From assembly GCA_964415565.1 (NCBI GenBank), contig CAYQAV010000131.1, positions 291 through 64,290 on the forward strand: a stretch of 64,000 nucleotides of DNA. The letters are read 5' to 3'. Position 1 is the stretch's first letter, and the number at the start of each line of letters is the position of its first letter. The translations under genes and the position numbers were made by a program. The notes under the pieces were generated by a model. The model ran no database searches, was not told the DNA's origin, and saw nothing but the letters and a program-made list of their open reading frames with translations. Origin of the DNA: an uncultured Candidatus Peribacteria bacterium (lineage in GTDB: Bacteria > Patescibacteriota > Gracilibacteria > BD1-5 > UBA6164). This document shows, one piece after another, positions 1 to 64,000 of the stretch.

Positions 1-1567
1 ATCTTTTAAAAATGATATCTCAATCTATATTTATTTTATCTTCTCATTTAATAATAAAAATTTTATCAAATGAATCATTTATAGTAGAATTAGTCTTTTT
101 TATATACATTCATACTATTGTATCTTCAAAAATAGGTTTTCATACTATATATTCACTTCACTTCCATACAGGTTCTTCCAAATTATCCATAAAATACCAT
201 TCTATTTTACCTAATTCTTCTAGACTTTTTGCATCAAATGTAGCAAGTTTTCATCAACTATTTAACTTTTTTTCTGTTATATTAACAACATAAGTTATAT
301 TTATATATGGCATTGTTTCTACTGTTTTTTTAATTTCTTTTCATTGAGAATCAATTCAATTAATAGTTAATTTTATATCAGTAGGTCAGATCTTATCAAA
401 TGTTTTTATTAAGCTAGGTAATACTGTTTCTTGCTTATCTTCTTCTCAAAAATCCCATGAAAAGTTTTTAATAGTTATTCAGTTTTTAATTTCAGCCTGT
501 GCTAAATATGTTAAATCAAACTTTAATTCTATAGGTCAAATTAGATTTTTTGTATCGCTTAATAATGCTGATTCTTTTGTAAAATTTTCATTTGTTAATT
601 TTGCATTATCATAAATTTGAATTTCTCAAAATGACATTTCTTGCCAGTTTGGTAGATTTATTATTTTTTGATCAATTATCATCCATGCAGTTGCCGTAGA
701 AAATGTAATTATTAATAATATAATTGATAATATAGCAAATTTTATTTTTTTCTTTTTAAATTCTTTTTTTGTAAGAAAAAATTTAAACAAAAATATAATT
801 AAAAAAATAGTTTCAGATAATAATATTGTAGAAAAAATGATTGTTATCAATTGAGAAATAAATGCATTTATTTCATTTAGATTTATTCATAACCCCGCAA
901 AAAATCTTACATCATCTACAGTTTTTGCATTTAGTACTACGAATCATAAAAAACTTCATCAAACTATAAGTCAAATTACTGTAATTATTAGTAAAAATGA
1001 GAATATTTGACCAGTACTCATTTTTTTACTTACTTTTTTTTGTTCTAGCTTTGTAACAATTTTTGATTTTATAAATAATTTTTCTCAAAAAGTACTAGGT
1101 ACTACTTTACTAATTAATTGAAAATTTTTATCATCAAAACTAACTCATCAATTTCATTCTTGATTTTTACTTGTATCTTCTAAATTTAATTTAGTTATTG
1201 ATTTAGTTTTTAATACTATATTTGAATAAATAGGATATTTGATATGTTTAGTATCTACAATTACATTATTTTTTCTAAATTCTATTTTTACCATATTTTC
1301 ATTTGGCTCAAAAGTAACAAAATCATAATTTTGTTCATCAAGTAAAAATAAAATATCTTTTAAGGAAGCAATATTTATATCAAAAATATTACTTTTTTTA
1401 TTTTTTATCTCTTCTTTTTTTTCTGGTTCATCAGGTAAATCGAACATTGATACCAAATCTTGGTTATCAATTAATTTTTCATTTTCTGATATATCAGAAC
1501 TGTTTTGGCTTAAATCAGACAATATATCATTTTCTAGATTATCATTATTTTCTTTAGGCGATACCAT
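1..1567 (-). CDS. hypothetical membrane protein, 3' end runs off the window
   Basis: Open from ATG at 1567 to the window edge when TGA=Gly. No in-frame TAA/TAG; checked by hand over 1-1153. Acidic N-terminus MVSPKENNDNLEND, then hydrophobic helices FSFLLIITVIGLIVGG, IIFSTILLSETIFLIIFLF, FAILSIILLIITF. Track ORFs 1154..1567 and 626..850 are fragments of it. Confidence 0.55.
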
Positions 1568-1673
1568 TTTTATTTATTTATAAATTATTTATATTATATT
1601 ATCATAAAATCAACAATTATCATATAAATATATATTGACAAAAAAAAAAGTCATTTTTTTATAATGACTTTTT

Positions 1674-1823
1674 TTATAATCCAGCAGCGGCTTGGTTTAA
1701 ATTACTTGCAACAACAGCAGCAGCAGTTAAGAAAATTAACATATATGTACCTGAGTGAAAACTTGTATTTTTTTCATCCCATGCTTTAATTGCTGCAAAA
1801 ATATTTTTTATTTTTGTTTTCAT
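1674..1823 (-). CDS. small (49 aa) single-helix membrane protein, hypothetical
   Basis: ATG 1823 to TAA 1674: MKTKIKNIFAAIKAWDEKNTSFHSGTYMLIFLTAAAVVASNLNQAAAGL. Followed by hairpin aagtcatt/aatgactt. No family recognised. Confidence 0.4.
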   Translation of the reverse strand: MKTKIKNIFAAIKAWDEKNTSFHSGTYMLIFLTAAAVVASNLNQAAAGL

Positions 1824-1879
1824 ATTTTCTATGATTAATATTAATGTAATAAAATTGTAACATAAAAAAAATAAAAAAA

Positions 1880-1912
1880 CAAAAAAATGAAAAGATTTTT
1901 TCTCTTTTCATT
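1880..1912 (-). terminator. intrinsic terminator after secA
   Basis: Stem atgaaaaga/tcttttcat followed by a T-run on the minus strand, directly after the secA stop. Confidence 0.6.
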
Positions 1913-1913
1913 T

Positions 1914-4511
1914 TTATACTCTAATTTTTTTAATATTTCCATTGTTTATTTTATTAAATAATGGATTTATTTTTTCTTTAATTTTAGTAGTTTCATCTAA
2001 ATTTACTTCATTTAATTCAAAATTTTCTTTAGATAAATCTATTTGCTCAACTTGTTCTATTTTTTTGATAGAAAATATAGCTTTTACAACTTTATATTCG
2101 ATTTCGTTTATTAAATCTCTAAATTTGTAATATGCTTTTTCTTTATAAACAGTTAAAGGATTTTTTCCGCTATATCATTCAAAAGCAACTTCTTCTCTAA
2201 GTTTACTCATTGCATCAATATGTCTCATCCAAAGTTCATCAATAGAACTTAAAACTATCCTTCTTTCTAAATTTAAATATTCATTTTCTGAAGCTGCATC
2301 TCTTTTTAAACTTTCAAATTCTTCAAAAGCTATATTAGAAATATATTTTGATAATTCTTCAGGATTAGAAATTCAAGATATATCATCAATTTCTATCTTG
2401 TCATTTAGAGCATCAATTCATAAAAATTCATTTACTTTTTTTATTATTTTATTGTTTGATGATTTACTAATATTTTCATTTTTTGAAAACTCAGCAGTAA
2501 CTAGAGTAGAAATTTGATTTTCAATCGTATTTCTTATATCCTCATGAATATTTTCACTATCAAGAATTTTATTTCTTCTAGAGTAAATTATATTTCTATG
2601 TTTATTTATAACATCATCGTATTCTAAAATATGTTTTCTTACATCAAAGTTATGTCATTCTACTTGTTTTTGAACTCAAGTAACTCTTTTTGTAAGCATT
2701 CCACTTTGAGCTAAAGGTTCGTCATCTGGAAGGGAAGCAAACATTGGTGAATTAAATACTGAAAATAATTTATCTCAACCAAAAATTCTCATGATATCAT
2801 CATTTGGTGAAATTAAAAATTGAGTAATTCAAGGATCTCATTGTCTACCAGCTCTTCATCTTAATTGGTTATCAATTCTTCTTGTTTCATGTTTTTCAGT
2901 ACCAAGAATTATTAATCAACCTAAATCAGCAACTCATTCTCATAATTTTATATCTGTACCTCTTCAAGCCATATTTGTAGCAATTGTTATTGCTGATTTT
3001 TGACCAGCATTAGCTACTATTTCAGCTTCTCTTTCATGATATTTAGCATTTAAAACATTGTGTTTTATACCTTCTGCTTTTAATCTTTCACTTAGATATT
3101 CACTTTTTTCAACTGAAACTGTACCAACAAGGATTGGTTGTCCAGTTGCATTCATTTCTTTTATAAGTCTAACTACATAATCAAATTTACCTTTTTCATT
3201 TTTGAAAAGTAAATCTGGTCTATCTTCTCTAGCTATTGGTTTATTTGTAGGGATTACAAGTGTATCAAGTCAGTATACTTTGTAAAATTCTTCAGCTTCT
3301 GTAACTGCAGTACCAGTCATACCAGCCAATTTCCAATACATTCTAAAATAATTTTGAAATGTTATTGAAGCCAATGTTTTACTTTCTTGTTTTATTTCTA
3401 CATTTTCTTTTGCTTCTATTGCTTGGTGAAGTCATTCAGAGTATCTTCTACCTGCTAAAACCCTACCTGTATGTTCATCAACTATTTGAACTTCTCAGTT
3501 TAAAACTAAATAATCTTTATCTTTATGATAAACTGCCATAGCTTTAAGTGCATTTTCTACATGATGAATATCATTATAATGATTTGAAACATATATATTA
3601 TCTATTCTTAATAATTCTTCTATTTTTTTAATTCAATCTTCAGTTAGAGTAGCTGTTTTTTGTTTTTCGTCTATCTTGTAATGAATACCATTTTGTAAAT
3701 GTTTTATAAGTGCAGCAAATTGCATATATTTGCTAGTTGGTTCATTGTCAGGCATAGAAATAATAAGTGGAGTTCTAGCTTCATCAATAAGGATAGAATC
3801 AACTTCATCTATAATAGCAAAAAATAATTTACTTTGAGCTTTTTCATCTTTTGAAATAACCATATTATCTCTAAGATAATCAAAACCTAATTCATTGTTT
3901 GTAGCATAAACTATATCACAAGAATAAGCAGCCTTTTTATCAAATTTATTTTGAGAATTTACAACAACTCAAGTTGTTAATCAAAGTGTACCATATAAGA
4001 TCCCCATTTCTCCACTATCTCTAGCAGCTAGGTAATCATTTACAGTAACAATATGAACACTATTTCAAGTAAGTGCATTTAAGTAAGCAGGAAGAGTAGC
4101 AACTAATGTTTTTCATTCTCAAGTTTTCATCTCACTTATATTTCATTCGTGAATTGCTAAACCTCAGATAAGTTGAACATTATAAGGAATCATATTCCAA
4201 GTTACACTTCTACCATCTTTTAATTCAAAAGTTTTACCATTTATAAGTTTTGCAGCAGTTTTTACCAACGCAAAAGCTTCACATTTTATAGTATTTAATA
4301 TTTCTTTTATTTTTTTTGTATCTTCTAAATCTCTAAAATTTAGTCATTCAAACAATTTTTTAAACTCTGCAGTTTTATTTTGTATATCTTCTAAAGTGAA
4401 TTTTTCTTGAGCTTTTTCAAATTCTTTTATTTTTTCTACAAGGCGAGAAATTTCTTTTACTTTCTTTTCACTAGGGTCTCCAAATATGGCTTTAATAATG
4501 CTTTCTATCAT
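1914..4511 (-). CDS. secA: preprotein translocase ATPase SecA (865 aa)
   Basis: N-terminus [25 protein letters not shown]. Motifs [71 protein letters not shown]. Track fragments 3633..3863 and 2964..3155 are in the same frame and join through TGA=Gly. Confidence 0.95.
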
Positions 4512-4639
4512 TTTTCGTGTGATTTTATAATTAAACCTTGAGATTATAATAAAAAAAAGATATAAATCAAAAATAGTTTTTGCTTTTTTGAAAAGTATTT
4601 ATATACTAGTTATATACTTATTTTTAATATAATGTAAAT

Positions 4640-5050
4640 ATGAGAAAAATAATTGTTTTATTAATAATGTTAACATTTGTTTTATCAAGTTGTTCAATAG
4701 ATTGGAATGATGAAAAAGATAAGAAAATTACTGAATTGGAAAATAAAGTCGAAGAAATAATAAAAGAAAAAGAAAGTGATTTATTTAATAAAAAACAAGA
4801 GTGTAAAAAATATCAAGATACTGCATTTTTATTTCTTAAAGAATGAGACGAAATTGACTCAATATTTTATAGTAAAAAATTAAATTCTTGTTTATTTTCA
4901 TTTATAACATATGAAACAGTATCATTAGAAGGTTTTGATAGAGATTATCCAATACATGTTATAAGAGATATATTTACACTTGAATATATTTTTAGAGAAA
5001 CTGATTATCCACTATGGCAAGAAAAAATAAAAGAACTTAAATGAGAATAG
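4640..5050 (+). CDS. lipoprotein, hypothetical (136 aa)
   Basis: Signal peptide with lipobox MRKIIVLLIMLTFVLSSC. The frame continues through TGA at 4847 and 5042 to TAG at 5048. Confidence 0.6.
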
Positions 5051-5051
5051 T

Positions 5052-5996
5052 ATGAATAAGTATATAATTGAACAAGAAATAGATTCTTTATTAAAAAATC
5101 ATTATTTTGAATGACAAAAATCTATAACATCATTTGAATTTGAATGAATAACTTTTTCTGAAAAAAATTATTCATTTTGAGAGTGAGCATTTTGAAACAA
5201 GTGGATAATAAATTGTGAGCTAGAATGAGAAAATTATAAAGATGTTTTAAAAAATTATTTTGATAAAATTAGTAGAATAATTACAAAAATTTCTTTTATA
5301 TGACAAGCATATATAAATTATAACTATTGAAGTTTATTAGTAAAAAAATGAGATATTTGATTATTTTTTTATAGATATAATGACGAGCCTGTATGACTAA
5401 ATTTTTGAAAAAATAAGCAAGATATACTTTTAGATATGTATTATAATAAAGATATTCCTCAAGAATTTTTTAGCTATTGGTATGATTTAATAAATACAAC
5501 TTCATATACATGAAAAATTTTATTATTATGTTGTTCTATAGAATCTTTATTGCCTAAAAAACATAAATGAAAAATATTAAATAAAGAACAATCTGAACAT
5601 AATAAAGAAGTTAACAAATTAAGAAAAAAAATAATTTGAAATGATTTAGATAATGATTTATTTTGAAGAGATGATAAATGATTAAGACATAGAATTATTC
5701 ATTGAGAATATTTTTCACCAGAAGACTTTAAAAAAAATTATGTTGTTGAAATTCATAATAGAATTATTGATTATTTTAATAAAGAAATAATTAATATAGA
5801 TGAAAAAATACCATTATGAATTATTGATCCTCAAAGAAATTTGTTTATTAATTATAAGAGTCAATGATGTTATTTAAAATGAAGTAAAAAATTTAAACTT
5901 AATATTGTAAATTTATTAGATAATATAAAACAAGATAGAATTTTAAAATTTAAGGAAGATACATATAAAATAGTTTCTAATGTAGATAATTTTTAA
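5052..5996 (+). CDS. hypothetical protein (314 aa) with an Rx4H HEPN-like motif
   Basis: Codon-by-codon translation from ATG 5052 to TAA 5994 with 21 TGA=Gly codons. C-terminal half has LLCCSIESLL ... GLRHRIIHGEYF. Confidence 0.6.
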
Positions 5997-6006
5997 CAAA
6001 AACACT

Positions 6007-6597
6007 ATGATTTCATATATAACTTGAAAAATAATTGATTTAGATTTCACTAATATGACTATTTTAACAAATAGTTGAGTAGGGTATGAAGTACTTATAA
6101 ATGAACTTACATATTCAAAACTTGCTACTTTAGAAGAAGTAGAATTATTTATTTATCACTATAAAACAGAAAATAGTGAAAACCTTTTTTGATTTATAGA
6201 AAAAGAAGAAAAAAAAGTTTTTGGAGAGCTTATAAAAATCTCTTGAATAGGTTGAAAAGTAGCTATGCAGATACTATCTCTTTGAATTGAAAGACTTATT
6301 ATGTCTATAAAATGAGAAGACAATAAAACTATAGAAAGTATAAAATGAGTAGGTAAAAAAATGGCTGAAAAAATAATTCTAGAATTAAAAGATAAAGAAT
6401 TTGCTATAGATTTCAGAAAAACTGAAAATGTATTAAAAGCAAACAATATAGATTCATCACTTCATAGCTCTATTAAATCAACTCTTACCGCTATGTGATA
6501 TAATCCAAAAGATATAGATAATATACTCTTTAATCTACCAGAAGGAATAAATGAAACAAAAGATATAATTCCATATGTTATTAAAAGTTTGAGTTAA
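6007..6597 (+). CDS. ruvA: Holliday junction DNA helicase subunit RuvA (196 aa)
   Basis: MISYITGKIIDL..GVGYEVLI..LFGFIEKEEKKVFGELIKISGIGGKVAMQILS..IKGVGKKMAEKIILELKDK, the typical RuvA OB fold plus two helix-hairpin-helix motifs. Confidence 0.9.
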
Positions 6598-6599
6598 TA

Positions 6600-6755
6600 A
6601 AAATCTAAAAAACTAACATCTGATAAAAAATAATCTTTTTTGTTAATTTCTTATCAAAAATTTTTCTCTTTACAAAGGCATAAGTAAAAATTTTTTCAAA
6701 AAAATTACCTAAAAAATCTTGATTTTTATATCTACGAAGTAGTTTTTTAGATTTT
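6600..6755. repeat. pair of perfect 16-bp inverted repeats (6600-6615 / 6740-6755)
   Basis: aaaatctaaaaaacta ... tagttttttagatttt, 124 nt apart, in the ruvA-rmuC spacer. Confidence 0.7.
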
Positions 6756-6782
6756 CTTTAAAATATTTTTTAAAAGAAAATT

Positions 6783-7829
6783 ATGAATTTAGAAGTAGTT
6801 TTAATACTCGTTGTTTTTGTATTGCTTGCAGTGATTTTTTATCTTTTTTCTAAATTGTGAAACAAATCTAATTCAAATGATAGTTTTAGATTACTTCAAG
6901 ATCAAATTCTAGCACTTAACAAAAGTCTTGATTTTAAATTGTCAGAATCAAATAGAAATACTATGAGACAGTGAGAAATAAATACTAGTATTTCAAAAGA
7001 GGCATCACAAAAAATAGAGGAAATAACAAAAAAATTATCAAGTTTAGAAGAAACAAATAAACAAATAAAAGATATTTGAAGTCAATTAGAATGACTTGAA
7101 TCTATACTTAAAAATCCAAAACAAAGAGGTATTTTGTGAGAATATTTTTTAGAAAATGTTTTAAAAAATATACTTCCTCCAGATAATTTTGAGTTGCAAT
7201 ATAGCTTTGCAAATGGTGAAATAGTAGATTGAGTTATATTCGTAAAAGAAAAGATTATTCCTATAGATTCTAAATTTTCGCTTGAAAATTATAATAGGGT
7301 ATTAAGTGAAGATAATCTAGTGCAAAAAGAAATCTATATAAAAGATTTCAAAAATGATTTAAAGAAAAGAATCGATGAAACAAGTAAATATATAAGACCT
7401 AGTGAGGGGACTATGGATTTTGCTTTTATGTTTATTCCAAGTGAATGAATTTATTATGATTTACTTGTAAATAAAATCTGAACTTTGAAATCAAATACCG
7501 TTGATTTAATAGAATATGCTTTTAAAGAAAAAAAAGTAATTATAGTAAGTCCAACTAGTTTTTATGCATATTTACAAACAGTTATGCAATGACTTAGAGC
7601 TCTACAAATAGAAGAAAAAGCACAAGATATTAAGAAACATGTTGAGAAATTATCTAAGCATCTTGATGCTTATGAAGAGTACTTAGAAAAGCTATGAAAT
7701 AGTTTGTGAACAAGTATAAATCATTATAATAATGCATATAAAAAATTTAATCTAATTGAAAAAGATGTTATTAAAATAACAGGTGAAGAACAAGAGAGTA
7801 ACATAATACAATTAAATTGACCAGAATAA
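6783..7829 (+). CDS. rmuC: DNA recombination protein RmuC (348 aa)
   Basis: N-terminal TM helix and coiled-coil region, then KQRGILGEYFLENVL..DGVIFVKEKIIPIDSKFSLENY..MDFAFMFIPSEGIYYD..VIIVSPTSFYAYLQ. Confidence 0.9.
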
Positions 7830-7833
7830 AATA

Positions 7834-7868
7834 AAAAGCCTTTAGTATAGACTAAAAGCTTTTTATTT
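7834..7868 (+). terminator. intrinsic terminator after rmuC
   Basis: Stem aaaagcctttagt/actaaaagctttt (one mismatch), loop atag, then a T-rich tail. Confidence 0.6.
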
Positions 7869-8078
7869 TATAAAAATATTATGTGATATAAAAATACAAT
7901 ATTGCTTATTTTTATTTTTATTGTTTTGTTAAATATTAAAAATAAAAAAATGACTATTAATAGAGTATTAATTATTGTTTTTAACATTGTGTAAAAAAGT
8001 TTTAACAAGGTTGTTCTAAAATTGTTAGCAAAAATTAGAAAAATAGTTAAATTTCTCTAAGACACTTTATTTTTTTAT

Positions 8079-10700
8079 ATGTTTGATATGGGTATTAAAG
8101 TTATTAAAACAAGAGATTGAGATTTGTTACACTTCGATAGAAGTAGAATAGAGAGAGTTATAGAAAAAGCAGCCGAAAGTGTATGAGAAAAAAACCTAGA
8201 TTTTGTAGATTTTATAACTGATAATGTAATTCAAGCATTAGAGTTAAAATTAGAAAAATTTGATAAATCTCAGTTTATAACTGTTGAAATGATTCAAGAC
8301 CAAGTAGAAAGAGAATTAATGGAATCTTGATATTTTCAAGTAATGAAACATTTTATTATCTACAGAAGTAAAAGAGCCGAAGCAAGAGAAAAAGCAAAAG
8401 AAAAAGTAGAAAAAAAATTATCTGAAAATACATTTAAAATTATTAAAACTACTTGAAAAAAAGAAAGTTTTGATATGGATAAAATAGAAAAAACTTATAA
8501 AATCGTAAGTTATTGATTAGCTAGAAAATGTAGATTTGAAGAAATAAGTGATAGTTTTAGAAAATATATCGTTGAATGAATGAAAACAAACGATATAACT
8601 AAGATGCTTATTAAATCAGCTATAGATTTGATTTCTATTGAAAATACTTCTTGGCAATTTATTGCTTGAAGATTGGCTTTAATTGATTTGTATAAAGAAG
8701 CTTCAAACAATAGAAAAATGGATATCAAAAAAATATATGAAGCAAAACATTATGCTGAATTATTTGATGAATATGTAAAATTATGATTATATTCTAAAAA
8801 TTTCTATAATTATTATACAAAAGAAGATATTTTAGAAGCAGGTAAATACTTGAAAAAAGATTATGATTTTGAATACAATTATACAACTATTTTGATGTAT
8901 AAAAAAAGATATCTTTTAAATCCAAATAAGAAAATAAAAGAATTACCTCAAGAAATGTATATGAGTATTGCTCTATTTTTAGCTATGCCTGAACCAAAGG
9001 AAAATAGATTAAAAATTGCAAAAAAGATATATGATTATTGTGCTACTGGTAAAATTTCTCTACCAACTCCAACTCTATTAAATGCTAGAACAAATTTTCA
9101 TCAATTATCTAGTTGTTTTAAATTTAATGTTGAAGATGATTTAAGAGCAATTTATCATTCTATTGAAAATATGGCACAAGTTTCTAAATTTTGAGGATGA
9201 ATTTGAGTTTATCTTTGAAATATTAGAAGTAGAGGGGCAAATATTAGATGAGTAAAAGGTGCTGCAGGTTGAGTTAATCCTTGGATTAAAGTTATAAATG
9301 ATACTGCAGTTGCAGTAAATCAATTGTGAGCTAGAGCTTGAGCAATAAGTGTAACTTTAGATGTTTTTCATAGAGATATATATAGTTTTCTTGATATTCA
9401 AACTGAAACTTGAGATATAAGAAATAAAAGTTTTGATGTATTTCCAGCGGTTTCATTTCCAGATTTATTTATGGAAAGAGTAGCAAATGATGAAAATTGG
9501 ACACTTTTTGATCCAAAAGAAGTAACTGATTTTACAGGTAAAAAATTACAAGATCACTTTTGAGCTGAATTTGAAGTTTTTTATTCTGAGTGTGAAAAAA
9601 ATGAAAAATTAGAATTAAAAGAAGTTATTTCTGCAAGAGATTTGTTTAAAAAATTTTTAAAAGCAACTGTTGAAACTGGTATGCCTTATGCATTTTTTAG
9701 AGATACAGTAAATAAAGCAAATCCAAATAAACATGCTTGAAATATATATTCAACTCAACTTTGTGTTGAAATATGTCAAAATACAAGTCCTTCTAAATTT
9801 ATAGAAGAAACAATTGAAGATGGAAAAATAATTATAAAATACGAGCCAGGAGATAGCGTAGTTTGTAACCTAGCATCAATAAATGTTGCAAAAGTTAATA
9901 CTCCTGACGATATCAAAAAAGTACTTCCAGTTGCTATGAGATTACTTGATAATGTAATTGATTTAAATTTCTATCCTATAAAAGAAGCTGAAAAAACTGC
10001 AAAAAAATATAGATCTGTTTGACTTGGATTTTTATGACTTGCTGAATATTTAGCTGTAAATAAATTGGCATACGATAGTAAAGAAGCAAGAACAGTTGTT
10101 GATGAATTATTTGAAAAATATGCATATCAAACTCTTAAATCTTCAAATGAATTAGCAACAGAAAGAGGAACTTATGAAGTTTATAAATGAAGTGAATGGT
10201 CTAAATGAATATTATTTCAAAAAGATGCTAATTGGTTTAGAAATAATTCAAAAATGAGTGCTGACTGGTTAGAATTAATAGAAAATATTAAAAAAACTTG
10301 AGTAAGATTTGCTTATCACTTAGCTCCAGCACCAAATACTTCTACTGCTTTAGTAGTTGGTACAACAGCTTCAATTTTACCTATTTATAAAAAATATTTT
10401 GTTGAAACAAATGCAATTGCACCAAGTGTAAATGTGGCACCAAACTTAGATGAAGAAAATTTTTGGTATTACAAAGAATATGTAAATATGAATATGAATG
10501 ATGTAATTGATATGGTTTCAGTTATATATAAATGGATAGATCAATCAATCTCATTTGAATGGATGATAAACCCTGCAAATGTTTCTCCAAAAGAGCTTTA
10601 TGAATACTATTTTAAAGCACATAGAGAATGAATTAAAACAGTTTATTATGTTAGATCTATGAGTCTTGAAGTAAAAGAATGTGTAAGTTGTAGTTGATAA
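8079..10700 (+). CDS. nrdA: class I ribonucleotide reductase alpha subunit with N-terminal ATP-cone (873 aa)
   Basis: ATP-cone VIKTRDGDLLHFDRSRIERVI. LPTPTLLNARTNFHQLSSCF. KFGGGIGVYLGNIRSRGANIRG with TGA at 9192, 9198, 9204. STQLCVEI. C-terminal CVSCSG. ATG at 8088 is an alternative start. Confidence 0.9.
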
Positions 10701-10741
10701 TAAAAATAGATATTTTATTTTTATTTTTAAATATATATATT

Positions 10742-11053
10742 ATGGAAAAATCTATAGAATTAAAAGAAAAAATACAACAAATCTATCAATTTGATTTATC
10801 TTCATGAAGTAGATTAGAGGATTATTTGTGAAATACTTTTTATGTATTATCACAGAGAGAATTTTTATTATGATGATGAAAAATTTCTATAGAAGATATT
10901 TTAATATTAGAGAATGAATATAAAAAAATAGTAGAAATAATTTTAAATTCACCAATTCAAAATTTAGTTGATAAATTAAATTCTAACAAACCATCTGAAA
11001 ATTGAACAAATCCAAATATAGAATCAATAAAAATAGCATTTTGAATTAATTAA
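10742..11053 (+). CDS. hypothetical protein (103 aa)
   Basis: ATG 10742 to TAA 11051, open with TGA=Gly: MEKSIELKEKIQQIYQFDLSSGSRLEDYLGNTFYVLSQREF. No family recognised. Confidence 0.45.
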
Positions 11054-11123
11054 TACTATATGTTGTAAAGTATATGATATAAATATAAAAATAGTCAATT
11101 CAAAATATATAAAAATTCTTTTA

Positions 11124-11176
11124 AAAAACTACATATTGTATATAGTTAAATTAACTATATACAATATGTAGTTTTT
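11124..11176. terminator. perfect hairpin with 25-bp arms and 3-nt loop; terminator and/or operator
   Basis: aaaaactacatattgtatatagtta-aat-taactatatacaatatgtagttttt, with an A-run before and a T-run after. It ends 22 nt upstream of the nrdD ATG. Confidence 0.7.
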
Positions 11177-11198
11177 GTTTTTCTAAATTTATTTTAAT

Positions 11199-13403
11199 AT
11201 GTCTATATATAAAGTTAAAAAAAGAAATTGAGCAATAACAACTTTTGAACAAAAAAAGATTGAAGATGCTATAATAAAAGCAATAAAATCAGTTGGTTGA
11301 GATGATTTTACTCAAGTTATTTCTATTACTAATACAATAATTAGTTTAGTTGAAAAAAAGGTTTGAAAAAACATACCAACTGTTGAGCAAATTCAGGATG
11401 AGATAGAAGAAGTATTAATTAAGGAATGACATGATAGTGTAGCTAAAAGTTTTATACTTTATAGACAAAAAAGAAATGAATCTAGAACTGATAAAAATGT
11501 AGTTATAGAAGTAGGTAAATCTATGGAAGAATATTTAGAAAAATCAGATTGGAGAATAAATGCAAATGCAAATTCTGGTTATTCACTTTGAGGTATGATT
11601 TTAAACATTTCTTGAAAAGTAACTGCAAATTATTGGTTATCTCATATATATCCAGCTGAAATTTGAAACTTACATAGAAGTGCAGATTTTCATATTCATG
11701 ATTTAGATATGTTTTCAGGTTATTGTGCTGGTTGGAGTTTAAGGGCATTACTTGAAGAATGATTTAATGGTAGTGATAAGAGAGTTGATTCTTCACCTGC
11801 AAGAAATCTGCAAGCAGCAGTTAATCAAATGATAAATTTCTTATGAACTCTTCAAAATGAATGGGCTTGAGCACAAGCATTTTCAAGTTTTGATACTTAT
11901 CTTTCACCATTTATTCATAAATACAAAGAAGAAATAGAAAAAGAATTAAATGAAGTAAATGCTTCATTTAAAGATGAAAAAGAAAAAAAAGACTATATTT
12001 ATAATAAAACATATAAATATGTTTATCAACAAATGCAAAACTTTATTTTTGGTTTAAATGTACCAAGTAGATGGTGAACACAATCTCCGTTTACAAATAT
12101 AACTCTTGATTGGACTTGTCCAGAAGATTTAAAAGAAAAGGCATTATTCTTAGGTTGAATTGAAAAAGGATATTATAAGAAAAAATATTGAGAATTAGAA
12201 GAGGAAATGAAAATTATAAATAGAGCTTTAATTGAAGTTTATATTAAATGAGATAGAAATGGTAGAGTTTTTACTTTTCCAATCCCAACTTATAATATCA
12301 CTCCAGATTTTCCTTGGGAAGATCCTGATATAGATTTATTGTTTGAAATGACAGCTAAATATTGATTACCATATTTTCAAAATTTTGTAGGGTCACAATA
12401 TAAAAGAGTTAAAAAACCAGATTGAACTATAGAAAAAATTGAAAATCCAGATGCATATAAACCAGGTGCAGTTAGATCAATGTGTTGTAGATTACAACTT
12501 GATTTAACTCAATTAGAAAAAAGATGAGGTTGATTATTTTGAAGTGCGGAAATGACTTGAAGTATATGAGTTGTTACTTTAAATATGGCTCGTATATGAT
12601 ATAACTCGGCTTGAGATAGAGAAGCATTTAAAAATCAAGTAGTTTATCTTATGGAACAAGCAAAAATATCTCTTGAACTAAAAAGAAAAACAATTACAAA
12701 ATGGCTAGAACAATGACTTTATCCTTATACTTATAGATATTTAAGAAGTTTTAGAAATCATTTTTCAACTATTGGTTTAAATGGTATGAATGAAGCAATT
12801 TTAAATTTTACATCTTGAAAAGAAGATATTTCAAGTGATTGGTGAAAAGAATTCACTATGGAAGTAATTGATTTGATGAGAGAAAAACTAAAAGAATATC
12901 AAGAAGAAACTTGAAATATGTATAATCTAGAAGCAACTCCAGCAGAATGAACAACATATAGATTTGCAAAAGAAGATAAGAAACAATTACCAAATATAAT
13001 TCAAGCAGGGACTGAAGAAGCTCCTTATTATACAAATTCTTCTCAATTACCAGTTTGATTTACATCTGATCCATTTGAAGCACTTGATGAACAAAATGAA
13101 CTTCAATGTAAATATACATGAGGAACTGTATTACATTTATATATGTGAGAAAGATTAACAGATAGTAAATCTTGTAAGAACTTTGTTAGAAATGTGTTAA
13201 CAAATTATAGTTTGCCATATATAACTATTTCTCCAACTTTTTCTATTTGTCCTAAACATTGATATGTAAATTGAGAACATGATTTTTGTCCTAAATGTGA
13301 TGCTGAAGTATGATATAATTGAAAAAAATTTGATATAAAAACTAGGGAAATATATACAGATGATAGTGAAAAAATGAAAAAAATTGAAAATGAAGATGTT
13401 TAA
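11199..13403 (+). CDS. nrdD: anaerobic (class III) ribonucleoside-triphosphate reductase, large chain lacking the glycyl-radical domain (734 aa)
   Basis: ATP-cone VKKRNGAITTFEQKKIEDAI. DWRINANANSGYSLGGM, FHIHDLDMFSGYCAGWSL, QAFSSFDTYLSP. Zn-ribbon-like CPKHGYVNGEHDFCPKC. The ORF then ends (..TREIYTDDSEKMKKIENEDV, TAA at 13401) before any RVxGY glycyl-radical motif. Confidence 0.9.
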
Positions 13404-13496
13404 AAATTAAAAATCCACCATTTAATTTACTAATTTATTAAATAAATAAGCAATTTAAGTAGGGGTTATATTATAATTAATTAACCAAATAATATT

Positions 13497-13685
13497 ATGT
13501 CAGCAGTATTTATAAATAAAGAAGGTATGGAAGTTGAAAGAACTAGATGTGAAATCTATACTAGAGTTATGTGATACCATAGGCCAGTTACAAGTTTTAA
13601 TATTTGAAAAAAGAGTGAATTTTATTCTAGAAATTATTTTAAAGAGACAAATCAAAATTTAGATTTCATAAATAAGTATTGTTAA
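13497..13685 (+). CDS. stand-alone NrdD glycyl-radical domain (62 aa)
   Basis: MSAVFINKEGMEVERTRCEIYTRVMGYHRPVTSFNIGKKSEFYSRNYF... matches the NrdD C-terminal consensus (sRv.GY.rpv..wN.GK..E...R). The radical Gly is the TGA at 13572-13574. Confidence 0.7.
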
Positions 13686-13723
13686 TTATAATAATTTAAA
13701 TTATATATTTAATATAAATATTT

Positions 13724-14617
13724 ATGAAGAGAGCCGATATTAAAGTTTGATTTGCTTGTAATAATCATTGTACTTTTTGTGTTCAGTGAGATAAAAGATA
13801 CAAATATAAACCTAGAACTTTAGATGAAATAAAATCAATTATATTAAATGAATATAATTTATGAGCTAGATCTGTAGTTTTCACTTGATGAGAACCAACT
13901 GTTCATCCAAATTTAGTTGAAGCTGTTTCATATTCTAAAGAATTATGATTTATACAAATTCAAATTCAATCTAATTGAACAAATTTTGATGATATAGAAT
14001 ATATAAAAAAATTACTTAATGCATGAGTAACAGAATTTAGTCCTTCAATTCATTGATTTAAAAAAGAAACTCATGATAAGCAAGTTTGAACACCTTGAGC
14101 TTGGGATAGGGTTGTAAGATGATTAATTAATTTAAGAAAACTAAAATGTTTGGTTATTATTAATTCTGTAATTACAAATGATAATTATAAAGAAATTCCA
14201 TTACTTGCTAAGTTACTTATAGATTTAAAAGTAAATCAATTTCAATTTGCATTTGTTCATATATTATGAAGTGCAGATAAAAATAAAGAAAGTGTTGTTC
14301 CTAAAAAATCTATTGTTATACCATATGTTCATAAAGCACTTGATTTAGCAAAAAATGCTTGAATTCCTGCTTATACTGAAGCAATTCCTTATTGTTTAAT
14401 GCAATGATATGAATATGCAATTTCAGAAAATATAATGCCAGAAACTTCTATAAATGATGCAGAAATGAGAACTGAAAGTTATGCAGAATATAGATGGAAT
14501 GAATGAAAAACAAAAAGAGAAGAATGTAAGTCTTGTTCTAAATATGAACTTTGTGAATGACCGTGGAAAGAGTATCCTGATATGTATGGTTGGGATGAAT
14601 TTGTTCCTTTAAAATAA
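13724..14617 (+). CDS. radical SAM protein (MoaA/NifB/PqqE-like) with C-terminal Cys-rich motif (297 aa)
   Basis: CxxxCxxC cluster GFACNNHCTFC, GGEPT motif VVFTGGEPTVHP, C-terminal CKSCSKYELCEGPW. Confidence 0.8.
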
Positions 14618-14621
14618 AAAT

Positions 14622-15323
14622 ATGCAAATATCTGCAATAAATAAATTTTCTTTGATAGAGTTTCCATGAGAAATTTCTACCATAGTTTTTACTCCTGGTT
14701 GTAATTTTAGGTGTGAGTATTGTCATAATAGTGAGTTCGTATTACCAGAAAAACTGAAAAATGTTTTAAAAAATTTAATAATGGAAAAAGCATTTTTTAA
14801 TTTTTTGGAAAAAAGAAAATGAAATCTTACTTGAGTTTCAATTTGTGGCTGAGAGCCTACTATGCAAACTGATTTAAAAGAGTTTTGTAGAAAAGTTAAA
14901 TCACTTTGATATAAAGTTAAGCTTGATACAAATTGAAGAGATCCATTTATAATTAAAGAACTTTTAGATGAAGATTTGCTTGATTATGTTGCAATGGATA
15001 TAAAATATGAGATATGAAATTTTTCTTATATAGCATGAATTAAATTAGAAGAAAAGATATATTTAGAAACTATAAATATACTTTTAAATTCAACTATAGA
15101 TTATGAATTTAGAACTACAGTTATTAAGTGAATTCATAATGAAGAAATAATAGAAAATATATCAAAATATATTTCTGGAGCAAAGAATTATTACTTACAA
15201 AATTATAGGTCAGGAAATACTTTAAATCAAAATTTTAATTGAGAAAGTTTTAACCAAAATGAGCTAGAAAAATTTAGCGAAATCTCAAATAAATATATAA
15301 AAAATGTATGAATTAGAAACTAA
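14622..15323 (+). CDS. nrdG: anaerobic RNR activating radical-SAM enzyme (233 aa)
   Basis: FSLIEFPGEISTIVFTPGCNFRCEYCHN..GVSICGGEPTMQ..KLDTNG, the PflA/NrdG-type activase, downstream of nrdD. Confidence 0.85.
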
Positions 15324-15356
15324 AATATTACTTTTATAAAAGTAATATTTTAGTTA
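15319..15356 (+). terminator. intrinsic terminator after nrdG
   Basis: Inverted repeat taaaatattactttt / aaaagtaatatttta followed by T-rich sequence. Confidence 0.6.
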
Positions 15357-15380
15357 TTTTAATAATTAATTTACAAATAA

Positions 15381-16124
15381 ATGAAAATAAATAAAACAGA
15401 TATTATATGAGAAGTTGCATCAAAATATCCAATTACAGTAAGTGTTTTTTTGAAATATTGAATAGAATTTTGTTGTAAATGAAATATTACTTTAGAGGAA
15501 TCATCAAAAAGAGATAATTTTGATTTAGATTTAGTTTTATCTGAGTTATCTAAGCTTGTTGATTTTAATAATTCTGAAGATATAGATTTATCATCAAAAA
15601 CATTACCTGAAATAGCAGAGTATATTAAAAATACTTTTCATTTACCAATTAGAGAGCTTTTGTATCCAACAGAAGTTCTTGCTAAGAAAGTTGCAATGGT
15701 TCACTGAGAATCACATAAAGAATTATATGAAATTAGAGATATAGTAGAGGGATTAGTTCCTGTTTTAGAAATGCATTTTGATAAGGAATGACAAATTTTA
15801 CATCCAATGTTAAATGAGTTACAAAATAATTTTGATAATAATACTGAATTAAAACCATTACATTGTGGAAGTATAAAAAATCCTATAAGACAAATGGAAT
15901 CAGAACATGATAATTATGGAGATATGCTTTTAGAGTTAAAAAAATTAACATCAAATTATACTTTGCCAGATGGAGCATGTAGAAGTTATCAAGCTTTGTA
16001 TGCTAATTTACAAAAACTAGAAGAGGATTTAATGAGACATACAAATTTAGAAAACTTTATTTTACACCCTAGAGCAATAGAAATTGAAAATAAAATTTCA
16101 TGAAATAGTAGTTGTGGTTTTTAA
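15381..16124 (+). CDS. ric: iron-sulfur cluster repair di-iron protein (RIC/ScdA/YtfE family, 247 aa)
   Basis: ScdA_N-like N-terminus (VASKYPITVSVFLKYGIEFCCKGNITLEES) plus hemerythrin-like His/Glu pattern (HGESHKEL..HFDKEGQILHP..ESEHD..HTNLENFILHP). Confidence 0.8.
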
Positions 16125-16134
16125 ATAAAAATAT

Positions 16135-16842
16135 ATGATAGAAAAAAAATTAAATTTAATAACTTTTTCATGACCACCTTCTTCTTGAAAAACTTCAGTT
16201 ATAATTAAGGTAATTAAAAATTTTTTGCAAAAATGAATTAAAGTTTGAGTTGTAAAAATGGATTGTCTTATGACTGATGATGATAAATTATATGGAGAAT
16301 TAGGTATTCCTGTAAAAAAAGCATTATCTGCAAATATTTGTCCAGATCATTTTTTTGTTAGTAATATAGAAGAGATATTTAATTGGTGAAAAAAACAAGA
16401 TTTAGAAGTACTTATAACTGAAAGCGCATGACTTTGCAACAGATGTAGTCCTTATATAAAGGAAATAAAAGCAGTTTGTGTTATTGATAATTTAAGCTGA
16501 ATAAATACTCCAAAAAAGATAGGACCAATGTTAAAATTAGCGGATATAGTTATAGTTACTAAGTGAGATATAGTTTCACAAGCAGAAAGAGAGGTTTTTG
16601 TTTCTAGAATAAAAACTGTAAACCCAAAATCAATAGTAATGAATGTAAATTGATTAAATTGACAATGAGCCTATGAATTATCAAACTTATTGATGGAAAA
16701 TAAGGAAATGTATGAAACACTAGAATGAATGAGTCTTAGATTTTCTATGCCAACAGCAGTTTGTTCTTATTGTTTAGGAGAAACTCGTATATGAAAAAGA
16801 TTTCAAATGTGAAATGTAAAAAAAGTAAATTTAGATGATTAA
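16135..16842 (+). CDS. G3E-family P-loop GTPase, HypB/UreG-like (235 aa)
   Basis: P-loop FSGPPSSGKTS, ITESAGLCNRCSP (compare HypB ENVGNLVCP), VTKGD (NKxD-like), C-terminal CSYC. Confidence 0.65.
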
Positions 16843-16851
16843 CAATATATT

Positions 16852-17859
16852 ATGATAAATTATTTAGAATTTTTAGATAAAAAATTATGATTTTTGTTGT
16901 CTTCAATTCCTAAATTAAAAGAATATTTAGATACAAATTGAATTGATTATTTAGAAAAAGATGAATTAAGTTTAAAAGATTTTTTTAATAGCTTTTCTGA
17001 TAATTTTTATATAGAAAAAGCTACAACTAAGCAAATATTATCAAGTAGTTTTTATGAATTTTATATAAACCTAATTAAGCAAAATAGTAATAATTTACTA
17101 TTGGATATACATGAAATTACTATAAAATCGTGAAAAAACAAAAACTGAATAAATGAAAATTTTTCATCTTTAACAATTAAAAGGTGAGAGGTAATATCAA
17201 TTGTTTGACCTACTTGATCTTGAAAATCTAGATTACTTGCAGATATAGAATGGATGGCCTGCAAAGATACACCAACAGATAGAACTATATTTGTAAATGG
17301 AATACTTCCACCAAAAGAACTTAGATATTCTAGTGATTTTAAGTTAGTTGCACAATTAACTCAAAATATGAATTTTATTATGGATTTAACAGTAGAGGAT
17401 TTTTTAGTATTACATGCAGAAAGTAGAAATATTTCTGATGTTGAAAATACTGTAAAAAAAATAATAGAAGAAGCAAATAAATTATCTTGAGAATCTTTTG
17501 ATTGAAAAACATTTATTACATCTCTCAGTTGATGACAGTCAAGAGCATTAATGATTGCAGATATTGCTATTTTAAGTAAATCTCCCATAGTTTTAATTGA
17601 TGAGATTGAAAATGCATGAGTTGATAGAAAAAAAGCACTTAGTTTATTACTTAGAGAAGATAAAATAGTTTTGATAGCAACTCATGACCCTATATTAGCA
17701 TTGTCTTGAAATAAAAGAATAGTTTTAAAAGATGGTTGAATAAATAATATAATAGAAATAAAAGAGGAAGAAAAAGCAATATTATTAAAATTAGAGGAAT
17801 TAGATAAAAGTATTTTGTTTTATAGAGAAAAGCTTAGAAAGTGAGAAAAATTAATATAA
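16852..17859 (+). CDS. ABC-type ATPase with ~110-aa N-terminal extension, no adjacent permease (335 aa)
   Basis: Walker A GPTGSGKS (the three Gly are TGA at 17206, 17215, 17221), signature LSGGQ (TGA 17530, 17533), Walker B VLIDE, H-loop ATHD. Confidence 0.8.
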
Positions 17860-17885
17860 AAAACTATAAATTTTATAGTTTTTTA
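17858..17885 (+). terminator. intrinsic terminator after the ABC ATPase gene
   Basis: aaaactata..tatagtttt palindrome with A-run and T-run flanks. Confidence 0.55.
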
Positions 17886-17895
17886 TATTGCAATA

Positions 17896-17943
17896 TTACT
17901 ATATTTAGTATAATTGTTTTATATAAAACTCAATATATTGTAA
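17896..17943. promoter_or_regulatory. two candidate NrdR boxes (17896-17911 and 17928-17943)
   Basis: ttaCTATATTTAGtat and actCAATATATTGtaa. The second core matches the remembered NrdR-box core CwAtATaTwG exactly, the first 9/10. Centre-to-centre spacing is 32 bp, ending 12 nt upstream of the nrdR ATG. Confidence 0.4.
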
Positions 17944-17954
17944 TTTTAGAAAAT

Positions 17955-18398
17955 ATGTATTGTATAAATTGCTGACATGATAATACCAGAGTAACTGATT
18001 CAAGAACTTCTGAAGATTGAAAAGCAATAAGAAGAAGAAGAGAGTGTGAAAATTGTCATAATAGATTTACTACTTTTGAAAAAATTGAAACTACTGATTT
18101 GATAGTTGAAAAATCTTGAAACAGAAAGCAAAGGTATGATAGAGATAAATTGGAAGACAGTATTTTAAAGGCTGTTAATAAAAGAAATATAAGTATAAAT
18201 CAAATAAATGACTTAATAAGAAAGATGGAATTTAAATGGTGAAATAGAAATGAAATAACATCAAAAGAAATTTGAAAAAATGTTTTAGATTCTTTATTTT
18301 TACTCGATGAAGTTGCATATATCAGATATGCTTCAGTTCATTTAAATTTTGAAAATTCTAGAGATTTTATTGAATTTATAAATAAAAAAACATTTTAA
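17955..18398 (+). CDS. nrdR: transcriptional repressor NrdR (147 aa)
   Basis: [42 protein letters not shown] (Zn ribbon) followed by an ATP-cone. Confidence 0.95.
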
Positions 18399-18501
18399 TT
18401 AATTTTTAACAAGAAATTAACATAATTTTAAAAAATAAAATGATTTTTAATTTAAAATCATTAAATTACTTTTTAAGTATATTTTTAACAAAAGTTTTAA
18501 A

Positions 18502-19548
18502 ATGACAGAACAACAACTGAAAGCAAATCCAATTTTTAATCCAAAATGAAATGATGATGTTGCAGATAGAACAATAATAAAATGAAATACAACTGGTTTA
18601 TTTCAATTAAATGCAGTTAAGTATAATTGGGCAAAAAGTTTATATCAAGTTATGGTTTGAAATTTTTGGCTTCCAGAAAAAGTAAAATGACTTTGAGAAG
18701 ATGCTAATCAATTTAAAAAAGAATTAACTGCTGATGAAGCTAGAGCATATAAATGAATATTATCTTTTTTGATATTCTTGGATAGTATACAAACTATGAA
18801 TTTGCCAAATTTTTCTGAATATGTAACTGCTCCTGAAGTTAATCTTATACTTTCTATACAAACTTATCAAGAAGCAATTCACTCTCAATCTTATGCTACT
18901 ATTTTAGAAACAGTTGTTGATTCTAAGGATAGAGAAGAAATATACTATTTTTGGAGAAATGATAAGCATTTACTTGAAAGAAATGAATTTATCGGAGGTA
19001 TTTATCAAAAATTTATTGATAATCCAAATGATGAAAATTTCTTTGCTTGAATAATTTGAAATTTTTTACTTGAAAGTATTTATTTCTATAACTGATTTGC
19101 ATTTTTTGATACTCTTGCTGATGCATGAAAAATGGTTGCGACAGATAGAATGATAAATTATATTAGAAGAGATGAATTAACTCATGTTACTATTTTTGCT
19201 AATTTAATTAAAGAAATCAAAAAAGAATTTCCTGAAATGTATAGTGAAAAACTTATACTTGAAATGATGGATACAGCAGTTAAACAAGAAGTAAAATGGT
19301 CTAAACATATTCTTTGAGAAAAAATTATAGGTATGGGTCATGAAAATATAGAAAACTATACAAAATGGCTAGCTAATGAAAGATTAAATATGTTAGGTAT
19401 AAAACCACTTTATCCAGATGTAATAAAAAATCCATATAAACATCTTGATAGATTACAAGATAATAATGGTGAAAAATGAAATTTCTTTGAATCTACAGTT
19501 ACAAATTATGCACAATCAAGTGCTATGAAATGAAGTTGGGATTTCTAG
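18502..19548 (+). CDS. nrdB: class I ribonucleotide reductase beta subunit (348 aa)
   Basis: NWAKSLYQVMVGNFWLPEKV, LDSIQT, IQTYQEAIHSQSY, FYNGFAFF, IRRDELTHV. Di-iron/tyrosyl ligand pattern. Confidence 0.9.
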
Positions 19549-19553
19549 ATAAT

Positions 19554-19581
19554 AAAAAAAACTGCCAAAGGCAGTTTTTTA
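19554..19581. terminator. bidirectional terminator shared by nrdB and trxB
   Basis: A-run, stem actgcc/ggcagt, T-run, lying between two convergent stops. Confidence 0.75.
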
Positions 19582-20496
19582 TTATCTTAAATTATCTTCA
19601 TGTACACTATTTGCTGCAAGACAACCTTCTGCAGCACTCATAATAGTTTGTTTAAATTTATTTGAATTTGTAGTTACATCTCAAGCAGCATAAAGTCATT
19701 TTACACTAGTTTCTTGTCTTGCATCAACTACTAAACATCATTCACTATCTTTTTCTAATCATAAATTATCAACAATTGAAGTATTTGGTAGTGTTCCAAC
19801 AGCTACAAATATACCATCTGCTTTTAATTCTTTACCTGATTTTAATTTTATTCAAGTCATACCAAGAGCGTCTCAAACTATCTCTTCAACTTCTTCATTT
19901 AATACCATTTCAATATTTTCTTTACTCATTGCTTTATCTACCCATGAAGTTTCAGCTCTAAAAGTATCTTTTCTATGAACAATATACACTTTTTTACAAA
20001 TATCTGACAAATAAAGAGCTTCAGTTATTGCAGTATTTCATCCTCAAACAATAATAACTTCTCTATTTCTAAAAAACAGTCAATCACAAGTAGCACAATA
20101 ACTTACTCATTTTCATAAAAATTCTTTTTCACCTTTTGCTCAAAGATGTCTATGATTATTTCAAGTTGCGATAATTACATATTTTGATTTAAATTCTTTT
20201 CAAGAAATTGTTTTTATATGGAAATTATCTTTGTGTTTAGTTACTTCACTAACAAATTCGCTTAGTATTTCACTTCCTGAACTTAAAGAGTGTTCTTTGA
20301 AAGAATCCATTATTTCTTTTCCTGGTGCAGAAATAGTTCATGGCCAATTTTCAACTCTATGAGAAGTTGCCAAAGCTCAACCAGGTTGTGCTCAAATAAT
20401 TAAGTTTTTTATCTTATATCTACTAGCATACATTCAAGCAGGGTATCAAGCTGAACCAGCTCAAACTATAATTAAATCATAATCTATATTAGTCAT
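19582..20496 (-). CDS. trxB: thioredoxin-disulfide reductase (304 aa)
   Basis: DLIIVGAGSAGYPAGMYASR, redox centre CATCDG, GGGNTAITEALYL, GLYAAGDV. By hand count, 20 of its 31 Gly codons are TGA. Confidence 0.9.
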
Positions 20497-20718
20497 TTTT
20501 AAATATTAGTTATTATTAATAAAATAATTTATAAAAATTATTTATGAAAGTATTTTAATAAGTTTCTATACTTTGTAAAGTAAATTTTATTATTATGAGA
20601 ATTATTCTCATTTATTAAAATTAATATAGGATTCAGAAATATTTAATTGACTTATATAATATTTTATTTATATTTATATTACTTTTTCAATTTTTTTCCT
20701 AAAAGGAGGAGGTTAATT

Positions 20719-21003
20719 ATGAATAAGCCTATTCCTATGAGTGGAAAAGGATATACTAAAACTAGCCGAAAAATTTGGCTTATGAAATATGAAAGGGATA
20801 CTTTTAATATTGAAGCAGCTTTTGCTAAAAAAGAAAAACAAGAGTTTGATTTTGAAAATAGAGTTGAAATTTCTTTATTAAAACAAAACAATCTATTAAT
20901 TATTCCAACTTGTTTTTGTATAAAAGAGAAAAAAAAGTTTTCCATATTTTACTTTATTATGGGATTAATCTTTTCTTTCTTTAAAATGATTAAGTCATCC
21001 TGA
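20719..21003 (+). CDS. small basic/hydrophobic protein, 94 aa if TGA terminates (106 aa, to 21039, if TGA=Gly)
   Basis: Canonical SD aaggaggagg (20703-20712) 6 nt before ATG 20719. No internal TGA. TTGACT-N16-TATATT promoter-like sequence from 20648. C-terminal hydrophobic helix FSIFYFIMGLIFSFF. TGA 21001 lies in a terminator stem. Confidence 0.45.
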   Translation: MNKPIPMSGKGYTKTSRKIWLMKYERDTFNIEAAFAKKEKQEFDFENRVEISLLKQNNLLIIPTCFCIKEKKKFSIFYFIMGLIFSFFKMIKSS

Positions 21004-21022
21004 TTTTCAGGATGGCTTTTTT
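20994..21022 (+). terminator. intrinsic terminator overlapping the TGA of the small ORF
   Basis: Stem catcctg/caggatg followed by gcttttttc. Confidence 0.65.
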
Positions 21023-21086
21023 CTTTAAGTATTTGATAAAATTAAGAAAAAATATAGAATACAATAAATAAAATTATAAAAAATAT

Positions 21087-22307
21087 ATGAGTAGACAAGT
21101 TTCAAATAGAGAATTAGAACAATTTCAAGAAAATATAGAATATCTAGGTTGAGAACTTAGAGTTTTTTTGGCTGATATTCTTCCAGAAGATATAGAAATA
21201 AGACACAACATGGAGGATAGGATGAGAGAACTTGAAAATCTTGTAAATACATACGGCTGAGTTGTTATCGTTAAGCATATTCAAAATAAAAGTGTTCCAG
21301 ATTACAATACTTTTATTTGAGAATGAAGACTTGATCAAATAATTGAAGAAATGCAAAGAGAGGAAGCAAATATTTTGATCTTATGAAATATTTTAAAGCC
21401 AAAACAAATCTATGCTATAAATGAAAAACTTAAACCAATTTGAGCAAAAGCTTGGGATAGAGTTGATCTTATCTTAAAAATATTTGAAAAAAATGCTAAA
21501 ACTAAAGAATCAAAGATTCAAATAGAATTAGCAGCAATAAAACATATGTGACCTCGTATTTTTGATATGTGAATGGAACTTTGAAAACAAGCTTGAAAAG
21601 GTAGTTGAGAGTCAAATACTGAAATAATGAAAAGACATCTTCAAAGAAGAGTTTTAAATATAAAAGAAGAACTTTCTCATTTTGAAAAAGTTAGAGCTCA
21701 ACATAGACAATCAAGAGATAGGAAATGAATTAAAACAGTTTGAGTTGTTGGTTATACAAATGCCTGAAAATCAACACTTACAAATAGTTTAACAAATAAA
21801 TGAGTATTGGCAGAAGATAAGCTTTTTGCTACACTTTGAACAAGTGTTTGAAAAATGTTTGTTGAAGCAAGTTATGATGAAAAAACATTTCAATATATTG
21901 CTCCAAAAGAGATTCTTATAAATGATACAATTTGATTTATAAGGGAACTTCCACCTCAATTAATAGAAGCATTTAAATCTACTCTTGAAGATTCAATAGA
22001 AGCAGATTTACTCTTACATGTTATAGATTGCTCTGATCCAAAACTTGAAAATAAAATAAAAGTAGTAGAAGAAATACTTGAAACAATAAAAGCAAATCAA
22101 AAAAGAATCTATGTTTTTAATAAGATAGATTTCTTATGAAATGATGAATTTATAGTAGAAGAAAACTGAGAAAAAATAGTTTATAAAACTAAAAAAGAAT
22201 ATTTAAAAGAAAAATACTCTAATTTATGTCCTATATTTATTTCTGCATCAAATAAGGAAAATTTAGAAGAATTAAAAACAAAAATAATAAATGAATTAAA
22301 TTTTTAA
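21087..22307 (+). CDS. hflX: GTPase HflX (406 aa)
   Basis: HflX N-domain ([14 protein letters not shown]), G1 GYTNAGKSTL (the G of AGKS is TGA 21765), G3 NDTIGFI, G4 FNKID. Confidence 0.9.
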
Positions 22308-22317
22308 AAATATCTAT

Positions 22318-22719
22318 ATGATTAATATGTATGTTTGATTATTAATAATTTTTTTTGTATGAATAATTTCATATGCTATTATTACTGTTATAAAATTTTC
22401 AATCAAGAAAAAATTACCAAATAATAGAAAAATTTATTTAAATAAGCTTTTTAAATGAATTTCAAAAAAAATATCAAGTAAAGAAAAAATAATAGACTAT
22501 GATAAACTTTATCATAAAATACTATTAGAAATGTGATATGAATGAACATTTTGAGATATATTAAAAAAAGAACCTAATGAAATTTGAAATATAAATAAGG
22601 TTTGGGAGCTTCATAAACTTAGAAATAAACTAGTTCATGATTTTGATTTAATTGATGAAGTGTTTTTAAGAAGAAAAGAAGAAGAGTATTTTAGAGAGTT
22701 ATTTTTTATATTAAAATAG
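22318..22719 (+). CDS. membrane-anchored hypothetical protein (133 aa) with RNxxxH motif
   Basis: N-terminal helix VGLLIIFFVGIISYAIITVI. C-terminal part ..FGDILKKEPNEIGNINKVWELHKLRNKLVHDFD. Confidence 0.55.
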
Positions 22720-22780
22720 ATAAAAAATAAATGTCAATCTAAATTTTCTTTAATTTTAAGCCAAAAAAATAAAAAAATAA

Positions 22781-22823
22781 AAACAATTTAATGCGAATTT
22801 AATGTCGTATGAGTACAATAAAA
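22781..22823 (+). promoter_or_regulatory. promoter-like 43-nt element, copy 1 (tandem ATTTAATG repeats + TACAAT)
   Basis: aaacaATTTAATGcgaATTTAATGtcgtatgagTACAATaaaa; 37/43 identical to 34358-34400. Confidence 0.5.
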
Positions 22824-22825
22824 AT

Positions 22826-22884
22826 ATCCCGAGAAAATAATGAGAATTTAGGAGAGCTCACATTATGTTTCCGGGATTTTTTTA
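22826..22884. terminator. long imperfect hairpin with flanking A/T runs; terminator for the DAHP synthase gene and possibly a short transcript
   Basis: atcccgaGAAAATAATGAG...CTCACATTATGTTTCcgggat followed by ttttttt. The DAHP synthase stop lies 12 nt beyond on the opposite strand. Confidence 0.55.
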
Positions 22885-22895
22885 TTGTAATAAAT

Positions 22896-23960
22896 TTAAG
22901 CTCTTTTTCAAGAAGCAGAACTTAATCTATCAATCATTTCATCATTTGTTTGCCAATTAACACAAGCATCAGTTATACTAACTCAATGTTTCAAAGAATC
23001 ACTTAAAGGTTGATTTCATTCATTTATATTTGATTCAATCATAACTCAAATAATTCTTTTATTTCAAGCTTCTATTTGTCTTGCTATATCTTCACATACA
23101 ATTGGTTGATTATTGTGATTTTTACTACTATTTGCATGAGAAAAATCTACAACTATACCAGTTTTTATTCATGCTTTATCTAATTTTTCAGTAGTTGCTT
23201 TTATATTTTCAGAATCATAATTTGTTCAATTTGCACCACCTCTAAGAATTATATGTCAGTCAGGATTTCATGATGTTTTTACTTTTGCAACTCTTCATTC
23301 TTTTGTTACTGATAAAAAACTATGCTTTCATCTAGCTGATTTTATAGCATCAACAGCAATTTGTAAATCTCATGTTGTACCATTTTTAAATCAAACTGGC
23401 ATAGATAATCCTGAAACTAGTTTTCTATGTTCTTGACTTTCAGTTGTTCTAGCTCAAATTGCTCACCAAGTTACTAAATCTCAAATATATTGTGGAGTTA
23501 TAGTATCAAGAAATTCAACAGCAGTTGGAATTCACATCTTATTTATTTTTAGAAGCAAATCTCTAGCTATTTCCAAGCCAGAGTTTATATCACAACTATC
23601 ATCTAAATATGGGTCATTTAATAATCATTTCCACCCAACTGTTGTTCTTGGTTTTTCAAAATATGTTCTCATAACAAGAAATAAATGAGGATTTTTTTCT
23701 TGTATTGATTTTAAAAGTTCAGCATATTCTAGAGCTTCATCTGGATTGTGAATAGAACAAGGTCAAGTTATAACAAGTAATCTTGGATCATTTAATTGAA
23801 TAATATTACTAGTTGCTATTCTACTTAATTCTATAAATTCTGCAGTTTTTTCATCAAGAGGAAATTTTTCAACTAATTCTTTTGGAGTTATAATTTCTTC
23901 AATTTCTTCAATCCTCTTATCATCAACAACTGATAGGGTATCTTTTCTAGGTTGGTTCAT
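22896..23960 (-). CDS. aroG: 3-deoxy-7-phosphoheptulonate (DAHP) synthase, class I AroF/G/H type (354 aa)
   Basis: [72 protein letters not shown]. The isozyme (feedback specificity) cannot be told from sequence alone. Confidence 0.9.
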
Positions 23961-23990
23961 AAAAATATTTTTAAAAAATAAATAAGTTAT

Positions 23991-24018
23991 AAAAAAAGAC
24001 CTTTTTTCAAAGGTCTTT
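23991..24018 (-). terminator. intrinsic terminator inside the DAHP synthase leader (candidate attenuator)
   Basis: Minus strand AAAGACCTTT-GAAA-AAAGGTCTTT followed by TTTTTAT, ending about 30 nt upstream of the ATG at 23960. Confidence 0.65.
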
Positions 24019-24044
24019 AGTTTTTATAAAAAGTTGTTTAAATT

Positions 24045-24122
24045 TTATATACTAAAAAATCATCCTTTGAAGAAGAATTTGTTTCAAAAGAAGAAAAAAT
24101 AATTTTGTTTTAAATTTCTCAT
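24045..24122 (-). CDS. Phe-rich leader peptide (25 aa with TGA=Gly; 12 aa if TGA stops)
   Basis: ATG AGA AAT TTA AAA CAA AAT TAT TTT TTC TTC TTT TGA AAC AAA TTC TTC TTC AAA GGA TGA TTT TTT AGT ATA TAA = MRNLKQNYFFFFGNKFFFKGGFFSI. Nine Phe codons. Confidence 0.55.
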
Positions 24123-24261
24123 TTTTTTTAGTTAAAATTTACATATATATTTTTATGTATTTTTTGTGTTATGTCAAATGTTTTTTTTAAAAATATAATT
24201 TTTTTGTTTTTTATTTTAAAATTATATAATAATAATAGATTACTTATTAAACTAATTTTTA

Positions 24262-24924
24262 ATGTCAAAAATAGCAATTGTAACAGCGATGAAAGAGGAA
24301 TCAGAACATATTATTTCTCTTTATGATTTACATAAAACAAAAAAACTAAAAAATATAACTATATTTGAAAATGAAAAAATGGTTTTAGCTTTAGCTTGAA
24401 TTTGAAAAGTACAAGCAAGTATAGCTACAACTTATCTTTTTTTAAATTATGAAATATCAAAATTAATAAATATTTGAATTGCATGAAGTTTACTATGAGA
24501 TAAAGCTTCAATAGGAGATGTTTTTCTACTAAATAAAATTTCTCAACATGATATGTATTTGCCATTTGATGGCGAACATTTGTATTATGCAAAAAAAGAA
24601 ATAATTATAGAAAATACTATTAATTTAGATTTTTCAGACTTACCATTTAGTGTTACAAAAAATGCATATTGTCTTACTTGAGACCAGTTTATTGATGATG
24701 CAGAAAAGGTTTTAGAAATTAAAAAAATTTATAATGCAGATGTTATAGAAATGGAAGCATTTGCCATAGCTTCAGTTGCTCGTGAATTTGATAGTTTAGA
24801 AAAATGTATATTTATAAAAGCTATTTCAGATTGAGCTGACAATGATGCAAAAGATGCTCATATGTGAAATCTAGATTTTGCAATGAATAATAGTATAAAA
24901 GTTTTAGAAAAAATAATATCTTAA
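24262..24924 (+). CDS. mtnN: 5'-methylthioadenosine/S-adenosylhomocysteine nucleosidase (220 aa)
   Basis: IAIVTAMKEE..LAGIGKVQAS..NIGIAGSL..VIEMEAFAIA..ISDGAD. Confidence 0.85.
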
Positions 24925-24941
24925 TTTATAAATAAAAAAAA

Positions 24942-25421
24942 ATGGAAAAAATAGCAAGTTTTATGATAGATCATACAAGAATGTTTCCTTGAGTTTATGT
25001 TTCAAGAAAAGATGAAGTTGGAAATAGTACAATAACTACTTTTGACTTAAGGATGACAAAACCAAATTGTGAACCAGTTATGAATACTGCAGAAATGCAT
25101 GCAATCGAACATTTAGCAGCAACTTTTTTGAGAAATCATAGTGAATATGGTTCAAAAACTATTTATTTTTGACCAATGTGATGTAGAACTGGGTTTTATC
25201 TTTTATTAAGTTGAGAATATGAATCTAAAGATATAGTTCCATTACTTATAGAATTATATACTTTTATGTCAGAGTTTGAATGACATATTCCTGGACAAAG
25301 TGCTATGGATTGTGGAAATTATTTAGATATGAATTTACCAATGGCTAGATATATATCTAAAAAATATTTAAATGAAGTTTTGCTTAATTTAAAAGATTAT
25401 AATTTAGTTTATCCTCAATAA
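24942..25421 (+). CDS. luxS: S-ribosylhomocysteine lyase LuxS (159 aa)
   Basis: FMIDHTRM..TFDLRMTKPN..MHAIEHLAATFLRN..GPMGCRTGFYL; HxxEH and Cys metal ligands. Confidence 0.9.
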
Positions 25422-25431
25422 TTTTTAAACC

Positions 25432-25938
25432 ATGGATTTTAAAAAATATATTAGAGAAGTTAAAGATTTTCCAAAAGAGTGAATTGATTTCAAAGATATA
25501 ACAACTCTTTTACAAGAACCAAAAGTTTTTAGTGAAGTAATAGATCAAATATCTAAAAATATAAGTGATGCAGATTTGATTATATGACTTGATGCAAGAT
25601 GATTTTTGTTTGCAGGAGCATTGGCATACAAATTGTGAATACCACTTGTAATAGTTAGAAAAAAAGGGAAATTACCATATGAAACAATTTCTGTTGATTA
25701 TGAATTAGAGTATTGAAAAAATACTTTTGATTTAAATATAGATGCAGTTGAAAAATGACAAAAAGTTGCAATAATTGATGATTTATTGGCTACTTGATGA
25801 ACAGCTCTTGCTGCTTGTCAATTGGTTGAAAAATTGTGATGAAAAATTCATTCACTAAATTTTTTAATAGATTTAACTTTTATAGATAGAAAAGATATTT
25901 TAAAGTGATATAAAATTAATTCACTTTGTGAATATTAA
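25432..25938 (+). CDS. apt: adenine phosphoribosyltransferase (168 aa)
   Basis: [66 protein letters not shown]. Confidence 0.9.
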
Positions 25939-25966
25939 AAAAAGCTAGAAAACTCTAGCTTTTTTT
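25937..25966. terminator. bidirectional terminator shared by apt and the TagA-like gene
   Basis: A-run, stem agctaga/tctagct, T-run. The minus-strand gene's TAG stop (25955-25957) lies in the stem. Confidence 0.7.
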
Positions 25967-26770
25967 GTTTCTGATAACTTCAAAAATAAATACAAATATA
26001 GCATTGTATAGTCTTTTTAATCTATCTATTTTTCTAGGTCAAGTAATTAGTCTATAAAGCCATTCTATTCATAATTTTCTCCATAGTTTAGGTGCTCTTT
26101 TTTGAAATCCTATAAAGTAATCAAAACTTGATCATATAGCTAGTCATATCTTTATATTTTCACATTCTTTCATTATTTCAACAACTGATTTTTCTTGGCA
26201 TTTCATTCAAAGAGTTGAAAAAATTATCTTGCTCTTACTATTTTTAACCTTGTCTATAATTTCTTCTTTTTTACTTGGTTCATAAATAAAATAATCAAAA
26301 TCTAGTTTTTTAAACTTTTCTTTTAAAAGTTTAAAAAACACTTTTTGAGACTCTACTTTTTTTGTATCAGATGGATTGTATAAATCAATAATTGTAACTT
26401 TTATCTTGTTCTTTTCACTGTATTTTATTAAATCTTTTGTTAAATCACTTCAACAAATTCTTTCACCATATTTTTTGTAAAGATATTTTCTTTTGAAAAA
26501 TAAATTGAAAAAAAAGTAGGGAAGAAATAGTGTATTTATTATTTTTCCGTAATTATTATCTATTATTTGATATGCAATATAAAGTCATATTCAGTCAGAA
26601 GTCTTGTAAGTTGCTTTATTTATCAAGTTTTTAAATTCGCTATCTTTCTTTGTTTTTAAAAGTATTTCAGGATTTGGTGTGAAAACTATATTTTGTATTT
26701 CAAACTTAGTTATTTTTTCAAATAATTCTTTGGAAGAGATATTATCTATTTTTATTCAAAATATTTGCAT
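25955..26770 (-). CDS. WecG/TagA/CpsF-family glycosyltransferase (271 aa)
   Basis: MQIFGIKIDNIS..IVFTPNPEILL..DGIGLY..FSTLGMKCQEKS..AIGSSFDYFIGFQKRAPKLWRKLGIEWLYRLITGPRK. Confidence 0.8.
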
Positions 26771-26820
26771 ATATTTGTATTAGTTTTATTATTTACTAAA
26801 GTATAAATAAATAAATCAAA

Positions 26821-27939
26821 ATGCAAAATTTACAAGAAAAAAATATAGCTATAGTTTGCGATTGGATAAAAGATTGGTGAGGAGCAGAAATAGTTTTAGA
26901 ACAAATGCTTGAGATATTTCCTAAAGCAGATATTTTTACTAGTATTTTTTTCTGAGAAGAAAATGCTATTTTTAAAAATAGAAATATTAAAACTTCATTT
27001 ATTCAAAAAATACCATTTCTAAATAAATATCATAAATTAGCACTGATTTTTAGACCATTAGCTTTTGAAAGTTTTGATTTGAGTAGTTATGATATAGTTA
27101 TAAGTTTAAGTAGTGCAGAGAGTAAGTGAGTTATCACTAAACCTGAAACGCTACATATTTGTTATTGTCATACTCCGACTAGATATTTTTGGAGTCATTA
27201 TCATGAATATATAAATATGATGGAGTTTGGGATTTTTAATCCTATTTGAAAATGGCTTATGCCAAAAATAGTTCATAAACTTAGAATTTGGGATTTTGTA
27301 GCTTCAAAAAGACCAGATTATTTTATAGCAAATAGCAAAAATACAGCAAATAGAATAAAAAAATATTACTCTAGAGAAAGTGAAGTTATACATCCTTGTT
27401 TAGATATAGAACAAATACCTTTTGAAATGGTAAAAGAAGATTATTATTTTTATAATGGTAGGTGTATTCCATATAAAAAATTTGATTTAATTGTTGATAC
27501 TTTTAATGAAAATTGAAAAAAAATAAAGATTGCTACAAATACAGACAATAAACTTTACAGAGACTTAAAAGCAAAATCTAAATCAAATATAGAGTGGATT
27601 TTTACAAATAATTTAGAATATATAAATAATCTTCATTCTAAAGCAAAAGCTTTTTTATTTCCACCTGAAGAAGATTTTTGACTTGTTACAATTGCAGCAA
27701 TGGCTTCTTGAACACCAGTTATAGCTTACTGAAAATGATGAGCATTAGAAACAGTTGTTTATGGAATTACTTGAGTTTTTTTTAAAGAACAAACAGTTAA
27801 TTCACTAAATATTGCTATTGATAAATTTGAAACACTAAATTTTAATCCTGATGACATTAGAAATCACGCAATGAAATTTGATAAAAAAATTTTTAAGGAA
27901 AATATAGTTGAGTTTATAAATAAAAAACTAGGAAATTAA
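26821..27939 (+). CDS. GT4-family glycosyltransferase (372 aa)
   Basis: [61 protein letters not shown] (EX7E-type region). Confidence 0.8.
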
Positions 27940-27956
27940 TTTCCTAGTTTTTTTTT
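27922..27956. terminator. palindromic bidirectional terminator containing both convergent stop codons
   Basis: aaaaaaCTAGGAAATT/AATTTCCTAGttttttttt. Plus-strand gene stop 27937-27939, minus-strand gene stop 27936-27938. Confidence 0.7.
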
Positions 27957-28874
27957 AAAATTTTCTAAAATTAAAGATCTTTCATTTTGATTTAATAATG
28001 GATTTAAATCTCATAAATCAGAATGTTTATTATCTATTTCTCAGATGCTATGATTATCGCTTCAAGCAGTTATTATAATCCCATATTTTTCTCTGAATTT
28101 ATAAATTGTTTCTATCCATTCTTTACTTGCTATTGAATTAATTTCAATTCAATTTATTCAGTTTTCAACATAATATGGATATATGCTTTTAAAATATTCT
28201 AATCATTCTTTTTTGAAACTTAGATTTGGATGAGCAATTGATATAATTGCATTATTTGTTCTTGCTAGAACTCAACATATTTCAATATTTGGTTCATATT
28301 CTGGTACGTCAATTCAGTATTTTAATCAATATTTACTATATTGTTCTCAAACTTCTTTTAAAAATATTTCAAAAAAACTTTGAGGATTTATATCTATTTT
28401 TCAACTTATTTTTTGAGCTAAAATTCTATTTTCTGGAGTTAGAAAAATATATTGTCATATATTATACCTATTTAAAGTTTCTAGTTTTTTTCACATAGAT
28501 AAAAAATAATTTAGAAATTCATTTAAATCTATTTTAAATCCAGAATTTTTTAATTTTTCAACTTGTTTTATTATAAGAAGTTGCTTTTTTTCTACTGTAT
28601 TTTCTAAAATATCTCTTATATTTTTTCAGAAATTTCTTGAATAACAAGTTAAGTGAAGACTTTTTTTATTTTTTAAATCTCTAGCAGATATTTCAGTAGA
28701 ATAACAAGAATTTATTCATTTTTCTGCAGCTTCATTTATAAAATCCTCTCAACTTATAACATCATGATCTGTTAATGCTATAAATTGTAAACTTTTATTA
28801 AAAGCATAGTTTACAATTTCTTCATTTGAATTTTTTCAATCTGAGGCGATTGAATGAAAATGCATATCAAACAT
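27936..28874 (-). CDS. PHP-domain metal-dependent phosphoesterase (312 aa)
   Basis: MFDMHFHSIASDG..FIALTDHD..SIAHPN..TAGSDNH, the PHP His/Asp motif set. Confidence 0.75.
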
Positions 28875-29043
28875 ATATCTATATTTAAGAAGTAAAATAT
28901 ATTTATATCATGTCTATATTTCAAAAAATATATTTTATTTTATATGCTTTTGTAATTTATTATTTTAAAAATTTATAATTATCTTTATTTTAAAGTAAAA
29001 TATTGTATAATTAAAAGTGTAATATATTTTTACATATTTATAT

Positions 29044-29784
29044 ATGAGTGAACAAATATTAAAGAAAATTTGATTAAATGAAGATGAATCAAAAATCTAT
29101 CTTTTTCTAATTTCAAATCCGAAAAAAACAATAATGGATTTATCAAAAGAGTTAAGTATAAATAGACCAAAACTTTATAAAATACTTCCTTCAATGCTAG
29201 AACAATGACTTATTTCAAAGGTATTAATTTGAAAAAGAATTTATTTTATTGCTGAAAATCCGAAAATTTTTAATTCATATCTAGATAATATAAAAAAGGA
29301 TTTTGAAGATTATATTCCAGAGCTTGAAAGTTTGTTTTCAAATAATTTTTCTAAACCTGTTTTTAAGCACCTATCTTGAAAAACTGGTATTAGAAATATA
29401 TTTTTAGATATATGAAATACACTTAACAAATGAGATATTTTTTACAGATATAGCTCAAGAAACAATGTTTCAAAAACAAGCATAAATAAAAGTGAATATG
29501 ATAAATACAAAAAACTAAGAGATGAGAAAAGACTTGAAAGGATGGTTATAACTAACGATTATTTAAATAATTTAAAAGGAAACAAACTTGATAAAGAAGT
29601 TGTTATTGTTCCTAAAAATTTTGATCTTTTTGAAGATAATATAACAAAGATTATTTATGCTAATAAAGTGGCAATTATAGATTACAATACCGAAGAATCT
29701 TTTATTATTGAAAGTTATATTTTTGCAAATTTTGAAAAAAAATTATTTAAATTACTTTTCAATTTTTTGAAGAAAATAAAATAG
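29044..29784 (+). CDS. TrmB-like winged-helix transcriptional regulator (246 aa)
   Basis: N-terminus KIGLNEDESKIYLFLISNPKKTIMDLSKELSINRPKLYKILPSMLEQGLI. Track ORF 29542..29784 is its C-terminus. Confidence 0.6.
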
Positions 29785-29849
29785 ATGAAATATTGTAAAT
29801 ATATTATTTTTATGTTAAAATATTTTTACTTATTAATTAATACAATTTT

Positions 29850-30455
29850 ATGGAAACACAAACTTTTGGTTTATTATGAGAATGATTAAATTTATTTTTA
29901 TGAATTGGTTGAATACTTTTATTTTGTTTAATTTATTTTATTGTTACTTATAACTCAATAATTAATTCAAAAAATAATGTTAAAGAATCATTTTGATCAA
30001 TTGATACAGTTTTACAAAATAGATATAATTTAATACCAAATTTAGTTGAAGTTGTTAAACAATATATGCAACATGAATCATGAGTTATCTCTAAAGTTAC
30101 TGAACTTAGAGCTAGTCTTATGTCAAATTCAAATAAAACTTCATCTGAAAGATTTGAAAAAGAAAATCAATTACAAGCAGGATTAAAATCTATTTTTGCT
30201 GTTGCAGAAAATTATCCAGATTTAAAAGCAAGTGCAAATTTTTTAGAACTTCAAAATTCTTGGTCAGAAATAGAAGATAGATTACAATGAGCTCGTAGAG
30301 CATACAACTCTTCAGTAAAAGAATTAAATAATAAAAAAGAAATGTTTCCTTCAAGTATGATTGCATCAATGATGACAATTGAAGAATATAAAATGTTTGA
30401 AGCAGATGCTAGTGCTAAAGTTGAAAAAATGGATGCAAAAGCAATGTTTTCATAG
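29850..30455 (+). CDS. lemA: LemA family protein (201 aa)
   Basis: TM helix then YNSIINSKNNVKESFGSIDTVLQNRYNLIPNLVEVVKQYMQHESGV..AENYPDLKA..EDRLQGARRAYN. Confidence 0.85.
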
Positions 30456-30485
30456 AATAAATAAAATATAAAATAAAAACAAAAT

Positions 30486-31802
30486 ATGAATTGATTAAGA
30501 GAATATGCTATAAAAAAATGACTAAATGATGAAAGTGAAATAAATAAATTAGAATCATTTTTTGATGATTATGAAGTAATAAAAGGTTTAGAAGAAGCTG
30601 AAAAAAATCGTATAAAAAGATATATGTGGCTTTTTCCATCTTGTTTAATAGCTTTTTTTGGAGTTGTTTTCATAGCATCTTTATGAGTTATTCAAGTTGA
30701 GATAGGTGATACTTGAAATTATAGAAATAGTGTTGCTTTTGATGGTATTTACTATTGATCAATATTATGATTCTTAGTTTTCGGAATAATTGTTGGTATT
30801 TTTCGTAAAAGAATTGAATGAGCTATAAAAGAAAATATCTTATCAAAACTTTCTAAACAAATATATGAAAAATTAGAGTATAATTGAAACAAAAAATATG
30901 CATTTTGAGATATTAAGGAACTTAGAAATGTTAATTTTCTAAACTCATATGAAAGAATTGATAAAATAGAAGATTCTATTGCTTTTACACTACAAAAAGA
31001 TTGAAGATATGCAACAATTCAAGGTTATGAGCTTGAAACTTCTGAAGTTAGATGATCTTGAAAAAATAGAAGAAGAGTAACTACTAATCATTGTTATCTT
31101 TTAAAAACAAGACTTCCAAGTGCTCGTATAAATATAAATACTGATATATTTATAAAAACTGATAAAGCTGATAATTTTTGACATAATATTATTATTTCTA
31201 TTATTATTTGATTAATAGTATGATTTTTTATAGGTATGTTTTCTCAAAATATGTCTGTTTGAATTATTTCTTTTTTAGTTGTTTCATGAATTGTTTACTT
31301 TTTTGTAAAAAAAAGTAATAATAAAAATCGTGTTAAACTTGAAAGTATAGAATTTGAAAAACTTTATGATGTTCAATGTTTAGATCAAGTAACAAGTCGT
31401 ATGATTATTACTCCAGCTTTTATGGATAGATTAGTTCAATTATCGCAAAAAACTAAAAACAAGTATGAATTTCTTTTTAGATGAGATGTATTTTATGTAA
31501 AATGGAATTTATCAAAATCATATTTAGAAATAAATACTTGGAAAAAGATAACAAAAAATATAGAAACTTTTATAGATTGGTATTGAGAAATGAAGGAAAT
31601 TATTTCTTTTATTAAAGATATGCAAATACTTTATTTATCTAAAACTGAACAAATATATGTAGACTGAGAATTAGCACCTCAATATGAAACAATGAATGAA
31701 TCAGATTTAGTTTGAACAAATAATGTATTTGGTAATATGTTAGGTTGAAAATTTTGAAATATATGAATTGGTAATTTTTCTTGAAAATTTACCTTAAAAT
31801 AA
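30486..31802 (+). CDS. membrane protein, LemA-associated (DUF3137-like), 438 aa
   Basis: Two hydrophobic helix pairs and a central soluble domain. The position right after lemA is typical for this family. The assignment is weak. Confidence 0.55.
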
Positions 31803-31833
31803 AAAACTAGGAACCGAAGGTTCCTAGTTTTTT
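31801..31833. terminator. bidirectional terminator
   Basis: aaaaaaCTAGGAACC-gaa-GGTTCCTAGtttttt between convergent genes. Confidence 0.75.
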
Positions 31834-33268
31834 ATTTTAACATCACTTTTGATAAAAATGTATTTATTTTTTCTTTATTTTCATCTAAATTGAAACAATT
31901 ATAATTTCTATAATGTTTTAAAATTAAATTTATTAAATTTCAATTTTTAGATATATCTAAATCATTTATAGGATTAATTAAAACAATATCATTTTTTGTA
32001 TCAATATTTAAATTTCATATACTTGTAGTATCAAAAGTATTATAAGTTGCAGTTCACCAAATACCATTTGGATATTTTAAATTTGGAATAGCAACTTCTA
32101 ATTTATTATCTGTTTTTGTATATATTTTTTCGTCTCACTGAGTGAAAAAATAAAATTCTTTTTCATTAGATCATATCCTTAATTTTATAGTATAATTTCA
32201 AGGATTTGAAAAATCTATTAAGTTTGTTAGTCAAATAGTATATGTACTTGTTCATATAAAATTTTTATACTCTTGAGTTGCTCAACTCATAAAAGTATAA
32301 GTAAATATATTGGTATTAAAATCTTTTTCATCACTTACTTCATCAATATTGAAGTCAGTATTTATATTAAGAGAAGTTATATTAGAATTTATATTATTAT
32401 TATAAAAACTTAAATAAATTTTATCAATATTATTTTCAGTTACTCATGAAAAAGTAAATATTTTATTTGGTACAATTACTGATTCACTACTAAATTTTAA
32501 TATTTCTCAATTTCAACTATTGGCTATATAAAGTGTTTTTCAAACACTATCATAATATAATCAAGTTGGTTCGTTTAATCCATCATTTTCATCTAAAAGT
32601 GTGTGAATAGTTGTTCATGAAAGGTATAAAATCCTATTATTTAAAGTATCACTTACATATAAAACATCTCAATCAGAAGCCATTCAAGTAGGAGAATTTA
32701 AATATATTCAAGTAGCACTTGTTCACTCACTAAATTTATCTCAAAAAACTCATCTTCAAATAACTGTATTTCATAAATTATCTGTAACCTTATGTTCTTT
32801 TTGATATGAAATATAAGTATTTCATTTATGACTAATACTTCAAGTTAGATAATTATTTGTAGTTATATCTTCTCAATTTTCAAAAAATGGAATAAAGTTT
32901 TTTATAAAAATATGTTTTGTTTTTGTATCTTCGCTACTTACATCATTACAATAATATCAATCTAAAATAGAAGATCCAATATATGTAAAACCTCATTTAT
33001 CAAATATATTTTGTCTTTTAAATATAACTCATGAACTTGTAAAATGTAAACTTCCTGAATTTTCTATACTTCAAAGCGTTTCATATATGTCAGATGCAAA
33101 ATCGTTTAAATCTGAAGCATTTGTCAGAGATTTTTGTTGCAAAAAAATATTTTGCATTCAACTTGATACAAAAACTCAAATAGAAACCATAAGAATCATA
33201 GAAATAGTTATTCAAACTATTAATTCTATCAGTGAAAAGGCTCTTTTTATTTTATTTTTAGAATCCAT
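31832..33268 (-). CDS. type IV pilin-like (prepilin N-terminal methylation motif) protein with NHL-repeat domain (478 aa)
   Basis: MDSKNKIKRA|FSLIELIVGITISMILMVSIGVFV (class III signal peptide). Later DVLYVSDTLNNRILY and GLNEPTGLYYDSVGKTLYIANSGNGEILKF (NHL-like repeats). The start overlaps the end of the holB-like gene by 22 nt. Confidence 0.7.
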
Positions 33269-33936
33269 TTATCAACTATATATTTAGCATTTAAATTATT
33301 TTGTTTTATAGAATTTATATCTTCATTTATTTCTTCTAAATAATTTATAAAAGTTAAATTATTTTTAGAATATATGATTAAATTTTCTAAGAAATCTATG
33401 TATTCTTGTTTTTCTAATTTACTTTTAAAAAAGTAAGCTATTAGTTCATTACTTTCTTCTTTTAAATAGCTTTTTATCAAACTTAAATAAAATGCATTTT
33501 CTTTTTTAATTTGTGAAATATTTAAGTCAATTATTTGAACTCTTGAAATAATTGTTTCTAAAATATTATTTTCTCCAGAATTTGTAGTAAAAATGATGTT
33601 TCAAACTCAAGGTTCTTCAAAAAATTTTAAAAGTGAATTGCTTGAAGTAGGGGTTAATCTAGAGATATTTTCTATAAAAAATATTTGAAATTTAAAAGGT
33701 GATTTTGAGTTAGAATATTCTACAAAGCTTTTTATTTCTTTAATTTTTATTTTTTCTCAGTCATCTTTTAATATATATAAATATACATTTGGAATCTCAA
33801 ATTCTTTAAGTAAGGAAATTGCAATATTTTCTACTTTCTCATTTAGTAAATCTAGGTTTTTTCCAATAAACAAAAAAGGAGACACTTCACCTCCTTTTTT
33901 TATTTTTTCACTTATTTTTGATACTATATTATCCAT
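33247..33936 (-). CDS. holB: DNA polymerase III delta-prime-like subunit (229 aa)
   Basis: PFLFIGKNLDLL..IKEIKSFVEYSNSKSPFKFQIFFIENISRLTPTSSNSLLKFFEEPGVGNIIFTT..ILETIISRVQ; clamp-loader box motifs without an intact Walker A. Confidence 0.65.
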
Positions 33937-34294
33937 TTTCAGCTGAATTAATTATGTCATTTATTAAAGAGTCTATATCATTTAATATTTCTTCTTCAGT
34001 TATGTTGTCTTTAGAAGCTTCTTCATTTGTTTCAACTATAGTTTCTATATTTTTTTCTACACTTGCATTTTGTCCACCAGAATTTGTTTCTATTTTAATT
34101 TCTGTTCACTTTTCATAAAAAGTGTATTTTCATTCTTCACTTATTTCTCCTGTTCAAGTTACAGTTCAAGAATCAGTATTATCAATACTTATAATAGCCC
34201 CAGAATCAGTTTTTGGAGTTGTATTATCGTCTTTAGAAAGAGTACAAGAACTAATAATTAGAGTAAAAAGAGTTATTATTATTAATTTTTTCAT
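33929..34294 (-). CDS. lipoprotein, hypothetical (121 aa)
   Basis: MKKLIIITLFTLIISSC lipobox. Acidic Thr/Glu-rich mature part. The stop overlaps the holB-like ATG (ATGGATAA). Confidence 0.6.
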
Positions 34295-34357
34295 AGATAA
34301 AGCATTAAAAATTACAATTGTTATTATTTTAATTCAAAAATAAAAAAAATCAACAAA

Positions 34358-34400
34358 AAACAATTTAATGCAAATTTAATGTGCCATGAGTATAATGATA
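34358..34400 (+). promoter_or_regulatory. promoter-like 43-nt element, copy 2 (tandem ATTTAATG repeats + TATAAT), upstream of comM
   Basis: aaacaATTTAATGcaaATTTAATGtgccatgagTATAATgata. The TATAAT lies 25 nt before the comM ATG. Confidence 0.6.
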
Positions 34401-34421
34401 TTTTATTATTAAATTTGAAAA

Positions 34422-35960
34422 ATGATAAGTAAAATAAACTCTATTGCTATAAACTGAATTGTTTCTGATTTGATAGAAGTTGAAGTTGATATAAATACAT
34501 GACTTCCTAGTTTTACGATAGTTTGATTGCCTGACCAATGAGTTCAAGAAAGTAAGGAAAGGATTAGATCAGCTTTAAAGTCTAGTAATTCAAAATTACC
34601 AACTTCTAGAATTACTATAAATCTAGCACCAGCAGATATAAAAAAATCATGACCTAATTTTGATCTAGCAATTGCAATTGGGATATTAAATCATGAATGA
34701 GTTATAAATGATGATTATTTAATAGATAGTATATTTGTCTGAGAATTGTCTCTTGATTGAAAACTTAGAAAGATTTCAGGAGTGCTACCAAGTACTATTT
34801 GAGCAAAGGAAAAATGATTTAAAAGAATATTTTTACCACTTGAAAACTCACTAGAAGCATCAATTATTCCTTGAATTGATATAGTTTGAATAAATAATTT
34901 AACTGATTTAATTGATATCTTAAATAAAGATAAACCGTTAGAATTAATTCCAAAACTGGATTTTAAAAATTTAAATAAAGATGATTTTATAGATTCTAAA
35001 TATGATTTAAAATATATTTTATGACAAAATCATGCAAAAAGAGCTCTTGAAATAGCTGCAAGTTGAGGACACAATATAATTATGAGCTGACCACCAGGTT
35101 CTGGAAAAACTATGCTTAGTAGAGCATTTTCAACAATACTTCCTGATTTAACAATTGATGAAGCAATAGAAGTTTCAAAAATTTATAGTATTTCAGGACT
35201 TTTAAATAGTGAAAATCCTATAATTACAAGAAGACCATTTAGAGTTATACATCATACTGCAAGTTCTGTGAGTATTATTTGATGATGAAGAAATGCAAAA
35301 CCAGGTGAGATTTCTCTAGCACATAAATGAGTTTTGTTTTTGGATGAAGTTTTGGAGTTTAATAAAAGTGTTTTGGAGGTTTTAAGACAACCAATCGAAG
35401 ATTGAGAAATCACAGTAAATAGGATAAATGCAAGTCTGACTTATCCAGCTAAATTTATATTAGTTTGAGCTATGAATCCTTGTCCTTGTGGTTTTTTATC
35501 TGATCCAGACAAAGATTGTATTTGTACTTTTAGGCAAATAGAAAATTATAAAAGCAAACTTTCATGACCACTTATAGACAGGATAGATATATTTATAGAA
35601 GTACCAAAAGTAAAAGTATGAGAATTTAAAGTTGATGAAAAATATGAAAATGCAGTTACTTCTAAAATCATAAAAGACAAGGTTGAAAAGTCTAGAATTA
35701 TCCAATTAGCTAGATTTAAAAATACAAAAATCACTTTTAATAGTGAGATGACAACAAAGGAAATAAACAAATATTGTCAGCTTGATAGTGAAAGTGAAAA
35801 TATCTTAAAACAAGCAATTGCAAGTTTAAATCTGTCAGCTAGAGCTTATTATAGGATACTCAAATTATCCAGGACTATAGCGGATTTAGAGTGAAGTGAT
35901 GATATAAAAAAAGAGCATATATTGGAAGCTCTTAGTTTTAGGAAGAGGGAGGAGAAATAA
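34422..35960 (+). CDS. comM: Mg-chelatase-like competence protein ComM/YifB (512 aa)
   Basis: [102 protein letters not shown]. Confidence 0.9.
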
Positions 35961-35967
35961 TATTTAA

Positions 35968-36022
35968 CTAGCATTTTCAAAAATTATTTTTATAATAAAA
36001 ACAAAAATTAAATATAATTATA
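35968..36022 (+). repeat. 55-bp direct repeat, left copy
   Basis: ctagcattttcaaaaattatttttataataaaaacaaaaattaaatataattata; 52/55 identical to 39566-39620. Contains a TATAAT. Confidence 0.85.
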
Positions 36023-36040
36023 GATTAATAAAAAAAATTT

Positions 36041-37510
36041 ATGAATAATCAAATATTATCAAAATATGATACAAAAATAACTCTAGATTTTTTATTAAAA
36101 GAAAAAGAGTCAGTTATTTTTGAAAGAAAATGAATTTTTAAACCAGATGGAGATATTTGATTTTCTCCTTCAAAAGTTGCTAGTGAGATTATTTGAATGT
36201 TAAATGCTGATGGTGGTATTTTGGTTTTATGAATTAATTCTGGAGAAATACAAGATTTAAAACTTTTATCAAACACAAAATTTAATGATTATTTACAAGT
36301 TGTTCATCAATTTATAACTCCACCTGCAATAGTTAAATTAGAGGAAATTTATATAGATTGAAAATGTATTTTAGTCTATCATATACCATCAGAAAAAGAA
36401 AGAATTTTTTGTAGAAAAGATAATGAGGAAGTTTGGTTCAGAAATTGAGATGAAACAATAAAATTAGATAGAGAAGCAGTAAAGGTACTAGAATATAATA
36501 AATCTATAAGAAAATTTGAAGAAGAAAAAAGAGATGACTTTGATAAAGAAGACCTGAGAGAAAGTGTTTTGGAATATTACAAAAAGAAAATAAATTTTAA
36601 CTGAAGTTATGATGATTTATTAGTATATAGAAATTTAGCAATAAAAAAAGATTGAAAGTATATTTATAATAATGCAGCAATCTTACTATTTGCTGAAAAT
36701 ACTGAAAAGTATATAAGTTCTTCTTCAGTAAGATATGTAAGATATTCTTGAATAAAATTAGAATCAGGAAGAAATTTTAATGTTATAAAAGATCAACCAT
36801 TTGAATGATGTATACCAAGACTTATAGAATTAGTAAAAAGATTTTTGAGTAGTGTTTTTAGAGATTATTATTATTTAGATTTAGAAACTTGAAAATTTAA
36901 TAAAATTCCTGAGTATCCTGAAGATGCTTGGCTGGAATGATTAGTAAATGCATTAACTCACAGGTCTTATAATATTCACTGAAATGTTATTTATATTAAA
37001 CATTATGATGATAGACTTGAAATTTCAAATTCTTGACCATTGCCAATGTGAGTAACTGTCAAAAATATAAGAGAAAGGAGATTTTCAAGAAATCCAAAGA
37101 TAGCAAAAGTTTTATATGAAATGTGATATGTAAGAGAATTAAATGAATGAGTAAAAAGAATCTATGAATCAATGGAAAAGTCTTTTTTATGTGAACCAGA
37201 ATATATTGATAAAGAAAATATTGTTACTCTTGTGTTAAAAAATAATGTATCAAAGGATGAAGACACTATTTCTGAAAAAACTATGAAAAGAATAGAAAAT
37301 ATATTTATTTCTTTGAATGATAGTGAAAAACAAATACTTAGTTATTTATTGATTAATAAAAAATCTACAGTTCTAGAATTGAAAGAGAATATTAATATTT
37401 CAATTCAAATGATTAGACAGTATATTAACAATTTTATAGAAATTGAAATAGTTTCTAGAGATAGTGAAAAAATTAGAGACAAAAATGCTATATATAAAAT
37501 TAAGAAATAG
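36041..37510 (+). CDS. AlbA_2/Schlafen-type putative DNA-binding ATPase-like protein with C-terminal wHTH (COG2865-like, 489 aa)
   Basis: ESVIFERKG..SEIIGMLNADGGILVLGI (AlbA_2), RFSRNPKIAKVLYEMGYVRELNEGVKRI (HATPase_c_4-like), C-terminal QILSYLLINKKSTVLELKENINISIQMIRQYINNFIE. Confidence 0.75.
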
Positions 37511-37528
37511 ATTAATCTAAATTAATTT

Positions 37529-37631
37529 AAAATAAGGAAAGTAAAATTAAATATAAATTTGTCTTTATTTTAAGCTATTTTATAAAAACAAGGAAAGTTT
37601 AATAAAAAATAAGGAAAGTAAAATTAATATT
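37529..37631 (+). promoter_or_regulatory. three direct repeats centred on AAGGAAAGT
   Basis: aaaatAAGGAAAGTaaaattaa (core 37534), aaaacAAGGAAAGTttaataa (core 37590), aaaatAAGGAAAGTaaaattaa (core 37611). The last two cores are 21 bp apart. The third copy ends 13 nt before the ATG at 37644. Confidence 0.5.
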
Positions 37632-37643
37632 AAAATCTATATT

Positions 37644-38363
37644 ATGCAAAACAAAGAAATCACATTTTCAGATGCAATAGAACAAGTTATGATAAATAAT
37701 TGATTTTATGCACCACTTTCTCTTATTTATAAAGAATTTTGAAAATATAGAGAAAAAACTTGATTAACTACAGATAATACAATTCAAGAAAGAGTTCAAA
37801 GAGATAAAAGATTTACTAAAATTGGTTATTGAGTTTATGCTTTAACTGAATTTTTAGATAAATTACCAAAAGAAAAGCCTATAAAAACAGAAAAAGATAA
37901 GATTGAAAGAATGCATTCAAGAATTCAATGAATGCTTATTGAAATTTGAAATATGAATTGATATGATACATATACTCCTGATAAAAATTGAATTTTTATA
38001 AACAAAGAAATTTGAAAACTAGCTACTCTTGATAAAATTCCACAATTCACATATGAAAAAATTATCAATGATTCTATAAGATTTGTTGATGTAATTTGGT
38101 TTAATGAAAGATGATTTCCTGCAAAATTGATAGAAGTTGAAAATTCTACAGATTTTAGAGCTTGATTTATAAAAATGAATGAAATTCAAGATTTTAGAAC
38201 TGATTTTTTATTTATTGCACCAGAAGAAAGAAAAAATAAATTTGATACTGAAAGACAAAAAATTGCATTTAAAAATATAAAAGATAGATGTATATTTCAA
38301 ACTTATGATTTTGTAGAAAATTGGTACAATAATCATATTGAATGAAAAAAGTTTAAAATATAA
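37644..38363 (+). CDS. HARE-HTH domain + PD-(D/E)XK-like nuclease candidate (239 aa); putative restriction endonuclease
   Basis: N-terminus ITFSDAIEQVMINNGFYAPLSLIYKEF..TIQERVQRDKRFTKIGYGVYAL (HARE-HTH pattern). C-terminus HSRIQGMLIEIGNMNGY..VDVIWFNERGFPAKLIEVENS (D...EVE core). Confidence 0.55.
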
Positions 38364-38441
38364 TTTTACTACTTATAATCTGTTGTAATTCATGAGTTTT
38401 CATGTAAAATAAGCCAATATTTAATATTGACTTATTTTTTT

Positions 38442-39512
38442 ATGAACTACCTTTGATCAAAAAAATCATTAATAGAATTTATAGAAAAATCTATAAATTC
38501 TATAGTTAGTGAAAAAAAATATACATTTTCTGATCTTTTTGCTTGAACTTGAATAGTTTGAAGATATTTTAAAGAGAAATGACATAGTGTAATCGCAAAT
38601 GATTTGCAATATTATAGCTTTGTATTAAATAAAAACTATATCTGAAATCATACTGATTTATATTTTTCTTGATTAAGAGAAAAAATCCCAGAATTATTTG
38701 TTTGAGATGTAAATAATTATAAAGAAATAGTTTGTAATTATCTAAATTGATTGAAATGAAAAAAATGATTTATATATAAAAACTATTCTGTTTGATGAAC
38801 AAAATGAGAAGAATACGAAAGAATGTATTTCTCAGATGAAAATGCAATGAAATGTGATGCAATAAGAAGTAAGATTGAAAAATGGAAAGATAAAGAACTT
38901 ATAACTGAAAACGAATATTATTTTTTATTAACAAGTTTATTAGAAAATATAGATAAGGTTGCAAATACTGCTTCTGTTTACTGAGCTTTTTTGAAAAAAT
39001 TAAAAAAATCAGCAGAAAAAGTTATGTTTTTAAAACCAGCAGATTTTTTCTTAAATGATCACGAACATACAGTTTATAATTCAGATGTAAATGAATTAAT
39101 TAAAAATACTTCTCACGAAGTTGTATATTTGGATCCACCATATAATGAAAGACAATATAGTGCAAATTATCATGTACTTGAAACAATAGCAAAATATGAT
39201 AAACCAAAACTAAAATGAAAAACTTGAATGAGAGATTATAGTAAACAAAAATCACTTTATTGTAAAAAAACAGAAGTTAAGAATTCATTTAGAGAATTAA
39301 TCCAAAATATAGATGCAAAATATGTATTTTTGAGCTATAATTGTGAATGATTAATGAATATAGATGAAATAAAAGAAATAATGTCTTCAAGATGAGAATA
39401 TTGAGTTTTTACTAAAGAATATAAAAGATTTAAAGCAGATAAAACAGAAAATAGAAATCATAAAAAAGTATGAGTAACTGAATATTTACATTATGTTAAA
39501 ATAATGAATTAA
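38442..39512 (+). CDS. D12-class N6-adenine DNA methyltransferase (356 aa)
   Basis: MNYLGSKKSLIEFI, motif I DLFAGTGIVG, motif IV VYLDPPYN. Target sequence cannot be inferred. Confidence 0.85.
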
Positions 39513-39515
39513 ATA

Positions 39516-39560
39516 AAAAACAATCATTTTGTCGGAGCTGACAAAATGGTTGTTTTTTAT
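39516..39560 (+). terminator. intrinsic terminator after the methylase gene
   Basis: Stem aaaaacaatcattttgtc/gacaaaatggttgttttt, loop ggagct, T-run. Confidence 0.7.
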
Positions 39561-39565
39561 TTTTT

Positions 39566-39620
39566 CTAGCATTTTCAAAAAATATTTTTATAATAAAAAC
39601 CAAAATTAAATTTAATTATA
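39566..39620 (+). repeat. 55-bp direct repeat, right copy
   Basis: ctagcattttcaaaaaatatttttataataaaaaccaaaattaaatttaattata; it ends 4 nt before the ATG at 39625. Confidence 0.85.
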
Positions 39621-39624
39621 AAAG

Positions 39625-40650
39625 ATGAAAATAAGTATTTTTGCTTCGATTTGAGCACAAAACCTTTGAGATGAACTGATATTAAAAAACGAAATAAAAC
39701 TTTTAAAGAAAGAGTATTGAGAAGATACTAAATTTAGAGTTTTTACTTACGATAAAAAAAATCCATTTTTTATTGACGAAAATGTAGTTTATAGTGAATA
39801 TTTTCCAATTTTAATAAGAGAATGAAAAAAAATATTTAAAAATTTAATCAATTTTTTTATATTTATTTTTAGTGTTATTTGAAGTGATTTAATAGTTATA
39901 GGTTGAGGTTGAATCATATATGACAATGAAGTACAATCTACAAAAAATCCTCTAGATTCTTGGATTTTTAGAGTAAGAGTTTTTAGATTTTTTAGAAAGA
40001 AATTCAGATTTTTTAGAGTTTGAATAAATATTAAAAATGAACTTAGTTTAAAAAAAGTTAAAAAAATATTTAAAAAAGCTTATAAAATAGAAGTAAGAGA
40101 TAATTATAGTTTTGAATTATTGAAATCTTTGTGAATAGAATCAAGTATAGAAAAAGACCCAGTTTTCTATGATGCTTGAGAATTAGTAATTGATAAATCT
40201 ATAATTTGAACTATTTCATCATATCATTTTGATAAAACTTTATTTAAAGATTTTGACTTAGTTTGAAAAAAAATTGGTTTGGCAATAAGAGCTTGATATT
40301 TTTTTGAACAATCAAACATATCTTCAAGGATGGAAGAGTGAAGAGTTAGAGAAATAATAAATTATTTAGTTTCAGAGTGAGCAAGTGTTGTTTTATTACC
40401 TCATAGTTTTCACGAAACTGATGAATTGGCAAATGATTTCTTGTTTATGAGTAATTTTATTTGAGAAGAGTGAGTTAGTATAAAAGAAAATATGACAGAA
40501 GTTTATGAAACTTATACAAAAAAAGAAATTGATATCTGCATTGCTATGAGATTACACTCTATAATTCTTAGTCATGTTTATAAGATTCCTTTTATTTGAG
40601 TTAGTTATTCTACAAAAACAGATGAAGTTTTAAATGAATTAAAAAAATAA
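39625..40650 (+). CDS. polysaccharide pyruvyl transferase family protein (341 aa)
   Basis: MKISIFASIGAQNLGDELIL..LIVIGGGGIIYD..VVLLPHSF..CIAMRLHSIILS. Confidence 0.7.
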
Positions 40651-40651
40651 T

Positions 40652-40933
40652 ATGAAACAAGAAATCTTGAATTATCTTCTAACTATTCCTAAGTGAAAAG
40701 TTACAACATATAAAAATATTGCTAATATATTTGGTGTTCATCCTAGAACTGTTTCTCAAACTATGAGATATAATAAAAATCCAGAAATTTTTCCTTGTTA
40801 TAAAGTTATAGCATCAACTTGAAAAATAAGTTGATACAATACTTCAAGATGAGTAGAAGAAAAAATAGAAAAATTAAAAAATGATGGTATTGAAGTTATA
40901 AATTGAGTTGTTGATAAAAAATTTATTATATAA
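40652..40933 (+). CDS. MGMT-family DNA-binding domain protein (93 aa, C-terminal domain only)
   Basis: IPKGKVTTYKNIANIFGVHPRTVSQTMRYNKNPEIFPCYKVI. The canonical PCHRV is PCYKV here (Cys retained). Confidence 0.7.
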
Positions 40934-40969
40934 AAAAAACTCTGATTTTTAAAAATCAGAGTTTTTTTT
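40932..40969. terminator. bidirectional terminator
   Basis: aactctgattttt/aaaaatcagagtt with A-run and T-run flanks. The ung stop lies at its edge. Confidence 0.7.
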
Positions 40970-41645
40970 ATATCTTCCAATCTATTTCTTTTTCTCATCT
41001 TTCAAGTAATATTTCGTTTACTTTTTTAAAATGATTATTTCATAAAAATCATCTGTGTGCTGAAAATGGGGAAGGATGTGGACTCTCTAAAACTATGTGT
41101 TTTTTTGTATCAATTAGTGATTTTTTACCTTGTGCAAATGCTCACCAAAGTAAAAAAATAACATTTTCTTTCTCAATACTTATAGTTTTTATTATCTCGT
41201 TTGTAAATTTTTCCCAACCAATTTTAGAATGACTTGCTGGATTTCAAGCTTGTACAGTTAGAATTGCATTTAGTAAGAAAACTCATTGTTTTGTCCAAGG
41301 AGTTAAATCTCAAGAAGTAGAGTTTTTTATTCACAAACTAAATTCAATCTCCTTGTAAATATTTTTTAAACTTGGAGGAAGTTTTGTTCATTCTGGAACT
41401 GAAAAACAAAAACCTTGTGCTTGTCATGCTCAATGATATGGATCTTGTCACAAGATAACAACTTTTAAATCTTTGAAATTTGTTTTCTCAAATGCATTAA
41501 AAACCATATTTAAAGGAGGATATATAGTTATAGAAGAGTCTATATCTTTTTGTATTTCAGTTCTTATTCATGAAAAATAATCTTTTCTAAACTCTTTTTC
41601 AATAATATCTTTCCAATCATTTTTTATATAGTTTTCTAGTTTCAT
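40968..41645 (-). CDS. ung: uracil-DNA glycosylase (225 aa)
   Basis: [48 protein letters not shown]. Confidence 0.9.
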
Positions 41646-41716
41646 TATTTCTTGAAATTATATTTTAAATTCATAAAATCATCTTACTTAAATTTTCTAA
41701 AAAATAAATAATTATT

Positions 41717-43711
41717 ATGGAATTAAAAACAAAGATTATAAACGAGTTAAAAAATAAAAATTTTCCAGACTTAAAATTTCTTATGAGTGTTGAAGTTTTA
41801 GAATTGGCAACTGAGATATTAAATGAAGAATTAGAAAATGAAAAAACAAAATTTGAAGATATTTTAAAAAAAGAAAATTCATCCCTAACTTTTGATAGTT
41901 TTGAAGATGATTCTATTCTTGATTATTTTTGGAGTTTATTAAATCATTTTGAAAATGTAGAATCAAGTGAAAAACTTAGAAATATAATAGAAGATTTTAG
42001 ACCAAAATTACAAGATTTTTGAAATGAAGTTGCTTATAATAAGCCTTATTTTGAAAAAGTTAAATATGTAAATGAAAATTTAAAACTTGATACAGAGCAA
42101 AAGAGAATAATGGATTTGAGAATAAAATCATATATAGATAGATGAATTGATTTAGCAGTTGAACAACAAGAAGAAATCAAAAAAATAAACAAAAAACTAG
42201 GAGAATTAAGTGATAAATTCACAAATAATATAGTAGATGACCAAAAAACTTTTGAGTATTTAATTATTGATTTTGAGCTTATAAAAGATTTGCCAAATGA
42301 AGTTTTGGAAATTGCAAAAGAAGCTTGAAGTGAAAAGTGATGATATCTTTTTGATAGTGATCCAACAAGTTATTCTGCTATTATGAAATATTGTTCTAGT
42401 CAGGAAATAAGACAAGATTTTGAAAAAGCTTCTTATACAACTGCATCAAATTGAAAATTTGATAATAGAAAAATAGTTTTAGAATTATTAAAACTAAAAG
42501 ATACAAAATCAAAATTGCTTTGATATAAAAATTATGCAGAACTTAGTTTAAATGATAAGATGGCAGATTCTCCAGAACAAGTTTTTGAATTATTAAATTC
42601 TATAAGTGAAAAAGCTATAAAAAAAGCAGATTTAGATATACAAGAATTGAAAGATTATTTTTCACTAGATAATATAGAAACTTATGATTTAGGTTATTAC
42701 ACAAGGATATTAAAAGAAAAAAAATATGATTTAGACGAAAAAGAGATAAAAAAATATTTTGAATTTGAAGATGTTTTAAATTATCTACATAGATTTGTAG
42801 AAAATTTTTACTCTATAGAAATAAAAGAAACAAAGATTGAATCATACAATAGTGAAGTAAGAGTTTACGAAATATATAAAGATAATAAATTAATTTCTTA
42901 TTATTTTTTAGATGCATTTTATAGAAAAGGGAAAAGACCAGGTGCTTGGGCTGATAACTTGAGAGAAAAAATGTATTTTCCAGAATCAAGTGTTCCAGTT
43001 ATCTTAAATGTTTGTAATTTTCAAAAGGCAAATAATTGAAAAACAACTCTTTATTTAAGAGATGTTGAAACAATCTTTCATGAATTTGGACATGCACTTC
43101 ACGAAATGCTTTCTGAAAGTAAATATAGTGAATTATCAGGTTTTTGAGTTGAGTGGGATTTTGTAGAACTTCCAAGTCAATTGCTTGAAAATTGGGTAAG
43201 TGATAAAGATAGTTTAAAAAAATTATCAAAACATATTGAAACTTGAGAAAATTTTAGTGAAGAAATTATGTCAAAATTGGAAAAATTGAAGACTTTTATG
43301 ACTTGAGTTTTTGTTGCTAGACAAAATGAATTTGCACTTTTAGATATGAATTTATACAGTTCTGAAATTCCTGACAATATAGAACAACTAGATAAAAAAA
43401 TACTTGAAATAGTAAACAAATATAGCATCTTTAAAAGATTAGATGATTACAAGATGTATTGTTCTTTTAATCATATATTTGGTTGATGATATGCAGCAGG
43501 TTATTATTCATACACTTGGGCAGAAATAATTGAAGCAGATATTTTTTCAAGAATCAAAGAAATGTGAATGTTTGAAAAATCAACATGAGAAAAATTTCTA
43601 AAAACTATTTTATGACAATGAACTAGAAAAAAAGCGACAGAGTTATTTTTTGATTTTATGTGAAGAGAAGTTGAAAATGAAGCATATATGAAAAGATATT
43701 GATTAATATAA
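41717..43711 (+). CDS. M3-family zinc metallopeptidase (oligopeptidase A / dipeptidyl carboxypeptidase type, 664 aa)
   Basis: [11 protein letters not shown] zinc motif, [32 protein letters not shown]. Track ORFs 41717..42022 and 42560..43039 are in the same frame. Confidence 0.85.
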
Positions 43712-43713
43712 TC

Positions 43714-43748
43714 AAAAACCCCACGCATGCGTGGGGTTTTTCTTTTTT
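43714..43748. terminator. GC-rich bidirectional terminator
   Basis: aaaaaCCCCACGCatGCGTGGGGttttt. This is the only G+C-rich terminator stem I saw in the window. Confidence 0.75.
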
Positions 43749-44504
43749 TCAAAATCTGAGATGCAATCTATCTTTTAATTTCAGATAGAATGACGCAAAT
43801 GTGAAGATAGCACTAATCACAAGTAATATTCCACCAATATAGTCAAGATATAAATCAAACCTGTTAAGGCTGACTACATATATGGTAATTACTTTAAATA
43901 CTGTTTTTGTTTTTCCGACCCAATTTGCTGCAGGGTTGCTAGTTTTTGATCTCATGAATTGACCAGCGATGTCTACCATTGAGATAAATATCGCAGTAAA
44001 TACAAAAAAGTTATTATTAGCAAACAAGCAAACTATTGCAAGGATTATTAAGTCCAAGAATTTGTCTGCAAATGGGTCTAATACTTTTCCCAAGTTTGTT
44101 ACATTATTCAAGCTCCTTGCAACTGCACCATCAAGTGCATCGGTTACGAATAAAAACACATAGAATTGCAATAAAATTGAGCTAATTACAGTTTCTTTGT
44201 AAAAGATTACTGTAATTATTGCCAATGGTATAGAGAGATAAACTCTCCACATGCAAATTCCATTTCCGGATAGGAGAGGTGCATCAATATAAAGTTTAAA
44301 CCTTTCAATTGTATTTACAGGTTCTATTTCATACTTATGAATAGCAAAACACTCTCTTATTTTTCTATATCGAAGTCCTCTGTAAACAATCCAAAGAATA
44401 ACGATAACAACTATCAAACTACTCAAAAATTCCATTTGTAAAATTTGATTTTCAGCAAAAGAATTTTTTAGCAGTAGAAACTCTAATGCATAATTATCAA
44501 ACAT
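43749..44504 (-). CDS. CDP-alcohol phosphatidyltransferase family membrane protein (251 aa as a standard-code ORF)
   Basis: DALDGAVARSLNNVTNLGKVLDPFADKFLD = D-G-x2-A-R-x8-G-x3-D-x3-D signature. SD GGAGG 7 nt before the ATG. No internal TGA. The apparent stop is TGA (43749-43751). Under code 25 it would extend 31 codons to TAA at 43656-43658. Confidence 0.85.
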   Translation of the reverse strand: MFDNYALEFLLLKNSFAENQILQMEFLSSLIVVIVILWIVYRGLRYRKIRECFAIHKYEIEPVNTIERFKLYIDAPLLSGNGICMWRVYLSIPLAIITVIFYKETVISSILLQFYVFLFVTDALDGAVARSLNNVTNLGKVLDPFADKFLDLIILAIVCLFANNNFFVFTAIFISMVDIAGQFMRSKTSNPAANWVGKTKTVFKVITIYVVSLNRFDLYLDYIGGILLVISAIFTFASFYLKLKDRLHLRF

Positions 44505-44638
44505 GACACTTCCTCCAAAAGCAAAAATTTGATGTTATTTATTTTAGATTAATATTATAAATAGTCAAGAATAAAATTTGTTTTGATTTAATATTTATTT
44601 TAAATATTATAAAACTAATTAATTAATAAAAAAAATAG

Positions 44639-45655
44639 ATGAAGATTTTGGCTTTTGAAACAAGTTGTGATGATACAAGTATAGCACTTTTTGAAGATAA
44701 TAATCTTATTTTTATGGATACTGCAAGTCAGATTAAGATTCATCTTGAAACTGGTTGAGTTGTTCCTGAAGTTGCAGCAAGAGAACATGCAAATGTAATA
44801 TTTGAAGTTTTAGATAATGTATTAAAAACTACTAACACTAAACTTGAAGAAGTGGATTATATATGAATTACTACAAGTCCTTGATTATTACCATCTCTTT
44901 TAACAGGAACTACTGTAGCGAGCACTATTTCTATGGTTTTAAATATTCCTATTATTCCTATAAATCATATTCAAGCTCATATATTTTCAAATTTTTTAGA
45001 AAGAAAAGAAGAAGAAATAAAATTTTCACTTGCTTGTTTAACAGTTTCATGAGGACATAACGATATTTATCTTATGAAAAATATGTGGGATTTCACAAAG
45101 ATTTGAAGTTCAAGTGACGATGCAGGTTGAGAAGCTTTTGATAAAGTGGCAAAAATGATGTGATTATGATATCCAGGATGACCAGTTATCTCTAAATTGG
45201 CATCAGAGTATGAAAATGAAAATTGAACCTCTACAAATCTATTTCCTAGGGTTTGGCTTGTAAAAAAAGAATCAAATTTTAGTTTTTCAGGATTAAAAAG
45301 TAGTGTAAAAAGGGAAGTAGATAAAAGAATTTCTCTTAAATGAGAGTTAAGTATAGAAGATAAAAAACAAATAAGTTTTGAATTTGAAAATGCTATAACA
45401 GAAGTTTTGGCTTGGAAGCTTATTTATGCAGCAAAAGAAAATAATTTAAAAACTGTTATGCTTTCATGATGAGTTAGTGCAAATAATAAATTAAAAGATG
45501 AAATACAAAAATTGGCAATAAAAGAAAAAATTGAATTTATCTATCCAAAAAAATTGGTTTATTGTATGGATAATGCTGCAATGGTTTGAATTATAACTTA
45601 TTATAAGATAAAATATAATCAATTTGAGCCTACAATTTGAGTTGTAAAAATATAA
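44639..45655 (+). CDS. tsaD: tRNA N6-adenosine threonylcarbamoyltransferase TsaD (338 aa)
   Basis: [74 protein letters not shown]. Confidence 0.9.
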
Positions 45656-45682
45656 AAGAGATAAACAATTTTGTTTATCTCT

Positions 45683-46297
45683 TTATTCTTTTCATTCTAA
45701 TTTTTCTTTTATTTTTAAATTATCTTTTAAATATATATTTCCATTTTCAGTTAATATATTTTTTATAAGTTTATCTCAAAATTCAAGTCTGTTATAGAAA
45801 TCTTCTGTTGTAATTATTGCATATTTTATCTTTCTACCATAAAATATTTCTGAAAGAAAAGTTCATAATTCTTCTTTATCTATCTCTCAAATAAGAAATA
45901 TATCAAGTATAGATTTTCAAGGATTTAATAGTTTAGTTTTTACGGATTCATTTACTATAATTAATTCTAAATCATTTTTATTTTTGAAAAATTCTTTGAT
46001 TTTTTCCATTGGATTGTATGATTTCACAAATATATTTACAAAGTCATTAATTAAATAAAATTTATTATTTACAAAAAATATCTTCTTTTTTAATTCTGTT
46101 TTGTTTTTTAATATTCATAATTCACTTAGACTATCTAGTTCTCTTTTTATTGAATTTATTTGTTCATTTAAGTCACGAGATAATAATCTCATGTGAAATC
46201 CTTCATTGTTTCCAGATTCGTATTCTAGAAAAAATTTCTCAAGTAGTTTGGTTCTACATTTTGATCAGAATATTTTAGATATATCTATTTCTCTCAT
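45683..46297 (-). CDS. hypothetical winged-helix protein (204 aa)
   Basis: N-terminus KCRTKLLEKFFLEYESGNNEGFHMRLLSRDLNEQINSIKRELDSLSELGIL. Its start overlaps the stop of the HIT gene. Confidence 0.5.
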
Positions 46298-46707
46298 TTT
46301 GAAATATTTTTTACTTTAAATAATGTATTATCTTCTTTATCATGAATAAAAATTCATTCAAGATAGTGATAGTGTAAATGTTCAGCACTTCTTCAACTAG
46401 TTGTTTGTCTTATAAATGAAAAATAATTATTTTCTCAAAAATAATTTTTCATATATATTTCTATATTTTTATAATCAATTAATTCTTCATCACTTAATTC
46501 AATTGTATGTATTCTATGTTCTATGGGAAAAACTAGTAGATTTTGCTTATGTCAATAATAAGGATATTTGTTATATCTTATTTCCCAATATTTAGTTTTA
46601 TGAACTAAAAGTTGCTTTTCATCTTCTTCAATTTTGCAAAAAGGACATATATCTTTTGTAAGATAAATGTTTTTTTCAGTGTATTTTTTTCTATCCAAAA
46701 ATATCAT
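46285..46707 (-). CDS. HIT (histidine triad) family protein (140 aa)
   Basis: CPFCKIEE ... AEHLHYHYL (HxHxHxx triad). Confidence 0.8.
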
Positions 46708-46831
46708 ATTTTTATAAGTATTTTTTAATCTAACTAAATTTAACTAAAAGTGTATAAAAATCAAATTTTTATTGATTTATAGCACTTTTTAAATATATTA
46801 TTTTAGATATTTATTTATAAAATATATTTGT

Positions 46832-48127
46832 ATGAAGAATAAAATGAAGAGTTTAAAACAAGAACTTACAGATAGAGGATTATTATACCAATTTTCAAGT
46901 GATGAATTATTTAAAAAATTTGATGAATGAAAAGGTAGTTTTTATTGTGGATTTGATCCAACTGCTGATTCTTTGCATCTATGAAATTTTATTGGTTTTA
47001 TGGTTTGAGTTCATCTTATGAGAAGATGAAATAAATACTTTGCATTAACTGGTTGAGCAACTGGTATGATTTGAGATCCAGGATGAAAAGATAGTGAAAG
47101 AAGTTTTCTTTCACCAGAAATTTTGGACAATAATCAAAAGAAAATATCATCTCAAATTACATGAATCTTAGAAAATTTGAAAAATTTTACTTGAAATGAA
47201 TTTAAGTATGATTTTGTAAATAATAAATATTTTTATGATTGAATGTGATACTTAGATTTTCTTAGAGAAGTATGAAAATACATAACTATAAATGTTATGA
47301 TGAGTAAGGATACAGTTAAAAAAAGAATTGAAGATCCAGATAAATCTATAAGTTATACAGAGTTTTCATATATGCTTTTACAAGGTTATGATTATTGTAG
47401 ATTATTTAAAGATGACTGAGTTACTCTGCAAATTTGAGGTCAAGATCAATGGTGAAATCTAGTAACTTGAACTGAACTTATTAGAAAAAAATATGAAAGT
47501 GAAGCTTATGCTTTAACTTGGCCATTGATTACTGATTCAACTTGAAAAAAATTTGGTAAAAGTGAATGAAATGCTATGTTTTTAGACAAATCTAAAACAA
47601 GTCCATATTTCATATATCAATATTTTATGAATACTGCTGATGATGATTTAGCTAAATATATGAAGATGTTGACTTTAATCGAAACTGAAGAAGTAGATGA
47701 AATAGTTGCTAATCATATGGAACATCCAGAAAATAGGGAAGGACAAAAAATGCTTGCTTACAAGATAGTTGAAATAATTCATGGAACTGAGGAAGCTAAT
47801 CTAGCTTTGAAAATTTCAGATTTTATGTTTTGAGATAATGATAAATTAGGGATATTAAAATCACTTAATTCAGAAGAAATTGATACTTTTAAATTAGCTA
47901 TGTGAGGTTTTAAATATAATTGAGAAAACTTATTTGAAACAATAGTTACTTCTGGACTTGAATCTTCAAATTCAAATGCTAGAAATGCAGTAAAATCAGG
48001 CTCAATTTATATAAATGAAGAAAAAGTAATTGATTTTAACTTAGAATTAAAAGATAGATTTATAAATGATAAAGTATTACTTTTAAGAAAAGGGAAGAAG
48101 AATTTTAGGATAATTGTTAAGTATTAA
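46832..48127 (+). CDS. tyrS: tyrosine--tRNA ligase (431 aa)
   Basis: [16 protein letters not shown] (HIGH), GGATGMIGDPGG, GGQDQWGN, KFGKSEGN (KMSKS), C-terminal S4-like domain. Confidence 0.95.
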
Positions 48128-48202
48128 TTGATATTTATATATTAATAATATAATAAAATTGTATTATGTAATATTATTTTTAATTTTTAATTTATATTAT
48201 TT

Positions 48203-50563
48203 ATGAAGAAAATACTTTCATTTATTATAACTGTTTTTATATTGTCTATATCTTTTTGAGCTATTGTTAACTCAAATGTTTCATACAATATTTTACCAAC
48301 TACAATCACAAATGTAGCAAACAAATCAAAATTAGATTTGTTTTTAAATAAAGTTTTTGATGCAAGATTTACTTTTAATAATGATCTAAATTATTTACTT
48401 TTTCTAAATAATTTAAATTCAAGACTTACTTCTTTGGGAAATAAATATTCATCAAATTCTGATATACAAGATATGATAAAATATCTAAATCTATGAATTA
48501 ATAATATTATTACTATAACAAAACAAAATTCTGATGTAGATAGTTTTTTATGTGAAATACTTTGAGATTGTTGAGGTGATACTACATGAAGTACTGGAAC
48601 TAATACTAATCAAACTATTTCTAATAATGATTTGGTTTGTAAAAATATATGAACTAGAAGTGAATGATGGTATAACTCTGATTGAAAATTAATTAAATAT
48701 GATACTTGTTCTTCTAATACTAATACAAATACAACATTGGATCAAGTAACTCCGCCAGATCTTTGTGAATGTACCTTTACAATGGATTCATATGGATGAG
48801 GTGGAACATGTCAAGGAGCTATTACTAGTAGCGTACCTAATTACACTGTCAAAAATTCTACTGTTTGCAAAATTTATAAAAAAGATTACACAGATGCAAG
48901 TTGTAATAAGATGGTTATGAATTGAAAAACATCTTCATATACCGATAATAATAAATGTGATATTACAGCTATTAGTAACACTAATACTAACACTAACACT
49001 AATACTAATACAAACACAAACACTAATACAAACACAAACACTAATACTAATACTAATACAAATCAAACTACTACTGTCTATGTATCAAGATTTTCAAGAG
49101 TAGTTGAATATTATATGTGCTGAAATAAAGAGAAAGATGCTAATTGAGATATTAAATGACTAAGAATGACTGCTATTTATGGTAAAGATACATGGACAGC
49201 AGATGCAAAACCTATTTGATTTCCTGTGAATTCTTCAAATATAAAAGATATAAATGGAAGTTCTCCATCTTATACAGACTGTAATGTGAGATGTCCTTAT
49301 CCTTCAGCACAATATAATGAACTATGTTGAGCTACTAAAATTATAGAATCTACTGAAGATGTGACAAAAGAAGTCTCTGCTGATGAAATAAATAAAGAAA
49401 AATCTGATCCTATATTAACAGCTAATGTAACAAAACAACAAGTAAAAGCTTGATGAGAATCTATTACATTTTCATGAAATTTCCCTTTAGTAAATGAATG
49501 TAGATTAGATTATAGTTCAGTTTGATGAGGTGGTTCTAGTTCTATTACTTATAAAGTTTCATATCCATTATTTGTTAAAAATGGTAGTTTTATAAAAATT
49601 ACTTGTAAAGGACAATTATTCAAAGAATTTAAATTTACTGAAGAATCATCTGAAGTAGGAACAACAACTAATTCAAAACCAACTTTATCAGTAGATAAAA
49701 CTAGTACAAATATATGATGATTTGTTATTTTTTCTTGGAATTCAAATTGATGAACTAATTGTTATACAGTTGTAAATTGAAATAAATCTTGAGATTTAAG
49801 TTGAATATCATGAACTATTCCTATTAATAATCTTCAAACTGCAACTACTTATAATAATTATGTTAAATGTAAGTTTAACTGAATTGATAAATCATCTGAT
49901 TTAGTAACAGTAACAGTATTACCAGCTCCAGCTCCTATTCCAACTGTAATGTGAAAATCATCATGATCTCAAGATTTTATTGATCTTTTAGCTACAAATA
50001 ATGATGGAACAAGAGTAAATAACTTAAGAACAAGAGCTTGAGAAAATGCAACGATGAAATTTTGAAATATTGGGTGAACTGCTACTTGTACTCTTAATTG
50101 AGATAATGTTCCTAATTATATCACTACTTCAGGTACATATACTTATTCTTGTAAAAATACTACATCTACTAAAACAGTTACTTTTTCTATTACTGTTTTA
50201 CCTACTGCAACTCTTTCTCCAACATGTAACACACCAGAAGATTATTATCATAATTTACGGCCAGATGTACCAGTAAATCAATGATTTATTCATTGGAATA
50301 AATTTTGATATAAAGAACAAAGACAATCTTGTTGGCCTAAACCAGATTATGCTTGAGAAGTAAGACCATATGTACAAGGTATAATAGCTCAATATTGACA
50401 AACAGATCAAGCTTATCAATTAATTACTACTGCAGCAAAAAAATTAGAAGCATCATGATATGATATGGAACAAATTATTCCAGAAGTAGCTTATGGTATA
50501 ATAGGAAAATCTCCTACAACATCAGAAATAAATACAATAAGAACTTATTTTAGTACCCATTAA
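48203..50563 (+). CDS. large secreted Cys-rich repeat protein, hypothetical (786 aa)
   Basis: Signal-like MKKILSFIITVFILSISFGA. Many Cys, an (NT)14 tract, and several about 90-aa Ig-like-looking segments. The frame was checked at the start, at the repeat and at the end. Confidence 0.55.
48977..49063 (+). repeat. hexanucleotide tandem repeat (AAY ACN)14 + AAT
   Basis: aacactaatactaacactaacact...aatacaaat, in frame, encoding (Asn-Thr)14-Asn. Confidence 0.9.
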
Positions 50564-50762
50564 TAATTTTTATATTCCATATTATTAAAATATATATATA
50601 TTATTTAATAATTCAGTTTAGTTATATTAATTTTAAATTGATAATTGAAATTAAATATTGTTTCTTGCCAAAATAAACAATATTATTTATAAAATAAAAA
50701 GGAAAAATGGATTTTTACTCCAATTTTTCCTTTTTATTAATTTAATCTATTTTAATTATATT

Positions 50763-51155
50763 TTATAATTTTAAATTTTCTTCAATTCTTTCAATAATTA
50801 TTTTATTTATATTGTTTGCATCATTATTAATTATATTTATTAAATCACCTAGATTTAAAACAATAACTTCTAAATCAGTTATTGCACTTACTGTTGCAGT
50901 TCTTTCTTCTTCATTTAATAAAGCAATTTCTCAGAAAATATCTCAAGGATTTAACTCTGCAATTCTTTTTCATCAGATTGATATTGCGACTTTTCATCTT
51001 TTTAAGATATATCATTCTCAATTTGAATTTTCTCATTCAATAATTATTAATTCTCAATTTGAATATTTTCTTTGTTCACAATTGTTTATTATTGAATCTA
51101 CTATTTCTCTATTAAATCAATGAAATATTTTTAATGAATATATATTTTCAGGCAT
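50763..51155 (-). CDS. cyclic-nucleotide-binding domain protein (130 aa)
   Basis: GELIIIEGENSNGEGYILKRGKVAI..LNPGDIFGEIALLNEEERTATVSA. Confidence 0.75.
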
Positions 51156-51217
51156 AAAAAAATGTTAATATTTAAATTATAATTAAATATTAACATAGAT
51201 TTTTTTATTTTGCAAAA

Positions 51218-51970
51218 TTACATACTATAACCATCTTTTTCGTATTTTTCTCTAAAATCTTTTATTAAAGCCCAAAACATATTTTCAGTATATTTAGGAA
51301 AATTTTTTTCATTTTCCCATATTATATTGTATTTTATCTTGTTTCTCATTGTATTTTCTCAAACGGGACAATTACATGAAGAATATGGAATTTCTTTTTG
51401 TTTTACAAAATTAACTAAGTCTTTTTCTCTTATATATGCCATTGGTCTAATAAATGTTATATCTCATTTGCTCATTTTATTTACTGGAGGCATAATTTTT
51501 AGTTTTCTTCATTCTATCATATTCATCATAGTTGTAACAACTATATCATCCATATGATGTCAAAAAGCAATCTTAGTTGCATTGTATTTTTTACATAATT
51601 TAAACATTGCAATTCTTCTAGCATATGCACACCATTGGCAACTTTGTCATACTCAATCGTTTAATTTTGATTCTTCTGGTAAATTTATATTCACTTTCTC
51701 TAATGGAATATTTAATACTTCTTCAAAATATTTTCTTTTTTCTTCAAAATTTATATCACAATCAATTAAAAATTCTTTAAAAATATAAATTCATCTTATT
51801 TCAAATTTATCTTTTGCTTGTTTTCTATATTCATTTAGTAAATATCATAAAACCATTGAGTCTTTTCATCCTGAGACTCAAAGAAGTACAGTTTCTCCTG
51901 ATTTTATCATCTCAAAATCTAGTAATGCACCTCTTAAATTTTTTAGTAATTTTTTTTCTAGAGCAGTCAT
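51218..51970 (-). CDS. ttcA: tRNA 2-thiocytidine biosynthesis protein TtcA-like PP-loop ATPase (250 aa)
   Basis: VLLGVSGGKDSMVL (PP-loop), CQWCAYARR, AFGHHMDD, CNCP. Confidence 0.8.
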
Positions 51971-52081
51971 ATCTTATATTATTTTTTAAATTTTCTTGAT
52001 TTTATTTATTTTTATTTTTTAAACAAATAAAAAACTAAATTTTTATAAATTTAGTTTTTTATATTTTAAATGAACAAATAA

Positions 52082-52339
52082 TTATTTAATCATTTCAACT
52101 TCTACACCAGAAGCAGTAACTTCAACACTAGTTGTATCTTCCATAGTAGTACCAGTAGTAGTTTCTTCAGTAGGAACTACATCTTCAGTATTAATTTCTA
52201 ATGGTTCTTCTATATTTATTTCAACATTAGTTGGATTAACTATATCATCAACAGGAGTTTCAACTTCATTTTCACCACAAGATGCAAGTAAAGTTAAAGC
52301 TAATACACTTAATAGTGCAATTAATTTTTTCATAAGCAT
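52082..52339 (-). CDS. lipoprotein, hypothetical (85 aa)
   Basis: MLMKKLIALLSVLALTLLASC lipobox. Acidic Thr/Glu/Val-rich mature part. TAA stop. Confidence 0.6.
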   Translation of the reverse strand: MLMKKLIALLSVLALTLLASCGENEVETPVDDIVNPTNVEINIEEPLEINTEDVVPTEETTTGTTMEDTTSVEVTASGVEVEMIK

Positions 52340-52547
52340 TTTATTATATATATATAAAAAGTGAGCTAATTATAAATAAATTTATAATAAAGCAATATAT
52401 AATTATTAAAATAACTATTTTTAAATTTACAAGTAAATTTTTAGTTGTATAATATATAAATTATATTTTTTTATCAATAATTTTTGTAATTTTTAATATT
52501 TTACTTATAGTATACAAATAATATTATATTTATAACATCATTTAATA

Positions 52548-53978
52548 ATGATAAGAAGAAGATGAAGTAATTCTGTATTACAAAAAAATATAAAAGATTA
52601 TATAGTTCCAATTATATGATGAATATTAGTTTTATTTTTAATATTTTCTTTATTTTCATGAGATTCGTGAAATGAAACTAAAACTAATATTGAAAATCAA
52701 TCTTGAATTTCAGTAAAATTGGATTCTGATTTATCAAGTGCTACATTAATCTATCCTTGAGATTATAAAAAAGAATTAGAGTGAGATCAAACTTTATACA
52801 AATGAGAAAAAGTTTTAGTAAAACAAGGAACGGTTAGTTTAAGTCTTGATAATTTAGTTAATTTTAAGGTTAATAGACTTTGAGAATTAACTTATCTTGA
52901 AAACTGAGATTTTTTAGTTACATCATGAGAAATATGGCTTGATACTTCAAAATCTATTAATTTGAATATGAATTTTGCAAGTCTAAAAATAGATGAAAAT
53001 TCACATTTATCTTTTTCTCAAAATGAAGTTGAATCAACAATTTATTTAATATCTTGATTTGTAGAAGTTACTAATTTGGTATGAAAAAATACAGTTTTAG
53101 CACCAGGTGAAAAAATAACAATTTCAAGGGCTGATGCTTCAAAAAAAGATTTAGATTTAACAATTATTAAAGAAAATATAGATCAATTTTTCTTAAAATC
53201 TGATTGGTTTATATTAAATAAATGAGCAATATATGTTTCTTTAAATTCTAAAGAAAATACTGATAATATTGGCTCTTGAACAACATTTACTTGATCTACT
53301 ATAGTTTGAAGTAACGGTGATTTATTAACTTTTAATAATTTAGTTGATGAATCAAATGTTTCTTCTTCTTTGATTAAAATTTCTTGATCATATGTCAATT
53401 CAGATATTTCAAGTATTACTGTAAATTGAAAAAGTGCAGTATTGGATAAAACTACAAATACTTTTAAATTTGAAAATATTGATGTATCAAATAAAGAAAA
53501 TGATTTAGTTTTCAAAATTTACGATGACTCAAATGATATAATTTCTAGATTTGTTTATACAGTTTATTATAGTTTAGGTTCATCAGGTAATATTACTTCT
53601 ACAAGTTGAAGTACAACTAATTGATTTAAGGTTCAAACTTTTTCAGCAGATTGATCAGATTTTACATTTACAGCACCAACTACAACTAATACTTATACTT
53701 CAAATGAAAACTTTATAACAATAAAATGAAAAGTTAATGCTGAATGAATTGATAAGGTTACAGTTAACGATTTTGAGTTATGATCATTTAATGGTTCTAC
53801 TTGGAGATATCATGCTGATGTTGAATATAATAATTTAGCAGATTGAACAAATGTATATGAAGTAAAATATTTTTCAGATTGAAAATTAGTGTTTACTAAT
53901 TATTATACTATAATTAGAAAATGAAATAAAACTAATGATGAACCATTAATTGAAATTTCTACTGAAAATACACAATAA
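52548..53978 (+). CDS. membrane-anchored hypothetical protein (476 aa)
   Basis: N-terminal helix IVPIIGGILVLFLIFSLF, then a Ser/Thr/Asn-rich, beta-rich extracellular-looking region. Open with TGA=Gly from ATG 52548 to TAA 53976. Confidence 0.5.
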
Positions 53979-54007
53979 AAAAATCCTTAAAGGATTTTTT
54001 TATTGTG
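53971..54007. terminator. 18-bp-arm palindrome, bidirectional terminator
   Basis: cacaataaaaaaatcctt-a-aaggatttttttattgtg between convergent genes. Confidence 0.7.
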
Positions 54008-54014
54008 TATTTTT

Positions 54015-54335
54015 TTAACAAGAACATCAACTTCCACACCCACCAGGAGCACAACTAGAACCAGTTTCTCATCCACCAATTATACTTATGAACATAGCTT
54101 TAATTTCTTCATCACTTGGAATTATTCATTCAAAGATTGTATCCTTAAAATCAATAGATTCTTCTTCAACAATTAACGCAGGTTCACTTTTTATATTTAA
54201 TTCAGTTTTTAGTGTTTCATCATTTGTAAGTTCAATACTTATAAAATCTGATAATCCAAGTTCTTCTAATGCATTAATTACTTTTGTATTTAGTTCATTA
54301 GTATTCTCTACACTTCAATATATTTTTACTTTCAT
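54015..54335 (-). CDS. thioredoxin-fold (Thioredoxin_3-like) protein with Cys-rich C-terminal tail (106 aa)
   Basis: MKVKIYGSVENTNELNTKVINALEELGL..EPALIVEEESIDF..IPSDEEIKAMF then GGGETGSSCAPGGCGSGCSC. No N-terminal CxxC. Confidence 0.5.
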
Positions 54336-54412
54336 TTTTTTGTATGTTATCATATAAATAAAAATAGTATTTGAATTATACTTCAAATACTATTTTTTAA
54401 AAATTATTTTTA

Positions 54413-55015
54413 TTATTTTGTTTCTTCAACAGGAGTTTCAACTACAACTGTCTCTTCAATTTCAACTTTAGCTGGTTTATTTGCAGATACAACTATATCA
54501 TCAGAATTAGCATGAATTTCAAATTTATCAGAAATTTCTAAATCAGAAATCCTAATAACATCTCAAATTTCAACTAATTTTGATAAATCAACTACAAAAG
54601 AATCTACTAAATCTTTAGGTAAAACTTTTACTTCTATTTCTTTGATATGTTCTTCTAATATAGCACCTTCTTTTATAGCTTTTGAATTACCAACAAAAGA
54701 TAAATGAATTTTAGTATGAACTTTTTCACCTTTAGTAATAGCAATAAAGTCAATATGTTGAAAATCTCAGTTAACTGGTTCTCTTTGAATATCATGAACT
54801 AAAACTTCAATAGATTTTTTTTCTATTTTTATATTAATAATATGAGATTCTCAAGATATTCTAAATAGTTTTAAAAACTCTGAATAATCTATTTTTATAG
54901 CTATAGGTTCTTGTTTTTTTCAGTAAACTACAGCTGGTATCATTTTTGCCGCTCTTATTTCTTTGTTTTTTTCCTCAGTATTTCTAATTTGAGCATTTAA
55001 ATTTAGGTTTTCCAT
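54413..55015 (-). CDS. rplY: 50S ribosomal protein L25/general stress protein Ctc (200 aa)
   Basis: NLNAQIRNTEEKNKEIRAAKMIPAVVYGKKQEPIAIKID..HIINIKIE..VLVHDIQREPVNGDFQHIDF. Confidence 0.9.
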
Positions 55016-55165
55016 AGTCTTGATTTGATATATAATAATATTTTAAATTAAAAAGCCTGCAAATTCTAATCATAAAACTTAAATTTGCAAAACTTTTTTG
55101 AAAAATTCTATTTTTATGTTTTAAATATAAAATTGCAGTTTTAAACTTTTATTTTTTTTGCAATT

Positions 55166-57061
55166 TTATCTAATTATAATTTTATTATCACTTATTTCAA
55201 AAGTTAGTTTGTATAATCAAGATTCATTTAATACCAATATTTCTCAATCATAATTTATATAAAAATCTTTAATTATTTTAGTATTTCATTCAATTTGTCA
55301 TACATATGTTAAATTTTGAGTATTTTTATAGTTAGTAGTATTTGGTTTAAATATCCAAATTTTATTGTTTAATAAAATATAAACATAATTTAGATTAGCT
55401 CTAGCAATTATACTTGTACTTTTTCACTCTTCTAATACATAACTTTTAGGTAATTTATTTATCATTATTGATTCAAGTCTATATGGTGAAGAAAAAAATT
55501 TAACTATTGATAAATCTTTTTTTAACATATAAAATCATCAATCAATCGCAATTGATAATACATCTCAAATTTGTTTTAAGTCTTCATCTTTTAAATATGA
55601 TTCTGCTGCTTTGAAATTATCTCAAGAAGCAATATGTTTATTTAATTGATTATTAGTTCATAGAGTATATATATTTGTTGAATATGTGCTAATTGATTTA
55701 ATATCTTCCCATTTAGTTTGTCATATTACATTCACGAAATTAAAATATCAATTTTTTGTAAATTTAACTATTTTAGATGTATTTGTTAATAAAAATAAAT
55801 TGTTATCTATAAATAATCAATCAATAAAATATTCGTTTTCAGCTAAATTATTAAAAGTATATATTTGAGGTTTTGCTGTTGATAATATAGGTCATACAAC
55901 TCATTTTTTCTCAATTATATAAGGAATTAAATTATTTTTAGCTATTTTTACTGTGTTATTTCATTCTATCAATTGAATTAAATTATTTTCATTTTCTTCA
56001 AATATTTCTATTTTATTGAATTGTTTTTTTAATATATTTATACTTTCAGTTAATTTTGCTAAATCTCATAAATATATTTCTTGTTTTTGTACTTCGGAAA
56101 CTAAAGTTTCAGCTTCTTTTATATTTTTTTCAAATGCATCTGGATTTGCTATATTTTCAGATGCCTGACTAATAATATTTTTAATTTCATTTATGTTTAC
56201 TTTTGCAGTTTCTTTAACTTCTGTTTGAGTAGTTATTGAAACTATTGTTGAAAGTGAATAATACAAGAAAAATACTGCAATACTAATTCATCAAATTAGA
56301 ATTATATTTTTTATAAGTTTAGATTGTGTTTTTAATTTATCAAATACAATTAAACTTTTTCATATTATTTTTTTTGAAAAATTATTGTCTATAGCTTTTG
56401 CTAAATGATTTTTTAATATTTCAAATTTTTCATTTTCTTTTATATATTTTTTACTTTTAAATTTCATTGAACTAACTAGACAATTAGAATCAAGAATTTC
56501 ACTTTTTAGTATATTTTTAATATTTTTATTAAAAATTTTTATATCTTCTGAAAGTATCAATCAGTCAATAATATCACTTTTAGATAGAAAATTTAATAAT
56601 TCAATAGTTGAAGAAATAACTATTTCTCAAGAAGTTAATTTTCATTCTGAAATATATGAAAATTCTTCTTTATTTTCTCATTTTTCAGTTAATTCAATTA
56701 TTTCAGAGTTTTTGTTTATAAGACAAGCAGATGATTTTCAAATATTTGAAAATGTATAAATATTTTCATTTAGTATTCAAATAATCATATCAAGTTCATC
56801 CTTTTGTTCTTGATCTTGTTTCCAATTTTTAATATATAAATTTATATGCTCTAATGCAATCATAAAATCATTATAAGTATCTGTTTTACTTATTTTATCT
56901 ATTAAATACTCAAGAGTATTATTTAATAAATTTTCAGCTAATTTTTGGCTTGAAGAACTTATTAATATAAAACATTCTAGATTATTATCTAGATTTATAT
57001 TTCTTTTTATAATTGTATTTTGTTTTTCAAAATCTACTTTTTTTACACTAATTTCAAACAT
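55166..57061 (-). CDS. membrane protein with degenerate PP2C-like N-terminal domain and beta-rich C-terminal domain (631 aa)
   Basis: Track ORFs 56777..57061, 56360..56560 and 56066..56266 share one frame and join through TGA. GILNENIYTFSNIGKSSACLINKNSEIIELT..LTSGEIVISSTIELLNFLS resembles the PPM fold. TM helix IILIGGISIAVFFLYYSLSTIV. Confidence 0.55.
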
Positions 57062-57184
57062 TTTTATTTTATTAAAAATTATTTTTCCTTTAAAAAATTA
57101 TATAAAAAAGTTTTAAATTTCAAAATTGAAATATATTTTTTTTTAAATATAATTTAAATCTAAATATATTTTAACTTCAAAAAA

Positions 57185-58447
57185 TTGTTATTAGTAAGAT
57201 GAAAAAAAGAACTTATTTGAAAAGTTCAAATAAGTGGTTCAAAAAATGCAGCACTACCTATGCTTTGAGCGGCTTTACTTTTAAACTGAAAAGTTAAATT
57301 AAAATCTATGCCTAAAATTTGAGATGTTCAAACATTTCTTGATATTTTGGAATGAATTTGAGTTAAGTATTCTTGGGAAGGGAATACATTATTTTTTGAT
57401 TCATCAAATATAAATAATGTTAATCTTAATTTTGAAAAGATAAAAAAAATCAGATCTTCTATTTTCTTACTTTCACCATTATTACATTTTTTTGGTAAGA
57501 TAAAAATACCATTTCCAGGTTGATGTAGCATAGGTAAGAGACCAATTGATGCACATTTAAATTGATTGGAAGCAATTTGATATAATTATACTTTTGAAAA
57601 TGACGAAATTATTCTTGATTGAGTTTTAAAAAGTTGAGACAAGATTTTAAATGCTTGATTTTGAGTTAGCTCAACTGAAAATTTAATTGTTGCAAATGTA
57701 CTTAGAAATTGAGTAACAATTATAAAATCGGCAGCAATAGAACCACATGTTATGAATTTAATTAGTTTTCTAAGAAGGGCAGGAGCTGACATAAAGATAA
57801 GATATAATCATGAAATTATTATATCTTGAGTTAGTAAATTATCGTCAGATTTTGAATTTGAAGTTGTTACTGATTATATAGAATCAGGAACATATATGAT
57901 TATTTGAGCATTAGCTTCAAAAGAATACTTGGATATAGTTGATGCAAGAATAGATGATTTATATGTTTTTATAGAAAAATTAAAGGAAGCTTGAGTAAGA
58001 GTAGAAGATTTATGAAATGATACACTTAGAGTTTATAGAGCTGAAAAATTAAAAGCTATACAAGTACAAACAAATTTATTTCCAGGTTTTCCAACAGATT
58101 TACAATCGCCATTTGCTATACTTCAATCGCAAGCAGAGTGAGTAAGTAAGATTCATGAAGTATTATTTGAATGAAGATTAAATTTTTTAGTAGAACTTGA
58201 AAAAATGAGAGCAAATGTTGCAGTTATGAATCCTCATGAAGCACTTATATTTTGACCAAATAAGTTAAAATGAGGTGTTACAGTAACTTCTTGGGATTTA
58301 AGAGCATGAGCTGCAATGGTTATTGCTTGACTTATAGCCGAATGAGAAACAAAAATTACAAATGTTGAATACATATATAGATGATATGAAGATTTTGTAA
58401 ATAAATTAAAAGATATATGAGCTGATTTAGAAGAAGTTAATGATTAA
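57185..58447 (+). CDS. murA: UDP-N-acetylglucosamine 1-carboxyvinyltransferase (420 aa, TTG start assumed)
   Basis: LLVRGKKELIGKVQISGSKNAALPMLGAALL, GGCSIGKRPID (active-site Cys), SSTENLIVANVL, AIEPHVMNL, TDLQSPFAIL, GYEDFVNKL. No in-frame ATG occurs between the upstream TAA (57161) and the conserved N-terminus. Confidence 0.85.
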
Positions 58448-58465
58448 TTTTTAAAATAAAGTATT

Positions 58466-58657
58466 ATGAGAGCATTTTGAATATTTTTAATAATTTTTTG
58501 AGCTATAATTATTTATTTTCCTGAAATTATAGCTTATTTATTATGATGATTATTAGTTTTTATATGATTTAATATATTATGATTTGGTATCATATCTAAA
58601 AAGAAAAATCCAACTGAAAATTATGTTAAATTTTGAAACTACAAAATTTTTAGGTAA
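58466..58657 (+). CDS. small two-helix membrane protein (63 aa)
   Basis: MRAFGIFLIIFGAIIIYFPEIIAYLLGGLLVFIGFNILGFGIISKKK...; followed by a terminator (aaagagagtttt/aaaactctcttt). Confidence 0.45.
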
Positions 58658-58736
58658 AAAGAGAGTTTTTTAAAACTCTCTTTTTATTTTGTTAAAAAAT
58701 TATATAATAAAACTAATTTAAAAATAAATTTAATAT

Positions 58737-59711
58737 ATGTTAGAGTCAATTTTTATATACATATTACTTTTTTTGATTTCATTTTTTCCAATTGTTATTT
58801 GGGCTTATTCATTTTCATTTATAGATGATAATCCACTTAATAAAAAGAGATTTATGGTTTGAATCTTGTGATGAATCTTGTCTGTAATCCCTATATTACA
58901 TTTAGATAAGATTATGAACTTTTTGAACTTTGAATATTTAAATGTTTTTTATTTTGCATCTAAGATAAAAGATTTACTTACAAGTTTTGAATTTTGAGTT
59001 TCTCTTAGTTTATTTTTATTTTTAGTTGTTATATTTTCGTTTTTTCTAGGTTGATTTTTTAAGCAAAAATCTAGTATATTAAAAATTTATATTAAAAATA
59101 TAATTAGTTTTTTGATATTTATATTTATCTTAAGTTTTGTTTTATTTATAGTGAATTTTTTATTACAAAAAGTAGATTTTAGCATAGAAAATCCGATAAT
59201 GTTTTGAACTATTATTTTCAATACATTTAAATTAGTTATATTTTATTATGTAATAGTTGCTTTTATCGAAGAAGCATCTAAGCATTTTAATTTTTTACAA
59301 TCAAGTGTTTTTTATATAAAAAATGTAAAAGATTGAGTTTTATATGCTATATTTGTAGCTCTTTGATTTAGTTTTATAGAAAATATGTTATATCTATATA
59401 ATTATTATTTAGTATCTGGTTTATCTTTTGAGCTTATAAAATTGTATTTTTTCCGTTCCGCTTTTTCAATTATGGTTCACATCTTATCAAGTAGTGTTTT
59501 AGCTTATTATTTTTCAAAAGCACTTATTTTATATAGATGAAAAGATTTAAGTTTGCCTTATTTAAAGATATTTTCTTACGGTTTATTACTAAGCATAGTT
59601 CTGCATCTTATTTTTGATGTTGCTCTTACACTAGGTTTTATTTTTATTATTTTTATATATTTTATTTGAGGATATCTTTATGTAAGTTTTATATTTTATA
59701 AGGAAGACTAA
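58737..59711 (+). CDS. PrsW-like intramembrane protease family protein (324 aa)
   Basis: Multi-pass membrane protein with VAFIEEASKH (EExxK) and FSIMVHILSS / HLIFD motifs. Confidence 0.6.
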
Positions 59712-59829
59712 ACTTAAAAATATAATAACTATATTGTCTAGTCATAATTTTTTGAAAAGAGTATGTATTATATATAATTTGTTTAGTTATAATAATATTA
59801 GGCTAATGTAAAAATTGTGTGCTAGAAAT

Positions 59830-60399
59830 TTATAAATTTCTTTCATAAAGCCATAGTGAAATAAACGAAATTAATCTCTTTAAATCTTTTCAACAATTAC
59901 TCTGAGGTTTCTTTGAAATATTATTTTTAATCTATCTTTTTATATGAGTCAAACATCTTTGAATTTTAGCATTTGGAAATACTTTTTCAATTGCTTTTTT
60001 AATATTTTTAGCTCATTCTACAACAACTCACTCTATTTGATATTTAAATTCATCTTTAAGAACTTTCAAGTCTTCTTTTATATATTCATATCTTTCTGAA
60101 TTATAAAATCAAAAATAGATTACTTTTTTATTTATATAATCATAGTAAATAATTAAACAAATCTTTTTAGTAATCCAAGTTCAATCAATCATAATATATT
60201 TAACATTATCAAAAATTAGATCAATTTGATATATAAAATTATTATCTAATTTTCCTCTGATATATTTTAATAAATCTAGTGTATATTTTGATTTTTGAAG
60301 TCATAATTGTCTTGATGAATATCATTCAGTTAACCAATCAGTAAATATTTTTTCTAATTTAATTTGATGGATTTTTGTATCATGATTTTGCGTGACGAA
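59830..60399 (-). pseudogene. relic of an IS256/Mutator-type DDE transposase
   Basis: ..IMIDGTWITKKICLIIYYDY..VVVEGAKNIKKAIEKVFPNAKIQRCLTHIKR-TAG-IKNNISKKPQSNCGKDLKRLI. No start codon at the open end (TAG at 60400-60402), an in-frame TAG at 59932-59934, and the C-terminal catalytic region is missing. Confidence 0.55.
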
Positions 60400-60517
60400 C
60401 TAAGATTATAGTTTTTATATTATTTATAAATATTTTTAAATATAATTATTTATTATTATATTGCAATTTACTCTAAAAAACTATAATTAAACTAAAGTAT
60501 TTTTAACACAAAAAAAT

Positions 60518-61030
60518 ATGCTGTACGAAAAAATAAAGCAAACCTTAAAAGAAAAAGATATTTATTTTGATGAAATAAAACATGAAGTTTCTGAAACTTG
60601 TGATGATTCAAAGAAATTTAGGATTGAGGCTTGATTGGATTGAGTATGAAGTAAGAATATAGTTTTTCATGCTAAGTGAGAATTTTATCTTGTTACTACG
60701 ATTTGAGACAAAGAAATAAAAGCAAGGAAATTTAAAAAAGAATTTTGCACAAAAGATATCAGATTTGCTTACGGGGAGGAAATTAAAAGTCTACTTTGAG
60801 CAACTATTTGAAGTATTCCACCATTTGGTTTTTGAAATGAAAATATAAAAATATTTATTGATAAAGAAATATTTTTTCATGATTATTTTATGTTTAACCC
60901 TTGAATTCCTACAAAAACAATTAGAGTTAAAACTTCGGATTTATTACAGATATATAAATCACTTAAAAATGAAATAAAAATCTTTGATTTTTCTATGGAA
61001 GATGCAAGTTTTGAGGAATTAATTAAATAA
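60518..61030 (+). CDS. YbaK/ProX-type aminoacyl-tRNA editing domain protein (170 aa)
   Basis: GSKNIVFHAKGEFYLVTTIGDKEIKARKF..GATIGSIPPFGF..FMFNPG. Confidence 0.75.
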
Positions 61031-61052
61031 CTTATTTTTTAAATATATAAAA

Positions 61053-62411
61053 ATGAATGTAGATATAATCTTACAATTTTTTTTAGCAATGTGACTTTGA
61101 GCTCTTGTTTGAATGGAAAGATGAATAAATGAAAAAACTAAATTACTTAGTAAATCATCTATTTCTTTTTGAGATATAAGAACTTTTTCTTTGATTGCAC
61201 TTATGTGAGCTATAAGTACATATTTAACTATGGATTCTGGTAATATTTTTTTTATAGCCTGAGCTTTGGTTATAGTATGACTTTTTATATTGGTTTATTA
61301 TACTTATAGTATTTTTAAAGAAAAACAATTTTGATTAACTACAGAATTAGCATCAATTATAACATTTTTTCTTTGAGTTTTTATTATGGTTTGATATTCA
61401 CAAATTGCAATAATCATGTCTATTGTTTTGACATTTTTATTATCATCTAAATGACTTTTGACTACTATTCTTGATAAAGTTAGTAGAGAAGAGTTAAATA
61501 ATACGATAAAATTTGCGGTTATATCAATGGTTGTTCTACCTCTTTTACCAAATGAAAAATTTTCTATTTCAGAATTATTGAGTTATATTTGATATACAAA
61601 TCCAATAAATAACAATATATTAAATCTAGAATTTTTAAATTTTTATTGAATTTGGTTTTTCGTAGTTTTGATGTCAGCAATTTCATATGCATGATATGTA
61701 ATGAGTAAAGTTATTTGAGAAAAAGGTAGTATTTTGGCAAGTTGAGCTATTGGTTGACTTGTGTCAAGTACGGCAGTTGCAGCTTCTATGTCAGAATCAA
61801 GTAAAAATGATTTTAAAAATACTTCTATGTATGTAGTTTCTACTCTTTTAGCTTCAACAATAATGTTTGTTAGAGTTATAATTATAGTATTATTTTTTAA
61901 TATAAATATGATTTCTTCAATACTTCTGCCAAGTTTATTAATGCTTTGTTGAATGATTTTATATATGGTATATTTTTATCATAGTTCTATAAATAAGGAA
62001 TTAAAAGTTGAAACATTAAATTTTGAAGAAAAGAAATACAGTAGCCCTTTTAGTGTTGCTCCAGCATTAAAATTTGCATTATTTGTATTATTTATTAAAT
62101 TTGTTGCTTGAGTTTGATCTTTGTATCAAGATGTTTGGTGAGATTATTTTTTCTATGTATTATGAGTTATATCATGACTTGCAGATGTAGATGCGATAAG
62201 TCAAACAATGTCAGTTGATGCAATTGACTGAAAAGTATCAGCTGAACTTGCTGCAATGACTATAATTATAGCAGTTATTTCAAACAATTTAGTTAAGTGA
62301 TCTATTGCTATTAAATTTTGAGAAAAGAAGTTTTGAAATTCAGTTATGATGTGATTTGTGGTTTCTATGATTATGTGAATTGTTGGGATTGTGTTCTTAA
62401 AAGTAGTGTAA
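61053..62411 (+). CDS. MgtC/SapB-family + DUF4010 membrane protein (452 aa)
   Basis: QFFLAMGLGALVGMERG (MgtC N-terminal motif), then about 10 hydrophobic helices. Track ORF 61761..61952 is in the same frame. Confidence 0.75.
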
Positions 62412-62414
62412 AAC

Positions 62415-62447
62415 AAAAAAAGTTCTAGAAAATCTAGAACTTTTTTT
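62415..62447 (+). terminator. intrinsic terminator after the MgtC-like gene
   Basis: aaaaaaAGTTCTAGA-aaa-TCTAGAACTttttttt. Confidence 0.75.
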
Positions 62448-62464
62448 GTAAAATATTTTATGTC

Positions 62465-62786
62465 CTTTTGTGAAATATCTTCATACTTTTGTCACCAAAA
62501 GGTAGCAAAAGTTTTAGGGGTTTTTGAACTAGCTTGTTAAGTTTTATCTCTTACGGCTAATAATCACTATCTCAACCTCTAAGACCCCTGGATGTTTCTA
62601 GAAGTTTTTTAAAAAATAATTTTAAGAAAAAAAATGCAATATAACACTCAATGAGAATTTACATCTGTTTTGTGCTCATTGCGGATTTTTAAGGCTGCAT
62701 AAGCCTTAAAGAATTTTGGTACCTTTTGGTCACAAAAGTACATATTGTTTTCTTTTGGTTACAAAAGTAGGAAGTGTTTTCTTTTG
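62465..62786. repeat. cluster of CTTTTG/CAAAAG hexamers including three 16-bp palindromes CTTTTG-N4-CAAAAG
   Basis: Palindromes at 62486-62501 (tcac spacer), 62723-62738 (gtca) and 62752-62767 (gtta). Extra half-sites at 62465, 62506 and 62781. No convincing ORF on either strand. Confidence 0.7.
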
Positions 62787-62838
62787 CCTTTAATCATATT
62801 TAAAATATAATCAACTTATTATTAATAATAAAAAATAA

Positions 62839-63945
62839 ATGAAATTTGTATTATCAACAATCGCTTGAGTAGAAAGTATGGCAAAAAAAGAAATAGAAAA
62901 ACAAGGTTGAATTATAGAAGAAACTATAGATAGACTTATAACTTTTTCATGACCAATTGAACTTATTCCTAGAATAAATTTATGGTCTAGAGTATGAAAT
63001 AAAATGTATATTTTATTAGCAGAAAAGGAAAATGTAGTTACATTTGATGAACTTTTTGATTTAGTTTCAACTATTTCTTGGAAGAGTTATTTTAAAAAAA
63101 ATTTTCCTATTATTGTGAAATCAAACTCTACTAGAAGTGAACTTTTTTCTGAGAGAACGCTTCAAAGTTTAACTAAAAAAGCGATTATAAAATCAAGAGT
63201 TTGAAATGATTGAATAGTTGATGAAGATATTTCTTTAGAAAAAATGGAAATTTTGGTTTTACTTATTGATAATAAAACTAGAATTTTACTAAATACTTCT
63301 TGAAATGCTCTGCATATGAGAGGTTATAGAAGTAAAGCTTGAGAAGCTCCTATAAAAGAATCTCTTGCGGCAGCTCTTGTTTTATTATCTGGTTGGAAAT
63401 TTAGAGAACCATTTTATGATGTTTTCTGTGGTTCTTGAACTATTGCAATTGAGGCTCTTATGCTTGCAAAAAATATAGCACCAGGACTTAAAAGAAAATT
63501 TGCTTTTGAAAAATTATGATTAGTAAATCCTGAAATAATAGAAAATGAAAGAGTTTTAGCTAGTAAAAAACAATTTGCTTGAGAATATATAATTAGAGCA
63601 ACTGATATAGATCCTGAGATGATAGAATTAGCAAAAGAAAATGCTAGAATTGCATGATTAGGATGAGAAATAAATTTTGAAGTAAAAGATTTCAGAGAAT
63701 ATATGGATAAACCAATTTCATGAACTCTTGTTTCAAATCCTCCTTATGGAGAAAGATTGAAAGATGAAAATTTAAAATCTATGTATAATTCGATAGATAA
63801 ATTATTTAGATTAAATCCAGATTTAAATGGTTGAATAATTTCTAGTCTTATGGAATTTGATAATTTGATTAAAAAAGAAACATACAAAAAAAGAAAACTT
63901 TATAATGGTGGGGAAATGTGTTATTTTTGGAAGAAAAAAATATAA
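62839..63945 (+). CDS. THUMP-domain SAM-dependent RNA methyltransferase (RlmL/UPF0020-like, 368 aa)
   Basis: THUMP-like N-terminal half, [36 protein letters not shown] (motif I), [11 protein letters not shown] (motif IV). Confidence 0.8.
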
Positions 63946-64000
63946 TTTTTTATTCATTTTATTAATTTATACTTGAGCAAATTAGTCATTTATTTTTAAT

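Follow-up and report, generated by a model that had tools for sequence, protein, structure and literature searches.

UGA is read as glycine in a 64-kb chromosomal segment from an uncultured Candidatus Gracilibacteria bacterium

With the standard genetic code, the stretch of DNA analysed here (64,000 nucleotides, called the window below; 23.3% GC) breaks up into short open reading frames (ORFs) that end at TGA. This raises the question of what TGA means at this locus and which organism uses it in this way. The sequence-only reading had claimed that the supplied ORF track was in the wrong code and that genes were cut at TGA. We measured the coverage of the whole 64-kb window by stop-to-stop ORFs of at least 100 aa and found that it rose from 16% with the standard code to 93% once TGA was treated as a sense codon, in agreement with this claim. 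As controls, the other two stop codons were reassigned in the same way. Reading TAG as sense gave a coverage of 20%, and reading TAA as sense gave 63% without comparably long genes. Translation with table 11 left just two ORFs of at least 140 aa in the 64 kb.

The window (1 to 64000) harbours about 62 protein-coding genes, whose reading frames stay open only when TGA is taken as sense. TGA was found in frame 853 times compared with 313 GGN codons, making it the major glycine codon (73% of glycine codons). The complete genes end with TAA (52) or TAG (9), and no in-frame TAA or TAG was present in the genes of the window. Glycine content is 6.0% when TGA is counted and 1.6% when it is not. Pfam domains extended from end to end over TGA-rich ORFs, as in the ribonucleotide reductase (RNR) barrel, which was matched over residues 1-523 of 523. 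The expectation that any standard-code annotation would be badly fragmented also proved right, as the public JGI standard-code gene calls for this sequence show obvious fragmentation. UGA is a sense codon in this window.

Individual genes show where these codons fall. All the TGA positions cited in the sequence-only reading are TGA and lie in frame in the genes named there, and its tryptophan example at 18628 is TGG. On the minus strand, secA (1914 to 4511) encodes 865 aa with 25 TGA codons. The plus-strand nrdA, encoding the class I RNR large subunit (8079 to 10700), has 873 aa and 26 TGA codons, and is followed on the same strand by nrdD for the anaerobic RNR (11199 to 13403; 734 aa, 35 TGA), with a full-length match to PF13597. 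An ABC-type ATPase (16852 to 17859, plus strand) carries five TGAs in its two hallmark motifs, at 17206, 17215 and 17221 in the Walker A motif GPTGSGKS and at 17530 and 17533 in the signature LSGGQ. Pfam recognised this protein only when TGA was read as glycine. The nrdB gene (18502 to 19548, plus strand; 348 aa) has 13 TGA codons, and the tryptophan of its YNWAK motif is the TGG at 18628. In trxB (19582 to 20496, minus strand; 304 aa) we counted 20 TGA and 11 GGN codons, matching an earlier hand count of 20 TGA among 31 glycine codons. The G1 motif NAGKS of hflX (21087 to 22307, plus strand) contains a TGA at 21765, and in the Mg-chelatase-like ATPase gene comM/yifB (34422 to 35960, plus strand) the first glycine of the Walker A motif G-PPGSGKT is the TGA at 35088. 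The tyrS gene (46832 to 48127, plus strand) encodes 431 aa with 21 TGA and 17 GGN codons. The murA gene (57185 to 58447, plus strand) probably starts with the TTG at 57185, its first ATG being at 57260, and contains at least 26 TGA codons.

Next to the sense role of TGA stands the question of its meaning. We aligned SecA with 120 homologues, and NrdA and NrdB with references from genome-collection loci, the comparison being with organisms that use the standard code. A Codetta-style tally over the three proteins gave 55 TGA columns with a mean glycine frequency of 0.68, the background being 0.061. Glycine was the residue in 32 of the 34 conserved TGA columns; for comparison, it was found in 20 of 25 columns of GGN codons. 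In SecA it was the top residue in 19 of 22 alignable TGA columns. In NrdA it was the top residue in 21 of 26, and was invariant (20/20 or 21/21) in 12 of these. The remaining TGA columns, five in NrdA and three in SecA, had another top residue, and the GGN codons showed a similar scatter. The NrdA and SecA alignments therefore confirm the earlier claim that TGA stands for glycine. One of its examples was correct in part. Codons 372, 374 and 376 of nrdA, the TGAs at 9192, 9198 and 9204, had been placed at invariant glycines. This holds for 9198 and 9204 (glycine in 21/21), but the column of 9192 contains 10 alanines, 10 serines and 1 glycine. A long tblastn span had also raised the idea of an intein or insertion in the NrdA of the relatives. 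This was withdrawn, the NrdA ORF of the relative L007 being 870 aa; the extra span probably comes from the neighbouring NrdD and its ATP-cone.

The same question was asked at the DNA level, where codons were compared with 10 related Gracilibacteria loci and no translation table was used. Among 1,592 TGA cells, 1,313 were kept, 203 were GGN, one was TGG and one was TAA. GGN thus accounts for 203 of the 279 changed codons. The exchanges included GGT, which is two base changes away from TGA. Changes in the reverse direction, from GGN to TGA, were observed 166 times, and 143 of the 586 covered TGA sites had GGN in at least one relative. Between close relatives at these 10 loci, UGA therefore behaves as a synonym of GGN, not of UGG. 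We conclude that UGA encodes glycine in the window.

The relatives also place the source organism. The nearest ones are deposited Candidatus Gracilibacteria metagenome-assembled genomes (MAGs), namely 'Sandtown' and other Gracilibacteria (JAQUZB01, JAQTWV01, JAQVDN01 and JABWCI01). They are syntenic with the window, have a GC content of 23-25% and share 78-95% DNA identity with it (about 95% for the closest, JAQUZB01, GCA_028691535.1). The seven closest genome loci are all assigned to Candidatus Gracilibacteria bacterium, with NrdA identities of 70-97% and conserved gene order. The window's own sequence is present in several independent metagenomes. The source organism is a member of the Gracilibacteria, the lineage already suggested from low GC and UGA as glycine. 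Taken as a whole, the window almost certainly belongs to the chromosome of an uncultured Candidatus Gracilibacteria bacterium (BD1-5, CPR/Patescibacteria) that uses NCBI translation table 25.

Glycine as the meaning of UGA has been reported in Gracilibacteria (PMC8629427) and validated by proteomics (Hanke et al. 2014, PMC4032931). In the window UGG stays tryptophan, and UAA and UAG alone terminate translation. Based on the published work on this lineage, UGA would be decoded as glycine by a tRNA-Gly with the anticodon UCA, release factor 2 would be missing, and the change from GGA to UGA would have been driven by strong mutational pressure towards AT. The absence of prfB was reported for all BD1-5 genomes (PMC6851277), and our domain searches detected no release-factor domain within the 64-kb window. 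A tRNA scan of the window and 16 related loci revealed no tRNA gene, and an Rfam search of the window gave no match. Since the tRNA is absent from the window and the related loci that were fetched, the decoder was not seen in the source genome. Other metagenome contigs with low GC and recoded TGA carry a tRNA(UCA) with a glycine-type acceptor (G1-C72, C2-G71, G3-C70, U73). On one of these (L106) its neighbour is a homologue of gene 29 of the window, with 44% identity.

One gene does not follow the general pattern of codon usage. Gene 43 (43752 to 44504, minus strand) encodes a CDP-alcohol phosphatidyltransferase. Among the 251 codons of its body there are 9 GGN and no TGA. Its GC3 is 0.27, compared with a median of 0.10. 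The bodies of this gene family in eight code-25 genomes hold 89 GGN and no TGA; elsewhere in these genomes, TGA accounts for 36-81% of the glycine codons. Gene 43 has a single TGA (43749 to 43751, minus strand), which stands at the position of the TAA or TAG stop of the orthologues and precedes a terminator hairpin by 7 nt. A TAA follows downstream at 43656-43658. The terminator, AAAAACCCCACGCATGCGTGGGGTTTTT (43714 to 43741), is intrinsic and bidirectional; it separates gene 43 from the convergent gene 42 (M3 peptidase) and is kept in the relatives. TGA is found in the stop slot in two lineages, the window and L035. Their read-through tails use different frames, which means that no protein sequence is conserved in the tail. 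Gene 43 represents one TGA-free family among about 60.

Several origins of this codon usage were considered. The high GC3, the GGN-only glycines and the TGA followed by a terminator first suggested that gene 43 had recently been acquired by horizontal transfer from an organism with the standard code. We rejected this idea, as the family is specific to Gracilibacteria, spans identities from 47% to 100% and is syntenic in five genomes. A phage origin was also rejected, with no relative found in IMG/VR and only PgsA-like matches of 27-33% identity in phage records. Codons ending in C and codons ending in G are both enriched, and pure translational selection therefore does not account for the codon usage.

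These features could indicate that UGA is mixed or context-dependent, meaning glycine inside genes and still able to terminate elsewhere, for example in gene 43 before the terminator. The TGA-free bodies in eight genomes, the TGA in the TAA/TAG slot of the orthologues and the tails in differing frames would all fit. However, in-frame TGA is not enriched near the 3' ends of genes (3.6% in the last 30 codons vs 4.5% in the bodies), which also gives no support to a general stop-like role of TGA near gene ends. Moreover, only a single gene of this kind occurs among the families of the window, RF2 is reported to be missing from the lineage (PMC6851277), and a tolerated stop-loss mutation is a simpler account of the terminal TGA. 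We consider such a dual use of UGA to be very improbable. That the gene 43 family is kept TGA-free by selection, and that UGA decoding in Gracilibacteria is not unconditional, is a tentative suggestion which we regard as rather unlikely. If decoding were conditional, the supply of tRNA-Gly(UCA) might be regulated or limiting, adding a bldA-like layer of control; alternatively, there may be residual context-dependent termination at UGA. Gene 43 would then have to stay readable and terminate correctly independently of UGA decoding. If confirmed genome-wide, gene 43 could show whether decoding of UGA as glycine is costly or regulated in recoded bacteria.

The unconditional reading of UGA as glycine was also weighed against a Mycoplasma-type code 4, in which UGA is tryptophan. 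The very low GC content resembles that of code-4 lineages and UGA is clearly sense, as this code requires. However, tryptophan at the 55 TGA columns of the Codetta-style tally was at background (0.013 vs 0.014) and was found in none of the 34 conserved columns. The single TGG among the 1,592 TGA cells and the 91 TGG sites, none of which became TGA or GGN in any relative, point in the same direction. TGG columns are tryptophan or aromatic in the homologues, in line with the earlier claim that tryptophan stays TGG. Under code 4, tryptophan would reach 5.0% of residues. The probability that UGA is tryptophan here is negligible.

The standard code, with pseudogenes, frameshifts or sequencing errors, or with TGA as selenocysteine, explains the fragmented look under table 11 and nothing else, and its chance is smaller still, given the 853 in-frame TGAs beside no in-frame TAA or TAG, the TGAs kept or exchanged for GGN in 10 independent assemblies, the same sequence recovered from several independent metagenomes, and the alignment of TGA (4.4% of codons) with glycine and not with cysteine or selenocysteine, which to our knowledge is never used at such a frequency.

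Code 4 is known from Mycoplasmatales/Entomoplasmatales and insect endosymbionts. The window resembles these lineages in that UGA has turned from a stop into a sense codon in a reduced genome of very high AT content, but the codon was captured by glycine and not by tryptophan. A second comparison is offered by the code-11-compatible phages that are predicted to infect Gracilibacteria and Absconditabacteria (PMC10746230). Like them, gene 43 avoids in-frame TGA and has a terminal TGA followed by another stop downstream. Unlike them, it is chromosomal, syntenic and Gracilibacteria-specific, and phage collections contain no close homologue of it.

Absconditabacteria read CGA and CGG as tryptophan in addition to UGA as glycine (PMC8629427). 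In the window, two CGA and one CGG were found in 19,355 codons, none of them in an alignable conserved column. A CGA at a conserved arginine of gene 43 corresponds to AGG in a relative, and CGA thus appears to be still arginine in the source organism, in contrast to Absconditabacteria. In another relative (L012), a single CGG is positioned on NrdA W707, which is tryptophan in 21/21 homologues.

A closed Gracilibacterium (BD1-5) genome was described from an oil-degrading community (Sieber et al. 2019, PMC6851277). Both sources are CPR bacteria with code 25 and low GC; prfB is absent and prfA present in that genome. It is marine and has 28.9% GC, whereas the window has 23.3% and is nearest to 'Sandtown' and other MAGs. 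With 23% GC, the window is among the lower of the published values, which run from 0.21 to 0.53 (PMC8629427).

UGA as glycine, the loss of RF2 and tRNA-Gly(UCA) are published biology of this lineage. Since UGA as glycine is established for Gracilibacteria and Absconditabacteria, the window is a further example and not new biology. Translation of the contig with table 11 yields fragments, and recognising code 25 is therefore essential; annotation, estimates of binning quality and homology searches all need it. The sole new lead from the window is gene 43, which consistently avoids TGA. Compared with table 25, the Candidate Division SR1 and Gracilibacteria code (Rinke et al. 2013 and Campbell et al. 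2013, as cited in PMC8629427), the window has the same assignments (UGA glycine, UGG tryptophan, UAA and UAG stop), the same very low GC, the same heavy use of UGA and the same Gracilibacteria lineage, and the code itself is without difference.

UGA is a sense codon in the window, where it means glycine and is the preferred glycine codon at 73%. The GC content over the 64,000 bases is 23.3%. With the standard stops, 16% of the window falls within stop-to-stop ORFs of 100 aa or more, none longer than 261 aa, and the table-11 list holds just two ORFs of at least 140 aa. When TGA was read as sense, coverage by the same measure rose to 93%, and 29 ORFs reached 300 aa or more. In control reassignments, TAG as sense gave 20% coverage and TAA as sense 63%, without comparable long genes. 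Reading through TGA gave 62 ORFs with 853 in-frame TGA and 313 GGN codons, and in-frame TGA is evenly distributed along the gene length. With TGA masked as X, full-length Pfam domain matches bore out the gene identities proposed by the sequence-only reading. The set comprises SecA, RuvA, RmuC, NrdA, NrdD, an NrdG-like activase, NrdR, NrdB, TrxB, HflX, DAHP synthase, Mtn, LuxS, Apt, ComM/YifB, TsaD, TyrS, MurA, an M3 peptidase, UDG, L25 and others. The ABC ATPase at 16852-17859 matched PF00005 (54.9 bits) only when five motif TGAs were read as Gly. Each coordinate cited by that reading as TGA is indeed TGA, 18628 is TGG, and its count for trxB (TGA in 20 of 31 Gly codons) was reproduced.

The residues of standard-code homologues at TGA positions were tallied with TGA kept masked. 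Among 120 SecA homologues (37-55% identity; those named are from Chloroflexi, Acidobacteria, Planctomycetes and similar), Gly was the top residue in 19 of the 22 alignable TGA columns, reaching at least 95% in 14 of these, and Trp was absent from all 22. For NrdA we used 21 standard-code bacteria and archaea. Gly led in 21 of 26 TGA columns and was invariant (20/20 or 21/21) in 12; the TGG columns held Trp or an aromatic residue, and the PDB homologues 7agj and 5im3 showed, by eye, the same Gly pattern. The invariant Gly claimed earlier for the NrdA TGA at 9192 did not hold, as homologues carry Ala or Ser there. Over the 55 TGA columns of SecA, NrdA and NrdB together, mean Gly was 0.68 against a background of 0.061, while mean Trp was 0.013 against 0.014. 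Conserved columns of these three proteins had Gly in 32 of 34 cases for TGA, compared to 20 of 25 for GGN. Each remaining codon with enough columns had its standard-code meaning; CGN had zero columns.

Codon exchange among relatives needs no translation table. A NrdA scan of the genome collection gave seven Candidatus Gracilibacteria MAG loci (70-97% protein identity, 78-95% DNA identity, conserved synteny, 23-25% GC), and exact-protein lookups added three loci syntenic with the window between 29 and 57 kb. The window's TGAs correspond to 1,592 codon cells in these DNA alignments; 1,313 remain TGA and 203 are GGN, many of them GGT, i.e. two base changes away. TGG and TAA occur once each, and Ser, Ala, Asn or Lys codons make up most of the remaining 74. 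In the reverse direction, window GGN became TGA in 166 cases. By site, at least one relative had GGN at 143 of the 586 covered TGA sites and TGG at 1, and none of 91 TGG sites was ever TGA or GGN. These counts show TGA to be a synonym of GGN, not of TGG. Together with Trp at background level, they exclude UGA=Trp, as the sequence-only reading held. The Gly share of residues is 6.0% if TGA codons are included and 1.6% if they are left out; under code 4, Trp would be 5.0%. In secA (1914-4511) and tyrS (46832-48127), TGA forms about 50-55% of Gly codons versus 73% overall; the relatives' genes have the same lower share, which hints at a mild GGT preference in some genes.

Several other loci were noted. 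Genes for class I (nrdA, nrdB) and anaerobic ribonucleotide reductase (nrdD plus a radical-SAM activase) form a dense cluster with nrdR at 8079-19548, interleaved with hemerythrin/ScdA-like, CobW-like GTPase and ABC ATPase genes and followed by trxB. Aerobic and anaerobic reductases together are notable in so small a genome. The gene at 48203-50563 (+), with 40 TGA codons, encodes a large protein of 786 aa that is predicted to be secreted or exposed at the surface; it carries an extended Asn-Thr dipeptide repeat (NTNTNT...) and has zero Pfam matches. The murA start is probably TTG 57185 (420 aa, as in the relative L036) and not the first ATG, 57260, from which the Pfam match starts only at profile position 26. 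The short ORF at 59932-60192 (-) had no Pfam match; its C-terminus (…KIQRCLTHIKR) may be that of a transposase fragment. In the relative L038 (12844-14384, JASMTS010000015.1), a reverse transcriptase (RVT_1) and a bAvd-like gene adjoin the M3 peptidase. The pair looks like a diversity-generating retroelement and is missing from the window's syntenic place.

Gene 43 (43752-44504, -; 43749-44504 with its terminal TGA), which encodes a CDP-alcohol phosphatidyltransferase, is one of only two long ORFs under table 11. Its body contains 9 GGN codons but not a single TGA, with a GC3 of 0.27 versus a median of 0.10. Its orthologues lie at L035:10001-10822, L036:10064-10843, L038:10001-10789, L040:2043-2843, L041:9954-10754, L042:3938-4756 and L043:10001-10747. 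In these eight code-25 genomes the gene 43 bodies contain 89 GGN and 0 TGA, and the adjoining genes use TGA for 36-81% of Gly. Of the 181 ORFs examined that have 8 or more Gly codons, this family alone is TGA-free; ranked from the lowest P value upward, its eight members all fall within the first twelve places and occupy seven of the first eight. The avoidance is limited to in-frame TGA, since out-of-frame TGA trinucleotides are present. GC3 is raised across the family (0.16-0.29 vs about 0.10), and C-ending and G-ending codons are both enriched. No phage link was supported. Recent import was rejected, since the homologues form a Gracilibacteria-specific family (47-100% identity), and the order TsaD, gene 43, M3 peptidase, kept in five genomes, also counts against it. 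A conserved bidirectional terminator follows the gene, and in three orthologues a TAA or TAG precedes it by 0-20 nt. At that position the window gene and L035 have only TGA, which in the window (43714-43751) is the gene's sole TGA, 7 nt before the terminator. The read-through tails of these two differ in frame and are therefore not conserved at the protein level. Code 25 predicts translation through the hairpin to TAA at 43656-43658; a transcript ending at the terminator would thus have no stop codon. The simplest reading combines an unusual synonymous-site constraint with a stop-loss mutation that is tolerated. In a more interesting one, decoding of UGA would be conditional, or would carry a cost, for gene 43. 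Our literature search found no paper pairing Gracilibacteria with this family.

The source organism is a Gracilibacteria (BD1-5) bacterium. This placement, also made from the sequence alone, agrees with the nearest loci, which are syntenic Candidatus Gracilibacteria MAGs of 23-25% GC. Among deposited genomes, JAQUZB01 (isolate STD2_250) is the closest, at ~95% nucleotide identity. The window sequence also occurs in several metagenomes from JGI, with gene calls chopped as had been expected, e.g. Mg-chelatase pieces of 48-56 aa. No tRNA genes were found in the window or the related loci scanned. A metagenome scan with a structural tRNA pattern (UCA anticodon; Gly identity elements G1-C72, C2-G71, G3-C70, U73) gave 29 tRNA(UCA) genes of ordinary size, labelled SeC by ARAGORN solely owing to the anticodon. 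Several lie on contigs of low GC in which ORFs are open only if TGA is sense. On one such contig (L106, 25% GC), ORF coverage rises from 0.14 to 0.88 with TGA as sense, and the gene adjoining the tRNA is 44% identical to window gene 29. These genes support a decoder for the lineage, short of proof for the window's genome.

From the lineage literature, tRNA-Gly(UCA) would decode UGA, RF2 would be absent with RF1 terminating at UAA and UAG, and AT pressure would then turn GGA into UGA. The near extinction of CGN (16 of 19,355 codons: CGT 12, CGA 2, CGC 1, CGG 1) fits the same AT pressure; the other Arg codons are AGA (516) and AGG (47). The one CGG of the window lies at codon 686 of the gene at 48203-50563. 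A relative's only CGG (L012:11695, JBBILU010000034.1) aligns to window NrdA codon 707 (about 10197-10199), which is Trp in 21/21 standard-code homologues. This fits the published prediction that CGG means Trp in some Gracilibacteria, though as a single site it is anecdotal.

The earlier observation is thus confirmed and its code-25 interpretation supported. The practical weight lies in correct annotation, and the TGA-free gene 43 is a further lead. The reassignment itself is already known biology: UGA is read as Gly in Gracilibacteria and Absconditabacteria, with a tRNA-Gly(UCA) expected and RF2 lost (PMC8629427), prfB was undetected in all BD1-5 genomes, and UGA=Gly was validated by proteomics (Hanke et al. 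2014; PMC6851277, PMC4032931).

Follow-up and report, generated by a model that had tools for sequence, protein, structure and literature searches.

The window analysed here, a 64,000-nt stretch of DNA from an uncultured Candidatus Peribacteria bacterium, probably encodes a functional class III ribonucleotide reductase (RNR), the oxygen-sensitive enzyme that supplies DNA precursors under anoxia, composed of two polypeptides, and comparison with related sequences suggests that a large NrdD lineage is normally split in this way. The two open reading frames (ORFs) are separate cistrons with their own starts, both are under purifying selection, and jointly they cover a fused NrdD exactly. The split layout is conserved across hundreds of bacterial species, well-studied ones included, and, as judged from sequence comparison, it belongs to the lineage at large and not to the window's genome alone. 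The features concerned are:

11199..13403, + strand: nrdD large chain, 734 aa plus TAA stop (ATG at 11199, TAA at 13401-13403; code-25 translation)
13404..13496, no strand: non-coding intergenic spacer, 93 nt, with three further in-frame stops
13497..13685, + strand: small glycyl-radical subunit, 62 aa plus TAA stop (ATG at 13497, TAA at 13683-13685; Pfam NRDD)
13724..14617, + strand: HxsC-like radical-SAM gene (Pfam Radical_SAM), located between the small subunit and nrdG
14622..15323, + strand: nrdG, radical-SAM activase of class III RNR, 233 aa, CxxxCxxC motif CNFRCEYC (TIGR02495)

The two chains and their genomic neighborhood

Both ORFs were translated under code 25, the genetic code of the window, in which TGA is a sense codon read as glycine (ORFs of 150 aa or more: 2 versus 66). 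With TGA read in this way, the coordinates and sequences reported in the initial annotation were all correct. The two ORFs contain 37 TGA codons; in an alignment with 69 standard-code homologs, glycine occupied 1909 cells at these positions, and tryptophan was not among the eight commonest residues. The two TGA codons of the small ORF, including that of the radical glycine, Gly26 (13572-13574), corresponded to glycine in 69/69 of these homologs. The radical glycine is often encoded by a reassigned TGA codon in Gracilibacteria, so that the enzyme itself neatly proves the use of code 25.

The large chain, which ends in ...CPKHGYVNGEHDFCPKCDAEVGYNGKKFDIKTREIYTDDSEKMKKIENEDV, comprises an ATP-cone, an alpha/beta barrel, a finger loop with the motif SMCCRL (C429/C430), and a Zn ribbon (C684-x2-H687...C697-x2-C700), and terminates with a conserved 33-residue tail after the Zn ribbon, the Gly-radical loop being absent. 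It matched the Pfam NRDD family (PF13597) with 557 bits (cutoff 26.2) over profile positions 2-529 of 562, as well as the ATP-cone, and NCBIfam NF006126 with 1016 bits (cutoff 548) over profile positions 241-653 of 684. As in other members of the NrdD family, the barrel domain scored above curated cutoffs and the finger-loop cysteines and Zn ligands are in place; SMCCRL C429/C430, C176, and the ligands C684, H687, C697, and C700 were invariant in 37 homologs. Alignment with T. maritima NrdD placed large-chain residue 701 at residue 609 of that protein, the end of the Zn ribbon. A C-terminal RVxGY loop was lacking from the same polypeptide in the window and in 86/86 related loci, and 0 of the 120 nearest large-chain homologs (722-761 aa) had this motif at the C-terminus. 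Combined ORF and Pfam scanning detected no fused nrdD within the window.

The small ORF lies in the reading frame of the large ORF and is translated as MSAVFINKEGMEVERTRCEIYTRVMGYHRPVTSFNIGKKSEFYSRNYFKETNQNLDFINKYC, with a core, ERTRCEIYTRVMGYHRPVTSFNIGKKSEFYSR, that holds the radical motif RVMGY. It spans positions 532-562 of the 562 in the PF13597 profile, and residues 17-49 align with residues 612-644 of T. maritima NrdD, the segment that contains Gly621. These results bear out the proposals that nrdD is truly split and that the small ORF is its missing radical domain. Database searches returned 370 homologs at E <= 1e-3, and the best 120 of these 370 were all stand-alone proteins of 51-85 aa, so the match is far beyond chance; 21 columns of the alignment were invariant. 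The sole Pfam match of the small protein at E <= 0.01 was PF13597, the PFL-type Gly_radical domain (PF01228) being unmatched, and within NCBIfam only NrdD models were matched. A search of a phage collection gave a single weak match and no evidence of phage carriage. In databases and annotation pipelines, the small ORF is labelled "hypothetical", omitted, or named "NrdD" as if it were complete. Extra, orphan copies of the small gene were found on a plasmid, A. vinosum pALVIN01, and on a contig that lacks the large chain (L011).

Structure models and searches of representatives employed database copies of the two proteins (P0121 and P0001), each 97% identical to the window proteins. The AF2 model of the large chain matched solved NrdD structures (best Foldseek E = 9e-27), and the top matches were all NrdD. 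In the small chain alone, Gly26 was placed at the tip of a hairpin formed by residues 21-30, and a Foldseek search with this isolated model returned no significant match. The chains were modelled singly, with moderate confidence (pLDDT 70.5 and 67.3), and the finger loop and Zn ribbon were poorly modelled without the partner chain.

Downstream, nrdG matched NCBIfam TIGR02495 (NrdG2) with 187 bits (cutoff 131). The intervening HxsC-like gene matched the NCBIfam models HxsC4 and HxsC below their cutoffs; it is found at the same position in two close relatives (L090 and L091) and is probably genomic context outside the RNR. An aerobic class I NrdA is also encoded next door in the window.

Conservation of the split across related loci

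The initial annotation had called for a search for the same split in related genomes, and the same break was found in all 86 related loci that could be classified, spanning both genetic codes and many phyla. Carriers include candidate-phyla-radiation (CPR) lineages, Omnitrophota, and Alpha-, Beta-, and Gammaproteobacteria, among them Cupriavidus necator H16 (plasmid pHG1), Ralstonia solanacearum, Paracoccus, Bradyrhizobium, and many CPR bacteria, and the split was seen in assemblies made independently of one another as well as in cultured bacteria with complete genomes. In H16, the large chain, small chain, and NrdG are WP_011154155, WP_011154154, and WP_011154153; in C. metallidurans CH34, a skipped locus tag suggests that the small ORF should be Rmet_5138. 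The large chain is encoded first, then the small chain, then nrdG: the small ORF sits between nrdD and nrdG, with a nrdG homolog downstream, in 85/86 loci, and nrdG follows it directly in 78/86. Many of the split carriers are denitrifiers at oxic-anoxic boundaries. The NrdDG of pHG1, which carries the split operon, has been reported to be essential for complete denitrification, a defect that cobalamin relieves (PMC2864759).

The spacing between the ORFs ranges from 4-nt overlaps to gaps of +221 nt, and 11 of the 86 loci have ATGA overlaps. The frame shared by the two ORFs in the window was considered as a clue and rejected, as the ORFs differ in frame by 0 in 18 loci, by 1 in 24, and by 2 in 44. 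A Shine-Dalgarno core was found upstream of the small ORF in 51/55 proteobacterial loci, compared to ~8% at random sites. Ratios of dN/dS were 0.12-0.47 in the small ORF and 0.08-0.38 in the tail of the large chain, values that indicate purifying selection on both, and 0.07-0.13 in the large-chain body. None of the signs of decay that had been named as refuting the proposal, loss of nrdG or mutation of the catalytic cysteines, was found, with nrdG intact and the cysteines invariant in the 37 homologs.

In a neighbor-joining tree, the window's lineage formed a pure split clade (85/85). Among more distant representatives, fused and split-looking forms were intermixed, with 22 parsimony changes, the split-looking entries being ones without genomic context, and close fused relatives were also present (P0257, P0258, and P0297). 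Representatives with a thioredoxin-like C-terminal domain were considered as proof of a loop supplied in trans and rejected; these proteins are fused, with the Gly loop followed by the Trx-like domain.

The resemblance between TREIYT at the end of the large chain and TRCEIYT at the start of the small chain had been read as the scar of a duplication or insertion, an interpretation that did not hold up. The resemblance is confined to close Gracilibacteria: distant CPR lineages have RKQHT or RKKYQ instead, and proteobacterial large chains stop 10-20 residues past the CPxC motif and lack a TREIYT-like motif. The similar nucleotides at the two sites are expected from identical residues in a genome of 23% G+C. 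Nor does the spacer itself appear to be a scar. The nearest relatives, L090 (with proteins 97% identical), L091, and L092, have a spacer of 27 nt, and alignment with these loci indicated that the 93-nt spacer of the window is this 27-nt spacer plus a 66-nt AT-rich insertion (positions 13408-13473) unique to the window. No significant copy of the insertion was found elsewhere in the window or in related loci, and the possibility that it is a repeat or mobile element was rejected on these grounds. No mobile-element ORF lies between the halves, whether in the 93 nt here, the 27 nt of the nearest relatives, or the -4 to +221 nt elsewhere.

Proposed mechanism and alternative explanations

In a two-chain enzyme of this kind, the 734-aa chain would supply the ATP-cone, the barrel, the two-cysteine finger loop, and the Zn ribbon, and the 62-aa chain would supply a beta-hairpin bearing the radical glycine. 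We infer that this hairpin would enter the barrel of the large chain and place Gly26 beside Cys429/430, as Gly621 is placed in T. maritima NrdD, and that NrdG would abstract hydrogen from Gly26. Because the loop is untethered, the small chain could be a substrate of NrdG while still free. Cleavage by oxygen occurs at the glycyl radical, and therefore only the 62-aa chain might be destroyed, after which the large chain might conceivably be recharged with a fresh small chain. By analogy alone, such recharging could be a built-in version of the repair of pyruvate formate-lyase (PFL) by GrcA/YfiD. That the small chain serves in this way as a diffusible, exchangeable radical cofactor, activated by NrdG off the enzyme, docking into the large chain to set catalysis going, and being discarded and replaced after oxygen cleavage, is a tentative proposal to which we give less than an even chance by some distance.

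A plainer account is that the gene fission was selectively neutral, the chains assembling once and permanently into an enzyme that behaves as a fused NrdD and gains nothing by exchange or repair. We consider this quite plausible, if short of probable. Fused and split forms look interchangeable over evolution, given the close fused relatives described above; split RNR genes without known benefit exist elsewhere, e.g., the class II NrdJa/NrdJb of P. aeruginosa; and the translational coupling implied by the ATGA overlaps suggests 1:1 production. Against this account, the split persists without exception in a very broad clade (85/85), orphan small genes exist on A. vinosum pALVIN01 and in L011, and many carriers are denitrifiers of the oxic-anoxic boundary, with the window also encoding a class I NrdA, although all of these points are only suggestive.

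It is very unlikely that the small protein is instead a GrcA-type spare serving some other enzyme, whether a second, fused NrdD or a glycyl radical enzyme of another kind, with the truncated large chain inactive. A small stand-alone RVxGY protein does recall GrcA, and orphan copies do exist, but the matches of the small protein are confined to the NrdD family, with none to the PFL-type Gly_radical domain, its ORF lies between nrdD and nrdG in 85/86 loci, the large chain is strongly conserved (body dN/dS ~0.1), and no fused nrdD was seen in the window. The parallel with GrcA drawn in the initial annotation thus stands insofar as the small chain is a small stand-alone protein with the radical motif; it fails in that the chain would be an obligate subunit and not a spare, because the large chain never carries a Gly loop of its own.

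Production of a single polypeptide after all, by stop read-through, ribosomal hopping or frameshifting, or protein trans-splicing, is extremely unlikely. The ORFs of the window and its closest relatives are in frame and separated by a multiple of three nucleotides, yet read-through would have to cross four stops in the window, the ORFs of other loci are offset in frame by 1 or 2, overlap by 4 nt (ATGA), or lie up to 221 nt apart, and the small ORFs begin at an ATG of their own with a Shine-Dalgarno site. With regard to trans-splicing, neither the 33-aa tail nor the ~15 residues at the N-terminus of the small chain are long enough to be half of a split intein, and no Pfam intein domain was found.

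Finally, the probability that the window holds the decaying remains of a once intact nrdD, or that the break is a frameshift or other sequencing or assembly error, is negligible: taken alone, the window does have four in-frame stops between two same-frame ORFs, but the same break recurs in 86/86 related loci from independent assemblies, complete cultured genomes included, with a variety of frames and overlaps that makes a systematic error shared by all these assemblies impossible, the nearest relatives vary in spacer length and not in either ORF, and the pseudogenization raised in the initial annotation is refuted by conservation across phyla, purifying selection on both pieces (dN/dS < 0.5), invariant catalytic cysteines and Zn ligands, and an intact nrdG.

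Comparison with known systems and implications

The closest known counterpart of the two-chain NrdD is the single-chain class III RNR of the T. maritima type (RNRdb NrdDh / 'NrdD2', with a double-Cys finger loop; PDB 4COI, 4U3E), with which it shares the ATP-cone, the barrel, the SCCR/MCCR finger loop (SMCCRL here), the CxxH...CxxC Zn ribbon, a cognate NrdG, and an alignable Gly-loop sequence. It differs in that the Gly loop is a separate polypeptide, that the large chain has an extra conserved tail past the Zn ribbon, and that the small chain has 13-25 additional N-terminal residues, predicted to form a beta-hairpin in Gracilibacteria.

In glycyl radical enzymes, the radical is thought to sit on a C-terminal loop of the catalytic chain, which swings out to the activase. 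To our knowledge, radical carriers that stand free are limited to GrcA/YfiD, the spare parts of PFL. Like these proteins of E. coli and Y06I of phage T4, which are autonomous glycyl radical cofactors and 'spare parts' for PFL, the small chain is a small stand-alone carrier of the radical glycine that is presumably activated by its partner's activase and docks in its partner's barrel. In contrast, GrcA is homologous to the C-terminus of PFL (PF01228), whereas the small protein described here matches NrdD (PF13597), and PFL keeps its own Gly domain, with GrcA substituting only after oxygen cleavage, whereas a partner with its own Gly domain was found in none of the 86 loci or the 120 nearest large-chain homologs. 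According to reviews, one of them from 2026, small radical proteins that act as spare parts are known for formate lyases alone (PMC13450708; PMC8683613). The initial annotation knew of no described two-chain NrdD, and our full-text literature searches likewise found no published description of one.

Other RNRs are known to be encoded by split genes, including the class II NrdJa/NrdJb of Pseudomonas aeruginosa and the class Ia NrdA-a/NrdA-b of Aeromonas phage Aeh1, in which a homing-endonuclease gene lies between the halves. As in the present case, two adjacent ORFs jointly correspond to one undivided protein of their relatives. These cases differ in RNR class and break point, the break described here being one that isolates the radical-bearing element, and, unlike that of Aeh1, the spacer here (-4 to +221 nt) is free of ORFs. 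In concept, there is also a likeness to class I RNR (NrdA/NrdB), in which a stable radical on a separate small subunit is passed to the catalytic subunit. However, the small subunits are not homologous: NrdB, a ferritin-like protein with a di-metal site, has a tyrosyl or metal-centred radical that is transferred over a long range, whereas the backbone glycyl radical here is presumed to lie directly beside the catalytic cysteine.

For work on this family, heterologous expression of split NrdDs would be expected to fail without co-expression of the small ORF, and a subunit would be overlooked in RNR censuses that assign a single 'alpha' to each class III system. A separate radical loop of ~60 residues would be a ready-made minimal substrate for NrdG, and the two-chain NrdD would offer a direct test of loop entry and exit at the barrel, as well as a way to test recharging of oxygen-damaged RNR. 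If the small chain is exchangeable, these organisms would have a class III RNR with a separate radical-storage subunit, like class I RNR, and with repair built in, and the orphan copies on plasmids or mobile DNA (A. vinosum pALVIN01, L011) would serve as an additional source of the small chain.

Position of the break and reading of TGA

The class III ribonucleotide reductase (RNR) gene nrdD of the window is divided between two ORFs, which lie among the following features:

8079-10700: class I RNR alpha NrdA, immediately upstream of nrdD, with two ATP-cones (TIGR02506, 548 bits)
11199 (ATG) to 13401-13403 (TAA), + strand: nrdD large chain, 734 aa under code 25
93 nt after the nrdD stop: spacer with three further in-frame stops
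13497 (ATG) to 13683-13685 (TAA), + strand: small ORF, 62 codons, in the same frame as nrdD
13724-14617: HxsC-like radical-SAM gene, between the small ORF and nrdG in the window and closest relatives
14622-15323: nrdG, the radical-SAM activase
15381-16124: RIC/ScdA di-iron protein (iron-centre repair type), just after nrdG

The Pfam NRDD profile (562 positions) matches the large chain over positions 2-529 and the small chain over 532-562, and NCBIfam NF006126 (684 positions) matches the large chain up to 653 and the small chain over 649-683. When aligned with the single-chain T. maritima NrdD (Tm), large-chain residue 701, the last Cys at the end of the Zn ribbon, corresponds to Tm 609, and the small chain corresponds to Tm 612-644, spanning the radical Gly621. 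The break therefore falls precisely at the boundary of the Zn ribbon and the glycyl-radical loop, and the coordinates, both profiles, and the alignment bear out the initial annotation of a split nrdD with a separate radical-domain ORF.

The genome, with a G+C content of 23% in the window, uses code 25 (TGA = Gly): 2 ORFs of at least 150 aa are found with TGA as stop versus 66 with TGA as sense. The large ORF contains 35 TGA codons and the small ORF 2; at these 37 columns, 69 standard-code homologs have Gly in 1909 cells, with Trp outside the eight commonest residues, and both small-ORF columns, including that of the catalytically essential radical Gly (codon 13572-13574), are Gly in 69/69. These results confirm the initial reading of TGA as Gly, and the use of code 25 places the source in the Gracilibacteria/Absconditabacteria group. 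Many database entries for the small chain, translated under code 4, show RVMWY at the radical site, implying that the radical Gly is TGA-encoded in those homologs too and that RVMWY is a wrong reading.

Distribution of the split and selection on the two ORFs

A search of the protein collection with the small ORF gave 370 homologs at E ≤ 1e-3. Each of the 120 best-scoring ones is a free-standing protein of 51-85 aa, with Gracilibacteria as the main source. A C-terminal RVxGY occurs in 0/120 of the nearest large-chain homologs (722-761 aa). Contigs of relatives keep the order large chain, small chain, activase, with a 24-nt spacer and a single frame in three fetched loci (L001-L003) and an 11-nt spacer and different frames in three others (L004-L006). 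A scan of GTDB species representatives with a small-protein profile matched at least 600 stretches, 596 of them confirmed by tblastn, and 80 loci were kept. Among their sources are the candidate phyla radiation (CPR; Gracilibacteria, SR1, Peribacteria, Moranbacteria, Uhrbacteria, Nomurabacteria, and Magasanikbacteria), Omnitrophota, Elusimicrobia, Fibrobacterales, and Parachlamydiales, and many standard-code Alpha-, Beta-, and Gammaproteobacteria. With each locus classified under its own genetic code, the split is present in 86/86 classifiable loci, the Gly loop lying in a separate ORF and the NrdD ORF stopping 10-35 residues past the last Zn-ribbon Cys. The split is an architecture that a large NrdD lineage of wide phylogenetic spread has conserved, and it has apparently been overlooked so far.

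Examples of split nrdD operons in cultured bacteria
Iodobacter arcticus: large chain 664 aa; gap 166 nt; small chain 59 aa; next gene nrdG
Ralstonia solanacearum megaplasmid (133 plasmid records): large chain 685 aa; ATGA overlap; small chain 58 aa; nrdG next, overlapping
Cupriavidus necator H16 pHG1 (locus L088): large chain 676 aa; gap 142 nt; small chain 66 aa; next gene nrdG

The frames of the two ORFs differ by 0, 1, or 2 in 18, 24, and 44 loci, respectively, and the gaps between them range from overlaps to +221 nt, with a 4-nt ATGA overlap in 11 loci. A GGAG, GAGG, or AGGA core was detected 4-16 nt upstream of an in-frame small-ORF start in 51/55 non-redundant proteobacterial loci, the background of such Shine-Dalgarno cores being ~8% per random site. 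Directly downstream of the small ORF lies nrdG in 78/86 loci; an extra gene intervenes in 7/86, including the window, and nrdG was not found in 1/86. A larger Hxs-like cluster of radical-SAM genes and HxsD was also seen just after nrdG and nrdR in L002 (4800-8110) and L003.

Within Gracilibacteria, the small ORF shows a dN/dS of 0.12-0.47, compared with 0.08-0.38 over the final 33 codons of the large chain and 0.07-0.13 over the barrel. The catalytic cysteines C176, C429, and C430 and the Zn ligands C684, H687, C697, and C700 are invariant in 37 large-chain homologs, as are 21 small-chain positions in 36 aligned CPR and Gracilibacteria homologs. A Cys eight residues ahead of the radical Gly (Cys18, 13548-13550) is invariant across phyla in 80/80 unique small chains. 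Small chains often end in Cys or a Cys-rich tail as well (KYC, YAC, CGCAC, CPCSC, GCGCS; terminal codon 13680-13682 in the window), as observed in 38/80 loci and 74/120 database matches. A redox or metal contact is possible for these cysteines.

Taken together, the varied frames and gaps, Shine-Dalgarno cores, gene order, dN/dS, and invariant residues exclude three rival explanations. Pseudogenisation, the alternative offered by the initial annotation, is incompatible with dN/dS <0.5, the invariant catalytic Cys and Zn ligands, and the conserved operon; assembly error, with the same break at varied frames and gaps in 86/86 loci; and stop read-through, with frame differences of 1 and 2, overlaps, and the small ORF's own Shine-Dalgarno cores. 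Judged from the sequences, the two ORFs are independent, selected cistrons, supporting the initial interpretation of a real two-chain NrdD.

The initial annotation had also proposed a duplication or insertion scar, a view that the comparison does not support. In the nearest relatives, whose proteins are 97% and 95% identical, the spacer is 27 nt, and that of the window consists of this sequence plus a 66-nt AT-rich insertion (13408-13473) that leaves both ORFs untouched and has no other copy in the window or related loci. In the large-chain tail, TREIYT is conserved in close Gracilibacteria only; other CPR lineages have the looser R-x-x-[YH]-T, and the motif was not found in short proteobacterial large-chain tails. 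From this distribution, it cannot be a footprint left by the original fission. Within the CPR branch, an old local duplication is conceivable. Selection on the tail makes some role probable, and our guess would be that it holds the small chain.

Fused relatives, known systems, and annotation

A neighbour-joining tree was built on the intein-free C-terminal barrel region of 217 sequences covering it (60 fused, 157 split-looking), drawn from the 150 nearest 50%-identity cluster representatives (P-numbers) and the fetched loci. The window lineage forms a pure split clade (85/85), beside which the fused P0257, P0258/P0324, and P0297 branch. Outside this clade, fused and split-looking sequences are intermixed (at least 22 parsimony changes), the latter being entries without genomic context that may include truncated gene calls.

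Several other features of these homologs were noticed. The query aligns with many of representatives P0241-P0390 (900-1880 aa) in 3-5 separate blocks, as would be expected if these carried multiple inteins. Fused NrdDs P0251, P0253, P0269, P0289, P0293, P0309, P0310, and P0315 have an additional thioredoxin- or NrdH-like domain (CPNC/CPKC ... APTL) following their Gly loop, which would fit thioredoxin-dependent reduction in this group. P0273, P0278, P0294, P0307, P0314, and others end in ...FCPYPHTEE(D/E)LxRFG..., with neither the second Zn-ribbon CxxC nor the Gly loop, and may represent a different break or C-terminal variant.

The sequence places the large chain in the NrdD family, with one of the defining features missing, namely a Gly loop in cis. 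The large chain carries the double-Cys MCCR finger loop, which the T. maritima paper attributes to RNRdb group NrdDh4 (PMC4493059). The comparison with GrcA/YfiD made in the initial annotation stands insofar as the small chain is a stand-alone radical carrier, presumed to work alike, but it has no PF01228 domain and so falls outside the GrcA family, and its partner, unlike that of GrcA, is itself devoid of a Gly loop.

In the RNRdb paper, class III is an alpha2 enzyme whose radical is located 'in alpha' (PMC2795772), large RNR phylogenies and insertion/extension surveys leave a split class III alpha unmentioned (PMC9531940, PMC9669993, PMC4390871), a 2021 paper has spare-part proteins validated for PFL only (PMC8683613), and a review likewise limits them to formate lyases (PMC13450708). 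We found no description of a two-chain NrdD in the open-access full-text literature searched, and it is likely that the arrangement is truly undescribed. Public names of the small protein are 'hypothetical', 'Uncharacterized', 'Oxidoreductase', and 'anaerobic ribonucleoside-triphosphate reductase'. Operon annotation is inconsistent between records, the small ORF often being 'hypothetical' or unannotated, and for pHG1 RefSeq applies nrdD to the 66-aa ORF and 'ribonucleoside triphosphate reductase' to the 676-aa chain. By position, Rmet_5138 of C. metallidurans CH34 is presumably the small ORF. The CH34 genome paper gives NrdDG as Rmet_5137 and Rmet_5139, passing over Rmet_5138 (PMC2864759). In C. 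necator H16, pHG1 carries the split operon; according to the CH34 paper, which cites Siedow et al., the NrdDG of pHG1 is essential for complete denitrification, and cobalamin rescues a mutant that lacks pHG1, probably by way of NrdJ (PMC2864759).

Proposed function of the separate radical carrier

The large chain modelled alone (mean pLDDT 70.5) has class III RNRs as its best PDB matches throughout (P. copri 8P2C, E = 9e-27; S. thermophilus, T4, and T. maritima). Confidence is lowest in the finger loop (430-455) and Zn ribbon (680-695), as would be expected, without constituting proof, if the small-chain partner were needed. The small chain alone (pLDDT 67; ~80 over residues 1-30) is predicted to fold into two beta-hairpins (residues 2-16 and 21-30); in this model Gly26 occupies the tip of the latter, as in the canonical Gly-loop geometry.

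The best explanation for these data is an obligate heteromeric NrdD with the radical glycine on the small subunit. NrdG would activate this glycine, and the small-chain hairpin would insert into the barrel beside the finger-loop cysteines. For the heteromeric enzyme, a recharge cycle after oxygen damage is plausible: it is established that oxygen cuts the class III enzyme at its glycyl radical (PMC3019208), so that a separate 60-residue radical carrier would be the sole casualty of exposure. The sober alternative to recharge is neutral fission, with the chains permanently assembled.

Three further observations are suggestive of such recharge. Orphan small genes occur on A. vinosum plasmid pALVIN01 (locus L089, 3480-3689), where ~3.5 kb of flanking sequence on each side has neither a large-chain nrdD nor an nrdG annotation, and in contig L011 (4935-5159), with no nrdD large chain in the ~5 kb upstream. 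The L011 gene sits among small unknown ORFs, one of which has the small ORF's N-terminal MTLD-YKK motif. Additionally, many of the carriers denitrify or inhabit oxic-anoxic interfaces, and the nrdD locus of the window is flanked by NrdA and RIC/ScdA, indicating that the organism evidently meets both oxic and anoxic conditions.

Follow-up and report, generated by a model that had tools for sequence, protein, structure and literature searches.

Two separately gained or lost units in the nrd operon of a Gracilibacteria bacterium, one of them a candidate iron or Fe-S repair or delivery triad

We analyzed a 64,000-nucleotide stretch of a contig from an uncultured Candidatus Peribacteria bacterium (the window), in which the original prediction had placed five co-directional, tightly spaced genes between a split nrdD and nrdR/nrdB. 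Under genetic code 25 (TGA=Gly), the five co-directional open reading frames were recovered at exactly the predicted positions, with intergenic gaps of 4, 57, 10, and 9 nt in order; read with table 11, the same region broke into fragments. Classification with Pfam and TIGRFAM models upheld the predicted families, namely radical-SAM, nrdG, RIC, G3E GTPase, and ABC ATPase. The features of the locus are as follows.

11126-11174, no strand assigned: paired NrdR-box-like sites (11126-11141 and 11159-11174) in a perfect palindrome, just upstream of nrdD
11199-13403, + strand: nrdD, class III RNR catalytic chain (PF13597, E 6e-167)
13497-13685, + strand: 62-aa glycyl-radical peptide with RVMGY motif (NRDD model positions 532-562)
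13724-14617, + strand: radical-SAM enzyme of 297 aa, accessory unit 1 (PF04055, E 8e-28)
14622-15323, + strand: nrdG, class III RNR activase, backbone gene (TIGR02495, 187 bits; cut-off 131)
15319-15355, + strand: perfect AT-rich hairpin over the nrdG stop codon, upstream border of the triad (-17.5 kcal/mol, z -6.05)
15381-16124, + strand: RIC, YtfE/ScdA-type di-iron protein, unit 2 gene 1 (ScdA_N and Hemerythrin domains)
16135-16842, + strand: G3E GTPase, unit 2 gene 2 (PF02492, 41 bits; cut-off 20.7)
16852-17859, + strand: soluble ABC-type ATPase, unit 2 gene 3 (PF00005 at residues 106-251)
17852-17889, + strand: perfect AT-rich hairpin over the ABC ATPase stop codon, downstream border of the triad (-14.4 kcal/mol, z -5.56)
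17888-17943, + strand: conserved module before nrdR, TTGCAA-N15-TATAAT (17888-17914) with two NrdR-box-like sites
17955-18398, + strand: nrdR repressor, backbone gene (TIGR00244, 150 bits; cut-off 125)
18502-19548, + strand: nrdB, class I RNR di-iron subunit, backbone gene (from translation)

The flanks were also as predicted. The PF13597 match of nrdD ended at model position 529 of 562, so that the chain lacks its glycyl-radical tail; the 62-aa open reading frame follows, with nrdR and nrdB downstream. The identity of nrdB was taken from its position, its earlier description, and its conservation in every relative operon, not from a family-library match. The split NrdD with its glycyl-radical peptide was kept in G001-G006, G008-G010, G012, G014, and G019. 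The backbone nrdA-nrdD-glycyl-radical peptide-nrdG-nrdR-nrdB was conserved in relatives with neither extra unit. The proposed passengers are true extras in an nrd operon.

We compared the gene orders of the relatives. The order was radical-SAM-nrdG-(RIC-GTPase-ABC) in G000 and G004, nrdG-(triad)-radical-SAM in G003, and (triad)-radical-SAM-nrdG in G002. In G006 and L144, the radical-SAM gene and nrdG were present without the triad, and in G001, G009, and G010, nrdG stood alone. Since G006 carries the radical-SAM gene only and G001, G009, and G010 carry neither unit, the five genes are not the one module that had been proposed, and the radical-SAM gene and the triad are two units gained or lost separately. 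Of 7 genomes of the window's genus, 5 carried the triad, which was never broken up; in this genus, it was always part of the nrd operon, and its three arrangements all fell within the 2-kb nrdD-nrdR interval. The GTPase and ABC ATPase occurred in 5 of 41 relatives, all of the window's own genus, and the GTPase was matched in just 2 of the 401 genomes sampled across the phylum. G001 and G006 live without the triad.

This distribution largely refutes the reading that the four passengers form one dedicated system for class III RNR maturation, repair, or activation, in which the radical-SAM enzyme services the detached glycyl-radical peptide, and we regard it as improbable. The genes are indeed co-directional and tightly spaced from nrdD to nrdR, the triad of the genus never leaves the nrd operon, the radical-SAM gene is nrd-linked in three lineages with two arrangements, and the distant relative G035 has the order nrdD, peptide, RIC-like hemerythrin protein, nrdG. 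However, the two units come and go separately, the split-NrdD operons of G001, G009, and G010 lack both, and G008 combines a split NrdD with just distant radical-SAM relatives.

The radical-SAM enzyme itself points the same way. Its core contains CX3CX2C at C12/C16/C19 (CNNHCTFC) and its C-terminus a CKSCSKYELC motif; four C-terminal Cys residues (C224, C268, C271, and C277) are invariant and would bind one auxiliary cluster in a twitch-like manner. The best Foldseek matches of its predicted structure (AF2 pLDDT 95) were BlsE, SkfB, GDGT-MAS, and viperins, in a fold search that was undiscriminating (TM 0.6-0.69 to many radical-SAM enzymes). The best NCBIfam matches were HxsC4, HxsC, BlsE, and MoaA, by which the enzyme is judged not to be of the glycyl-radical activase type, a further point against a dedicated RNR system. 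The CX3CX2C core and the C-terminal auxiliary-cluster Cys are common to Twitch/SPASM-type radical-SAM enzymes (BlsE, SkfB, MoaA, BtrN; HxsC/HxsC4), among which BlsE, SkfB, and GDGT-MAS are closest by sequence and fold and HxsC4 is the top HMM. By contrast, the window enzyme fell far under every curated cut-off (HxsC4, 142 vs 500), has only four auxiliary Cys, and forms a separate Gracilibacteria orthologue group. It belongs to a Gracilibacteria-wide family that carries one auxiliary cluster and is repeatedly, but not obligatorily, nrd-linked: the linkage was seen in three lineages only, in two different arrangements, and close orthologues (65-78% identity) adjoin rsmF and miaB-like genes, tsaD, or A24-peptidase-like genes, which also counts against a dedicated RNR system. 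No match to the enzyme was found in G001 and G010, and just distant relatives in G008 and G009 (best E 2e-10 and 1e-24, respectively). Since all four genomes have a split NrdD without a close radical-SAM homologue, the suggested tie of the enzyme to the detached glycyl-radical peptide does not hold, and the split NrdD does not need the enzyme. More distant radical-SAM relatives were seen on the edges of arrays that comprise 3-8 radical-SAM paralogues.

We turned to the triad, whose first gene encodes RIC. The protein carries an FCC motif in its ScdA_N domain and a hemerythrin-like domain, scored 192 bits against TIGR03652 (slightly below the 204.7 cut-off), and gave a full-length alignment with the structures of YtfE and ScdA (E 1e-25). 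H87, H108, H132, E136, H176, H220, and E224 lined up with the YtfE di-iron ligands (PDB 5FNN); all seven aligned positions are thus His or Glu in the window RIC. It shares its two-domain layout, a ScdA_N domain that bears a Cys-Cys motif and a four-helix domain of hemerythrin-like type, with YtfE of E. coli and ScdA of S. aureus. The window RIC differs from YtfE in a 13-residue insert, and from characterized RICs in that its gene opens a fixed triad, completed by the genes for the G3E GTPase and the ABC ATPase, within an nrd operon. To our knowledge, no characterized RIC is encoded in such a setting.

In the GTPase, the motifs GPPSSGKT, ESAGLCNRCSP (C101/C104), and TKGD were accompanied by CPDH (C69/H72), C115, and CSYC (C210/C213), with six invariant Cys in total. 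It was 70-73% identical to proteins of Halanaerobium, Haloplasma, Fusobacteria, and Bacteroidales, and identity remained at 68-73% across Bacillota, Fusobacteriota, Mycoplasmatota, Bacteroidota, Spirochaetota, Aminicenantes, and Cloacimonadota; from these alignments, it is judged to be a distinct, extremely conserved G3E subfamily. The G3E P-loop GTPase fold and motifs are shared with the nickel metallochaperones HypB/HypA and UreG/UreE-F-D, and CPDH lines up with the CPH metal-site motif of UreG. However, the window GTPase is very distant from HypB (48 bits vs a cut-off of 121) and UreG (25 bits vs 204), reached E-values of only 7e-5 to 8e-4 against the PDB, has two additional invariant CxxC pairs, and has a DUF1858-domain protein and an ABC ATPase as partners. 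Neither the window nor the surveyed loci of the related cassette described below showed a hydrogenase or urease gene. The metal handled by the GTPase may be nickel, zinc, or another metal instead of iron.

The nucleotide-binding domain of the ABC ATPase (GPTGSGKS, LSGGQ, LIDE, ATHD) was closest to those of transporters (MJ0796/LolD-like, MacB, BceA, and EcfA), and the protein was 62% identical over 246 aa to its Halanaerobium counterpart. As predicted, it lacks a membrane partner: no permease gene was found anywhere in the nrd block, and the nrdA-to-nrdB interval of the window contains no membrane protein gene. The N-terminal extension of ~95-105 aa, earlier described as a 110-aa segment, is not anonymous: on profile comparison, it is a diverged DUF1858/ScdA_N-like domain (residues 1 to ~95). 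With hhalign, the RIC N-terminus matched the DUF1858 N-terminus of the SBP proteins considered below (probability 94.6%, E 7e-8), as did the ABC N-terminus (88.7%, E 3e-6), which also matched that of RIC (85.8%). Pfam DUF1858 was matched by 10 of 24 ABC N-termini; that of the window had no Pfam match, was 15-28% identical to the family, and showed weak DUF1858 similarity. By these profiles, a DUF1858/ScdA_N-like N-domain is common to RIC, the SBP protein, and the ABC ATPase. SufC, in SufBCD, provides a precedent for a permease-free ABC ATPase that powers conformational changes in a metal-cluster machine of the cytoplasm. The window ATPase differs from it in that no SufB- or SufD-like scaffold accompanies it, it bears a DUF1858-like N-domain, and the G3E GTPase is its obligate neighbor.

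The GTPase and ABC ATPase were also found in a cassette of many anaerobic phyla, made up of a DUF1858-SBP protein, the GTPase, and the ABC ATPase, to which a small Cys protein is often added. The window GTPase (70% identity) and ABC ATPase (62% across the nucleotide-binding domain; the N-domain is also homologous) are orthologues of the cassette core, with the same gene order and tight spacing. The order SBP-GTPase-ABC was seen in 75 of the 76 loci from other phyla, followed in ~40 of them by the small Cys protein, which faintly resembles the HypA zinc ribbon. Within 8 kb of the 76 cassette loci, we found hcp in 20, a Crp/Fnr regulator in 23, a NifU-like gene in 8, and nrdDG in 1. In other phyla, the pair therefore almost always occurs apart from nrd genes; its proposed dedication to nrd does not hold, and the triad is not RNR-specific by descent. 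In the window, RIC stands in place of the SBP-fold subunit, the small Cys protein is absent, the genome has no hcp, the triad lies within an nrd operon, and its lineage sits on a long branch. Neither an SBP homologue nor Hcp was found in the 7 genomes of the window's genus, in which RIC replaces the SBP-fold subunit. These findings bear on whether the ABC ATPase, with the GTPase as accessory, energizes a transporter encoded elsewhere, such as a metal importer, the soluble machine being an artifact of missing partners. The transporter-like nucleotide-binding domain and the SBP fold (PF13343) of the cassette partner would fit this, but no permease gene was listed beside the cassette in four annotated contexts or in the nrd block, the SBP proteins start with a DUF1858 domain of cytoplasmic type and have no signal peptide or lipobox, the ATPase has an additional soluble N-domain, and a cytoplasmic RIC stands in for the SBP protein in the genus. 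We consider a transporter role highly improbable.

Next, we examined the regulatory sites. The box centers upstream of nrdD lie 33 bp apart, each with a 9/10 core match, against a background of 0.42 such sites per kb, and the palindrome forms a hairpin of -29.5 kcal/mol (z -9.8). This region is probably an operator and the start of the transcription unit bearing the passengers. The NrdR-box-like sites before nrdR (17896-17911 and 17928-17943) are 32 bp apart, and the TTGCAA-N15-TATAAT module is unique in the window, with 0 expected by chance. The hairpin over the nrdG stop codon corresponds to the one that forms the nrdG terminator in triad-less species (G006 and G001 compared), but lacks the long U-tract. 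In G002 and G003, both sister species, the insertion borders carry a duplicated hairpin-plus-promoter module: its first half recurs before RIC, with one NrdR-box-like site retained, and gives the triad its own promoter-like element. These elements and the strong hairpins flanking the triad argue against the five genes as a single unit. In the window, no separate promoter was visible in the 25 nt between the nrdG hairpin and the RIC start. Given this and the position of the triad behind the nrdG hairpin, it is probably expressed by read-through from the NrdR-controlled nrdD promoter; the strong flanking hairpins count against this, and read-through is thus assumed.

The same borders could be read differently, the triad being a general nitrosative/oxidative-stress module with no RNR role that came to its nrd site by accident at a recombination-prone hairpin/promoter module. 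The bordering hairpins, the duplicated module that supplies a promoter-like element in G002 and G003, the company of hcp and Crp/Fnr regulators, not nrd, elsewhere, and the dispensability of the triad in G001 and G006 are compatible with this. On the other hand, its three distinct positions all fall inside the 2-kb nrdD-nrdR interval, the duplicated promoter copy retains an NrdR-box-like site, the window shows no separate promoter before RIC, and G035 placed a RIC-like protein in its nrdDG operon independently. We regard a purely general stress role as possible but rather unlikely.

Taken together, we favor, with about even confidence in the whole, a reading in which a conserved nrd operon under NrdR control gained two separate optional units, and the triad is a lineage-specific, horizontally acquired, long-resident variant of the membrane-free anaerobe cassette that would act as a soluble, nucleotide-driven engine for iron or Fe-S repair or delivery, locally tied to nrd expression. 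The Gracilibacteria clade has a branch length of 1.05 substitutions per site, and, as in host genes, most Gly codons are TGA in both the GTPase (14 of 18) and the ABC ATPase (16 of 18). The nrd location may reflect one insertion followed by local shuffling, that is, a single evolutionary event. In the proposed complex, a cargo protein, here RIC as iron donor and repair protein, would dock on the ABC ATPase through the DUF1858-like domains; closure of the ABC dimer, powered by ATP, together with GTP hydrolysis by the Cys/His-rich GTPase, would then drive the transfer of iron or an Fe-S fragment to damaged metal centers. The likeliest local clients would be NrdG and the neighboring radical-SAM enzyme, through their O2- and NO-labile [4Fe-4S] clusters, with the NrdB di-iron site as a possible further client. 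Of the dedicated class III cofactor or repair module first proposed, the metal-center repair suggested by RIC and the nrd location within the genus are retained, and the single module is not. Our literature search found no paper describing the DUF1858-SBP/GTPase/ABC ATPase cassette, and RIC as a partner provides a first functional clue to this widespread but unstudied system.

The window has a G+C content of ~23%, and its genes are fragmented when read under table 11. The frames opened once TGA was taken as a sense codon, and TGA fell at invariant glycines: the strings WPPSSWKT and WPTWSWKS became the P-loops GPPSSGKT and GPTGSGKS. The code is therefore that of table 25 (SR1/Gracilibacteria), and readings under tables 11 and 4 were ruled out by TGA at invariant glycines of the P-loops and of the RVMGY motif in the glycyl-radical tail. 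Many database entries for these Gracilibacteria proteins (P0009, P0014, P0179, P0211, P0217, and others) are translated with TGA as tryptophan (code 4) instead of glycine, a systematic annotation error that puts W into P-loops and other glycine positions. With code 25, all five genes of the original prediction, which lie within the ribonucleotide reductase (nrd) block, were borne out as ORFs at precisely the predicted coordinates, and HMM searches backed every label. The genes of the block 5' of nrdR are as follows.

8079-10700, class I RNR alpha subunit (nrdA), 5' of the passengers
10694-11053, 119-aa ORF between nrdA and nrdD
11199-13403, nrdD without the glycyl-radical tail
13497-13685, 62-aa ORF encoding the glycyl-radical tail (the peptide)
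13724-14617, radical-SAM enzyme (rSAM, P0001), 297 aa, code 25 ORF
14622-15323, nrdG (P0002), 233 aa, code 25 ORF
15381-16124, RIC (P0003), 247 aa, code 25 ORF
16135-16842, G3E GTPase (P0004), 235 aa, code 25 ORF
16852-17859, ABC ATPase (P0005), 335 aa, code 25 ORF

The last five ORFs are separated, in order, by 4, 57, 10, and 9 nt, and are followed on the 3' side by nrdR, nrdB, and a divergent trxB. NrdG scored 187.2 bits against TIGR02495 (NrdG2), above the equivalog cut-off of 131.15. The spacer between nrdD and the peptide (13404-13496 in the window, compared with loci L058, L056, and L057) ranges from ~30 to ~160 nt among species of the genus, which argues for two true ORFs and against an intron or a recoding site. 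The 119-aa ORF matched no family; it diverges quickly among species of the genus (37-57% identity), and no match to it was found in genomes G001, G009, and G010.

We mapped the window proteins onto the corresponding regions of the relatives' genomes. The conserved backbone is ruvA-rmuC-nrdA-nrdD-peptide-nrdG-nrdR-nrdB with trxB divergent, and it was free of passengers in three genomes, one of the same genus (G001) and two of other genera (G009 and G010). The block is thus a conserved backbone with two optional units, the rSAM gene and the RIC-GTPase-ABC triad. Four passenger states were found within the genus.

Passenger states of the nrd region in relatives
G000 and G004: rSAM-nrdG-[RIC-GTPase-ABC]
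G003: nrdG-[RIC-GTPase-ABC]-rSAM
G002 (and fragments of G005): [RIC-GTPase-ABC]-rSAM-nrdG
G006 and metagenome contig L144: rSAM-nrdG, triad absent

The three triad genes always occurred together in the genomes of the genus, and none of the seven carried the triad without rSAM. When the window (13724-17859) was compared with L056, L057, L058, and L059, the three full arrangements proved to be cyclic permutations of rSAM (X), nrdG (G), and the triad (T), namely XGT, GTX, and TXG, and one block move turns any of them into another. In sister species, duplicated copies of a module consisting of a hairpin and TTGCAA-N15-TATAAT lie at the block borders. The cyclic orders and the duplicated border modules suggest local duplication and deletion, or block transposition; no convincing direct repeats were found as insertion scars at the triad borders. 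The passengers had been proposed to form one dedicated module for the class III enzyme, but the backbone lacks both in G001, G009, and G010, and G006 has rSAM without the triad. Operon "passengers" can be independent mobile units instead of dedicated accessory factors, a lesson for annotation.

The GTPase and the ABC ATPase have counterparts far outside the nrd context. In the four contexts first inspected, a ~400-aa protein with DUF1858 and SBP_bac_6 domains (SBP protein) was followed by the GTPase and then by a ~338-aa ABC ATPase, with a ~80-aa ORF after the latter in three of the four and no nrd gene in any. A scan of species-representative genomes gave 548 relatives, and synteny was read on the best 76 loci outside Gracilibacteria. 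Of these 76, 75 keep the order SBP-GTPase-ABC, with a small Cys-rich protein next in about 40, and the phyla represented are Bacillota, Fusobacteriota, Mycoplasmatota, Bacteroidota, Spirochaetota, Aminicenantes, and Cloacimonadota. Within 8 kb, the neighbors were a Crp/Fnr-family regulator (23/76), hcp (20/76), a NifU-like gene (8/76, all Mycoplasmatota), and nrdD-nrdG (1/76). Such a distribution had been named beforehand as what would refute the proposed tie of the pair to nrd genes. The sole adjacency, in L099 (8001-12774, Vallitaleaceae), comprises a complete cassette of SBP, GTPase, ABC, and small protein with co-directional nrdD-nrdG directly after it, and was judged compatible with chance. 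In all eight Mycoplasmatota (Izemoplasma-type) loci (L070, L080, L089, L094, L104, L105, L112, and L120), the small NifU-like gene lies directly 5' of the cassette.

The window pair corresponds to the core of this cassette: its genes are adjacent and in the same order, its GTPase is 70-73% identical to homologues in Halanaerobium, Haloplasma, Ilyobacter, and Bacteroidales, and its ABC ATPase is 62% identical to the Halanaerobium counterpart over the nucleotide-binding domain. No tblastn match to the small Cys-rich protein (~80 aa) was found in the window, where nrdR directly follows the ABC ATPase. With ~70% identity over at least seven phyla, the pair is among the most conserved uncharacterized gene pairs of anaerobic bacteria. 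Literature searches on DUF1858, on GTPase/ABC/Hcp, on the HcpR regulon, on RIC with anaerobic RNR, and on Gracilibacteria with RNR found neither a description of the cassette nor a link between RIC and nrd. Four features are new here: RIC stands in for the SBP protein, the small Cys protein has been lost, hcp is absent, and the unit is embedded in an nrd operon.

G3E GTPases (HypB, UreG, MeaB, and CobW-type) use GTP to gate the transfer of a metal or cofactor. The window GTPase carries Walker A (GPPSSGKT), Walker B (ESAG), and specificity (TKGD) motifs and scored 41.2 bits against PF02492 (cobW/HypB/UreG; gathering threshold 20.7), which makes it a G3E member. It had been labeled HypB-like; the label is backed in that sense, but membership of HypB itself was rejected (TIGR00073, 48.2 bits versus a cut-off of 121.2), as was that of UreG (TIGR00101, 25 bits versus 204.2) and, on curated cut-offs, of MeaB or CobW. 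UreG and HypB structures gave weak matches (E 7e-5 to 8e-4). Database entries name the GTPase of this pair a Ni-binding hydrogenase/urease maturation factor or simply a GTP-binding protein. About half of its positions are invariant across the family, including CPDH (aligned with CPH of UreG), ESAGLCNRCSP, C115, and CSYC. Judged from these motifs and scores, the GTPase is HypB- or UreG-like in predicted mechanism only, a member of neither, and forms a subfamily of its own.

The ABC ATPase matched PF00005 (ABC_tran) at residues 106-251 (E 2e-14), and its GPTGSGKS, LSGGQ, LIDE, and ATHD motifs provide Walker A, the signature, Walker B with the catalytic glutamate, and the H-loop. No membrane protein is encoded in the nrdA-nrdB interval, and in the four loci with annotation no permease gene is listed beside the cassette. 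Soluble ABC ATPases, of which SufC is one, power conformational changes in the complexes that assemble clusters. The 95-residue N-terminal extension is conserved family-wide, and 10 of 24 family members matched Pfam DUF1858 unaided. No other part of the pair has diverged as far as the window's copy of this domain (15-28% identity), a pattern that fits co-adaptation to a new partner. Both proteins of the pair are members of known superfamilies and of no characterized subfamily.

The candidate for that partner is RIC, the gene for which lies directly 5' of the GTPase gene, in the slot held by the SBP protein in the cassette. Proteins of the RIC family repair damaged Fe-S clusters and can act as iron donors. 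The window protein has an N-terminal ScdA_N domain (PF04405, E 8e-15, residues 7-59) with the conserved Cys pair in the FCC motif at 30-32, and a hemerythrin-like domain (PF01814, E 2e-14), and its full length aligned with the experimental structures of YtfE and ScdA (E about 1e-25). H87, H108, H132, E136, H176, H220, and E224 aligned with what we take, from PDB 5FNN, to be the di-iron ligands of YtfE, and all seven are His or Glu. Against TIGR03652, the score of 192.1 bits was a marginal miss of the equivalog cut-off (204.7) with full-length coverage; the protein is a near-member of this known family. A homologue of the SBP protein was absent from all seven genomes of the genus, the window itself has no DUF1858 + SBP_bac_6 protein, and Hcp was not found in the seven genomes. 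On this evidence, RIC takes the place of the SBP-like subunit in this genus. Profile-profile comparisons aligned the ScdA_N domain of RIC with the DUF1858 of cassette SBP proteins (probability 94.6%, E 7e-8), the ABC extension with the same DUF1858 (88.7%, E 3e-6), and the ABC extension with the RIC N-domain (85.8%, E 5e-6). Homologous N-domains may explain how RIC could stand in for the SBP-like subunit.

The pair was restricted to the window's genus among 41 relatives, and of 401 genomes sampled across the phylum, just 2 gave a match to the GTPase. The second of these matches, L258 (G051:C6, 707-2166), is a divergent pair in reverse order, ABC then GTPase, with 49% (ABC) and 41-43% (GTPase) identity. 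In a concatenated GTPase and ABC tree, the Gracilibacteria clade fell outside all other sampled phyla on a long branch (1.05 substitutions per site), a position that does not place the donor of the triad. TGA makes up 14/18 (GTPase) and 16/18 (ABC ATPase) of the glycine codons, as in host genes. The long branch and the host-like use of TGA therefore indicate that the pair was gained by horizontal transfer, but not recently.

We also examined how the triad is embedded in nrd regulation. In all species examined, both nrdD and nrdR have NrdR-box-like sites on their 5' side, paired 32-33 bp apart (background 0.42/kb). This core-based paired-site analysis alone was informative, as the 16-mer NrdR consensus with 3 mismatches showed no enrichment (4 found versus 3.1 expected window-wide). 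Neither the AT-rich hairpins nor the N15-spaced module was picked up by a standard terminator/promoter scan. In the window, two perfect AT-rich hairpins flank the triad, each overlapping a stop codon.

15319-15355, hairpin at the upstream border, -17.5 kcal/mol, z -6
17852-17889, hairpin at the downstream border, -14.4 kcal/mol, z -5.6

The RIC start codon comes just 25 nt after the first hairpin, and this gap holds neither a box nor a promoter-like element. The homologous hairpin at nrdG in G006 and G001 precedes a U-tract and the nrdR module TTGCAA-N15-TATAAT, and in G002 and G003, a copy of the hairpin and module, with one NrdR-box-like site, precedes RIC. The triad of these sister species may therefore be its own transcription unit under a duplicated nrd-type promoter, whereas that of the window, with no visible promoter of its own, probably depends on read-through from nrdD. 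In G035, from another family of the same order (53% G+C), a gene for a 169-aa DnrN-like protein with the hemerythrin domain only (L255, G035:C10, 7461-7970) sits between the peptide gene and nrdG. This independent linkage of a RIC-like gene to nrdDG is further evidence that the local link is functional. Plausible clients of the triad would be NrdG and the neighboring rSAM, through their [4Fe-4S] clusters, and NrdB, through its di-iron site. The original prediction is partly supported: the theme of repair and the local nrd link are plausible, but there is no support for a dedicated class III module or for a tie between rSAM and the peptide.

The triad is a fixed set of RIC as the di-iron repair protein, a G3E GTPase rich in Cys and His, and a motif-complete ABC ATPase, with a DUF1858-like domain in two of the three. 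HypA/HypB, the urease accessory system (UreDEFG), and SufBCD are its nearest working analogies, and we rate it by analogy as a likely NTPase-driven metallochaperone system. The DUF1858-like domains would dock RIC onto the ABC ATPase, and ATP- and GTP-dependent steps would then drive the hand-over of iron, or a cluster fragment, to damaged centers. Since the cassette is linked to hcp and Crp/Fnr regulators in other phyla, its usual trigger is likely to be nitrosative stress. A broader and rather doubtful possibility is that DUF1858/ScdA_N is a docking handle that plugs interchangeable cargo, SBP-fold in most anaerobes and RIC here, into an engine of G3E GTPase and soluble ABC ATPase, an unrecognized class of cytoplasmic machine for metallocenter repair or delivery. 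If this docking reading is true, the exchange identifies the cargo chemistry as iron or Fe-S repair, the orphan N-domain of RIC/YtfE gains a first function, and the machine keeps radical-SAM and RNR cofactors alive in Gracilibacteria. The genus offers a natural domain-swap experiment, with an SBP-like partner exchanged for RIC, whose general role in repairing damaged Fe-S or iron centers is known; nucleotide-driven iron or Fe-S hand-over docked via DUF1858/ScdA_N thereby becomes testable. For Gracilibacteria, should the repair reading hold, a 1.3-Mb symbiont genome would guard the oxygen-sensitive cofactors of nucleotide reduction. The swap is useful as a clue from nature to an orphan machine of very high conservation, of which we infer everything mechanistic.

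The rSAM enzyme matched Radical_SAM (E 8e-28), and its 120 best homologues are all at least 62% identical, every named one being from Gracilibacteria or Altimarinota. Among 32 sequences, down to 41% identity, the CX3CX2C cysteines (C12, C16, and C19) and C224, C268, C271, and C277 are invariant; the four C-terminal cysteines indicate one predicted auxiliary cluster of the twitch/SPASM branch. HxsC4, although the best HMM, was rejected (141.9 versus a cut-off of 500), as was HxsC (97.9 versus 267.9). A role as glycyl-radical activase was also rejected, since no activase model was among the best 25 of the 66 NCBIfam families matched, whereas NrdG does match such models. The AF2 model (pLDDT 95) had BlsE, SkfB, GDGT-MAS, viperins, SuiB, DesII, and MoaA as PDB neighbors (TM 0.6-0.69), with no substrate class singled out. 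NrdD is split, with a separate peptide, in G001, G008, G009, and G010; G001 and G010 had no rSAM match, and the radical-SAM relatives in G008 and G009 were all distant (best E 2e-10 and 1e-24, respectively). The proposed service of rSAM to the detached peptide is therefore unsupported. Orthologues are nrd-linked in the genus, in the L150/L151 lineage (order as in G006), and in G019 (gene after nrdA), while others (65-78% identity) are flanked by an RsmF-type methyltransferase on one side and a MiaB-like enzyme on the other, or are found beside tsaD or by an A24-peptidase-like membrane protein. At least three changes are required on the orthologue tree to account for the nrd-linked state, and nrd linkage is recurrent and non-obligatory. 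We would guess, with little confidence, that this radical-SAM enzyme acts on a small molecule (nucleotide or nucleotide-sugar) and is also one of the clients of the repair triad. Relatives at a greater distance (45-59% identity) lie at the edge of arrays of three to eight paralogous radical-SAM genes. Such arrays (L062 in G012:C8; L154-L165, including L155 1-11300 and L159 6300-16500) occur in Gracilibacteria and other bacteria, including contigs of ~70% G+C, and often end in a gene of the P0001 type together with one for a polytopic membrane protein of the A24 (prepilin-peptidase-like) kind.

Follow-up and report, generated by a model that had tools for sequence, protein, structure and literature searches.

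The small gene between trxB and hflX

The window, i.e., the whole stretch of 64,000 nucleotides that was analysed, comes from a Gracilibacteria genome in which TGA encodes glycine. A spacer between the divergent gene trxB and the gene hflX holds a small open reading frame (ORF) with its own start and end signals, and one further gene of the same style lies elsewhere in the window. The features are:

19582..20496, minus strand: trxB, native, 20 TGA (Gly) codons in frame; divergent upstream neighbour of the small ORF in most lineages
20497-21086: trxB/hflX spacer, 590 bp
20595..20611: 17-bp palindrome ATGAGAATTATTCTCAT, a 7-1-7 inverted repeat (ATGAGAAT-T-ATTCTCAT)
20647..20674, plus strand: putative sigma-70-type promoter-like site TTGACT-N16-TATATT, 10/12 matches
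20703..20712, plus strand: Shine-Dalgarno (SD) sequence AAGGAGGAGG, then a 6-nt spacer and the ATG at 20719
20719..21000, plus strand: conserved coding core of 94 codons (orthologues 33-88% identical)
Residues 1-13, 14-58, 58-71 and 76-92 of its product: extended basic stretch, helix, variable linker and C-terminal transmembrane helix, respectively (predicted)
20992..21028, plus strand: intrinsic terminator, with a hairpin at 20992-21018 (core CATCCTGA/TCAGGATG, loop TTT) and a T-run
21001..21003, plus strand: TGA in the stop position; forms the final three bases on the 5' side of the terminator stem
21004..21039, plus strand: table-25 tail FSGWLFSLSIG after Gly95, ending at TAA 21037-21039; not conserved as protein
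21033..21060, plus strand: putative hflX promoter-like site TTGATA-N16-TAGAAT; TTGATA is kept in most orthologous loci
21087..22307, plus strand: hflX, native, 20 TGA (Gly) codons in frame; always the next gene downstream of the small ORF
43749..44504, minus strand: CDP-alcohol phosphatidyltransferase (PF01066), with SD sequence GGAGG at 44512-44516

The trxB motifs GAGSAGYPAG and GGGNTAITEA read correctly only if TGA is Gly. The original prediction described a self-contained unit in standard-code style within the spacer, and its elements are each present in the sequence: the spacer itself, the SD 6 nt before the ATG, 94 codons without TGA, glycines encoded by GGA throughout, the hairpin with its T-run, and the palindrome. 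The promoter-like sequence is there as well, starting at 20647 instead of 20648. Every orthologous locus has TTGAC(T/A) together with an A/T-rich stretch resembling a −10 box at a similar upstream distance. The SD sequence is complementary to the 3' end of the 16S rRNA (...CUAUCUCCUU) and is kept in all orthologues, as AAGGAG, GAGGAG, AGGGAG or AAGGAGA. Elsewhere in the genome SD motifs occur only at background level: an SD-like motif is missing at 95.4% of 1200 gene starts, which is the same share as at internal ATGs. That the small ORF and 43749-44504 are the only SD-led genes in the window agrees with the genome-wide scan as it covers this contig.

The palindrome, which the original prediction placed upstream in its account of the unit, is not part of it and is tied to trxB. 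With at most 1 mismatch it occurs at only 4 sites on the native contigs, all intergenic, upstream of trxB, of trxA and of the genes for an AhpC/TSA peroxiredoxin and a FUR-family regulator (identities by Pfam; a FUR-family protein is encoded at C129:6220-6564); a copy with 2 mismatches lies upstream of an Fe/Mn SOD gene. It is absent from the stretch examined (130-150 nt) ahead of the ORF at loci L015, L017, L038 and L043, 2 of which have a T2SSE ATPase gene upstream instead of trxB. Judged by this distribution, the palindrome is a candidate operator of the Fur family (PerR-like) for the divergent trxB, and not for the small ORF.

By its pattern of evolution, the ORF at 20719-21000 is a genuine protein-coding gene. 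It lies directly upstream of hflX in at least 11 sequences examined, from two genera (the sister genus has a shorter form), with an upstream neighbour that varies. Its body retains 38-60% nucleotide identity compared to 82-99% for the flanks, and third-position changes prevail within the L004 clade (codon positions 1, 2 and 3 differ 3, 4 and 13 times, respectively). Orthologues are 62-98 residues long and share a conserved core, the basic N-terminal helix with the motif P-x-x-G-K-G...K-T-x-R-K-I-W-x-x-K-Y-x-R-D; the AF2 model has a pLDDT of 69 overall and of 85-91 over residues 11-40. Within this genus, the models suggest a small basic protein that is anchored by its C-terminal transmembrane helix (FSIFYFIMGLIFSFF, residues 76-92), and one might guess at a membrane-tethered partner of translation or of the HflX machinery. 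The predictions resemble those for tail-anchored membrane proteins, with one transmembrane helix within about 20 residues of the C-terminus, no signal peptide and a cytoplasmic N-terminal domain. Unlike such proteins, the family includes an orthologue (in G010) from which the helix is missing, and the table-25 reading adds a hydrophobic tail after the anchor.

Homology and profile searches with the 94-residue peptide against Pfam, PHROGs, PADLOC, NCBIfam and the PDB (Foldseek), and a word search of 5.8 billion proteins, returned only same-family relatives or nothing, and no named family. Only 6 relatives were found among 1.84 billion representative proteins, and the 4 with DNA examined have the same locus beside hflX. 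No viral or phage homologues were found in IMG/VR or INPHARED, with limited sensitivity for such a short, fast-evolving protein; a mobile or phage gene pool was set aside as the origin of the gene on the same searches. The guess that the product is a small toxin or holin-like peptide did not hold up. The predicted helix does give the small protein the one hydrophobic segment seen in holins and small membrane toxins, but PHROG, Pfam and NCBIfam gave no significant match to a holin, PADLOC returned 0 toxin-antitoxin or defence families, and Rfam had nothing above threshold in 20300-21300. Moreover, the neighbours are trxB and hflX, with no endolysin, lysis gene, antitoxin or prophage context, the linkage to hflX is stable across two genera, and the conserved part is the basic N-terminal helix and not the transmembrane helix. 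The spacer gave no match to a non-coding RNA near the Rfam threshold, and no tRNA or tmRNA genes were found in the spacer.

At its end the frame meets TGA 21001 inside the terminator. Orthologues carry TAG or TAA exactly at this position, which strengthens the description of the gene as standard-code in style: the aligned terminal codon is TGA in 5 lineages, TAG in 2 and TAA in 1. Among the sequences, G000, G004, G005/G002, G006, L038 and L039 have TGA, G003, L041, L045 and G010 have TAG, and L043 has TAA. The branches of the hflX tree are too short to give the direction of these changes. Each of the 8 lineages folded gives a stable hairpin (−13.5 to −23.3 kcal/mol), with compensatory changes in the stem and the terminal codon in the loop or at the stem top; hairpins were folded sequence by sequence, since the MAFFT alignment left the 3' arms out of register. 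Depending on the code, the protein ends in ...FFKMIKSS (TGA as stop) or continues as ...MIKSSGFSGWLF... (table 25). The orthologue tails that follow under table 25 vary in frame and length (GFSGWLFSLSIG, GFFRKLLFFNYG, GFFQEAFIFLTIG, GGKSGRVFL, or none), and the DNA behind them is conserved as terminator and as the −35 box of the putative hflX promoter, within which the table-25 stop TAA (21037-21039) falls. As an aside, the NCBI entry for the G004 orthologue carries the tail GFSGWLFSLSIG. On the evidence of these alignments, TGA 21001 is the stop position of the gene, and what follows evolves as non-coding terminator DNA.

The standard-code-style gene class

By the same kind of features, the small ORF belongs to a class of at least 4 unrelated families in this genome, the others being the CDP-alcohol transferase, the C101 family and the C94 family. 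Class genes are SD-led, free of in-frame TGA, higher in GC3 and self-terminated, and their orthologues end variously in TGA, TAA or TAG. They are scattered over the chromosome and keep their positions.

In the host genome, TGA makes up 76% of Gly codons, or 47.8 per 1000 codons; such genome-wide statistics are for 112 native contigs, leaving out some 30 contigs of the assembly that are foreign and use the standard code. At this frequency, a run of 94 codons would lack TGA by chance with a probability of approximately 0.011. The 3 glycines of the small ORF (Gly 9, 11 and 82) are all GGA, with 0 TGA in frame and 9 out of frame, and more than 25 Gly codons across about 11 orthologous sequences are all GGN; homologues with internal TGA codons were looked for, and none was found among these sequences. 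For the five lineage-specific Gly codons alone, the probability of this is 0.24^5 = 8e-4. As a background rate, 16 of 51 (31%) conserved Gly columns in trxB and hflX from these genomes show switching between GGN and TGA; the class families show no such switching despite heavy synonymous turnover. GC3 is higher in every class orthologue, ranging from 0.13 to 0.42 over the four families and from 0.17 to 0.37 in 10 orthologues of the small ORF, compared to 0.09-0.125 for the adjoining hflX in all genomes.

For the transferase, in-frame TGA is found in 0 of 8 genomes. Its last codon is TGA in some of them and TAA in others, e.g., in G005 (TGA) and G003 (TAA), whose genes differ at only 31 of 247 codons. 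In the window, the terminal TGA (43749-43751) is followed by a GC-rich terminator, and the C-terminus would be ...KDRLHLRF if UGA stops translation or ...RFGKKEKPHACVGF... if it adds Gly and a tail. Since this is the only CDP-alcohol transferase of the genome, its TGA-ending allele must work. More generally, purifying selection persists in TGA-ending lineages.

Endings of this type are confined to the class. Terminator-like sites are enriched around the locus (3 in 3 kb, with 0.3 expected), and a stop codon inside the terminator hairpin is an ordinary layout in this genome (74 of the 165 native genes with a 3' terminator). Running the frame through the hairpin occurs in only 6 of these 165 genes, and an in-frame TGA at the hairpin only in the small ORF and 43749-44504. 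In a census, 0 of ~159 ordinary genes with terminators had the TGA-type ending, compared to 4 of ~9 class genes (Fisher p = 4e-6). At the terminal position, TGA is commoner than TAA or TAG, against a strong AT mutation bias. The base after the terminal TGA is inconsistent (T, A or G), and in three families it stands 10-25 nt ahead of the hairpin and not within it. Selected backup stops seem unlikely: over the class as a whole, the median tail length is 19 codons, compared to a chance median of 9, with the TAA of the small ORF 12 codons on.

Several simple causes of TGA avoidance were considered and rejected. A start-proximal positional effect is contradicted by the TGA share of Gly codons, which is 0.53-0.69 across every positional bin. 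The avoidance of an RNA motif such as a nuclease site does not fit either; avoidance in class genes is frame-specific, and out-of-frame TGAs are common. High expression fails on codon usage and GC3, with the four class families at the 64th, 5th, 29th and 1st percentiles of codon usage, unlike highly expressed genes.

Possible readings of the terminal TGA

The decoding set of the host contains a tRNA-Gly(UCA), which reads approximately 16,000 TGA codons, and RF1 as the sole release factor identified; the genome (94% complete) yielded neither an RF2 nor an ArfB nor a second GGQ protein. The genome also encodes ClpP and tmRNA, the latter detected by Rfam and not called by ARAGORN. Since tRNA-Gly(UCA) and RF1 are present and RF2 and ArfB are absent, we infer that the ribosome most likely inserts Gly at TGA 21001 and then adds a short tail. 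A ribosome entering the hairpin close behind RNA polymerase would block hairpin formation; RNA polymerase would then continue past it, and the ribosome would stop at TAA 21037 to give a product of 106 residues. Transcripts that do terminate would have no stop codon and would be left to tmRNA. On balance, we consider this the probable state of affairs, i.e., a conserved gene of the standard-code-style class, the TGA of which is still read as Gly and appends an unselected tail. Several observations count against it. The exclusion of TGA from the inside of class genes has no explanation if TGA is simply Gly, as class codon usage is unlike that of highly expressed genes; TGA is commoner than TAA or TAG at the end in spite of the AT mutation bias; the tmRNA/ClpP route would degrade proteins on which purifying selection clearly acts; and the tails, being no shorter than chance, give no sign of selected backup stops. 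As far as sequence comparison can tell, evolution treats TGA as a stop in this class, even though there is no known factor to read UGA as a stop.

A less likely reading is that the class still works under the standard code, either with UGA terminating in vivo or with the genes kept readable for situations in which UGA does not mean Gly, such as a code switch imposed by a phage, or translation outside the cell's own system. True termination, with a product of exactly 94 residues and two context-dependent meanings of UGA, would account for four families without internal TGA, for a terminal codon that swaps with TAA and TAG even between near-identical relatives, for downstream sequence that evolves as non-coding DNA, and for the fact that ordinary genes never end in this way. 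It could possibly proceed via slow decoding of UGA where a stable hairpin begins close to the 3' end of the mRNA, after which the ribosome would be split, the peptidyl-tRNA hydrolysed or an unrecognised factor would act. We nevertheless regard it as unlikely, given the missing RF2, ArfB and second GGQ protein in a genome that is 94% complete, the tRNA-Gly(UCA) at work on all those other TGA codons, the inconsistent base after the TGA, and the distance between TGA and hairpin in three families; prfB is likewise missing from all known Gracilibacteria genomes (PMC6851277). Alternatively, class genes may have to be translated also when UGA is not Gly, e.g., when a phage brings RF2 or tRNA-Gly(UCA) is lost to shut off the host, or in a standard-code partner cell. 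This would give one cause for the SD sequences, the TGA-free frames, the non-native GC3 and TGA as a stop, and among phages with Gracilibacteria as predicted hosts, most have TGA-free genes that end in TGA as a stop (PMC10746230). We think both the requirement and these settings improbable: neither a switch nor a transfer route has evidence behind it, class genes hold fixed places spread over the chromosome, the sole CDP-alcohol transferase must function in ordinary cells, and no viral homologues were found in IMG/VR or INPHARED.

The remaining explanations dispense with a special status for TGA. That the small ORF is an ordinary highly expressed native gene, whose SD and lack of TGA reflect expression level and whose terminal TGA is an incidental Gly, draws on the fact that highly expressed native genes do avoid TGA (L7/L12 0/12, S8 0/9, EF-Tu 10/41, S-layer-like gene 0/74). 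Those genes, however, lack an SD and combine low GC3 with optimal codon usage, unlike the class families, and the alternation of TGA, TAA and TAG and its confinement to the class would be left unexplained, which makes this reading improbable too. The import of a cassette from a standard-code donor (bacterium, plasmid or phage), recent enough for its composition not to have drifted, as the word cassette in the original prediction might suggest, would explain the foreign-looking signals and composition and an ORF body far more diverged than its flanks. The locus is the same, upstream of hflX, in two genera, the few relatives in the databases include no donor or phage homologue, and the neighbours switch between GGN and TGA at 31% of conserved Gly columns, which the class families never do. 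We therefore reject recent import as very improbable; the self-contained, standard-code-style unit with SD, TGA-free frame, TGA at the stop position and own terminator stands, and its origin as an inserted cassette does not.

Least probable, to a degree that we scarcely entertain it, is that the ORF is a leader or attenuator for hflX, in which stopping or run-through of the ribosome at the hairpin would set read-through. The hflXr gene of Listeria is leader-controlled, and the small ORF is always beside hflX while its upstream neighbour varies, with the terminal codon within the hairpin and both adjacency and terminator conserved. Against this, hflX has its own conserved promoter-like site, the ORF is long and encodes a conserved protein motif, stops in hairpins are ordinary here, and the three other class families are not beside hflX.

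Relation to known systems

Context-dependent stop codons are found in the ciliates Condylostoma and Parduczia and also in Blastocrithidia. These eukaryotes keep a release factor for the codon, and nearness to the mRNA 3' end tips the balance. The likeness lies in one codon that is mostly sense and elsewhere marks gene ends. In contrast, no UGA-reading factor was found encoded here, the split follows gene class and not only position, and our evidence concerns evolutionary behaviour alone and not actual termination. The host genome as such fits fully with code 25 (UGA as Gly) of Gracilibacteria and SR1, in which RF2 is lost (PMC6851277); what departs from that pattern is a small chromosomal gene class that never uses TGA for Gly and puts it where relatives carry true stops. 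Code-11-compatible phages have been predicted for Gracilibacteria and Absconditabacteria (Liu et al. 2023, mBio; PMC10746230), and these are likewise TGA-free in a setting where TGA is Gly, with a terminal TGA and a further stop beyond. The genes described here differ in being chromosomal, in four scattered families that keep their positions, with housekeeping genes (trxB, hflX) as neighbours; no viral homologues were found, and the next stop after the TGA is no closer than chance. SD use, higher GC3 and the alternation of TGA, TAA and TAG among orthologues, as seen here, are not reported for the phages (PMC10746230).

In practical terms, annotation with table 25 gives the class proteins spurious tails. 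The usual picture of stop codon reassignment is that it is complete: RF2 is lost, a tRNA reads UGA, and every gene follows. Here, four unrelated chromosomal families behave over evolutionary time as if UGA were still a stop, and they keep ribosome-binding sites of a kind abandoned elsewhere in the genome. Should UGA terminate in class genes, a bacterium would have a genetic code that depends on context. Otherwise, selection of some kind keeps this set of genes code-neutral, and identifying its source would inform on the phage or host interactions of uncultured episymbionts.

A gene in the trxB/hflX spacer

The sequence elements described in the original prediction are all present: the 590-bp trxB/hflX spacer, a palindrome, a promoter-like site, a ribosome-binding site, a frame of 94 codons free of TGA (three Gly, GGA each time) and a TGA in a hairpin stem.

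Features of the spacer
20595-20611: 7-1-7 palindrome
20647-20674: promoter-like site TTGACT-N16-TATATT (sequence pattern)
20703-20712: Shine-Dalgarno (SD) sequence AAGGAGGAGG, 6 nt before ATG 20719
20719-21000, (+): the 94-codon small ORF
20992-21018: terminator hairpin followed by a T-run, its 5' arm closed by TGA 21001-21003

Read with table 25 (TGA = Gly), the frame passes through the hairpin to TAA 21037-21039, within the -35 box of an hflX promoter-like site, and yields 106 aa.

The small ORF is a real gene. The homology search that had been proposed for it recovered full-length orthologues with 33-88% identity and no internal stops in 5 of 6 same-genus genomes, further ones on metagenome contigs, and a 62-aa version occupying the equivalent position in another genus (G010). 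The downstream neighbour is invariably hflX and the upstream one trxB or a T2SS-E ATPase gene. Third positions dominate the differences within the L004 clade (3, 4 and 13 at codon positions 1, 2 and 3). Only six relatives came out of a profile search against 1.84 billion representative proteins, and the 4 with DNA retrieved likewise precede hflX at this locus. No match came from Pfam, PHROGs, PADLOC, NCBIfam or Foldseek. The AlphaFold model (pLDDT 69; 85-91 for residues 11-40) predicts an extended stretch (residues 1-13), a helix (14-58) and, beyond a disordered linker, a transmembrane helix at the C-terminus (76-92). The protein's basic N-terminus forms the conserved core; the hydrophobic helix is absent from the G010 protein.

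The small ORF is also a local divergence hot spot, its body having 38-60% DNA identity between genomes whose trxB and hflX flanks are 82-99% identical. On the shallow hflX tree, TGA- and TAG-ending alleles are intermixed, a pattern suggestive of allele exchange or diversifying selection.

The palindrome, described in the original prediction as lying upstream, belongs to trxB. With at most one mismatch, TGAGAAT-N-ATTCTCA has only four native sites, all intergenic, upstream of trxB, trxA and genes for a FUR-family regulator and an AhpC/TSA peroxiredoxin, and a two-mismatch copy precedes Fe/Mn SOD (copies outside the window: C129:6145, C107:3119, C134:12145 and C15:6653). At loci L015, L017, L038 and L043 it is missing from the stretch of 130-150 nt inspected ahead of the small ORF; the last two of these loci have the T2SSE ATPase gene in place of trxB. 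The distribution looks like that of a putative PerR-type oxidative-stress regulon, the FUR-family regulator gene apparently being self-regulated.

The terminal codon of the small ORF

At the aligned terminal position, at the top of the hairpin, the codon varies among lineages that are not independent and whose hflX tree is too shallow to orient the changes.

Terminal codons of small-ORF orthologues (G, genomes; L, loci)
TGA: G000/G004; G005/G002 clade; G006 (TGA TGA); L038; L039
TAG: G003/L041/L045; G010
TAA: L043

All 8 lineages folded have a stable hairpin (-13.5 to -23.3 kcal/mol), with stems that differ by compensatory change (CATCC/GGATG, CTTCC/GGAAG, CGTCC/GGACG, ACCTCC/GGAGGT). The tails that table 25 would add past the terminal TGA vary in frame and length even among near relatives (GFSGWLFSLSIG, GFFRKLLFFNYG, GFFQEAFIFLTIG, GGKSGRVFL, none), and the DNA beneath them is kept as terminator and hflX -35 box. 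The conserved protein thus stops at ...SS, and the sequence beyond evolves as non-coding DNA. Internal TGA codons, which the original prediction had named as evidence against itself, occur in no orthologue: none of the Gly codons is TGA, while GGA, GGG, GGT and GGC interchange. For the five lineage-specific Gly codons of the small ORF alone, the chance of this is 0.24^5 = 8e-4.

TGA-free genes in a genome that reads TGA as glycine

The source Gracilibacteria MAG (1.33 Mb, 142 contigs; the window is bases 291-64290 of C131) decodes TGA as Gly; trxB and hflX yield GAGSAGYPAG, GGGNTAITEA and the GTPase motifs under table 25 only. It encodes tRNA-Gly(UCA), tmRNA and ClpP. PCRF and RF-1 domains occur in one protein only, an RF1 bearing the P-x-T motif (RIPETES). 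Neither RF2 nor ArfB was found in the genome, in agreement with the reported absence of prfB from all Gracilibacteria genomes (PMC6851277). The tmRNA (C120:34406-34849) is detected by Rfam (73.7 bits) and not called by ARAGORN. TGA accounts for 76% of Gly codons (47.8 per 1000 codons) in the 112 native contigs, about 30 small contigs of foreign standard-code DNA being left out because they would skew genome-wide statistics. These total 155 kb (C40, C122, C87, C102, C113, C109, C92, C106 and about 22 others) and fall into two kinds, one high in GC (45-65%) and the other at about 30% GC with standard-code genes that are SD-led and free of TGA.

Three unrelated families of this genome share the features of the small ORF.

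Families sharing the features of the small ORF
43749-44504, (-): CDP-alcohol phosphatidyltransferase, the sole such gene of the genome
C101:4727-5077: 101-aa family, 7 genomes; terminal TGA in 4, TAG in 1, TAA in 2
C94:2000-2941: 289-aa family, 4 genomes; terminal TGA in 4/4

Transferase orthologues from 8 genomes in 2 genera conserve the SD and have 9-12 Gly codons each, all GGN; named relatives are all Gracilibacteria or Patescibacteria. The terminal codon is TGA in G000, G004, G005 and G002 and TAA in G003, G001, G006 and G010, a difference that divides genomes differing at just 31 of 247 codons. About 10 of 15 close cluster representatives have TGA and an unrelated tail, and the tails of G000 and G004 are the same terminator DNA in different frames. 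Several orthologues also have a GGAGG motif 5 nt past the terminal codon. The C101 and C94 families have an SD, no internal TGA and a GC-rich terminator. In 4/4 genomes the C94 family has a conserved SD-led ATG (GGAGGcaagATGtggaccaatgga) 17 nt upstream of the long-ORF ATG and out of frame; possible explanations are an overlapping upstream ORF and a mis-assigned start.

Genes of this class contain no in-frame TGA and 4-17 out-of-frame TGAs each, so the avoidance is frame-specific. Every orthologue has raised GC3 (0.13-0.42; hflX, 0.09-0.125), and TGA-ending lineages remain under purifying selection (57 synonymous vs 28 non-synonymous codon differences). Further TGA-free genes on native contigs, ending in TAA or TAG, probably belong here: C68:2129-3283 (-), a 384-aa permease-like protein (TGA in 0/27 Gly codons, GC3 0.34); C58:1768-2316 (-) and C58:2621 (-), with GC3 0.17-0.20; and C58:80-487 and C121:5152-5469, SD-led yet with GC3 of merely about 0.15. 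Several resemble membrane proteins.

Of 51 conserved Gly columns in native neighbours from the same genomes, 16 switch between GGN and TGA, and only 6 of the 22 with any GGN remain TGA-free. The corresponding chance is roughly 8e-6 for the transferase (about nine TGA-free columns) and, with two columns, just 0.07 for the small ORF on its own. Avoidance of TGA is also seen in highly expressed native genes (L7/L12, 0/12; S8, 0/9; EF-Tu, 10/41; EF-G, 17/56; an S-layer-like gene at C103:23684-26992, 0/74 Gly codons), which suggests that UGA decoding is costly. Such genes lack an SD and combine low GC3 with top-ranking codon usage; on the same score the four class families are at the 64th, 5th, 29th and 1st percentiles. 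The 16S rRNA retains UCUCCUU, able to pair with AAGGAG, at its 3' end (C31, about 255; GGACUAUCUCCUU vs canonical GAUCACCUCCUU). Genome-wide, SD motifs are at background level, 95.4% of starts having none, and only six native genes of at least 70 aa have an SD-like leader. In a census based on a simple custom ORF caller, 165 native genes have a 3' terminator, and 159 of them reach a true stop either upstream of the hairpin (85) or within it (74). A frame that meets a TGA at the hairpin and continues through it occurs in 0 ordinary genes and in about 4 of the 9 genes of the class (Fisher p = 4e-6).

How these genes may end

Most likely, and as the conservative reading, TGA 21001 would be translated as Gly, because tRNA-Gly(UCA) is present and no factor is known to read UGA. 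A ribosome trailing RNA polymerase into the hairpin would then prevent its folding, so that transcription would go on and translation end at TAA 21037. Terminated transcripts would have no stop codon and would pass to tmRNA and ClpP. Several observations sit poorly with glycine and a tail: TGA is kept out of the interiors of class genes, terminal TGA is commoner than TAA or TAG despite AT mutation bias, and the tails (9-82 codons) show no shortening relative to chance. UGA might instead truly terminate these genes, or the class might be kept readable in the standard code for situations in which UGA is not Gly; even taken together, we consider these two explanations rather unlikely.

We found no viral homologues of class genes in our searches and no paper reporting such chromosomal genes. 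The nearest published parallel comes from phages with predicted Gracilibacteria hosts that are TGA-free and code-11-compatible (PMC10746230); unlike those phages, the genes described here are chromosomal.

Follow-up and report, generated by a model that had tools for sequence, protein, structure and literature searches.

In the window, by which we mean the whole 64,000-nt stretch of DNA that was analyzed (23% GC), the leader of the minus-strand DAHP synthase (DAHPS) gene very probably functions as a ribosome-mediated (leader-peptide) transcription attenuator, which would set DAHPS expression according to the supply of charged aromatic tRNA, mainly Phe and Tyr. Judging from the sequence and the modeled folds, we place the probability of this reading at roughly 85%. 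The original prediction had proposed ribosome-mediated attenuation upstream of this gene, and the proposal is supported here by the conservation of the leader, the covariation of both of its alternative helices, and folds constrained by the position of the ribosome. Coordinates of the relevant features are collected in table 1.

Table 1. Features of the DAHPS leader and the regulated gene in the window
Feature	Position	Strand	Description
Leader peptide ORF	24045..24122	(-)	25 codons plus TAA; MRNLKQNYFFFFGNKFFFKGGFFSI under code 25; two in-frame UGA (Gly)
Regulatory codon run	24087..24101	(-)	TAT TTT TTC TTC TTT (Y8-F12); putative site of ribosome stalling under Phe/Tyr-tRNA shortage
Segment 1	24083..24091	(-)	UCUUUUGAA; end of the Phe run plus first UGA; predicted to pair with segment 2 in ribosome-free RNA (MFE folds)
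Segment 2	24063..24071	(-)	UUCAAAGGA, codons F18-K19-G20; alternative predicted partners are segment 1 and the 5' arm plus loop of the terminator
Antiterminator	24006..24071	(-)	Extended hairpin: UUCAAAGG:CCUUUGAA, UUUUUAGU:ACUAAAGA, UAUAAAA:UUUUAUA
Intrinsic terminator	23991..24018	(-)	10-bp stem AAAGACCUUU/AAAGGUCUUU, GAAA loop, U7 tract
Putative sigma-70-type promoter	24149..24177	(-)	-35 TTGACA 24177-24172, 17-nt spacer, A/T-rich -10 24154-24149; consensus scan
DAHP synthase gene	22896..23960	(-)	Class I (AroF/G/H-type) enzyme of 354 aa with 19 UGA-Gly codons; target of the proposed regulation

The organism has a code-25 Gracilibacteria-type genome, and the identity of the regulated gene is clear, its product matching Pfam PF00793 with 281 bits and TIGR00034 (aroFGH) with 483 bits. 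The ORF map of the window indicates that the gene is monocistronic because the next gene is convergent. Comparison of the DAHPS sequence with four standard-code homologues revealed that 12 of its 19 TGA codons occupy invariant-Gly columns and none occupies Trp; this supports the earlier view that the in-frame TGA codons of the leader are recoded, here as Gly, and the readings of TGA as stop or as Trp were rejected on the same grounds. None of the 46 window genes has an SD-like motif, so that a uORF lacking one is normal for this window. The neighbor on the upstream side of the leader is divergent, and no gene end adjoins the hairpin on either strand; the terminator therefore cannot belong to the upstream gene, and this assignment was discarded.

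Only one ATG-started ORF of at least eight codons is present in the leader. This uORF extends on the minus strand from its ATG at 24122 to a TAA at 24047-24045, 84 nt upstream of the DAHPS ATG, and its 25 sense codons include nine for Phe and one for Tyr, with in-frame TGA as codons 13 and 21; coordinates, reading, and composition were all as the original prediction had given them. Its description of the signal as Phe-rich was right for Phe but too narrow, since the runs combine Phe with Tyr and, in some relatives, with Trp too. At 23% GC, chance alone produces short ORFs of this kind, and a high Phe content by itself therefore says little: of 477 window ORFs that start with ATG and span 15-40 codons, 18 have at least ten aromatic residues. 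Other short window ORFs with aromatic runs of at least five lie inside genes or, in one case, in a T-rich spacer at 1942 (-), where no matching terminator logic was found. Measured against its own composition the run is rare, as only two of 2,000 dinucleotide shuffles of the 137-nt leader yielded an ORF with an equally long aromatic run, and for none of the 11 leaders tested did more than 2 of 2,000 shuffles equal the leader's own run. Codon choice within the uORF is also skewed, with TTC accounting for five of the nine Phe codons, compared with 7.8% of the Phe codons in window genes (binomial P = 2.7e-4). Across leaders, TTC reaches 52% of the Phe codons in uORFs but 24% of those in the DAHPS genes (Fisher P = 8e-4), an enrichment that fits Phe codons doubling as a pairing segment.

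Comparative analysis covered 13 distinct leaders from 16 loci, of which 14 were reached through DAHPS homologues (57-89% identity) and three by a DNA-pattern scan. Conservation of a Phe-rich uORF in relatives, on which the original prediction had set its own test in advance, clearly favors the attenuator. All 13 distinct leaders comprise a uORF, 19-29 codons long and containing five to eight consecutive F/Y/W codons, followed by a terminator with T6-8, and in all 13 a segment in the 3' part of the uORF can pair with the leader's own terminator over its 5' arm and loop; a putative promoter roughly 55 nt ahead of the uORF start codon is a further common feature. Behind twelve of the 13 lies a DAHPS gene or a short operon whose last gene is DAHPS, and every DAHPS locus of the Gracilibacteria clade that was fetched has the aromatic-run uORF, the terminator, and the matching antiterminator segment. 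This architecture is kept even where the leader sequence of a relative can no longer be aligned to that of the window, and the leader peptides themselves diverge widely (MSVLSSINFFYFYFWISARRMSFLSV, MLSLKKSYFFFFFFNTSLLKD, MNKLITTTSYFFFYFFSKAEGYFWCM): their N-termini are unrelated, and beyond the aromatic run the conserved part is the C-terminal stretch over segment 2, which follows the terminator sequence of its own leader. Among close relatives, leader identity reaches 90-92%, compared with 84-86% in the coding sequence (74-75% at third positions); a 3-nt (TTC) insertion in the codon run keeps the frame, and the differences among four close relatives fall in the apical loop of the antiterminator and never in its stems.

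Individual loci extend this picture. At L091 a UGA is codon 2 of the uORF, which thus exists only under code 25. The operon behind the L084 leader includes a chorismate mutase, which is the sole identifiable product (Pfam/NCBIfam) among the small ORFs co-transcribed with DAHPS in the relatives. The L112 leader is identical to another but precedes a different DAHPS (34% identity), and at L106 the leader is intact with no DAHPS behind it. Inheritance of the leader together with DAHPS from the nearest relatives outside Gracilibacteria was considered and rejected, as none of 79 DAHPS loci from Verrucomicrobia, Gammaproteobacteria, and other groups has a similar design, four of them having a uORF with an aromatic run of at least four. 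The leader at L079 may be of the actinobacterial type.

The terminator reads AAAGACCTTT-GAAA-AAAGGTCTTT (24018-23995), after which T7 extends to 23991; the element begins 26 nt past the uORF stop and lies 30 nt before the DAHPS ATG at 23960, in agreement with the position first given for it. A consensus scan recovered it with ten pairs, as one of four terminator-like sites in 2.5 kb where 0.4 would be expected. Across 13 sequences its positions are 96% paired with compensatory changes in 5 of the 10 pairs, a level attained by none of 500 shuffles. Upstream of the uORF, a TTGACA hexamer occurs 49-59 nt before the ATG in 13 of 14 loci, and similarity to the close relatives starts at this -35 box, with 59% identity upstream of it and 90-92% downstream. 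These sequence features predict a transcription start some 20-25 nt ahead of the uORF.

The pairing that would compete with the terminator was likewise present as the original prediction had drawn it, an 8-nt complementarity between TTCAAAGG (24071-24064) and CCTTTGAA (24013-24006). The antiterminator proposed from it held in its pairing and needed revision in its extent, because the structure exceeds 8 bp: it is an extended hairpin spanning 24071-24006 with a predicted energy of -15.2 kcal/mol, which takes up the entire 5' arm of the terminator and contains the uORF stop codon within its inner stem. The duplex of segment 2 with the terminator arm is predicted at -10.1 kcal/mol (z = -3.2 vs shuffles). 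In a plain MAFFT alignment the antiterminator segment stood one column off register in half of the sequences, and the register was anchored by hand; on this hand-anchored register, on which the covariation count rests, segment 2 and the terminator 5' arm are 97% paired with compensatory changes in three of nine pairs, none of 500 shuffles being as good and slid controls reaching 39-63%. Specificity points the same way: across 11 leaders, segment 2 binds its own terminator with a mean of -12.2 kcal/mol compared with -7.7 kcal/mol for those of other lineages, the own terminator ranks first for 6 of the 11 segment-2 regions, and the own segment 2 ranks first for 7 of the 11 terminators.

Folding of the leader, which had been suggested as a check, indicated that the antiterminator is competitive, with some refinements. 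Placing a ribosome in the early or middle part of the run, with the 3' arm still unmade, sequestered the terminator 5' arm in each of the 11 leaders, either completely or nearly so (7/8, 10/11); for the window leader, with the ribosome on Y8-F12, such folds reached -15.2 to -16.4 kcal/mol and paired all of the 5' arm (7/7). With a ribosome on the run, the full-length MFE structure switched to the antiterminator in five leaders, and the terminator was obtained in 10 of 11 leaders both from the free full-length RNA and with the ribosome at the stop codon. The window leader is less clean than some of its relatives, as its full-length MFE structure retains the terminator even with a stalled ribosome, and the switch must therefore be kinetic. 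Nine of the 11 leaders are predicted to form a hairpin that joins the aromatic run to segment 2, whereas in L085 another upstream partner is used and in L090 none; in the ribosome-free, truncated RNA of the window, the antiterminator is favored over this 1:2 hairpin. A 30-nt footprint at the stop codon leaves segment 2 unmasked in the window leader and in L084, L085, and L089, where only the inner stems are masked. The later Phe codons F16-18 and F22-23 overlap segment 2 and the inner stem, and in our model a stall on them would favor termination.

We propose the following course of events. Transcription would begin at the predicted start, and when Phe- or Tyr-tRNA is scarce the first ribosome would stall on Y-F-F-F-F (24101-24087), covering segment 1 and freeing segment 2 (24071-24063). 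Together with the sequence that follows it and the 5' arm and loop of the terminator, the freed segment could then fold into the antiterminator (24071-24006) before the 3' arm is made, and RNA polymerase would read through into the DAHPS gene. When aromatic tRNAs are ample, the ribosome would pass segment 2 and run into the inner stems of the antiterminator, within which the stop codon (24047-24045) lies, a branch that would need both UGA codons to be decoded as Gly; with the antiterminator broken, the terminator (24018-23991) could form and transcription would end 30 nt before the gene. In RNA without translation, the Phe-codon run may pair with segment 2. Translation of the uORF, stalling of ribosomes on it, and termination in vivo are the steps that we infer.

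The explanation that competes best with attenuation, though it is improbable, accepts the terminator/antiterminator switch as real and has it set in trans by an RNA-binding protein or small RNA on the U/C-rich tract, with the uORF incidental. It would account for a tract that is predicted to pair with segment 2 without any ribosome and for TTC enrichment as a constraint at the RNA level, and it makes no use of uORF translation, which we only infer. It does not account for a frame that runs from ATG to stop and carries the run in 13 of 13 distinct leaders despite wholly different N-termini and lengths, that survives a 3-nt indel, and that shuffles seldom produce; nor would a plain pyrimidine tract need the interspersed Trp (TGG) and Tyr codons or be restricted to F/Y/W codons, with never a Ser or Leu frame.

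Somewhat less probable still is a uORF that acts mainly on translation or mRNA stability, through re-initiation, coupling, or Rho-dependent polarity, and not on the terminator. Leader ORFs have been proposed to boost downstream translation by re-initiation (PMC4833913), and initiation signals are unusual in a genome without SD sequences (0 of 46 window genes), but the distance from the uORF stop to the DAHPS ATG is 84 nt with a strong terminator in between, and a covarying antiterminator makes sense only if formation of the terminator is the regulated step. We give even less weight to the idea that the uORF encodes a functional small hydrophobic peptide with a terminator of its own, DAHPS being served by a separate promoter. 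The window does contain small ORFs with their own terminators, for instance 1823-1674 (-), which is followed by a hairpin, but in these leaders the unrelated N-termini and a conservation that, outside the aromatic run, is confined to the C-terminal stretch over segment 2 and tracks the leader's own terminator would be odd for a functional peptide, the 13-30 nt that separate the T-run from the next start codon across leaders leave no room for a promoter, and the association with DAHPS is nearly exclusive. The least likely account, a chance Phe-rich ORF without regulatory function in an AT-rich spacer, beside a terminator that is ordinary or bidirectional, can draw on the frequency of short aromatic-rich ORFs here (5 of 477 with runs of at least five) and on a hairpin that scores as a terminator on the plus strand too, but it is effectively refuted by the comparative data, given that the composite is conserved and covaries across lineages, that no gene end adjoins the hairpin on either strand in the window, that conservation is higher in the leader than in the coding sequence, and that 21 unrelated metagenome matches to the pattern of segment 2 plus terminator include none with an aromatic uORF.

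Mechanistically, the attenuator is a lineage-specific leader of a known mechanism, its nearest precedents being Corynebacterium aroR-aroF and the uORFC-13-1 motif of Acholeplasma. In the aroR-aroF attenuator of C. glutamicum, stalling under Phe limitation was shown experimentally to raise transcription (Neshat et al. 2014; PMC11802643). It is the nearest functional analogue and, as described there, shares with the window leader a Phe/Tyr-codon leader peptide placed before a DAHP synthase gene; it belongs, however, to Actinobacteria with the standard code and has a short Phe-Tyr-Phe motif in place of the Gracilibacteria runs of five to eight. The Gracilibacteria leaders are moreover AT-rich, and their Phe codons themselves form the predicted pairing segment 1. 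The likeness, as judged by description, is one of mechanism and target gene. The uORFC-13-1 motif of Brewer et al. (2021; PMC8632094) was predicted in Acholeplasma and in environmental sequences of no assigned origin, solely ahead of DAHP synthase genes (aroF); it comprises a predicted uORF, promoter boxes, and a Phe-encoding U-run that is immediately followed by an intrinsic terminator. The window leader agrees with this motif as it is described in words (Phe uORF, terminator, DAHPS); the motif differs in coming from Acholeplasma (Mollicutes) and in having "at least one" Phe, and both predictions are computational.

The original prediction had seen pheL/pheA-type logic applied to the first enzyme of the aromatic pathway. 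The logic stands, while attenuation of DAHPS as such has the precedents in Corynebacterium and Acholeplasma. Like the window leader, E. coli pheL-pheA has a Phe run in a short ORF and an intrinsic terminator, together with mutually exclusive 1:2, 2:3, and 3:4 pairings, which for the window leader are predicted; in contrast, the gene regulated by such leaders is pheA or pheST, not DAHPS, and phylum and genetic code differ. Rfam RF01859 (Phe_leader) aligned over the terminator region alone (23989-24047) with 24.3 bits, below the gathering threshold of 55, and E = 0.068. At gathering threshold, Rfam gave no match in the whole window, and at E <= 10 the region 23900-24300 returned this sub-threshold Phe_leader hit plus noise, with no T-box and no other riboswitch. 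The trpL attenuator and those of his, leu, thr, and ilv share with the window the principle that the position of the ribosome on a uORF picks antiterminator or terminator, but they sense other amino acids and control other genes, and in the window the replete branch would need UGA to be read as Gly. T-box leaders of aromatic genes in Firmicutes are likewise 5' terminator/antiterminator switches that report tRNA charging. The window leader, in contrast, has about 130 nt to the terminator, which is too short for a T-box (RF00230), lacks Stem I, the specifier loop, and the T-box sequence, and carries a conserved translatable uORF instead.

Leader-peptide attenuation is a textbook mechanism. CPR bacteria, Gracilibacteria among them, are commonly portrayed as reduced symbionts whose biosynthetic and regulatory repertoires are small. 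Our literature search on attenuation, leader peptides, and the shikimate pathway in CPR, Patescibacteria, and Gracilibacteria found no earlier report. We lean, by a modest degree, toward regarding these leaders as the first recognized family of ribosome-mediated attenuators in CPR (Patescibacteria), with corollaries for biosynthesis, coupling, and UGA dependence. Neither the mechanism nor its use on DAHPS is new; the lineage and the dependence on UGA go beyond the precedents. If the attenuator operates as proposed, small-genome Gracilibacteria would make their own aromatic amino acids and tune the committed step to tRNA charging, and the conserved, covarying leader is indirect evidence that the DAHPS of this lineage works in aromatic amino-acid synthesis. 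The leader further suggests that the lineage employs cis-regulatory RNA switches and couples transcription to translation, tightly enough, should the model hold, for a leader-peptide switch. On the same condition, the switch of the window would depend on the reassignment of UGA to Gly because the ribosome must pass two UGA codons to disrupt the antiterminator; in the window leader and in L091, where an in-frame UGA must read as Gly for the switch to work, code-25 reassignment would thus have a small natural readout. The leader would further represent a portable module, being identical before non-orthologous DAHPS genes in one strain pair and persisting without DAHPS in another genome.

The family lacks an Rfam model, and R1, the covariance model of the leader built in this analysis, could be used to annotate Gracilibacteria genomes of the clade. 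Applied to the window with filters off, R1 detected no second copy of the leader: the element itself scored 76.6 bits, and the next match, with 31.5 bits, lay at a gene end (43646-43744).

Inspection of the minus strand across 23700-24500 reproduced exactly the leader ORF (uORF), the terminator and the spacings that had been claimed for this locus (table below). The hairpin lies 26 nt downstream of the uORF stop and 30 nt upstream of the ATG (23960) of a 354-aa class I DAHP synthase (DAHPS; Pfam PF00793, 281 bits; TIGR00034 aroFGH, 483 bits). As the upstream gene is divergent and the downstream gene, according to the window ORF map, convergent, DAHPS is monocistronic and the terminator, placed within its 5' leader, cannot be that of any other gene. 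The window has ~23% GC; its ORFs are broken up under table 11 and form whole genes under table 25 (UGA read as Gly), with UGA comprising 4.4% of the codons in long ORFs, on conserved Gly positions. Aligned with four standard-code homologues, the DAHPS gene has 12 of its 19 in-frame TGA codons on invariant Gly columns, three more on mostly Gly columns and none on Trp, while its three TGG codons all fall on invariant Trp columns; TGA is therefore Gly and the leader peptide reads MRNLKQNYFFFFGNKFFFKGGFFSI. None of 46 window genes carries a Shine–Dalgarno-like 4-mer within 20 nt upstream of its start codon, hence the lack of this motif in the uORF is no argument against its translation. Neither tRNA genes nor Rfam families were detected in the 64-kb window.

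Features of the DAHPS leader, its relatives (L-numbers, fetched DNA loci) and its surroundings; positions without a locus name refer to the window
Feature	Position	Strand	Sequence or description
uORF	ATG 24122 to TAA 24047-24045	minus	codons 1-13 ATG AGA AAT TTA AAA CAA AAT TAT TTT TTC TTC TTT TGA; codons 14-26 AAC AAA TTC TTC TTC AAA GGA TGA TTT TTT AGT ATA TAA
Terminator hairpin	24018-23995; T7 tract end 23991	minus	AAAGACCTTT-GAAA-AAAGGTCTTT
Run:segment 2 pairing (predicted)	24091-24083 with 24071-24063	minus	UCUUUUGAA with UUCAAAGGA
Segment 2:terminator pairing			UUCAAAGG:CCUUUGAA
Extended antiterminator hairpin (predicted)	24071-24006	minus	8-bp helix + UUUUUAGU:ACUAAAGA + UAUAAAA:UUUUAUA; -15.2 to -16.4 kcal/mol
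Divergent block	24262-25938	plus	phosphorylase superfamily (PNP_UDP_1; Pfs/MTA-nucleosidase-like), LuxS, phosphoribosyltransferase
wecG	25955-26770	minus	
L084 leader			peptide MNKLITTTSYFFFYFFSKAEGYFWCM; segment 2:terminator GCUGAAGGAU:AUCCUUCGGC
L085 leader			peptide MSVLSSINFFYFYFWISARRMSFLSV; segment 2:terminator ACGAAGAA:UUCUUCGU
L086 leader			peptide MLSLKKSYFFFFFFNTSLLKD; segment 2:terminator UUGUUAAAGGA:UUCUUUAACAA
L088 leader			segment 2:terminator AUGGAAGGG:UUCUUCCAU
L090 leader			peptide MNASKYISFGFYFFFFREMLKD; segment 2:terminator UGCUGAAGGA:UUCUUCAGCA
L091 leader			peptide MGAAKKYTYFFFFFSKFLLKD; codon 2 = UGA
L092 leader			peptide MKNYQTSYFFFYFKFSNEE
L088, L089, L093, L094, L096, L106 (subclade)			peptides of form ...SW.FF.YFF..KNGR(V/I)S(L/F)C(V/I)
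Small ORFs between attenuator and DAHPS	L088:2100-2483; L094:1519-2132; L089:1982-2473; L084:1893-2165; L096		L096: 112-aa ORF
aroFGH-type DAHPS	L090:2501-3628; L112:746-1862		different synthases at the same place
L106 leader region	2008-2460		MNIRLKNTSWSYFFYFFYQKNGRISFCI + terminator
49-codon ORF	1674-1823	minus	MKTKIKNIFAAIKAWDEKNTSFHSGTYMLIFLTAAAVVASNLNQAAAGL; hydrophobic stretch
Terminator 3' of 49-codon ORF	hairpin ~1641-1673		AAAAAAGTCATTATAAAAAAATGAC + T-run

These features are best explained, with a probability we place at about 0.85, by a ribosome-mediated transcription attenuator that would sense charged Phe and Tyr tRNAs, in 7 of 13 leaders also Trp tRNA, and control the entry enzyme of the common aromatic pathway. 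The conservation, covariation and modelled switch described below support and extend the original prediction of a leader-peptide attenuator of DAHPS, and we infer all functional steps of attenuation from sequence. A chance arrangement draws on base composition: among the 477 ATG-ORFs of 15-40 codons in the window, five carry an aromatic run of at least five and 18 contain at least ten aromatic residues, and Phe-richness by itself is no more than chance in this AT-rich sequence. The remaining aromatic-run ORFs are located within genes or in a spacer rich in T. An equally long aromatic-run ORF appeared in 2 of 2000 dinucleotide-preserving shuffles of the 137-nt leader, whose RNA folds more stably than its shuffles (z = -3.4), and TTC accounts for 5/9 Phe codons in the uORF versus 7.8% (76/978) in window genes (P = 2.7e-4). 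The aromatic run, the TTC excess and the folding are not chance-like, and coincidence is poorly supported. Across the uORFs of all leaders, 52% of Phe codons (34/65) are TTC, versus 24% (18/76) in the DAHPS genes next to them (P = 8e-4), and no bias of this kind distinguishes TAC from TAT in the same comparison. The excess suggests that the Phe codons were selected to base-pair with a GAAGGA-type segment, which fits UUCUUC codons doubling as pairing partner of segment 2, the 3' part of the uORF. In most leaders the 5' arm of the terminator reads GUUCUUC and resembles the Phe codon run.

The Gracilibacteria-type DAHPS homologues obtained in a protein search ranged gradually from 96% to 57% identity; DNA was fetched for 13 of them, and a metagenome DNA-pattern scan contributed three further leaders. 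The expected conservation of a Phe-rich uORF upstream of these genes was borne out, with aromatic run, terminator and segment 2 recurring across the leaders. In the close relatives L001, L081 and L082/L083 (DAHPS 77-89% identical), the peptide MRNLRQNYFFFFFGNIFFFKGCFFSI corresponds to that of the window plus one in-frame TTC codon, with TGT in place of the second TGA. Between the -35 box and the DAHPS ATG, identity with the window is 90-92%; it is 84-86% in coding sequence (74-75% at third positions) and ~59% upstream of the -35 box; the few leader differences fall in non-run codons and the antiterminator apical loop. The leaders of distant relatives are unalignable to that of the window and follow the same plan. 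In each leader, near or distant, a hairpin with T6-8 lies 19-38 nt after the uORF and the next start codon 13-30 nt further; 13 of 14 loci have a TTGACA box that precedes the uORF ATG by 49-59 nt. Most leaders contain no ATG-ORF of at least eight codons other than the aromatic uORF, and its run was matched in at most 2 of 2000 shuffles for each of 11 leaders tested. Among 79 non-Gracilibacteria DAHPS loci, a uORF containing at least four aromatic residues in a row was present in four, and none had the Gracilibacteria-type design; likewise, none of 21 unrelated metagenome matches to the segment 2 plus terminator pattern carried an aromatic uORF. That the uORF encodes a functional micropeptide is poorly supported.

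When 13 leaders were aligned with MAFFT, unsupervised, 96% of terminator cells were paired, with changes on both sides in 5 of 10 pairs, a level of pairing and covariation reached by none of 500 shuffles (slid controls 42-67%). In every leader, the 3' end of the uORF contains a segment complementary to the loop and 5' arm of the terminator in that leader. The duplexes averaged -12.2 kcal/mol within and -7.7 kcal/mol across lineages, with z-scores of -1.5 to -5.1 against shuffles; 6 of 11 segment-2 regions paired best with their own terminator, and 7 of 11 terminators with their own segment 2. Because MAFFT put half of the sequences one column off, the antiterminator register was anchored by hand, and on that alignment 97% of cells were paired, with compensatory changes in 3 of 9 pairs (11 cells), 0 of 500 shuffles as good and slid controls at 39-63%; the cross-lineage and shuffle duplex tests are independent of this register. 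Purely translational effects, in which the leader would act on translation only, are poorly supported alongside such a terminator.

Each of 11 leaders was then folded with a 30-nt ribosome footprint at varied codons. The free full-length RNA is predicted to form the terminator in 10 and to pair the aromatic-codon run with segment 2 in nine. With the ribosome on early or middle run codons and the terminator 3' arm unmade, the 5' arm was fully or almost fully sequestered (7/8, 10/11) in the antiterminator in all 11. A stalled ribosome flips the full-length minimum from terminator to antiterminator in L084, L086, L090, L091 and L092, and with a ribosome at the stop codon the full-length RNA of 10 of the 11 leaders reverts to the terminator. 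In the window, the 8-bp helix of the original prediction is part of a longer hairpin in these constrained folds. The full-length window RNA keeps the terminator at equilibrium in all ribosome states, so that the choice there must be kinetic. At the window stop codon the ribosome masks the inner stems and leaves segment 2 itself unmasked, and stalling at later Phe codons would favor termination. The first UGA lies within segment 1, which overlaps the end of the Phe-codon run, and a ribosome would have to decode both UGA codons as Gly to reach the antiterminator; the L091 uORF exists only with UGA as a sense codon. Control of the switch by a trans factor rather than by the ribosome is poorly supported.

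Ribosome-mediated attenuation is a classical mechanism class (trpL, pheL and others), of which the DAHPS leader is, judging from its sequence, a lineage-specific example. Experiments have established that a leader peptide controls a DAHPS gene in aroR-aroF of C. glutamicum, where a Phe-Tyr-Phe leader responds to Phe limitation (PMC11802643, citing Neshat et al. 2014). Such control was predicted computationally for the uORFC-13-1 motif of Acholeplasma and unassigned environmental sequences (PMC8632094), whose published description the present leader fits. Membership in Rfam Phe_leader was ruled out (24.3 bits versus a gathering score of 55, the terminator alone being matched), as was a T-box by Rfam searches of window and region. 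The literature searched, incomplete in coverage, contained nothing relevant that connects Gracilibacteria, Patescibacteria or CPR with leader peptides or attenuation. The interest of the leader resides in its CPR lineage and its reliance on a reassigned stop codon, and it bears on aromatic amino-acid synthesis in these organisms. Separately, L079, a Solirubrobacterales MAG locus (71% GC), has, ~255 nt upstream of its DAHPS match, a uORF (MTHGTHIASATSRFAARTRAYFYFWRFT, run YFYFW) followed by GC-rich hairpins; this may be a leader of the aroR-like kind that arose independently in actinobacteria.

The surroundings of the leader vary. In L081 and L082 wecG lies directly upstream on the same strand; in the window the three-gene block has been inserted in opposite orientation, separating wecG from the DAHPS promoter, and similarity to the relatives restarts past it, at the -35 box. 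Several relatives carry one or two small ORFs without family match between attenuator and DAHPS, presumably co-regulated, two of which have the motif KSLYGFNLGFA in common. In L084 the same leader type heads an operon in which DAHPS is joined by an ORF without family match and by a chorismate mutase of type II (CM_2, 64.5 bits). The Gracilibacteria contigs L090 and L112 are 98% identical through the DAHPS start codon, and the match resumes ~25 nt past the stop, with essentially identical leaders (same uORF and hairpin) before different synthases (34% aa identity); the DAHPS ORF has been exactly replaced in place behind the putative attenuator. L106 (JGI Ga0210036_1000003, 991-kb contig) is an exception: its aromatic leader is intact and, like those of its relatives, placed between hflX and trxB, but it is followed by no DAHPS and only a 68-aa ORF without family match; recent gene loss may have left the leader behind, or it may control something else. 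Elsewhere in the window, a 49-codon ORF is followed by a clean terminator, and the aromatic-rich 'ORF' starting at 1942 (minus), just upstream of it, appears to have arisen by chance in a spacer rich in T.
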